Origin: a virus
Taxonomy: Duplodnaviria; Caudoviricetes
Strand: one strand, 5' to 3'
Virus record (IMG/VR): IMGVR_UViG_3300012231_000041
Span: 1 to 26,356 of that record
Length of the DNA: 26,356 nucleotides
The notes under the pieces were generated by a model. It was given only the letters and a program-made list of their open reading frames with translations. It had not been told where the DNA came from and made no database searches. The first letter of the stretch is position 1; each line of letters opens with the position of its first letter. Positions 1-26,356 of the stretch are shown piece by piece. The position numbers were made by a program, and so were the translations under genes.

Positions 1-669
1 TAGTGCGCTTCTTCCTGCCCTACCTGTAACACTAGTTATTGCTTTACCAGTAATACCCGGAACACCAAACCCACCTGATAGAGAACCCAACGCAAGCGCC
101 GTAGTATGAGCACCCGGCCCTACCATAGTCTGGATAAGATTAGTTCTCGCTTCCGTCTCAGTCATGCCATCAGCAATATTATCAGAATATTGCTGGCTTA
201 GCGCAAGCAACTCCTCATGAGTTTTAGTATCAACAGACTCCTGAACACTACTTGTTAAATCAGCATCAGTAAGAACACCAGCGGCGGCGGCACTAGCTGC
301 CGCACCGCCCAAACCTCCCGTTAAAATAACTGGAAGAGTAGACGCGAGTATGTATGGAGAAGTCCCTACAAACTGTGCAAACGCCCATCCTGCAGGCGAC
401 CGATAAAACTCAGGTGAACCAATTTCTGACTCAAACTGCTTACGCCCTGCCGGTGTTAGCTCTTCAAGCTGTGCGGCTTTACTTTCTCTCAATGATCGCT
501 GAGTAGGGGCGAGTAGCGCAGCTACGTTTGGCCCACCATATTCACGAGCTTCGCCAACTAGCGCCGCCAGCATACCATACGAACCCGACTGGAACTCTTG
601 GAAATAGTCCCCGTAGGTTGGTACGGCTGATGTTGACTCTAGCTCGGACTCTCGTCCCCACTCAGGCAT
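1..669 (-). CDS. Large internal virion/ejection protein, N-terminal part (runs off the window)
   Basis: Not in the ORF track. ATG at 669 abuts the upstream stop, has a GGAG RBS and reads open to position 1 (MPEWGRESELESTSAVPTYGDYFQ...; Gly/Ala-rich hydrophobic stretches such as LPVILTGGLGGAAASAAAAG). It follows two other ejection-type genes. Confidence 0.75.
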   Translation of the reverse strand, partial: MPEWGRESELESTSAVPTYGDYFQEFQSGSYGMLAALVGEAREYGGPNVAALLAPTQRSLRESKAAQLEELTPAGRKQFESEIGSPEFYRSPAGWAFAQFVGTSPYILASTLPVILTGGLGGAAASAAAAGVLTDADLTSSVQESVDTKTHEELLALSQQYSDNIADGMTETEARTNLIQTMVGPGAHTTALALGSLSGGFGVPGITGKAITSVTGRAGRSAL

Positions 670-3600
670 TTAAAATCTCCGCTGTGGAGGAGGTTCGCTA
701 TATGGAGTAGGAGTTGGTCGCCATCCCGGCTGAGCCCACGCAGGCGGCTGATCATAGGGCAGGGCTCCTTGCTTTACTCCTGCCGGCCGTTGCAGAGCGC
801 CCGGTGTATACCTTTCTCTTGCTGCATTAGCCGCTTCAGCAGCCTGTTTATCAAATGCTTCGCGTGCTTTACTTGGGGCTTCTCTTACATGCGTCTGGAA
901 CTCCCCGCCAAACTTCTCCTGCTCAGCCTGCATTTTATTCATAAGCCCAGTGCGAATAGTTTCTGCAGTAGCTTCGGGAATATTGTATTTAGTAGGACTA
1001 CCAAGGAATTCTACTTTCCAAGTACCCTCATAGTCACCACGTGAAGCCCGCATGGGCATATTATTAGTACCCCCTGCAGGATCACTGTTAGCAAGCATTC
1101 TCCCTAGATCACGAACAATATCTTCTGTTAGTTTACTCGGATTAGTCTGAAGCGTTTCTGTTACAATAGAAACAAGGTCATTCCCGTAAGTGTCCCTAAG
1201 AAGTTTCATACTCTCTGCTAACGAACCGGGCTTCGGCTCACCACTAAGAGTAAGGCCCTCCCCACGAACCGTTTCAAATGCTTCAAGTTCAGCACGTATA
1301 TCACCTCGGGCTACGGCTGTAGGCGGCTGTGCTGCTTCATTTGCTTTAGTGCGTATAGCATTTCCTTCATCTTTTAGTTTCTGAATATCATCTCTTTCAG
1401 CTTCTGTTGGCTGCTCAGCAAGACTAAATCCAGCCGCTTCAGACGTATCAGGAGTTTCAAGCATCGGTATAGCACGACGCGTAAAATCTCCTGCAGAAGT
1501 TTCGGGAGGCTCAGCCGGTCCTGCGGCGTTCAACTCTGCTTGCGCAGCTTCAAATCCTGCAGAGGGCGGCGTTCTTCCCATAGCGCGAAGCATCTGGCGC
1601 TCAATATCAGCCGGGCTCCAACTCATTACATACGCCTCAGCCTCTTCTTTAGTATACGACTGCTGGTGAACAATATCTTTAGTTCCAACATCTGCTACAG
1701 TTAAAAGATAACCATCGCCATCTTTTTCAACTGTTGTTTCTGTTCCGTCGTTTAAATATGCCTGCGCCTGTGCCAGCATCTGCATAGCTTCATCTGTGCG
1801 CCCCTGTGTTAGCAACTGTTTTGCAAACGCCATACGCTTGTTAATATGGGGCTTAAACGCCTGATAAAGCGCCCCCATCGCTGCTTGCGTTTTTGCTTCA
1901 TCACCATGTCTCGATGCAAACTCATATGCGTAATTAAGTGTTGCCAAATTTAATTCTGCTTGGCTAAACTTGTCCCCCGGCTTAAACGATTTCTGTGTTA
2001 CTTCTTGTATTCTTGCCAGAGCCTTACCACCACTCGTGTCACCTGTTAAAAAGTCTCGCTGTGCCTGCTGTCGATTTTGATCAGGAACAGCAGCGCGTCC
2101 CATCAAACCAGCCTGCTGCACAGCGCCTTTCATTCCAGCACGAGAACCTTCCATGGCACCTTTTACTATGTTTGCCCGTATAATATCTTTTCTTTCGGAC
2201 TCACCCCTTGGTGCTACACGCTGACTAGTACCCTTCTCACCGACTATTTCTGCACCGCCACTTCTAAGTAGATTATTTGCATACTCTAATCTTGTTCCCG
2301 CGCTTTCATCACCATAGCGGATAAATTTCTTAAGCGCAGCATTAGCAGCTTCAGGTGTAGTAGCCGTCATAAACTCTTGCCATGCAGCTTTATCTTGGCC
2401 CGAACCTAAGCTTTCGCCTTCCTGAACAAGAAATTCCAACTGTGTTTCCAGCGAGTTAGCATCGCCACCATTATCTGCAGCGAACTGTTCCAGCTTAGCT
2501 AAGCGATCCTGACGCCACTGGATTACCCCCTTTGCGCCTTCTTTCTCGTTAAATGCATTTGGATCGCCACTGCTTTCCTGCTGGATGTTACCCGCAAGCA
2601 CTGCAGCCTGCATCTGCGGCATATCGTTTTGCTGTAATATCTGATACGCTCTTGCAACGCCAGCCGGGCGCGAGCCTGTTCCCTGTGGCTGAGACGACGG
2701 CCCAGCACCTGCGTTCATACCATCTTTAAGCCACTTCGGAGCGTTCGCGCCTTTGCCACCAGCACCCCATACACCCGGATCGCCGAAGCCTACATGGATA
2801 GTGTGTTCTCCCATGTAGTCCAGTCCTGCACCAAACCCTGTCGCGCCTGCGTCCCTAGCAGCCCGCATATACTGTAGTATCTTCTCACGCCCCTCAGGCG
2901 TTCTCATACTTACGGGTTTACCTGTTGCTTCGTCTATAAGCTGAATATCTCCTGCTCCTACGTCACTGTCGTGGCGATGTGAGCCAGTACGATTAGGGCC
3001 AGATGACTCCTGCGCCCCAGATGTTACTTTCACAGTTAACCCTGTCTGGGCACTTGCCTGCTCCATCATGGTGCGAGTTCGGTCATTCAGAGGTAGTTTC
3101 CTTGTGCCACTTTGGGCTTCAATAACTCTTCCCTGTCCATGAGCACGACCAATATTTGGCTTGTCAATTCTTGCTCCTGCGTGCTCCACACCCGGAGTAA
3201 AACTTGCCCGCTCTACACCCCGTGTACCAATAGGAAGTGCTGCTTCAGGACGATTTGGGCGAGGTTGTGGTATGCGTGCAGCTTCACCAGCCCCACTGCT
3301 ATTCCAACTTGAAAGTGGTTTACCTGAATCACTATCTAAAAGAGCTGTACCAGCGGTACCATGAGGAACAACAGGACGCGGAGATTCGGCTTTTAATTGA
3401 TCATAACGTTGCCGTTCTTCCTTAGACAATGCAAAGAATTGACTATCCGTCATTCTCTCATAGTCTTCTAATGTTCTAGCAGGGGTTGCTGCTGCTTCTC
3501 CAGCCTCTCCACGTAAAAGTCCCTCACCTTCAGTACGAGGCGGTGGTGTACCTGCTGGCTCACTAGGAGAGCGAAGCACTGGCTCTGTATCTGTGGGGGC

Positions 3601-4425
3601 TCTATCAGCCGTAAGAGGCGCTCCCGACATTGGCGCAGGAATAGGGGCATTAGCTGCATCTGTAAGCGGTCCATCCCCTACATAGGGCTCATCTGGATTT
3701 TCGCCCGGAGCAGGCTCATCAAGATCGTCAGGATCAGGGTCAGCAAGTGTAGGAATAGCCTCTTCTGCTGGAACAGCCTCATCCGGGCCTTCACCCGGAA
3801 AATACCCATGTTCGGCATAGTAGTTCATCATGGGCCATGTTACTTCTTCCCCACGCTGTTGGGACCATAAATTTTTTGCTCCAATTTTGTCGGCCATCAG
3901 CCCTAAATTTATAGCAGCCGTCTCTGCTTGTGTATGCTCTGTAGTAGCATTGGAACTATCAATTTCAGCTTTAATTCTAGCCCCTGCATATGGAAGCTCC
4001 GCAATAAGCTTATTAGCTTCTGCGTCATTCAAACGTCCCCCAGCCCTAAGGGATTCAATATCTGCTCTTGTTTTTTCGAGTTCCAGTTCTTGTTGTTTTG
4101 GATCATTTTCCCATTTAGCACGTGTTACTTTTTCCGCTGTTAGCAGCGATTCTTGCCTAGCGCGTTCCGTCTCAGCTTTTCTAGCCTCTCTAACATCAGG
4201 AAGGTCTGCTTTTTCTTCAGTCCATTTCTCCCTATTTATATCTAGCGTACCTTGGTCTATAGCCAGTCTATCTCTTGCTAATTTATCCTCTAGATCAGTC
4301 TTACGTTTTTCCTCATCAAGAGTATCATAGCCCAATGCCGTCCGTTCCTTTTCGGACTTACGCTGAGTTACAGCACTAAACGAGCTTGTGAGGCTGTCAG
4401 CAAACCCATCAAAGAACGAGCCCAT
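670..4425 (-). CDS. Internal virion/ejection protein with M15-like peptidase and phage tail lysozyme domains
   Basis: 1251 aa. VTSG...SHRHDSDVGAGD...HTIHVG fits peptidase M15 Zn ligands; LAGNIQQESS...GVIQW...RL...TQLEFL fits phage tail lysozyme (Phage_lysozyme2). Coiled-coil N-terminus and Pro/acidic linker. Confidence 0.8.
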   Translation of the reverse strand: MGSFFDGFADSLTSSFSAVTQRKSEKERTALGYDTLDEEKRKTDLEDKLARDRLAIDQGTLDINREKWTEEKADLPDVREARKAETERARQESLLTAEKVTRAKWENDPKQQELELEKTRADIESLRAGGRLNDAEANKLIAELPYAGARIKAEIDSSNATTEHTQAETAAINLGLMADKIGAKNLWSQQRGEEVTWPMMNYYAEHGYFPGEGPDEAVPAEEAIPTLADPDPDDLDEPAPGENPDEPYVGDGPLTDAANAPIPAPMSGAPLTADRAPTDTEPVLRSPSEPAGTPPPRTEGEGLLRGEAGEAAATPARTLEDYERMTDSQFFALSKEERQRYDQLKAESPRPVVPHGTAGTALLDSDSGKPLSSWNSSGAGEAARIPQPRPNRPEAALPIGTRGVERASFTPGVEHAGARIDKPNIGRAHGQGRVIEAQSGTRKLPLNDRTRTMMEQASAQTGLTVKVTSGAQESSGPNRTGSHRHDSDVGAGDIQLIDEATGKPVSMRTPEGREKILQYMRAARDAGATGFGAGLDYMGEHTIHVGFGDPGVWGAGGKGANAPKWLKDGMNAGAGPSSQPQGTGSRPAGVARAYQILQQNDMPQMQAAVLAGNIQQESSGDPNAFNEKEGAKGVIQWRQDRLAKLEQFAADNGGDANSLETQLEFLVQEGESLGSGQDKAAWQEFMTATTPEAANAALKKFIRYGDESAGTRLEYANNLLRSGGAEIVGEKGTSQRVAPRGESERKDIIRANIVKGAMEGSRAGMKGAVQQAGLMGRAAVPDQNRQQAQRDFLTGDTSGGKALARIQEVTQKSFKPGDKFSQAELNLATLNYAYEFASRHGDEAKTQAAMGALYQAFKPHINKRMAFAKQLLTQGRTDEAMQMLAQAQAYLNDGTETTVEKDGDGYLLTVADVGTKDIVHQQSYTKEEAEAYVMSWSPADIERQMLRAMGRTPPSAGFEAAQAELNAAGPAEPPETSAGDFTRRAIPMLETPDTSEAAGFSLAEQPTEAERDDIQKLKDEGNAIRTKANEAAQPPTAVARGDIRAELEAFETVRGEGLTLSGEPKPGSLAESMKLLRDTYGNDLVSIVTETLQTNPSKLTEDIVRDLGRMLANSDPAGGTNNMPMRASRGDYEGTWKVEFLGSPTKYNIPEATAETIRTGLMNKMQAEQEKFGGEFQTHVREAPSKAREAFDKQAAEAANAARERYTPGALQRPAGVKQGALPYDQPPAWAQPGWRPTPTPYSEPPPQRRF

Positions 4426-4427
4426 TG

Positions 4428-4443
4428 CTACTTCTCCAAGTAA
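4428..4443. promoter_or_regulatory. 16-bp palindromic site over the RBS of the 1251-aa gene
   Basis: CTACTTCTCCAAGTAA; the minus strand reads TTACTTGGAGAAGTAG-CA-ATG. Confidence 0.8.
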
Positions 4444-5466
4444 CTATGCTGTCGCAGTTTCAGGGATTGCGCCAGTCAGCATTTCTTGTTTCTTATTCCG
4501 AATACTCTCAATTTGCTTATACGCCCACTCTTGGCCCTTCCACTCGACCACATCTCGGGGCAATACAAACTCACCAGCTTCAGCCATAACCTTCACATCG
4601 TCCGGTATCGCTCCACGGCTAGGACTTGCTTCCTGCGGAATAGCGCCGCCTTCCTCTGCAAACAACCCTATACCAGCACCAACTACAGACCCAAGCGCCG
4701 ATCCCCACCCACCCGAAGCCTGAAGCTGTGAGTTATACGCGCTTACTTGGTTTGCATAAGACTGATTAAGCGCGTCAGCGCCTACATTAAGCGCAGTACT
4801 ACCAGCATTAAAATAACTCGCCGGCATACCCATAGCATTCGTGCCGGCATTAGTAGCACCGGCTGTAGTACTCCCGCCAGTGCCGCCAGCATTTGTTCCA
4901 GTCTGAAGCGCCGTTGTAGACTGCCCCGGATAGCCCTTACCAAGCTCTACAGCAGAGCCCAAAAGCCCAATACCCGTAGCTTCTGTTTGTTTTATAGCTT
5001 GCTGACCTGCAGCGGCGCTTGTTGCTGCTTCGGCTGTCATCATAGCCGGATCAAGGCTAGAATATTTGATATCAGCTACGTTAATGCCATAGTCCACAAG
5101 CTGTTGCTGAGCCGCTTTTTGTGTGGCTTCAAACTGCTGAGCAACGCCAGCCTGTGCAGCTTCAGCTTCTTGAAATGCCCGTTCGGGAGTCATATAGCTT
5201 TGCGCATAAGCTATATATTGATCTTCTAGCGGTTGGAAAACTTGCTCATAGCGCTCACGATCCGCAGCCGCTGTTTCGTTGGCGAACTCCTGAGACTCGA
5301 TTAGGCTAGGTATAATTTGATCATAATACTCCTTATCGGAGTAGTAAACCTCCTGCGCCCAAGCAAGCTGTTGCTGCGCAATGTCATAGGATAGCTGCGC
5401 TGCTTCCATAGAAGCATCGGCTATAGCTGTCATATCAGGAGGATCAGGGGGGTCAGGTTTGCTCAT
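4444..5466 (-). CDS. Ejection/DNA-transfer (pilot-like) protein
   Basis: 340 aa, Ala/Gln/Gly-rich helical protein with GGWGSALGSVVGAGIGLF segment; located just after the GNAT-like gene, as in podoviruses. Confidence 0.65.
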   Translation of the reverse strand: MSKPDPPDPPDMTAIADASMEAAQLSYDIAQQQLAWAQEVYYSDKEYYDQIIPSLIESQEFANETAAADRERYEQVFQPLEDQYIAYAQSYMTPERAFQEAEAAQAGVAQQFEATQKAAQQQLVDYGINVADIKYSSLDPAMMTAEAATSAAAGQQAIKQTEATGIGLLGSAVELGKGYPGQSTTALQTGTNAGGTGGSTTAGATNAGTNAMGMPASYFNAGSTALNVGADALNQSYANQVSAYNSQLQASGGWGSALGSVVGAGIGLFAEEGGAIPQEASPSRGAIPDDVKVMAEAGEFVLPRDVVEWKGQEWAYKQIESIRNKKQEMLTGAIPETATA

Positions 5467-5921
5467 GCTGCTTCCCGTCTAGCTTTTAAGTGATCCCAAA
5501 ACAAAAGTTTCCTAGGTTTCAGGTTCAACCATTTACAGTCTTCCTTGTGCATCGTGAGTATATGCAAGTCCCCATCTGGCACTGCATCAGGAATAGTTGC
5601 AACAATCTTAAACCCAATATGCGTGTCAAACTTAAGGGCTGGGAGATTATTAGACCCAACTCGTCCAATTATTACTTTACAACGTAGCTGTTTAAAAGGA
5701 TATGTAAACACCAGCCAGAGCAAGTTTCTGTTCATCCAATTAGGTCTGAAACTAGCCACATGCATACAAATACTAACACCACTATAGCTATCGTATACCA
5801 CTCCCCCGTAGAGCACTCCGTTTTCAGAACGTGAGATGACAGTCTCCCCATGTGGATTATACACCGCATGAGTTGCCTTAGCGATCTGATGTCCGTGCAT
5901 ATGGTTACCTAGTTCGATCAT
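5463..5921 (-). CDS. GNAT-fold virion-module protein (T7 gp13/P22 gp14-like position)
   Basis: 152 aa; VFTYPFKQL...NLPALKFDTHIGFKI resembles the GNAT C-terminal motif; 4-bp overlaps with both neighbours. Confidence 0.7.
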   Translation of the reverse strand: MIELGNHMHGHQIAKATHAVYNPHGETVISRSENGVLYGGVVYDSYSGVSICMHVASFRPNWMNRNLLWLVFTYPFKQLRCKVIIGRVGSNNLPALKFDTHIGFKIVATIPDAVPDGDLHILTMHKEDCKWLNLKPRKLLFWDHLKARREAA

Positions 5922-6121
5922 CTGCGTGGTATTTGATCCCTAGTTATAACCCCAACAGCTACAAGGTCTTCCCATGTTACTGCGCTATGACTAAACACCT
6001 TATGGCTGCGGTTTCCTACAAGTGTGTCCACGGTTGTCTTAAGCGCAGAAATAACCTCCTGATGTGACTCTACAGTCATTACCGGCTCTGCAATTGGCGG
6101 ATAGTCACCACGATGCGGCAT
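5918..6121 (-). CDS. Hypothetical protein
   Basis: 67 aa, overlaps both neighbours in an operon-like way. Confidence 0.7.
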   Translation of the reverse strand: MPHRGDYPPIAEPVMTVESHQEVISALKTTVDTLVGNRSHKVFSHSAVTWEDLVAVGVITRDQIPRR

Positions 6122-7923
6122 TACACTGTCCTAAGGTCTTTCGGGGAACTTCCAAAGTGTACCGAAGTAATATCTACCCGTGTTTGAATTTCGAATTTAA
6201 AGAAATCGTATTTTGTATCACTGGGTAACCTGAGTAATTCACCTGACGTTCGCACTTCATGTACAGCCAGTAACCTCTCATCTCCATACCATCTGATCAA
6301 AGCATACTGATCCTCAGACAAATCCGACTGAAGCTGAGAAGTATTTCTTATTGGATTTTGTGTTGGCGTATTTGGCACAAGATCGAAGTAAATCTTAGCT
6401 GCAGCAAAGTTGTCTTTGTATTGCGCTTGGAAGTCTTTGCTATGCCACACACAGGGCTCTGTAGTTTGGGTTGCGTCGGCTAGATCAAGCCAGTAAACCT
6501 TATTCCCCTTGAGTATAAGTAACTCACTACTCCAAGCATCATGTTGGACGTTATTAACCGGCTCATCGCTCTCTAGTAGCACTAAAGATATTCGCTGATT
6601 ACGCGGCTCGATGTAAACACCCTGTCCTACACCTAAAAAATCATCCTGCTGAAAAGAGTTACTTTGGAACGTATCATTTTGAAATACACCAGATTGCACC
6701 GTACCGAAGCCATAATAAGTGCTAGTGCCTAGTTTACCCGCGCGAAATCTACCTGATTTCACATATTGCTGCCATGTCTCTTTAGAAATAAACGCCTGTG
6801 AGATATTAGACGCTACACCAGATTGGAGTAAGATCAACCCGTTACCAGACGAGTAATACACCCCTTCCTGAAAAGTAACTATGCTCCCACGACTCGTACA
6901 GGGCTCAAACATAGACACGCGCGTGGGCATCATAGCAAGCGGATTTGCGCCCATTATAACTACAGGGTATCCTCTTGTCATTGCAAATATGGTCTGGCCT
7001 ATGCAGGCCAACCCTACAATAGGGTACTCCAGCGTGAGCACGGCAAGACTAGACCACGCATGGGGCCTAAACGGCTCACTAAACCAAACTTCACTCTCTC
7101 GCCATCCAGCGATTACACCGTTTGGCCCCATACAAAAGCCTTCCAAATCTGACGGAGGCGGGGTCCAAAACTCTGATTCGAGTATATGATTACCGGTTAT
7201 GTCTACAGAGTTAATGCTCGTATCAACGTAAGATGTTACGTTCACAAGTAGCTCTGTGATCTGAAAGAACGTTGCAACTCCCGTTGACCCGGTAATAGCA
7301 CGGTACAAACGTTTCTTAGTGATATTACGGTTCACCCCCATATCCCCTGAGGGAGGGATAGGAATATTAGTCAAAGTCCAAGTCGCATCGAGTTTACCAG
7401 TCCCACTAACTGGGGGGCTTGGCGCGCTCTCTTCTCCATATTCGGTAACGTAAGTAACAACATACGCCGTTGAAACAAGAGTGCTGGAAGAGCCAAGCGT
7501 AATAGTCAGCGTAGGGGCCGTAGCCGGAAGGGGTATCCCAAGTAGCCATGCCGGATTACCCGATATAATTCTGCTTTTTGTATTGTAACTAGGCGGACCA
7601 GAAGTAGACGCCCAATAGTACCTGTCGTGCACGTCTCCAAAGACTGATCCTCGAATAACATCTGTGTCAGGGTTCTCAAAGAACATATAGGTACTTTCAC
7701 CCATAACGTTATCTGAGTTCCCGTAGTCTTTAGGTATCCGATATACCTTTCCAACCATAGGCATACCGACAGCTTCCGTAAGAAACTTCGGCTTATAGAA
7801 CCCGTTTAGCACACCGCTATTTAGCCAAGCATTGACGGCATAGCTAGCTTGGGTGACAGGCAAATACCTGTCCTCCAAGGCTGGAGCCATGCCGCCAAAA
7901 AGTTCGACTTTAAGCGCAACCAC
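6121..7923 (-). CDS. Tail tubular protein B / nozzle (P22 gp10-like) protein
   Basis: 600 aa, beta-rich; YVVTYVTEYGEESAPS and VWFSEPFRPHAW motifs; size and position fit. Confidence 0.7.
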   Translation of the reverse strand: MVALKVELFGGMAPALEDRYLPVTQASYAVNAWLNSGVLNGFYKPKFLTEAVGMPMVGKVYRIPKDYGNSDNVMGESTYMFFENPDTDVIRGSVFGDVHDRYYWASTSGPPSYNTKSRIISGNPAWLLGIPLPATAPTLTITLGSSSTLVSTAYVVTYVTEYGEESAPSPPVSGTGKLDATWTLTNIPIPPSGDMGVNRNITKKRLYRAITGSTGVATFFQITELLVNVTSYVDTSINSVDITGNHILESEFWTPPPSDLEGFCMGPNGVIAGWRESEVWFSEPFRPHAWSSLAVLTLEYPIVGLACIGQTIFAMTRGYPVVIMGANPLAMMPTRVSMFEPCTSRGSIVTFQEGVYYSSGNGLILLQSGVASNISQAFISKETWQQYVKSGRFRAGKLGTSTYYGFGTVQSGVFQNDTFQSNSFQQDDFLGVGQGVYIEPRNQRISLVLLESDEPVNNVQHDAWSSELLILKGNKVYWLDLADATQTTEPCVWHSKDFQAQYKDNFAAAKIYFDLVPNTPTQNPIRNTSQLQSDLSEDQYALIRWYGDERLLAVHEVRTSGELLRLPSDTKYDFFKFEIQTRVDITSVHFGSSPKDLRTV

Positions 7924-8127
7924 TTACTTGCCTTCCACTGCCTTCTTCCCGGCTTCCATCTCTGCTTTTGTTTTAGCAGAAGGTTCAGGGGGAGGAGCTT
8001 CTACTACAGGAGGCTCGGGCGGCTGTTCCGGTGGCTTAGCGCCAGTGTAAACCTCGTCCGCTTTTGCCTTCGGGAACCCTTCCTTACTTTCGGAAGTAGC
8101 TTTCTTCTCGTCTTTGTGGTCAACCAT
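7924..8127 (-). CDS. Small Pro/Glu/Lys-rich hypothetical protein
   Basis: 67 aa, AGGAGG RBS, directly abuts the next gene. Confidence 0.65.
   Translation of the reverse strand: MVDHKDEKKATSESKEGFPKAKADEVYTGAKPPEQPPEPPVVEAPPPEPSAKTKAEMEAGKKAVEGK
8084..8099. promoter_or_regulatory. 16-bp palindromic site (intragenic)
   Basis: TTACTTTCGGAAGTAG, exact match to YTACTT-N4-AAGTAR. Confidence 0.7.
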
Positions 8128-8138
8128 CGTAGTTCCTC

Positions 8139-8822
8139 CTAAAGTTTAGCAGATACTTCTCTGCGAAGCTTATCTCCGCATGCCTTAGCGCCTGAAATAC
8201 TAGGATCAAACGCTAATTTTGTATAATCCCACTTCCCACTTTGTGCAATACCAAGGTTACTCTGAACCTCAGCATGGCTCAAAACTGTAGTAGGCGACAC
8301 TGGAATACTATAACGATCACACAAATCAGCAACAACCTCCGACAACATATGCCACTGTATGTCTGTCATCGGATACAGGCCAGCATTAAACGGACTCTCC
8401 ACTGCACCAGACATACAGCAAAGACTAACCCCGATAGCCCCCGTATTACAGCTAGCCGTATGCGCTGCGTAATTGCCGTCACCGGTAGAGTCGTTATCAG
8501 AAATTGAGTGGTCACCGCGTACAAGCTTCCCATCACCCTCGATTAGAATATGGTAGTGTTCTTTATCGGTTGCATTAGCTGTGTGCGCCCCTGCTGTCCA
8601 ATGACAAATAATCTTATTAGCTTTGGCATTAGGCATCCAATCTGCAGGGACAACGGATTCTACCTCAGTAAACTCTAGTGGAGGAGCCAAGTCGCGCGGT
8701 GGTGCGTACTTCTCCAACGCATCAAACACCGCTTCCTCAGTCTTAGGTCCATAGTCCCCATCAATGGGACCGGGGTTAAAACCAAGTTCCAGCAACCATT
8801 CCTGAAGTTCTTGGGTTCTCAT
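8139..8822 (-). CDS. Endolysin: peptidoglycan-binding domain plus N-acetylmuramoyl-L-alanine amidase (Amidase_2 type)
   Basis: LQEWLLELGFNPGPIDGDYGPKTEEAV (PG_binding_1); IICHWTAG, HYHILI, AAHT..CNTGAIGV, VLSHAEV amidase motifs. Confidence 0.88.
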   Translation of the reverse strand: MRTQELQEWLLELGFNPGPIDGDYGPKTEEAVFDALEKYAPPRDLAPPLEFTEVESVVPADWMPNAKANKIICHWTAGAHTANATDKEHYHILIEGDGKLVRGDHSISDNDSTGDGNYAAHTASCNTGAIGVSLCCMSGAVESPFNAGLYPMTDIQWHMLSEVVADLCDRYSIPVSPTTVLSHAEVQSNLGIAQSGKWDYTKLAFDPSISGAKACGDKLRREVSAKL

Positions 8823-9658
8823 GGATAAACTCCATGGTGCACGATGAAGCTAAGCAACATCGTAGGTTGGATATTAAGATGCGGCTGGTCAACAGTGCCA
8901 GACATGCTTAGAGCATGCGTATGCGTGCCGGTTCCAGACTCAGAAGTTAGACCAACATTTGCTGGAGTTGTAGCGCCATCCAACTGATATGGGTTTGAGC
9001 CTGCAGTATTCTGGGTAACTACAGTCTCAGTGCTGCTAACAGACGGGCTTGTATCGTTTTGGTCGCCGTCGATAGCAACCCAGTGCTTATGTGGAGTAGC
9101 AGTTGGAGCCAGCGTATGGGTATGTGTAGGCACCTCAGTAGCAAGCAAAATATGCCGCTCAGTACCGGCTGCTCTGCCAATCTCTGTAGGACCAGTTGGG
9201 AACGTAGCAACTGTAAGACGATTAGCAGCAGTGCCGCCCATATTGTCTTTACCCGCAGGCACGCGCCCGCGCATATCGGGTATATTAAACGTTGTTGTGC
9301 CGTCGCCAACACCAAATTTATCGCCAGTTATGGCAAACAATGCGCTGTAAGTTGCCCGTGAGACTGAGCGTCCATCGCAAATAAACCAGCCTACAGGCTC
9401 AGAGTTTCCAGCTAGAGGCAACACTACTCCTACAGGAAACGCTTTTGTAGTGTTTACTAGCTCCCCACCAATAAATTCTAGTCCAGCACCAACAGGAACT
9501 TCCTCAACTGGACCCGCGCCAGAAGCTACTTTACCAATTAACGTTGGCCCAGTTGCCTCAAACTCGTGCACTCTGTTCCAATCAGAGGGCTTTACTAGGC
9601 TCGTATCAGAGCCGTCGCCCTTCGTAGATTGAAAAATATGTTTTATTTCGACAGTCAT
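8819..9658 (-). CDS. Tail fibre protein with phage tail collar domain
   Basis: PVGVVLPLAG..PVGWFICDGRSVSRATYSALFAITG...TFNIPDMRGRVP collar motif; HTH metal-binding repeats; PHLNIQP C-terminus. Confidence 0.88.
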   Translation of the reverse strand: MTVEIKHIFQSTKGDGSDTSLVKPSDWNRVHEFEATGPTLIGKVASGAGPVEEVPVGAGLEFIGGELVNTTKAFPVGVVLPLAGNSEPVGWFICDGRSVSRATYSALFAITGDKFGVGDGTTTFNIPDMRGRVPAGKDNMGGTAANRLTVATFPTGPTEIGRAAGTERHILLATEVPTHTHTLAPTATPHKHWVAIDGDQNDTSPSVSSTETVVTQNTAGSNPYQLDGATTPANVGLTSESGTGTHTHALSMSGTVDQPHLNIQPTMLLSFIVHHGVYP

Positions 9659-10005
9659 GGTGTGTTCCGGGTTATTGGCTTCTTAGACTGGAAGCTCGCT
9701 TCAAACAACCAAATCGGACCCTGAGTTGCAATCAAATCGACTCGTTCTACGTCAAACATCATGCGCCCAACAGGAAGAATTATAGTCTGCTCTGGTGAAA
9801 GCGTAAACTGCAGCCTCCCATTTGCTCCGTCTACAATCATAAACCCGCCATTCTCAGTCGTAAGCTCAACCAATGGCTCGTTATCTTCACGAGAGTCTCT
9901 GATATGCCCCTTAAACATCCATGAAGTTATATCAATAGGAGCCGCAGTAGACTCATACCTAAAAGCGAAGTTCCTAGTGTATCTTGTGCCTTGAAAGCAG
10001 GGCAT
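9655..10005 (-). CDS. Virion structural protein (Ig-like/BppU N-terminal-like)
   Basis: Start reassigned to ATG 10005 (TAATG overlap, GAGGAG RBS), 116 aa; QGT...PIDITSW...GRLQFTLSPEQT...MFDVE pattern. Confidence 0.6.
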   Translation of the reverse strand: MPCFQGTRYTRNFAFRYESTAAPIDITSWMFKGHIRDSREDNEPLVELTTENGGFMIVDGANGRLQFTLSPEQTIILPVGRMMFDVERVDLIATQGPIWLFEASFQSKKPITRNTP

Positions 10006-10610
10006 TATTGTCTCCTCGAAGTGGCGAAGCTTTGGGGAAACCGCCATGCTTGGGTATTAAACGTATTTTGCTGCTTCATGTCTGCATAAGCCGACACCAT
10101 ACCTTGCCTGAATCTGGACCCGTGCAGCGTTGCTATTTCTTTGTGATAATATGGCTTAGCCGGCTGAGACGCCATGCTTGCGATCAAGCCATTTTTGATG
10201 CAATCACGGTACTTAGCAACGACCCAAAACGGCACCTGCGGATAGCCATCAGCATCTGTTTGGTCTGCAACCGAAAGTGCTACACGTGCCGTATAAGTTT
10301 GATCCTCCGAAGGGGCATTATAGAGGGTTAAAACCCCCACTTCCGGCATTGTCGCGTCTACGGCGATATTATCCTTGTTTGCTACCCAAAGCAGTTCATT
10401 GACCCTAGCAACCCATTCATTACTATCAATATCATAATTTGTATGGTCTGGGTCTACAAATATTGGGATGCTTTCTTGCCATAGCGTAGTAGTTCTGAAG
10501 AACTCATCTAGCACTGAGAATAACTCTAGCTTCAGTGCATCGTCCAATGCACCGGGTAAGCGGATTTGTGCTTCCGCTAGCATCCGATCAAACTGTGATC
10601 CACTAGCCAT
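10005..10610 (-). CDS. Head-tail adaptor / tail tubular protein A-like
   Basis: 201 aa, second gene downstream of the capsid gene; LPGALD...FFRTTTLWQE and QPAKPY motifs. Confidence 0.6.
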   Translation of the reverse strand: MASGSQFDRMLAEAQIRLPGALDDALKLELFSVLDEFFRTTTLWQESIPIFVDPDHTNYDIDSNEWVARVNELLWVANKDNIAVDATMPEVGVLTLYNAPSEDQTYTARVALSVADQTDADGYPQVPFWVVAKYRDCIKNGLIASMASQPAKPYYHKEIATLHGSRFRQGMVSAYADMKQQNTFNTQAWRFPQSFATSRRQ

Positions 10611-10990
10611 TAGATCGGCACCACGCTTCCAGCAGCGTTATAGGTTTTACCCGTAAGCTGCGCAGTAAAGGTAGCAATAAAAGCCGAGGCTCTAGCCTCA
10701 GACGTGTCTTCCTCGTCCCTGAGATGTGCCCAACCCGTCACATAAGACAGCAACGAAGTTTTATAGAAACTCGGGAACTTTACTGTCTCCCCCATGTTAC
10801 TAGAGGAATACACGGGGACTTCAAAATCAGGTAGAAAAAAGTCGGGGCGAATACGACGCGCGTCTTGCAGCGCTATATTGAGCGCAGTAACAAGCTGATC
10901 GGTTTCGTAGCGATACGGTTCTACGCGATCCTGGAGCAGAACCCGCGCAGTCGAAATTACATCAGCGACGGTTTCCAGCGACATATTCAC
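10610..10990 (-). CDS. Head-tail adaptor-like protein
   Basis: 126 aa; ARVLLQD...YRY...ALN...RIRPD helical adaptor pattern; may start at ATG 10984. Confidence 0.6.
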   Translation of the reverse strand: MNMSLETVADVISTARVLLQDRVEPYRYETDQLVTALNIALQDARRIRPDFFLPDFEVPVYSSSNMGETVKFPSFYKTSLLSYVTGWAHLRDEEDTSEARASAFIATFTAQLTGKTYNAAGSVVPI

Positions 10991-11007
10991 CCCGACAAGT
11001 AAGGGAC

Positions 11008-11043
11008 AGGCGTAGCTACTTTCGAAAGTAGCTACGCCTTTTT
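11008..11043. promoter_or_regulatory. Perfect 32-bp palindrome containing the 16-bp site; terminator-like on the plus strand
   Basis: AGGCGTAGCTACTTTC/GAAAGTAGCTACGCCT (11008-11039) followed by a T run; core at 11016-11031; directly after the capsid stop codon. Confidence 0.85.
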
Positions 11044-11044
11044 G

Positions 11045-12046
11045 TTACGCAATCACAACGGCTTCGGCAAGAGCCGTGCCATCAATGACCTTGTACCCAT
11101 ACACTTGCAGACCGCGCTGGAGCGTCCCAAACGTGAACTCAGAACGCAGCACTTCCATGTTGGTCATCTGAGACGCGAACGTCAGACCATGCTGATGACC
11201 GGCATAGATAACCGTCTCAGCACCAGTCAGACCGCCCGTCGTGCCAACCGGAAGCAGATTGCTCACGTAAAGCGTGAACCGGTCAATCATGCCAACACGA
11301 CCGTTGCGCAGCATAGAGATACTATCACCGGAGAGATACGCCTGACGAAGCTCAGAACGTTTGATGTAAGTCGCTGCCCAAGACGGCATGACAATCCAAC
11401 GTCCCGTTTCAGGGATATTCTGCTCGTCCAAGACCTGTCCAAGACGAAGGATACAGTCAAGGATATCAACCTGACCCGCAGTAGGAGCAGTCGGAACCAA
11501 GTCCAACGGCGTGCCAGAAACTCCGAGGTTGATGCTAGCAGAGATTTTACCTGCAGTCGTGCCACGATTAGTGACCGCAGTCATCTGATGAAGAATGCCC
11601 TTGAGCACATCAGTATCAATGACAATCTTCATCTGCTGTGCAGCGTCGTCGGCCCACAGCGACAAGACGTTAATATCGGATTGAATCCTCATCACGTCAT
11701 CGAGGATCGTATTCCAATACTTGCCCTTGTCGATAAGCAAGTCCTGCACCGAACCTGAGGGGCGCTCAACCTGCAGATTACCATCCGCTAGATAGTCGCG
11801 AATGGTGATAGTTGGCTTGGAGCGGATTTTAACTTTATCTCCGAAGGCTTTAATCTCGCCTTCGTAGTTGGTGTTAGAAATCGCCGAAAGCACAGTGGAG
11901 TTGTAAAACTTCTCGATCATCTTCCCCGACCAAATTTCGGGGATGAATCCAGTAGCGCCTAGGTTATTTCCAGCCGGTCCAGTGGCTGGAAATAGGGGCG
12001 GTGTCGTGCCCGATGTTGCAATCGGAAATACGCCGGGGATAGCCAT
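11045..12046 (-). CDS. Major capsid protein
   Basis: 333 aa; FIPEIWSGK, NTNYEGEIKAFGDKVKI, LDEQNIPETGRWIV, RGLQVYGYKV are typical of HK97-fold P22-coat-like capsids; follows the scaffold. Confidence 0.9.
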   Translation of the reverse strand: MAIPGVFPIATSGTTPPLFPATGPAGNNLGATGFIPEIWSGKMIEKFYNSTVLSAISNTNYEGEIKAFGDKVKIRSKPTITIRDYLADGNLQVERPSGSVQDLLIDKGKYWNTILDDVMRIQSDINVLSLWADDAAQQMKIVIDTDVLKGILHQMTAVTNRGTTAGKISASINLGVSGTPLDLVPTAPTAGQVDILDCILRLGQVLDEQNIPETGRWIVMPSWAATYIKRSELRQAYLSGDSISMLRNGRVGMIDRFTLYVSNLLPVGTTGGLTGAETVIYAGHQHGLTFASQMTNMEVLRSEFTFGTLQRGLQVYGYKVIDGTALAEAVVIA

Positions 12047-12106
12047 TGAAATCAGAGTCCTAAAGCCGGATCACGGAGAAGTTATATCACTTCTCTGTGA
12101 AGATTG

Positions 12107-13105
12107 TTACGTGATGCGGCCGTCTCTCTGAGCCTCGAAAATCATGTTTTCAAGGCGTACCTTCTCTGCTTCATTGCCTGAGTAGCCACCCGAAGCAACT
12201 TGCGCATAGAACGCTGAGATTTGACCGCGTGTGATAACGGGCTTCTCAGCAGGGCTTTGCGCTGCTGTCCGGGCTCTGCCGGGCGCGGCGAATTTCTCTA
12301 GGGGAACCTTAGGCGGTTGGGAATTATTCCCATTGCCATTAGCTGCGCTAGAGTTTCGCGGGGCTACGACAGCCTCATCGGCTAGGAAACCATTGAAAAA
12401 CGCAAGCACACGCTGGGAGTCGTTCCGCTCGTATGCTTGTGTCAGCAAATCATGGCGCTTGGCACCGGAGTATGAATCCGGTTGAGCCAACCAGCCAAGA
12501 AATTCCTCATTATGGTTTAGTTCACGCCAAGTCTTGAGATTAGTGTCTAAGTAATTCTCAAGTTTACCCTTAGCGTCTTGTACAACATGCTGTCCAACAT
12601 GCTGAAGCTGAGTTTTAAGTTGTTGATTTTCCTGCTCTAGCTTCTGCAGATGAGGCATAAGCGCTTGCTTAGCCTTCTTCTCGACGATGTTTAAGAACTC
12701 CTCCCCGTAGTCACTCACCTCTTGGGGAGTAATAAGCTGGTCTAGAGTTGGGTCATTCTTGGGATCGCGAGGTTGATTGCTACTTTGTGAAGCAACTTTA
12801 GCAAGGGTTTGCTCTAAATTACCTAGTCTACCCGCCAGATTTCTATTCTCGCTAGACAACGTATCATATCGGCCCTTCATAGCCTTGTACCTACGCTCCC
12901 AGCCCTCATCCTGAGACTCTAGAGGAGTTTCGGGTGTAGGTTCAGGAGCAGGTTCAGGAGCAGGAGCAGTAGTACCACTCTCGGGTACTTGGGTAGGGTA
13001 CGCAGCTTGATACGCTTGATCGGCAGCGGCAGAAGCAGCTTTGACACCATCAGGAATAGTGACTCCGGGGTCTATCCCACCTTCTGGAGTAGCCTGATCA
13101 GCCAT
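12107..13105 (-). CDS. Capsid scaffolding protein
   Basis: Probable start ATG 13105; acidic/Pro N-terminus, WERRYKAMKGRY plus coiled coil, C-terminal AQRDGRI; directly upstream of the capsid gene. Confidence 0.75.
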   Translation of the reverse strand: MADQATPEGGIDPGVTIPDGVKAASAAADQAYQAAYPTQVPESGTTAPAPEPAPEPTPETPLESQDEGWERRYKAMKGRYDTLSSENRNLAGRLGNLEQTLAKVASQSSNQPRDPKNDPTLDQLITPQEVSDYGEEFLNIVEKKAKQALMPHLQKLEQENQQLKTQLQHVGQHVVQDAKGKLENYLDTNLKTWRELNHNEEFLGWLAQPDSYSGAKRHDLLTQAYERNDSQRVLAFFNGFLADEAVVAPRNSSAANGNGNNSQPPKVPLEKFAAPGRARTAAQSPAEKPVITRGQISAFYAQVASGGYSGNEAEKVRLENMIFEAQRDGRIT

Positions 13106-13106
13106 G

Positions 13107-13349
13107 TTATCGCCTAACACCCTCTATTTGCTCTTGCTTCTGCACGCAGTCTTTAAGTGTCCGATACAATGCACTATATGCCTGCGCACGCCCTTGGTTT
13201 ATTTCTAAAAACCCGTTCTCGGAGGCTACTAGGCTATCCAAGGATTCACTTACACGCGCTTGAATAGCCTCTAAAAAACTACCCCATGCATGAGGATTAT
13301 GCCTAGCTAGCGCCGCAGCCGCGCTAACAAGCTTTTGCTCAGAAATCAT
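13107..13349 (-). CDS. Hypothetical protein (small gene between portal and scaffold)
   Basis: 80 aa, helical, QGRAQAY motif; tightly packed. Confidence 0.7.
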   Translation of the reverse strand: MISEQKLVSAAAALARHNPHAWGSFLEAIQARVSESLDSLVASENGFLEINQGRAQAYSALYRTLKDCVQKQEQIEGVRR

Positions 13350-13574
13350 CTAGAGCGGCTTACAATGACCGACGCTTTGTTTTCCGACACTACTCTCGCC
13401 GCCACCCTTAGCCCAGTCGCCACTAGCACCACCGGAGGTAACCATAGCGTCGGATTTCATGGGCTTAACGCCCTGTTTAGGGGTGTTATAGTTCCCGCCC
13501 GATACATAATTAGGGGAACTCTCGCTAATTTGCTTACCCTTGGAAAGGCTAGGGCTAAGATCAAACTTCACCAT
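13350..13574 (-). CDS. Hypothetical Gly/Ser/Lys-rich protein
   Basis: 74 aa, GGAG RBS, first gene after a promoter. Confidence 0.65.
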   Translation of the reverse strand: MVKFDLSPSLSKGKQISESSPNYVSGGNYNTPKQGVKPMKSDAMVTSGGASGDWAKGGGESSVGKQSVGHCKPL

Positions 13575-13600
13575 TTACGTAGCTCCACTCTTAGCTAAAG

Positions 13601-13644
13601 ATTTGTTACTTTCGACAGTAGCAAATAGGTCATATACTTGTCAA
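13601..13644 (-). promoter_or_regulatory. Sigma70-like promoter whose -10 lies inside a palindromic site
   Basis: Minus strand TTGACA (13639-13644), 18-bp spacer, TACTGT (13615-13620); site TTACTTTCGACAGTAG at 13606-13621 with arms extended to 13601-13626. Confidence 0.7.
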
Positions 13645-13653
13645 GAGGGTATT

Positions 13654-13872
13654 TTAGCCCCCAATCTGCGTATTCATACTTATCCCGCCCCCAGTAAACT
13701 GCACCAATACTACAATAAGCAGGATTACTGCAACGACAACAATTGCCACACGCGCAATACGCCCTACTGGCTCAGGGGGACCAAACTGAGAAATAACCCA
13801 GTAAGCCAACCAAGCCAATACGCATATAGCAACTAGCCATACAAACAATACTATAACTGATCCTATGGTCAT
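13654..13872 (-). CDS. Small two-TM membrane protein (holin candidate)
   Basis: 72 aa, two strongly hydrophobic segments separated by GPPEPVGR; 1-bp overlap with the portal stop. Confidence 0.6.
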   Translation of the reverse strand: MTIGSVIVLFVWLVAICVLAWLAYWVISQFGPPEPVGRIARVAIVVVAVILLIVVLVQFTGGGISMNTQIGG

Positions 13873-16130
13873 TACCCTACTCCCCCTTGAATTTTAGGTG
13901 CGGGTCTTTGCTGCTGAAGGTTTAACCTTGGACCTACGTCACCAGTGCCTGCTGGCTTCTGTTGTCCACCCTGCGCCCTAGCTGCTGCAGACGGAATAGC
14001 TCCTGATCTGGCAGCAGTTTGGGCTGCACCGGGCACGCCAGCTTTAACTTGCCCTTCTTGTCCCGGTGGAGGCGGTGGCGGGGCTTGTTCTTGAGCCTGC
14101 TGCATTTTATTGATCTGGTCTTCATTAGGCACGATTTCCTCGCCGTCTAGCCCAATGGTTTTACTAACACTCCTTAGAACGGCAGCACGACCCTTAGCTC
14201 CCATAATCTGAGCGTCCATGGGGTTAGCGGTGGCTGTGAGGAACTCAATCTGGCGTGCTCTTTGGGTTTCACGCTGGATAGCGACGTTGACGCCCATAAC
14301 CTTAATAGTCTCGTCGCCATGTAGAAGCCCAGTCGTGTCGGTCAGCATAAGTAAGTCGTACACATCAGTCAGCGCCGGGCTCATAACATCACGGTCGATG
14401 TTAGCAGCTACGGTTTGAAGTATCTTAGAGGCGTTGGACATGAGCATAGACAGGCCAGAAGAAGTCCTGCCTGCACCGCCCGGAGCCCCTTGGCCTGCAA
14501 GAAACCTAGGTATCGCACTTAGGTCGTCGGCCAGATTAGAGAAAAACTGATAGACCTGAAGAAGGTCTTGTGCGTTACTTTGAGGGTTAAAGAAAGTAAT
14601 AGGCGCAACAGCAGCGTTAGTCCCAAAAGGATCACTGACTGTGTACCAGCGTTTCCAAGGATATAAATCTTCTACATCTGCACCGGGCGCTATCCTATCC
14701 CTGTTTATTACTACTTGCGGACCCGAAGCGATAGAGAGATTATTGACCAAGGCACGAAGTGTTGCATTCGCTACGTCCTGCACGTCTGCAAGAATATCCG
14801 GTAGTCCGTTCCCTACAGGGGTGCCAGGGATTTTTTCGAAGGAACTAATATAGTATGGATGACGCCGCCTTGGGGATGGGGATAGCTGCACCTTGATAAC
14901 ATAGGTGCCGATAATCCATGCCTGAACCATGTAATCGCGAAGGGGATCAGGGATGTCTTCTTCGGTGAAGCCATATCCAGGCTCAAGTAACATTCGTCCT
15001 TGTACGTTACCGTGGAACTCCAAACAGTTAATAATCCCTGATTGGTTGAAGAGCGGGCTTTCACGGGATTCATTTAGTGCTCGCTCAGAGTCAGTGCTGT
15101 CCCAGTTGTCAGTGATCCCCCCACGACCGTAATCATCCAGCACGGAGCGCACTGCGTCGTTGTTAAATCCCGGCAAATCCAAAAGATCATTAAGCTCACC
15201 ACGTGTTAGTCTGGTACGCTCAACAACTGCAGCATCGCCAATATCAGATACACCCGGCGTCCAATACAAATCAAAGGGGCTGACCCTACCCCATGTCATT
15301 CTTGGGACTTGCATGACTCCGGGGGCTGGGTCTGTAGGGTTAGGAGGGGGTGGTGCAGAAGGTGGCTCTGGTAGTTGATTGTTGAATACGCCCCTTGTGT
15401 TGCTCTGGTCCCATCGAACAGTGGGAACAATTCTAACTGTTGGTCCTTTGATGCAGGCATAAGGAAACTGCGGAAGGTCGACGATGAACTCAGCGAGCGC
15501 ATTGTAAAAACCTCCCTCATCGAATATCTCCTCGATTTTGTCCTGAACTAAACTTGCGCGTTTGTTTGCCTGCTTCTTAGCTGCCGACCTCGCAGCGTCC
15601 ATAAGCTGGACGGTTCTGTCCCTTATCATGCCCGGATCAGGTGCAGCTTGCGGCGCTACTTGCATCAGAGTTTGGATTTCAGTTTGAACCAGTTGGGTTA
15701 TCGTCTGGACGATTTTTTGGGGTACATCCGGGTCAGCCGGGGGCTTTATGCCCCATGGACGATCAGGGGAAAGATACACGTCCCTGAGGAGCGAAGTTGC
15801 TCCTCTGCACTTCATGGCTATCATTCTAGCGTAGACTTCAGACCCCCCAAATCGGCGGATTTCACTTAGCTTCTGAGTAGAGTATTTACCATTAAAAGTA
15901 CGTTGGGCGTCTAGAAGCCTCTCACTCCAGCCTGCAGCCGAGCCACGATGTTCGCGAAAAATATCATATTGTCGTTTGATATAACCAGCTAGACCAGTCT
16001 GATCTATGTCTTGCTTCTGATTGTTACGTTTGAAAGTAGCATCTGCTTCGTTTTGAAGATTACGCTCATGATCACCGGGAGAGACCACACGTAAGACGGG
16101 AGCGAGTGCAAAGTTTTGTTCAAGAGGCAT
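13872..16130 (-). CDS. Portal protein
   Basis: 752 aa; RVSPFDLYW, SFEKIPGTPVGNGLPDIL, RALVNNLSIASGPQV, GRTSSGLSML motifs of P22/T7-type portals; Gln/Pro-rich tail. Confidence 0.88.
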   Translation of the reverse strand: MPLEQNFALAPVLRVVSPGDHERNLQNEADATFKRNNQKQDIDQTGLAGYIKRQYDIFREHRGSAAGWSERLLDAQRTFNGKYSTQKLSEIRRFGGSEVYARMIAMKCRGATSLLRDVYLSPDRPWGIKPPADPDVPQKIVQTITQLVQTEIQTLMQVAPQAAPDPGMIRDRTVQLMDAARSAAKKQANKRASLVQDKIEEIFDEGGFYNALAEFIVDLPQFPYACIKGPTVRIVPTVRWDQSNTRGVFNNQLPEPPSAPPPPNPTDPAPGVMQVPRMTWGRVSPFDLYWTPGVSDIGDAAVVERTRLTRGELNDLLDLPGFNNDAVRSVLDDYGRGGITDNWDSTDSERALNESRESPLFNQSGIINCLEFHGNVQGRMLLEPGYGFTEEDIPDPLRDYMVQAWIIGTYVIKVQLSPSPRRRHPYYISSFEKIPGTPVGNGLPDILADVQDVANATLRALVNNLSIASGPQVVINRDRIAPGADVEDLYPWKRWYTVSDPFGTNAAVAPITFFNPQSNAQDLLQVYQFFSNLADDLSAIPRFLAGQGAPGGAGRTSSGLSMLMSNASKILQTVAANIDRDVMSPALTDVYDLLMLTDTTGLLHGDETIKVMGVNVAIQRETQRARQIEFLTATANPMDAQIMGAKGRAAVLRSVSKTIGLDGEEIVPNEDQINKMQQAQEQAPPPPPPGQEGQVKAGVPGAAQTAARSGAIPSAAARAQGGQQKPAGTGDVGPRLNLQQQRPAPKIQGGVG

Positions 16131-16132
16131 GG

Positions 16133-16180
16133 TTGTCCCCGAAGTTAGGTTATGGTATCCTAGTTAGAACACCTTGTCAA
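16133..16180. promoter_or_regulatory. Overlapping divergent sigma70-like promoters for portal and terminase
   Basis: Minus: TTGACA (16175-16180)-17-TACCAT (16152-16157). Plus: TTGTCC (16133-16138)-17-TATCCT (16156-16161) with extended TG. Confidence 0.6.
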
Positions 16181-16193
16181 GTGGGAGTGTGAG

Positions 16194-16673
16194 ATGGAAA
16201 ACGAGTTTAATATCTACGAAGACGATGCTGTGTATATGCGCCTAGCTCGTGAAATAGCATTGGATCATTACGAGCTACCGGATATCCTAAAGCGCCATAA
16301 CATATCACATGAGCGCTGGAGCAAAATATCCAACGATAAGTATTTCACCAGTATTTTAAGCTCTGAGATATCACATTGGAACACAACTGCAAACACAACA
16401 GAGCGGTCCAAACTAAAAGCCGCAGCCCTGATAGAAGACTGGCTCCCAGAAGCCCACAACCAGTTACATAATTCAAGGGAAAACTTAAGTTCGAAAGTAG
16501 CTTTAGCCACCTTGGTAACCAAAATAGCCGGCATGGGCCTAGAAAAGGCTACCCTCAACGATAACACTAGTGACAAATTTGTAGTAAATATTAATCTTGG
16601 AGCCGATAAGAACATTAATCTGCAAAAAGAAATTAACATCACCCCACGTCTAGCCATAGTGCAGGAGGACTAA
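16194..16673 (+). CDS. terS: Terminase small subunit (putative)
   Basis: 159 aa; HTH-like N-terminus, helical core, beta-strand C-terminus (FVVNINLG); stop directly abuts the terL ATG. Confidence 0.7.
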   Translation: MENEFNIYEDDAVYMRLAREIALDHYELPDILKRHNISHERWSKISNDKYFTSILSSEISHWNTTANTTERSKLKAAALIEDWLPEAHNQLHNSRENLSSKVALATLVTKIAGMGLEKATLNDNTSDKFVVNINLGADKNINLQKEINITPRLAIVQED

Positions 16674-18125
16674 ATGAAGACTATCAATTACGAGCCTCCC
16701 CCAACTTGCAAAGATTTTATGCTGTCTGAGTCTTTTGGCAGGCTTATCGCTGGCCCAGTGGGTAGCGGTAAGACTACTGCTGCTATTCTGGAGCTATTCA
16801 GGCGCGCGTGCGAGCAAGAGCCTGCACCAGACGGAATAAGACACACAAGGTTTGCCATTGTTAGAACCACGCTCAAACAGCTAAAAGACACGATCCTGAA
16901 AGATGTCTTACAGTGGTTCGAAGGTATAGCCGAGTATAAAGTTAGTGATAGTACAATCAGGTTCAGGGTGGGGGACATAGACTCTGAGTGGCTTTTGATC
17001 CCACTTGAGACTCCTGAGGATCAGCGTAGACTCTTGTCGATGCAGATTACAGGGGCTTTTATCTCGGAGGCTATCGAATTTGATCTTGATCTTGTTTCGC
17101 CACTTGCCGGCCGTTGTGGCAGATATCCATCGGCCACTATGGGGGGTGCAACTTGGATGGGAATTATTGCTGATACTAATATGCCTTCTGAAGGCTCTCC
17201 ATGGCACGGCTTCATGACTAAGCCCCCGATTGACTGGCAGGTGTTTATCCAGCCGGGCGGCATGACAGACCACGCCGAGAACTTAGAATGGCTCACGCAA
17301 ACTCCAGCATCGCTTAAACTCCCGCTCACTGATCCTGCAAGAAAGGCACAAGGCAGAACCTACTATGAGCGATTCATACGTAGTAACAGTGACACTTGGT
17401 GTCGTAGGTATGTGCACGCTCTATATGGCGATGACCCTAGTGGTATGGCTGTATTCAGGGAAAGTTTTAAATCTGAGTATCATGTGGTGGATAATCTGGA
17501 GCCTGTCGCTGGCACTGCTCTTATCATAGGACAGGATTTCGGGAGAGACCCTTGGTCGGTAATTACACAAATGGATAGTTTAGGAAGGTTTTTAGTCTTG
17601 GAGGAAATACCTGCAGAAGACATAGGGTTGTTTCAACATTTGGTGACTAGCCTACGTCCAAGGTTGCAACAGGTTAGATATCTCGGGAAGCCCGTAGCTA
17701 TCGTAGGTGACCCATCAGGTGTGGCGAAGAGTAGTATTTATGAGGAAACGTCGTTTGATGTCATCAAGCGAGTAGGCTTTCACTGTTTCCCTGCACCAAC
17801 AAACGATCTTGATCCTAGAATCAGGAGCATAGAATCATTGCTACTTCAGCAAGTAAGGGGCAAAAGCCTCTTTGTGATTGACCGGGCTAAATGCCCTACA
17901 TTGGTGCAAGCCCTAAACGGAGGGTACAGGTTTGCTTATAATAGAGATGGCCAGAAAAAACCCACTCCAGAGAAAAACGATTATTCTCATGGCATGGATG
18001 CACTGCAGTACGCAGCTTTGGCTGTGTCTGGAGGGATGGTGAGTGGGTACATCCGCAATAAAGTCTCTGGGGAGCGCTGGGGTGGTGAAAGCAGAGGTAG
18101 GGTAGTAACTGCAGGTTGGACGTGA
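16674..18125 (+). CDS. terL: Terminase large subunit
   Basis: Walker A GPVGSGKT, Walker B-like GAFISE, ADTN coupling motif, nuclease GQDFG, GDPSG and SHGMDALQY. Confidence 0.93.
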   Translation: MKTINYEPPPTCKDFMLSESFGRLIAGPVGSGKTTAAILELFRRACEQEPAPDGIRHTRFAIVRTTLKQLKDTILKDVLQWFEGIAEYKVSDSTIRFRVGDIDSEWLLIPLETPEDQRRLLSMQITGAFISEAIEFDLDLVSPLAGRCGRYPSATMGGATWMGIIADTNMPSEGSPWHGFMTKPPIDWQVFIQPGGMTDHAENLEWLTQTPASLKLPLTDPARKAQGRTYYERFIRSNSDTWCRRYVHALYGDDPSGMAVFRESFKSEYHVVDNLEPVAGTALIIGQDFGRDPWSVITQMDSLGRFLVLEEIPAEDIGLFQHLVTSLRPRLQQVRYLGKPVAIVGDPSGVAKSSIYEETSFDVIKRVGFHCFPAPTNDLDPRIRSIESLLLQQVRGKSLFVIDRAKCPTLVQALNGGYRFAYNRDGQKKPTPEKNDYSHGMDALQYAALAVSGGMVSGYIRNKVSGERWGGESRGRVVTAGWT

Positions 18126-18181
18126 ACAAAAGGGTCAGGGGGGGCATTAATAGAACAAACCGTGTTTGTTCTCATATGCTA

Positions 18182-18212
18182 AGGTGCTCGGATACTCAGG
18201 TGCTCGGATACT
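18182..18212 (+). repeat. 15-bp tandem direct repeat
   Basis: AGGTGCTCGGATACT at 18182-18196 and 18198-18212; CTAGGGGG also occurs three times (18211, 18292, 18300). Confidence 0.9.
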
Positions 18213-18310
18213 AGGGGGCTGGTGGTAGCCACCGGAGCCCTGACAGGACGCAGCGAGTCGATCCAGCAGCTACCGGGAAAGTGTTTAGGTGCTAGGGGGC
18301 TAGGGGGTCA

Positions 18311-18342
18311 AGTAACTTCTGAGTTACTATTTTTTATTTTTT
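18311..18342 (+). terminator. Putative intrinsic terminator after terL
   Basis: AGTAACT-TCTG-AGTTACT followed by ATTTTTTATTTTTT; the stem is AT-rich and weak. Confidence 0.5.
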
Positions 18343-18440
18343 CTAATCTATGATTCTAGGACACCTAATCCGCCCGGCCCCCACCCCCACCCCTTGGCCA
18401 ATACCACCGGGGGTAGCCCCTTAGGCACCTTGTGGTTGCA

Positions 18441-18462
18441 TTCCTACTTCGCGAAGTAGGAA
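18441..18462. promoter_or_regulatory. Palindromic site (perfect 22 bp)
   Basis: TTCCTACTTCGCGAAGTAGGAA; core 18444-18459. Confidence 0.85.
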
Positions 18463-18507
18463 CGGGCAAAGCCCTTGCCAGCTAAGTATGGTGTATGATC
18501 GCACTAT

Positions 18508-18538
18508 CACGGCATGGGGCCGTGCGCTCTTTGACAAT
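18508..18538 (+). promoter_or_regulatory. boxB-like hairpin plus boxA-like antitermination element
   Basis: CACGGC-ATGGG-GCCGTG directly followed by CGCTCTTTGACAAT, similar to rrn boxA TGCTCTTTAACA and lambda boxA CGCTCTTA. Confidence 0.6.
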
Positions 18539-18637
18539 TCGGAACCCTAACCGCCTGACGTGACAGGTCTCGCGGGAAGGACGCAAGCCTAAGGCCGGCG
18601 AAGCCTTATCTAATCGCCGGCTCTATGGCTTACGCCA

Positions 18638-18662
18638 CGTTGCTACTTTGAAAGTAGCAACG
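18638..18662. promoter_or_regulatory. Palindromic site, 1-bp-short variant, upstream of the first early gene
   Basis: CGTTGCTACTTT-G-AAAGTAGCAACG. Confidence 0.75.
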
Positions 18663-18681
18663 AAACATAGGGAACACGAAA

Positions 18682-19485
18682 ATGGTAGAATTGAAAAACA
18701 CTCGCACTCTTGCCGACATGCTCGACCTTGCGGAACAGCGCGGCGCGCAAAAGGGCGAGGGCGATAGCGCCCTTGCGCTTCTCGCGATGGATGTTGCGAT
18801 CGGAGTTCGCGAGAACTCTTTCGTTGATATCGTCATGAAGAAGGGCAAGGAAAACGACATTCACTCAATGTGGAAGCGTTACGCCAAGGGTCAGAACGCG
18901 AAAGCCCCGGCTGAACGTTCGGCCAAGAGCATTTCATCCCATGTGTCGCGCTTGCAGGGTATCGCTGACGCGGCGTCTAAGATGGACAATTTCGCTGGCG
19001 ATGTCATGGTGAAGGTTCTCGACGCTCGGGAAGCCATTGTCAATGACAAGGCGAGCAAGGTCAAAACTTGGCCCTTGTATGACTGCTACGTGAACGCCGC
19101 TCGCCTTCAGTGCAAGGCCGAGAACGCGGGTATTCTCAGCGATGAACTCATCGTCGAGGCCGTCGTGAAGGTCGCGAAAGTGAAGACGCTCGTGGAGCAC
19201 CTTGAGGCAATCCAGAAGAGCATCGAAGCTCTCAAAGACCCTGACAGCAATTATCAGGTGGACACGTTCTATCACTATGTGGTCGAGCGTGCCGCTGATG
19301 ATATCTCCAAGCTGGTCACTGCCGCGAAGCGTGCGGAGATGACGGAGCAGGAACGCGCTGAGCACGACGCGATGATCGCGGCCCGTGACAATGTGCGCTT
19401 TGAGTTCGCACAAGCTGAGAAGCGCGCAACGGAGCGCGCTTTGCAGACTAGGGACGATATCGCGGCGGAGAAGCTTGCCGCCTAG
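18682..19485 (+). CDS. Unknown helical early protein, paralogue of 23778..24680
   Basis: 267 aa, GC-rich third positions; shares many aligned motifs with the 300-aa protein. Confidence 0.85.
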   Translation: MVELKNTRTLADMLDLAEQRGAQKGEGDSALALLAMDVAIGVRENSFVDIVMKKGKENDIHSMWKRYAKGQNAKAPAERSAKSISSHVSRLQGIADAASKMDNFAGDVMVKVLDAREAIVNDKASKVKTWPLYDCYVNAARLQCKAENAGILSDELIVEAVVKVAKVKTLVEHLEAIQKSIEALKDPDSNYQVDTFYHYVVERAADDISKLVTAAKRAEMTEQERAEHDAMIAARDNVRFEFAQAEKRATERALQTRDDIAAEKLAA

Positions 19486-19500
19486 ACTGCACAGCAAGAG

Positions 19501-19528
19501 CCGTTGCTACTTTCGAAAGTAGCAACGG
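19501..19528. promoter_or_regulatory. Palindromic site (perfect 28 bp)
   Basis: CCGTTGCTACTTTCGAAAGTAGCAACGG; core 19507-19522. Confidence 0.88.
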
Positions 19529-19562
19529 TTCGCCTGTTTAGCCTAGCAACGGAGAATGTGAA

Positions 19563-19679
19563 ATGAGGTATGTAGCAGGTGACTTTGAGCCGATTGTATA
19601 CGCAATCGCGGTCACGCTTAACGGGCATGAGATACTGCCATGGTATGCGTATGTCGTGCTTCCGCAGGTGGGGGAGTGA
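19563..19679 (+). CDS. Small hypothetical protein (38 aa)
   Basis: Below the ORF-track cutoff; GGAGAA RBS; MRYVAGDFEPIVYAIAVTLNGHEILPWYAYVVLPQVGE. Confidence 0.55.
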   Translation: MRYVAGDFEPIVYAIAVTLNGHEILPWYAYVVLPQVGE

Positions 19680-19681
19680 AC

Positions 19682-19885
19682 ATGAGCATGAGCGAAGAGG
19701 AGCGCAAGCGCGCTAAAAATGAGAGTGTTGCGCGCTGGCGAGCGCGCAACCCTGAGCGTGCGAGAGCGCAGACAAACGCAGCGGTTAAGCGCTTTAACGA
19801 GAACCACAAGATTGAGGTTAATGCTCTGAGGCAAGAGATTAAGCGCCTCAGAGCTAGGGTTAAGAAGCTGGAAGCTAGGGGTTGA
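19682..19885 (+). CDS. Small basic coiled-coil (bZIP-like) protein
   Basis: Start reassigned to ATG 19682 (GGGGAG RBS); Arg-rich helix followed by heptads L-RQEIKR-L-RARVKK-L. Confidence 0.65.
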   Translation: MSMSEEERKRAKNESVARWRARNPERARAQTNAAVKRFNENHKIEVNALRQEIKRLRARVKKLEARG

Positions 19886-19895
19886 AACCCCTAGC
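19874..19895 (+). other. Stem-loop over the stop codon
   Basis: GCTAGGGGT-TGAA-ACCCCTAGC; no U tract. Confidence 0.6.
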
Positions 19896-19968
19896 CTACC
19901 TCAACTAAAGCGCGCACTCATCGTCGCGGTGCGGGTGCGGCGCGCGTTAAACTGCAGGCTGGAGGGAA

Positions 19969-19987
19969 TGTTACTTCGTAAGTAACA
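19969..19987. promoter_or_regulatory. Palindromic site, 1-bp-short variant
   Basis: TGTTACTT-CGT-AAGTAACA. Confidence 0.65.
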
Positions 19988-20254
19988 AATAAGGGAAAGC
20001 TAGTTAGCAACTAACAAACAATACATTTAATACATATTATACTAGTTATACTTATTATACATCTACTCAACTGGACCCCTCAAGCTCCCCCGTAGCGTGA
20101 ATTCTACCACTTACATTATTAGGCATGTTAGGCACAGTATACTCTAGCCACTTACCCCTCCGCAAGGTAGGCCGCTAGTGATTTTGGGCCGGTGGTTAAT
20201 ATGTATAACTTGCCTAGGGCATTTTATTGCAACCTAGGCGCGAGTAAAAAGTGC

Positions 20255-20307
20255 TTGACACACGCTATGCTTTATTATAAGATGCCTATCACTACTTACA
20301 AAGGTAA
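20255..20307 (+). promoter_or_regulatory. Sigma70-like promoter with a downstream degenerate palindromic site
   Basis: TTGACA (20255-20260)-17-TAAGAT (20278-20283); CTACTTACAAAGGTAA at 20292-20307. Confidence 0.75.
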
Positions 20308-20326
20308 CAATGAGAGGACACCTAAC

Positions 20327-20914
20327 ATGCATAGTCAAGTTAAGCTAGCTAGGCAACGAGCCCTAGGCTCCCCACTTCCCAGTGTTGAAATAATCTGCCC
20401 TTACTGTAAAAACACTGAAATCCGCGCCGCTGGCAACCACCAGCGTAGCTACTTAGGCGCGAAGACATTTTACTTTCGCCGGTATTCGTGTGTGAACTGC
20501 GAGGGAACAATCTGGATAGCTATAGACAGAGACACTAACGATACTCTGTATCCATCCATTTCCCCTATCAGCCAAAGCTTCTTCGAAGTGGTAATGCTTT
20601 TCACACATGAGCAAGTGTTAAACAACGAGTTTAAATACTCGCCCCGACAGCGCGGTGCAGCGTATAGCAGCGTTATACGATGCAAGGCTGATTTGCTAGC
20701 TTATAGAAAGGAGATGCTTGGACACTGGCAGAATACAAATGGGTATCACGCTCCTGCAGGTGTTGTTGATATGTATCTTAGAACCTTCAATGCTTGGATG
20801 AAGGAGCTACCAGATACATATGAGCCAGTAAGATACACACCTTTGGTAGAAGACCCAGCAGCACTAGACGACGACGCTATAGATAGTAGGTTAGCCAACC
20901 TACTTCCCCGCTAG
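20327..20914 (+). CDS. Hypothetical Zn-ribbon protein
   Basis: Start reassigned to ATG 20327 (GAGAGGA RBS, downstream of the promoter); CPYC...CVNC. Confidence 0.7.
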   Translation: MHSQVKLARQRALGSPLPSVEIICPYCKNTEIRAAGNHQRSYLGAKTFYFRRYSCVNCEGTIWIAIDRDTNDTLYPSISPISQSFFEVVMLFTHEQVLNNEFKYSPRQRGAAYSSVIRCKADLLAYRKEMLGHWQNTNGYHAPAGVVDMYLRTFNAWMKELPDTYEPVRYTPLVEDPAALDDDAIDSRLANLLPR

Positions 20915-20925
20915 AGGGATAGCAG

Positions 20926-20968
20926 GTAACCGCCTAGCCCCCTAGGCGGTTACTACTTCGGAAAGTAG
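20926..20968. promoter_or_regulatory. 12-bp hairpin fused to a palindromic site
   Basis: GTAACCGCCTAG-CCCC-CTAGGCGGTTAC (20926-20953), then CTACTTCGGAAAGTAG (20953-20968). Confidence 0.8.
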
Positions 20969-20991
20969 CAACCAACCCAAGGAGAAAGAAA

Positions 20992-21360
20992 ATGGACACG
21001 AACACGCTGAATGAATACGCTGACGAGTTGTTTATTGCCTTGCAGGCTGATCGCAAGATCAACGCTATCAAGGCTATTCGTGCTATGACTGGCGGAGGGC
21101 TATACGAGGGCAAGGCAGTCGTGGAAGCTATATTCAAGGCGTTTAACAGGCCGCAGGACTTCAACCCCTACGCAGCAGTTGAGGATAACTCTGAGTATAT
21201 GGTTACGGTGGCTGGAGAAAATTCCACGTGGACACACACGTTTGCTTCTGAGCAGGCCGCTATCGACTACGCTGACGGATACAGGAATGTTACCGTAGGC
21301 AAGGTCATAGCTAAGTCTGTGGCTAAGACTGTTGTAACATACACACTAGAGCGCGTCTAA
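20992..21360 (+). CDS. Protein with ribosomal protein bL12 (L7/L12) C-terminal-like domain
   Basis: RKINAIKAIRAMTGGGLYEGKAVVE resembles the bL12 K..VIK.VR..TGLGLKEAK.LVE motif; AAGGAG RBS. Confidence 0.7.
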   Translation: MDTNTLNEYADELFIALQADRKINAIKAIRAMTGGGLYEGKAVVEAIFKAFNRPQDFNPYAAVEDNSEYMVTVAGENSTWTHTFASEQAAIDYADGYRNVTVGKVIAKSVAKTVVTYTLERV

Positions 21361-21427
21361 ACCTCCTAGGCGCTAAGGTGTCTAGCCCAACAGGGCTAGC
21401 ATCCTTAACACCAGAGGAGAAGAGCAA

Positions 21428-21619
21428 ATGAATGAAGTTCAGGGGATAATCAACGCTGTGACCAGTTCATACAACGATGGTATGATAACTGAGAGCGAAG
21501 CGCTGGCAACGATTGTGTCTGCAGTTGCACAGATTTGGGATAGCCTTAGGGAGAAGGACGCGAGAGAGTTTAGAGAGATGGAAGCGCGCGAAGAGCACAA
21601 GCGCTTTTGGAACCTCTAG
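21428..21619 (+). CDS. Hypothetical protein
   Basis: 63 aa, GAGGAGAA RBS. Confidence 0.7.
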   Translation: MNEVQGIINAVTSSYNDGMITESEALATIVSAVAQIWDSLREKDAREFREMEAREEHKRFWNL

Positions 21620-21700
21620 TATTTGGGGTCTTTCTAAGAAGGCAAGGTAAGAGTGGTCAGGCGATTAAAGTTAATGTCGGAGCCCCCCACCGCCCCATTA

Positions 21701-21716
21701 CTACTTTCGCAAGTAG
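21701..21716. promoter_or_regulatory. 16-bp palindromic site just upstream of an RBS
   Basis: CTACTTTCGCAAGTAG. Confidence 0.8.
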
Positions 21717-21734
21717 CAACAGAGGAGAAGTGAT

Positions 21735-21875
21735 ATGTGGACAGTGCTTGCCATATCAGACTTTGGTGTGAAGCACGCAATGTGTATCTTTGATACTCAG
21801 GAAGAGGCCAAAGTCTGGATAGAGACTAAGGGTTGGGTGTTTGCAACGTGCGAAGTAATCGCACTCTACCAGTAA
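21735..21875 (+). CDS. Small hypothetical protein (46 aa)
   Basis: Below the cutoff; GAGGAGAA RBS; MWTVLAISDFGVKHAMCIFDTQEEAKVWIETKGWVFATCEVIALYQ. Confidence 0.7.
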   Translation: MWTVLAISDFGVKHAMCIFDTQEEAKVWIETKGWVFATCEVIALYQ

Positions 21876-21887
21876 GGAGAACAGCAA

Positions 21888-22232
21888 ATGAGCCAGATTG
21901 AGTTTACATCTGCTTGTGCAGGTGATATCGGCGTGACGCTGATGGATGAGGTCATAGCAATAGCGTTCATCAAGAAGAACCCTGAGGACATGGTGGCGCG
22001 TGTGGACATCTATGATATCCGCAAAGGCGGTGCACCTATTCTCTATGCCAACCTTGCCGACGCGTTGGACTACATGCTCAAGCTTGCAGATTTGTATAGG
22101 ACTATGGACCTAGAGGCACAGATTAAGATGTTTCACATGGTCCAGAGCAGACTTGGCCCCAATATAAAGTATGACCGGAACGCGTGGGACGAGTGGGCGG
22201 ATGACTACTCGCCAAATAACAAGGAGCACTAA
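21888..22232 (+). CDS. Hypothetical protein
   Basis: 114 aa, TAAGGAG RBS. Confidence 0.75.
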   Translation: MSQIEFTSACAGDIGVTLMDEVIAIAFIKKNPEDMVARVDIYDIRKGGAPILYANLADALDYMLKLADLYRTMDLEAQIKMFHMVQSRLGPNIKYDRNAWDEWADDYSPNNKEH

Positions 22233-22233
22233 A

Positions 22234-22356
22234 ATGTGGGTCGTGTTAGACGCAGAGGGTAACATCTACTTCAGTTCTTATGGCAGAACTGATTGTGTTC
22301 ATTGGCGGGCGAATCGCCCGTTCCCTGAGGACTACGGGATATATTGGGAGGAGTAA
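22234..22356 (+). CDS. Small hypothetical protein (40 aa)
   Basis: Start reassigned to ATG 22234 (AAGGAG RBS); MWVVLDAEGNIYFSSY... Confidence 0.65.
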   Translation: MWVVLDAEGNIYFSSYGRTDCVHWRANRPFPEDYGIYWEE

Positions 22357-22357
22357 C

Positions 22358-22432
22358 ATGGCTTTTTATTGGATCAGTATCATATTCCTTTGCCTGATGG
22401 CTGGGGCGGCGATCTGTGTGTTTACGGATTGA
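22358..22432 (+). CDS. 24-aa hydrophobic peptide
   Basis: GGAGGAG RBS; MAFYWISIIFLCLMAGAAICVFTD. Confidence 0.55.
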   Translation: MAFYWISIIFLCLMAGAAICVFTD

Positions 22433-22616
22433 TGAGCGTCTGGCTGCAGACCTAGAGCTAGCCGAGGCGCGTAGGCGCGCACGACTAGAGTATATGCGCA
22501 AATATCGCGCACTCAATCGCGAGCGTATTAGAACATACAATCGCGAATACCAGAGGAGAAGGCGAAATGACAAGGAAAGACTTTGGGCTACTTGCGAAAG
22601 TAGTAAGGAACTTTGA
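22416..22616 (+). CDS. Arg-rich helical protein (start uncertain)
   Basis: ARRRARLEYMRKYRALNRERIRTYNREYQRRRR fills an otherwise empty gap; weak RBS; 3' end overlaps the next gene by 50 bp. Confidence 0.5.
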   Translation: MCLRIDERLAADLELAEARRRARLEYMRKYRALNRERIRTYNREYQRRRRNDKERLWATCESSKEL

Positions 22617-22767
22617 GTCTAGTATCGGATGCTGCCCCGATACTAGACGCCAGCATCTAGCAGTGACACTTGGGCGGATGCTGCGGGTCTATCCTACCTT
22701 TGACATGAAGAAATTTGTAATAGCCTGTGGCTGCGAGTATCACTATTGGATGGGGGAAGACAAATGA
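22567..22767 (+). CDS. Hypothetical protein
   Basis: 66 aa, GAGGAGAA RBS; MTRKDF..LA...FD..KF..ACG pattern. Confidence 0.75.
   Translation: MTRKDFGLLAKVVRNFESSIGCCPDTRRQHLAVTLGRMLRVYPTFDMKKFVIACGCEYHYWMGEDK
22588..22603. promoter_or_regulatory. 16-bp palindromic site (intragenic)
   Basis: CTACTTGCGAAAGTAG. Confidence 0.75.
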
Positions 22768-22979
22768 GCACAGTGCTAGAAGCTAATCAATGTGCCATTG
22801 TTGCAGGCCCAGATAGCGACAGCGTTGATGTCTATCTGCCGGCACTAGACGATAGCCCACTTCCAGAGATATGCATCGCGCTGGTCGCCTGTGCTATGCG
22901 TATCAACGATGACCTGCAGTTTCGAGAGGACATGCTGGACTGGTTTATGGCGCATACGCCCATAACACAGGAGAATTAG
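22764..22979 (+). CDS. Hypothetical protein
   Basis: Start reassigned to ATG 22764 (ATGA overlap), 71 aa. Confidence 0.7.
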   Translation: MSTVLEANQCAIVAGPDSDSVDVYLPALDDSPLPEICIALVACAMRINDDLQFREDMLDWFMAHTPITQEN

Positions 22980-22981
22980 AA

Positions 22982-23209
22982 ATGAACTGGAACTATAGGA
23001 TCGTGCGATACAAGGACGATAGTGATCTTGGTCTGCACGAGGTATTTTATAACGAGGCGGGCGAAGCTACTGGCATGACAGAGGAGCCCGTTAGTTTCGC
23101 GTGCTACTCCGAAGAGGGGCCGGAAGGGATTATCAAGTCCCTAGAATTGGCATTGGCTGATGCTAGTAAATACCCTGTGTTTGATCCGCCTGAAGTTTGG
23201 GCAGACTAA
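22982..23209 (+). CDS. Conserved-looking phage hypothetical protein
   Basis: 75 aa, AGGAGAA RBS; WNYRIV...LHEVFY motif. Confidence 0.75.
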   Translation: MNWNYRIVRYKDDSDLGLHEVFYNEAGEATGMTEEPVSFACYSEEGPEGIIKSLELALADASKYPVFDPPEVWAD

Positions 23210-23220
23210 CACTGGCATTG

Positions 23221-23249
23221 CTACTTGCAGAAGTAACATTCTGCAAGTA
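23221..23249. promoter_or_regulatory. 16-bp site nested in an alternative 11-bp hairpin
   Basis: CTACTTGCAGAAGTAA (23221-23236); TACTTGCAGAA-GTAACA-TTCTGCAAGTA (23222-23249). Confidence 0.75.
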
Positions 23250-23281
23250 ACCGAGCTAGTGTAGCTCAGGGGAGAGCCAAC

Positions 23282-23632
23282 ATGGAATTCCTTGGAAGAG
23301 TAGCCGATCACTTCGTATTCACACGCAACAATGATATTATCACATGGAGCAAAGAAGACAAACTACAGAAGATAGAAACAAATCTCGATCATCTCGATGA
23401 TGCCCAACTATTCAGCGATGGCATCCTTGTCGTCGGCGATGGGGACGAGATAGCACATATTGATGTAAATGGTGGGTATCATTTACTGTATGATGACTAT
23501 CTCACCGATACACCAATTAGCATAATCATCCCGTATGATGACCCAGATTATCCATCTAGGGAAGGAGTAGCAGTGGTGTTAGCTGTGAATGAAACGGTAA
23601 TTGTAAATTGGGACTGGTCTATAGACGCATAG
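23282..23632 (+). CDS. Acidic beta-rich hypothetical protein
   Basis: 116 aa, GGGGAG RBS. Confidence 0.7.
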   Translation: MEFLGRVADHFVFTRNNDIITWSKEDKLQKIETNLDHLDDAQLFSDGILVVGDGDEIAHIDVNGGYHLLYDDYLTDTPISIIIPYDDPDYPSREGVAVVLAVNETVIVNWDWSIDA

Positions 23633-23701
23633 CGCACTCATCTGGCGCAGGCATCCAACCATAGGAGGCGCAAAAAACATCAAACACAACCTAGAAAGTC
23701 C

Positions 23702-23775
23702 TTGACGTAGCCCCTTAGGCACGTAATATCTTAAACAAGCCTGCTGATCCTGCAGGTAACTACTTGGAGAAGTAG
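23702..23775 (+). promoter_or_regulatory. Sigma70-like promoter plus palindromic site over the RBS
   Basis: TTGACG (23702-23707)-16-TAATAT (23724-23729); CTACTTGGAGAAGTAG (23760-23775), 2 bp before the ATG. Confidence 0.75.
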
Positions 23776-23777
23776 CA

Positions 23778-24680
23778 ATGAGTGGATTTGAAATTGCCGA
23801 AACTACCCCTGACGCTACGGCTGAGGAGGACATCTCTAAGCCGCTCCCCAACGAGGGACCGCATTCTACGTTTGTCAGGCAAGTCAAAAAGCTTGGTCGG
23901 GATGCAGCCCTAGGACGGGACTCGCTTCCGGCACTGGTGGCAGCGATTGCTGAGGCAGTCGAGACTAACGCGCTTGACCCTGCACCGCCAAAGGATGGCA
24001 GATACCAAGTAAACGGCAAGCCTGTCTCGCCTGCAGTTTATGTGTTTGACATCTACATGAAAGAGGATGGTCGCAAGGCTGTCCATGATCGTAGTAAAAA
24101 ATCCAACACTGCACAGGCAAGCAAGATCAAGCAAATCATTGACGCTTGCGCCAAGCCTAACGTCAACTTCCGTGAAGCTCTTGTTAGGGCTGCAGACGCT
24201 CGGAAGGGACTCTTCCAGCAGGAAGCCAAGCTTAAGCCCGCGTTTGATAGCTATCTTGATATGGCTCGGGCGCAAATTAAGAAAGACTCCTCGCTTACGG
24301 ACGAGGAGGTTGAGTTCTTCCAGCACAAGAAGGATGTTACTCGCGAGAGCAACATCTCCAAGGAACTGGAAAAAGCATGGCGGGTGCTTGAGAAGCTCCT
24401 TACGGGAGAGGGCAAGTCTGGGGTGATCCTCCCGACTGCAGACCCAAGGTATGATGGTGTGCAGTCGGCGTATGATAACCTCTTGGAAGCCATCCGGTCG
24501 GAGAAGCCGGACTTCAACGTGCCTAAGGCACCTGAGGCGGTTGAGGGTGAAGAGGAGGAGTCTGAGGAAGTCGAGGGTGAGGAGGAGGAGGTCGAGCTTG
24601 ATGGGATGGGTAATCCCGTTGACGGTGGGCCGCCTGTTGAAGAGCCGGCAGTCCAGCCGCAGGTTCAGGCTGCAGAATAA
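23778..24680 (+). CDS. Unknown helical protein with acidic C-terminal tail, paralogue of 18682..19485
   Basis: 300 aa; Lys/Arg-rich core; tail EAVEGEEEESEEVEGEEEEVELD. Confidence 0.85.
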   Translation: MSGFEIAETTPDATAEEDISKPLPNEGPHSTFVRQVKKLGRDAALGRDSLPALVAAIAEAVETNALDPAPPKDGRYQVNGKPVSPAVYVFDIYMKEDGRKAVHDRSKKSNTAQASKIKQIIDACAKPNVNFREALVRAADARKGLFQQEAKLKPAFDSYLDMARAQIKKDSSLTDEEVEFFQHKKDVTRESNISKELEKAWRVLEKLLTGEGKSGVILPTADPRYDGVQSAYDNLLEAIRSEKPDFNVPKAPEAVEGEEEESEEVEGEEEEVELDGMGNPVDGGPPVEEPAVQPQVQAAE

Positions 24681-24685
24681 CAAAA

Positions 24686-24701
24686 CTACTTTCGAAAGTA
24701 G
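24686..24701. promoter_or_regulatory. 16-bp palindromic site (perfect consensus)
   Basis: CTACTTTCGAAAGTAG between the stop codon and the terminator. Confidence 0.85.
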
Positions 24702-24702
24702 C

Positions 24703-24730
24703 AAGGGCTGGGATTTTCCCAGCCCTTTTT
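24703..24730 (+). terminator. Intrinsic terminator
   Basis: AAGGGCTGGGA-TTT-TCCCAGCCCTT followed by a T run. Confidence 0.85.
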
Positions 24731-24752
24731 CTATCCACCCATAGGAGAGGCT

Positions 24753-24830
24753 ATGACTGAGGAGCAGATTAGGGCTCTGCGCGAGCATATCCGCAGAATT
24801 CTAGAGCGTCTTAGGCGCTTAGGCGCTTAG
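24753..24830 (+). CDS. 25-aa amphipathic basic peptide
   Basis: AGGAGAGG RBS; MTEEQIRALREHIRRILERLRRLGA. Confidence 0.5.
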   Translation: MTEEQIRALREHIRRILERLRRLGA

Positions 24831-24874
24831 CTACAAAGTTCATTAGGACTATAGTCCTATCACGGAAATGTTAC

Positions 24875-24903
24875 TTTACAAGGGGGTCACCTTGTGGTAA
24901 CCT
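24875..24903 (+). promoter_or_regulatory. Sigma70-like promoter
   Basis: TTTACA-17-TAACCT with extended TG; AAGGAGG RBS follows. Confidence 0.65.
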
Positions 24904-24925
24904 ATAGATACACAAGGAGGAATGT

Positions 24926-25144
24926 ATGGCTTTTGCCCTTTGCCCAGACCTACCGGGCAAGCCTAGACTGATCCGCTTCGTTGCTACTTTGGGAAGTAGC
25001 ATCGTCGCAATGTTGAACAAAGAACAGAATTTACTACTGGTAGACAAGGAGAAGTATGATAGACTTTCACCTGCAGAGCAAGAAGCGTTAATAAAAACGC
25101 ATGAAAGTATAGTTTCATCAACCCACCCAACTTTTACGGAGTAG
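24926..25144 (+). CDS. Hypothetical protein
   Basis: 72 aa, AAGGAGG RBS. Confidence 0.7.
   Translation: MAFALCPDLPGKPRLIRFVATLGSSIVAMLNKEQNLLLVDKEKYDRLSPAEQEALIKTHESIVSSTHPTFTE
24984..24999. promoter_or_regulatory. 16-bp palindromic site (intragenic)
   Basis: CGTTG-CTACTTTGGGAAGTAG-CATCG. Confidence 0.75.
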
Positions 25145-25150
25145 ACTGAA

Positions 25151-26233
25151 ATGACCCTCGATGAAGTATTGTCTCGTATTCCCATGTGGTATGCTGGTAA
25201 GCGGAGCGTGCTGCTTCGCTCGCCGCCCGGCACGGGGAAATCAACAACCCTGGCTGCAGCCGCAGGATTGCTATCCTCGGTGTTCAACGCAGCCTATGGG
25301 TTCGTTATCGTTGACGCCACGTTGCTTACTCCTGCGGATGCTATCGGGTATCTCGTGCCTAAGCATATGCCGGATGGCACAACGGAGAGCGTGTATACGC
25401 TGCCCTTTTATTGGCGCACTGCCGAAGGTAAACTCCTATCCGAGTATGCCGGTGGCATCATCGTTGTCGAGGAGATCGACAAGGCCGACATCGACATCAA
25501 GAAAATCCTTGGCGAGGCGTGTCTGTCTGGGCGCATCGGGCCGCATCAGTTGCCTAAGGGCTGGCTTGTGTGGATGGCGGGTAACCGCCAACAGGATCGC
25601 TCAGGGTCCACCAAGGAGCTTGACCATCATATCAATAGGCGTATGGAGATTCCTGTAGACCCGCACTTTGGTTCGTTCGAGAACTACGCTAACAAGGTCA
25701 ACGCTATGCCGTTGACGATTAGCTTCGCAAAGAAGCACCAAGACTTGGTGTTTGCTAGCGAGGTTCCTAAGGTTCAGGGGCCTTGGTGCACGCCTAGGTC
25801 ATTGCTTGGTGGCGTGGATACGTATATTCAGAGTGTGATGAAGTATACCAAGAGCAAGACGCTTCCCGATGATTCCCTTCTTATGGAAGAAGTTAAGGGC
25901 ATGATCGGCAGTACGGCGATGGACCAGTATTTTATCCATGCCAAGCTGCAGTATGAAGTGCCGGGCATTGAGGAGATTACCAAAGACCCGGCAGGGGCGA
26001 GGCTCCCCAATGATGCTGCTGTGCAGACGTTGATTGCGTATAACCTCTCTAGGGAGGTTACACCAGAGAACGCTGGTGCAGTCATAACTTACGTGGAGCG
26101 TATGGCGAAGGAGTTCGCAGTTACCTTTGCCAATGCTACGATGAAGCGCAAGCCTACGTTGGTGCTGATCCCGGTGTTTAGGAAGTGGATTGAGGGGAAC
26201 AGCGCACTCATCTTCCTCATCAACTCCAACTAA
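25151..26233 (+). CDS. MoxR-like AAA+ ATPase
   Basis: Walker A SPPGTGKS, Walker B IIVVEE, sensor AGNR, TPRS motif. Confidence 0.85.
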   Translation: MTLDEVLSRIPMWYAGKRSVLLRSPPGTGKSTTLAAAAGLLSSVFNAAYGFVIVDATLLTPADAIGYLVPKHMPDGTTESVYTLPFYWRTAEGKLLSEYAGGIIVVEEIDKADIDIKKILGEACLSGRIGPHQLPKGWLVWMAGNRQQDRSGSTKELDHHINRRMEIPVDPHFGSFENYANKVNAMPLTISFAKKHQDLVFASEVPKVQGPWCTPRSLLGGVDTYIQSVMKYTKSKTLPDDSLLMEEVKGMIGSTAMDQYFIHAKLQYEVPGIEEITKDPAGARLPNDAAVQTLIAYNLSREVTPENAGAVITYVERMAKEFAVTFANATMKRKPTLVLIPVFRKWIEGNSALIFLINSN

Positions 26234-26234
26234 C

Positions 26235-26321
26235 TGCCCTAGCCTCTTAGCCCCTTCGGTGCTAGGGCATAGGGGGTGTTGGCCTTGCAGAACCAACACC
26301 CCCGCCTACTTTCGAAAGTAA
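26235..26321. promoter_or_regulatory. Two hairpins followed by a 16-bp palindromic site
   Basis: TGCCCTAGC/GCTAGGGCA (26235-26269); GGGGGTGTTGG/CCAACACCCCC (26272-26303); CTACTTTCGAAAGTAA (26306-26321). Confidence 0.75.
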
Positions 26322-26356
26322 CAACATGAGTGAATGGAACTGGGAATATCTCTTCA

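Follow-up and report, generated by a model that had tools for sequence, protein, structure and literature searches.

Dispersed palindromes in a podovirus genome fragment and its relatives, and an early all-helical protein family as their candidate binder

Introduction

The phiC31 repressor c binds the inverted repeats that are dispersed over the genome of this phage. The phiC31 record (AJ006589) holds 15 dispersed palindromes, TACTCACGTGAGTA, 13 of which fit CTAC-N8-GTAG, and gene c, given there as the repressor of lytic genes, heads the early region co-directionally. Salmonella phage epsilon15 (Uetakevirus, AY150271) carries seven annotated repressor sites and 12 matches to YTACY-N5-RGTAR. 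In Cluster O mycobacteriophages, as described in the portion of the source available to us, more than 30 dyad-symmetric 17-mers are spread genome-wide, many of them within coding regions and mostly off promoters; the phages with these arrays have no integrase, the function of the arrays is given as unknown, and no binder is named in that portion (PMC4351075). The same source presents the Cluster A stoperators as dispersed sites proposed to silence the genome via an elongation block (PMC4351075).

Here, we report on a stretch of 26,356 nucleotides (the window), which comes from a podovirus with a genome of ~60 kb, represents 43% of this genome and is related to Rhizobium phage RHph_TM3_14A. A first-pass annotation had described in it a network of palindromes YTACTT-N4-AAGTAR and considered this kind of motif as unrecognised; it does have precedents, since phiC31, epsilon15 and the Cluster O mycobacteriophages all carry dispersed palindromes. 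In the literature, we found no account of the motif itself, which primary papers on these Rhizobium phages, phiC31 and SPC32H may mention.

Palindromes in the Window

The window contains 14 exact copies of YTACTT-N4-AAGTAR, against a mean of 0.00 and a maximum of 0 in 100 dinucleotide shuffles, and 21 matches with at most one mismatch, for which the shuffles give a mean of 0.34 and a maximum of 2. The 13 exact copies initially listed are all present and a 14th, absent from that list, is located within terL (17841..17856); likewise, the six listed one-mismatch copies are confirmed and a further one is found within the tail-fibre gene (9526..9541). The two 15-bp copies and the two-mismatch copy at 16485 are also in the sequence, the latter being one of seven two-mismatch matches (a raw count), and a search of the window for 17-bp copies at up to one mismatch gave none. 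According to our own gene calls, coding sequences hold 11 of the 24 window sites, and the other 13 are intergenic.

Along the window, an exact site (4428..4443) fills the gap between two virion genes and covers a ribosome-binding site, with GGAG in its spacer, 2 nt 5' of the start of a 1251-aa gene. One-mismatch sites are located within a GNAT gene (5672..5687), a 600-aa virion gene (7236..7251) and a scaffold-like gene (12780..12795), as well as close to the 5' end of the portal gene (16024..16039); an exact site lies within a 67-aa gene (8084..8099), and the uncertain two-mismatch site in terS (16485..16500). Thirteen nucleotides 3' of the major capsid stop, the exact site at 11016..11031 forms the core of a 14-bp hairpin that resembles a terminator and includes a T run (11008-11039, plus strand). 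By eye, the intergenic one-mismatch site at 13606..13621 covers what is likely the -10 box of a TTGACA promoter on the minus strand, a promoter that is absent from the list given by our promoter scan.

Following an intergenic exact site (18444..18459), the first early gene is that of candidate binder copy 1 (C11, 267 aa, 18682..19485, plus strand), which is flanked at both ends, with a 15-bp site 24 nt 5' of its start (18643..18657) and an exact site 21 nt 3' of it (19507..19522). Next are an intergenic 15-bp site (19971..19985) and a one-mismatch site (20292..20307) directly 3' of a sigma70-like promoter detected by the promoter scan (TTGACA-17-TAAGAT, 20255-20283); the latter site, counted among those in coding sequences, would more likely belong to a 5' UTR with a gene start at 20327. 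Further exact sites are intergenic, 23 nt (20953..20968) and 18 nt (21701..21716) ahead of a start, within a 66-aa early ORF (22588..22603) and again intergenic (23221..23236). Candidate binder copy 2 (C11, 300 aa, 23778..24680, plus strand) is also flanked at both ends: downstream of a promoter-like site (23702-23729), an exact palindrome covers the ribosome-binding site 2 nt 5' of its start (23760..23775), and another lies 5 nt 3' of the gene (24686..24701), adjoining a terminator-like hairpin (24703-24727). Finally, exact sites are found within a conserved 72-aa gene preceding an AAA ATPase gene (24984..24999) and 3' of the AAA ATPase gene itself (26306..26321).

The Network Across Relatives

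The network is present in most relatives (dozens of genomes), in the form of a 15-16-bp palindrome every 1-2 kb, both in genes and between them. The commonest word in relatives is TTACY-N5/6-RGTAA, together with lineage-specific variants, the half-site being TTACC, TTACTC, CTACTT, TTACAG, TTGACA, TTGATC or TGTTCC depending on the lineage; the TGTTCC-N2-GGAACA network of two relatives resembles the Cluster O word. An exact 18-mer searched in viral contigs had 0 matches, and no close relative of the CTACTT type was found among the best 80 of 117 loci retrieved with a 14-base-specified variant of the window motif, because this variant gave one site per listed locus.

Family-wide, 410 of 663 sites (62%) lie in coding sequences and 234 are intergenic. 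The number of intragenic sites is far above a synonymous null and these sites are under selection, which bears out the earlier proposal of functional sites inside coding sequences. Their positions turn over fast, the primase-helicase gene having 33 sites at 29 positions; intragenic copies, the conservation of which the first-pass annotation had held to be decisive, are thus not conserved in position among relatives, but this turnover does not refute their function, because their number so far exceeds the synonymous null. Among relatives, nine have a terS site at one shared position.

Regarding spacing, 711 pooled gaps include 55 short ones versus 157 expected and 16 long ones versus 35 expected, and in 10 of the 16 genomes spacing is more regular than expected at random. 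Site density amounts to 1.36 per kb in early, 0.88 in replication and 0.49 in structural genes. The capsid gene has 0 sites in 22 kb versus 10.9 expected, a scarcity for which protein constraint may be a cause, and a site is located 3' of this gene in 17 of 22 genomes. At strong sigma70-like promoters, family-wide enrichment is not significant (5/21 versus a null of 0.17).

C11, an Early All-Helical Protein Family

The window encodes two copies of C11, an unannotated all-helical family that counts 1,055 clusters at 50% identity and has homologs, among isolate phages, in four Rhizobium phages only. In a co-occurrence test covering families of ≤450 aa present in ≥4 genomes, and leaving out genome G055, C11 was found in 25/25 network-positive and 0/5 network-negative genomes, and it is the sole one of 76 families with this pattern, the runners-up among families absent from the negatives reaching just 18/25 positives. 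When C11 status was read first, 11/11 C11-positive genomes had the network and 5/6 C11-negative contigs had none or a trace of it. This co-occurrence corresponds to about two independent events, i.e., outgroups without both and an internal lineage (G020, G033) that lost both. In 8 of 21 cases, a C11 gene is bordered at either end by a site no more than 150 bp away, versus 80 of 1109 for non-core genes; against this, double flanking is frequent for the AAA ATPase gene too (6/17). Other candidates were set aside, namely an OmpR-like winged helix (missing from five complete network-positive genomes), a conserved ~240-aa gene before the DNA polymerase gene (18/25 positives, no Pfam family) and an excisionase-like HTH_17 protein (patchy distribution).

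In the model of C11 copy 2, residues 1-249 form nine helices (pLDDT 89) and are followed by an acidic tail; most C11 cores are net acidic. A conserved KxQVSKLR helix spans residues 107-124 of this copy, and S115, K116, K/R118, R164 and Q166 are invariant or nearly so across the family. No known DNA-binding fold was recognised in C11: Pfam and PHROG gave no consistent family, PDB sequences gave coiled-coil noise only, BFVD just two uncharacterised or unnamed proteins, and Foldseek against the PDB no match at E ≤0.001, a result with which a missed fold is compatible. The ESM Atlas provided leads to DUF3102 (0.87 and 0.82) and to a phiC31-type repressor (0.81). The latter is a weak lead, unconfirmed by profile tests: C11 has no homology with phiC31 c (profile-profile score 19.1 versus 19.0 for the reversed control), and the family of phiC31 c (PF25746) is found in 0/18 genomes, including 15 complete relatives, the window representing 43% of its genome. 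A homodimer prediction (score 0.40, mark 0.42) is given no weight. S115 is substituted in four genomes with non-standard half-sites (G008, G012, G039 and G040) but retained in G011, G038 and the window, and variation at K116 is also seen with standard sites. From these sequences, covariation between C11 residues and half-sites is suggestive only.

Probable Nature of the Sites and Proposed Role of Their Binder

The palindromes are very probably double-stranded DNA sites for a protein, a view favoured from the outset and strengthened by the arms, which have neither hairpin covariation nor a G-U bias. Indeed, in 426 16-mers, Watson-Crick pairing at the four variable positions is below expectation (z -2.9 to -4.2, within-genome permutation), G-U and A-C pairs are equally frequent in the sense strand (180 versus 181), and no arm extension is seen family-wide (221 intergenic and 404 intragenic sites). 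The C-A mispairs reported in the mRNA sense at 8084, 13606, 23221 and 26306 are real, and in this sense nine of the 24 window sites have C-A as their outer pair and four have T-G. Hairpins in RNA or in single-stranded DNA, serving as processing sites, terminators or hairpin promoters, would fit a spacer that varies by one base, the arms longer by 5-8 bp in four intergenic window copies (summed extension 39 versus 26, p 0.009) and the terminator-like hairpin built on site 11016; against the pairing data, they are extremely unlikely to explain the network, and a hairpin function would at the very most be secondary and confined to a few copies. Recruitment of a host protein, be it a regulator or a nucleoid factor, is very unlikely as well. 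A conserved host factor could explain that the TTAC...GTAA core is kept across a wide clade, but TTACYY-N4-RRGTAA matches in three host genomes, which are those of relatives and not of the window phage, fall on the phage part in 9/9, 18/18 and 16/17 cases, and host flanks totalling 98.5 kb have no site versus 80 in 182.5 kb of prophage. Since these host chromosomes are almost devoid of the motif, the idea of a phage system rather than a host regulator box holds; moreover, the network is lost along with a phage gene and the half-site varies between phage lineages, as expected of a phage-coded binder. This binder is probably C11, although its mostly net acidic cores and the lack of a match to any known DNA-binding fold count against it. 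Another phage protein, too short or divergent to cluster, with C11 merely sharing its early module, is quite improbable: neither the OmpR-like winged helix nor a homolog of the gp38-type HTH repressor of epsilon15 (none found, best E 0.095, six-frame ORFs of 31 sequences) can take this place, and the next-best families stop at 18/25 when absent from the negatives. In its favour are the few independent events tying C11 to the network, genome G055, which has a CTTAC-N2-GTAAG network and no C11, the limits in size and occurrence of the families compared, and the location of over half of the genome outside the window.

With C11 as the binder, repression is somewhat favoured as its main job; the reading as a whole, in which the palindromes are the sites of the phage's early all-helical protein C11 acting as a putative genome-wide repressor, is tentative. 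C11 would bind the palindromes as a dimer, likely via the KxQVSKLR helix, and the flanking sites would let it limit its own synthesis. It would lower transcription by occupying certain promoters and ribosome sites and also act as a roadblock within genes, early and replication genes being the most densely covered. In this way, a prophage or carrier state would stay silent with no need for a CI-type repressor, or early genes would be switched off in the lytic cycle. Alternatively, and this is somewhat unlikely, C11 may bind but act on the phage chromosome as a coat, organiser or shield instead of repressing transcription, by nucleating compaction every 1-2 kb, by marking the DNA as self against nucleases or by pulling DNA in at entry. 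The depletion of both short and long gaps, the even spacing in 10/16 genomes, the share of sites in coding sequences, the turnover in the primase-helicase gene and the absence of promoter enrichment all favour coating; a coverage function accounts for even spacing and fast turnover more readily than classical operators do. Integrase-less members carry the densest networks, which argues against repression (complete members: tyrosine integrase in 0/12 and 3/10, serine integrase in 0/22), and the Cluster O authors inferred similarly for their own arrays (PMC4351075). However, a uniform coat predicts neither an early density nearly three times the structural one nor the empty capsid gene, and the integrated prophages found among relatives need a repressor, for which no CI-type candidate was found: of the 228 prophage proteins listed, the 142 that were scanned contain no such domain, and HTH_3 occurs in just 2/12 complete relatives. 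As the phiC31 palindromes are fairly even too (CV 0.73), evenness is compatible with repression. It is rather unlikely that C11 represents a new class of sequence-specific DNA-binding proteins tiling the chromosome every 1-2 kb as a phage-built nucleoid or shield, with sites re-evolving in genes so that this coverage is maintained, and with protein and palindrome changing together between lineages.

Binding by C11, whether for repression or coating, would turn an unannotated family into DNA-binding proteins serving as CI-independent master repressors or phage genome organisers, and variant protein-site pairs could be orthogonal regulators. Cultured material is at hand, with four Rhizobium phage isolates and Bradyrhizobium strains that harbour the phage.

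Comparison With Known Systems

With phiC31, the window shares 16-bp palindromes and the half-site and geometry CTACT-N6-AGTAG; if C11 is the binder, a further common trait is that its gene, like c, opens the early region and runs in the same direction as this region. The phiC31 sites differ by an invariant CACGTG core, which is free in the window family, and 14/15 of them are intergenic, whereas 62% are intragenic in the window family. The epsilon15 operator TTACC-N5-GGTAA occurs as one class among others in many relatives, and YTACY-N5-RGTAR is the word of their 15-bp class; the half-sites of the window are YTACTT, mostly in 16-bp palindromes, the dominant class. The 12/12 epsilon15 sites are intergenic and clustered (CV 1.51), in contrast to the mostly intragenic sites without promoter enrichment of the window family. 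Unlike parS, matS and regulon boxes, which are located on the host chromosome, sites of the window type are nearly absent there in the hosts of three relatives. Cluster A stoperators are described as asymmetric and oriented with transcription (PMC4351075), whereas the window sites are palindromes. Finally, the window family resembles Cluster O by arrays that are genome-wide, often intragenic and mostly off promoters, and differs from it by its word, the Cluster O one being TGTTCGG-N3-CCGAACA with invariant arms (PMC4351075). Genome-wide palindrome arrays in mostly integrase-less phages are a puzzle posed by Cluster O (PMC4351075), and to this puzzle the C11 family brings a specific candidate protein, natural losses and natural site variants.

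Results

The 26-kb window record is 43% complete and holds 14 exact copies of YTACTT-N4-AAGTAR (shuffle mean 0.00) and 21 copies with at most one mismatch (shuffle mean 0.34), so that the motif reported in the first-pass annotation is real, as are its two 15-bp copies, while its list had overlooked the sites at 17841 and 9526. Virion genes lie on the minus strand, terminase genes are inverted and the early region runs to an AAA ATPase; the closest isolates are four Rhizobium phages of ~60.9 kb (capsid 69%, terminase 56%). Between terL and the early region, the non-coding stretch 18130-18430 has a strong strand skew, G-rich then C-rich, with short direct repeats, and is possibly a genome end, packaging site or origin. 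An early gene (20992-21360) carries a domain like the ribosomal L7/L12 C-terminal one, also seen in one Bradyrhizobium relative.

Among 12 relatives at least 90% complete, the 16-bp pattern occurs in 12-55 copies in nine and 0-1 in three, these having variants of their own (TTACAG, TTGACA and TMACTC). Other variant words are TTGATC-N4-GATCAA and TGTTCC-N2-GGAACA, and the ratio of 15-bp to 16-bp sites varies from genome to genome; the annotated Rhizobium phage RHph_TM3_14A has 35 YTACY-N6/5-RGTAR copies of 16 bp and 15 of 15 bp. In one relative (G011, L146-L149), the word TTGACA-N3-TGTCAA, present in 27 copies, amounts to a pair of sigma70 -35 boxes in inverted orientation. A phage contig that is more distantly related and differs in gene order (G055:C67, L504-L506) has a CTTAC-N2-GTAAG network (12-20 copies) and no detectable C11, the early protein family considered below. 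L197, a 17-kb MAG contig with a distant capsid relative, has six ACTA-N3-TAGT palindromes (0.0 expected), perhaps a separate small network, whose word is shared with the trace in G054. Of note, the putative integrase annotated in RHph_TM3_14A (EVB41_076, L026:11839-14922) is DUF927 in Pfam, with no integrase domain, and the att sites annotated there are possibly spurious.

Gene calls come from a simple in-house caller; it predicted 89 genes in the RHph record, near its annotation. Over 17 genomes, 410 of 663 sites fall within coding sequences and 234 are intergenic, the latter at ~3.5 times the non-coding share. The conservation check proposed for intragenic copies gave a divided answer: in 8/8 genomes tested there are far more of them than under a synonymous-codon null (10 against 0.23 in the window, 31 against 0.79 in G002), but few positions are shared between genomes (in the primase-helicase, 29 positions for 33 sites). 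In 10/16 genomes, sites are spaced more regularly than expected at random (CV 0.52 against 0.94 in the window), with both short and long gaps depleted. Early genes have the highest site density (1.36/kb), followed by replication genes (0.88) and structural genes (0.49); the capsid gene has no site in 22 kb, and a site follows it in 17/22 genomes. Strong sigma70-like promoters are not enriched in sites (5/21 against 0.17). Private positions, intragenic excess, even spacing and the lack of promoter enrichment together suggest that coverage, more than the exact place of each site, is under selection.

Regarding the nature of the sites, a double-stranded DNA target had been favored over an RNA stem, and this is borne out: in 426 sense-oriented 16-mers, drawn from related genomes and hence not fully independent, arm pairing at four variable positions falls short of that in within-genome permutations (z -2.9 to -4.2), and G-U mispairs are as frequent as A-C ones (180 and 181). 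The high arm pairing obtained when genomes were pooled was an artefact of genome-specific consensus. Within sites, a good half tends to accompany a weak one, as would be expected of an additive protein-binding threshold. A few intergenic copies in the window have longer arms (p 0.009), an extension absent family-wide, and site 11016 is also the core of a terminator-like hairpin. This hairpin (11008-11039) follows the capsid gene with its T run on the plus strand, antisense to that gene, and would therefore halt convergent transcription rather than capsid mRNA.

Relatives were found in Bradyrhizobium isolates and one Pseudolabrys assembly, two of them integrated, each beside a serine or tyrosine integrase. 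When checked against these hosts, as had been advised, strict-pattern matches lay on the phage part in 9/9, 18/18 and 16/17 cases in three genomes, a fourth having one match, and 182.5 kb of prophage (tandem prophage counted twice) held 80 sites, compared with none in 98.5 kb of host flanks. The network is not a host box. The tandem prophage (G031:C4 12201-137300, L243-L249; Pseudolabrys), with a 61.9-kb exact repeat, is either a double lysogen or an assembly artefact.

The candidate binder, C11, is the first early gene and has two copies in the window (E 2e-7 between them). The family comprises 1,055 clusters, and the 124 members searched match no Pfam or PHROG family consistently; its structure is confidently predicted as entirely helical (pLDDT 89), Foldseek gave no match in the PDB, and a conserved KxQVSKLR helix together with R164/Q166 plausibly contacts DNA. 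Other candidate binders failed their tests. C11 occurs in 25/25 network-positive and 0/5 negative genomes, the only such family among 76, these sets having been picked after the counts were known and excluding G014, G043, G055 and shorter fragments. In new genomes, for which C11 status was recorded before palindromes were counted, all 11 C11-positive ones have the network; among six C11-negative contigs, it is absent from G033 (complete), G042, G056 and G043 (which lacks the C11 region), whereas an 11-bp word occurs six times in G054, and G055, with its other gene order, has a clear 12-bp network. The expected location of C11 is covered in G020, which has neither gene nor network. In a capsid-plus-portal tree, absence of C11 and network reduces to the outgroups and one internal loss, so the independent evidence for their link is modest. 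In the C11 tree, the two window copies (18682-19485 and 23778-24680) have some of the longest branches; the window genome has an unusual CTACTT half-site. In G004, the C11 gene is split into two ORFs. G020 encodes two adjacent proteins, ParB-like by eye (Pfam giving only a weak HTH for one), and a ribbon-helix-helix-like ORF (L173:15225-17235, L174:8339-8650), possible replacement regulators in this lineage without C11 or network.

Discussion

Repression through predicted C11 binding is the most likely role of the network. C11 dimers would bind the palindromes, keep their own production in check, overlie certain promoters and ribosome sites (4428, 13606, 20292, 23760) and, on intragenic sites, obstruct transcription. 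This reading is favored because no CI-type repressor was detected in the prophages (142/228 listed proteins scanned), site density is early-heavy and phiC31 offers a parallel. Against it, most complete members lack an integrase, promoters are not enriched in sites and spacing is even, for which reasons a coating or shielding role is kept as a less likely alternative.

The phage-wide silencing or DNA-organizing system first proposed is supported in part, as a phage-confined set of double-stranded sites, but not as a new kind, palindrome arrays being known in phiC31, epsilon15 and Cluster O phages. With its intragenic, evenly spaced and fast-turning-over layout, one unannotated candidate binder that comes with natural losses and site variants, and cultured hosts, the family brings an open question within reach of testing. 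A literature search, which left aside the description of the Rhizobium phages, found no account of this network.

In phiC31, repressor c binds 15 dispersed palindromes, of which 13 share the CTAC-N8-GTAG frame of the window and 14 are intergenic; no homology between C11 and c was found, with a weak language-model resemblance to phiC31-type repressors. In epsilon15, seven repressor sites are annotated and TTACY-N5 has 12 matches, all intergenic, in contrast to the coding majority here, and its repressor has no homolog in this phage family. An array of 34 dyad-symmetric 17-mers, described as of unknown function, occurs in Cluster O mycobacteriophages, which have no integrase (PMC4351075). The network would work like these arrays but, on the features tested, belongs to none of them.
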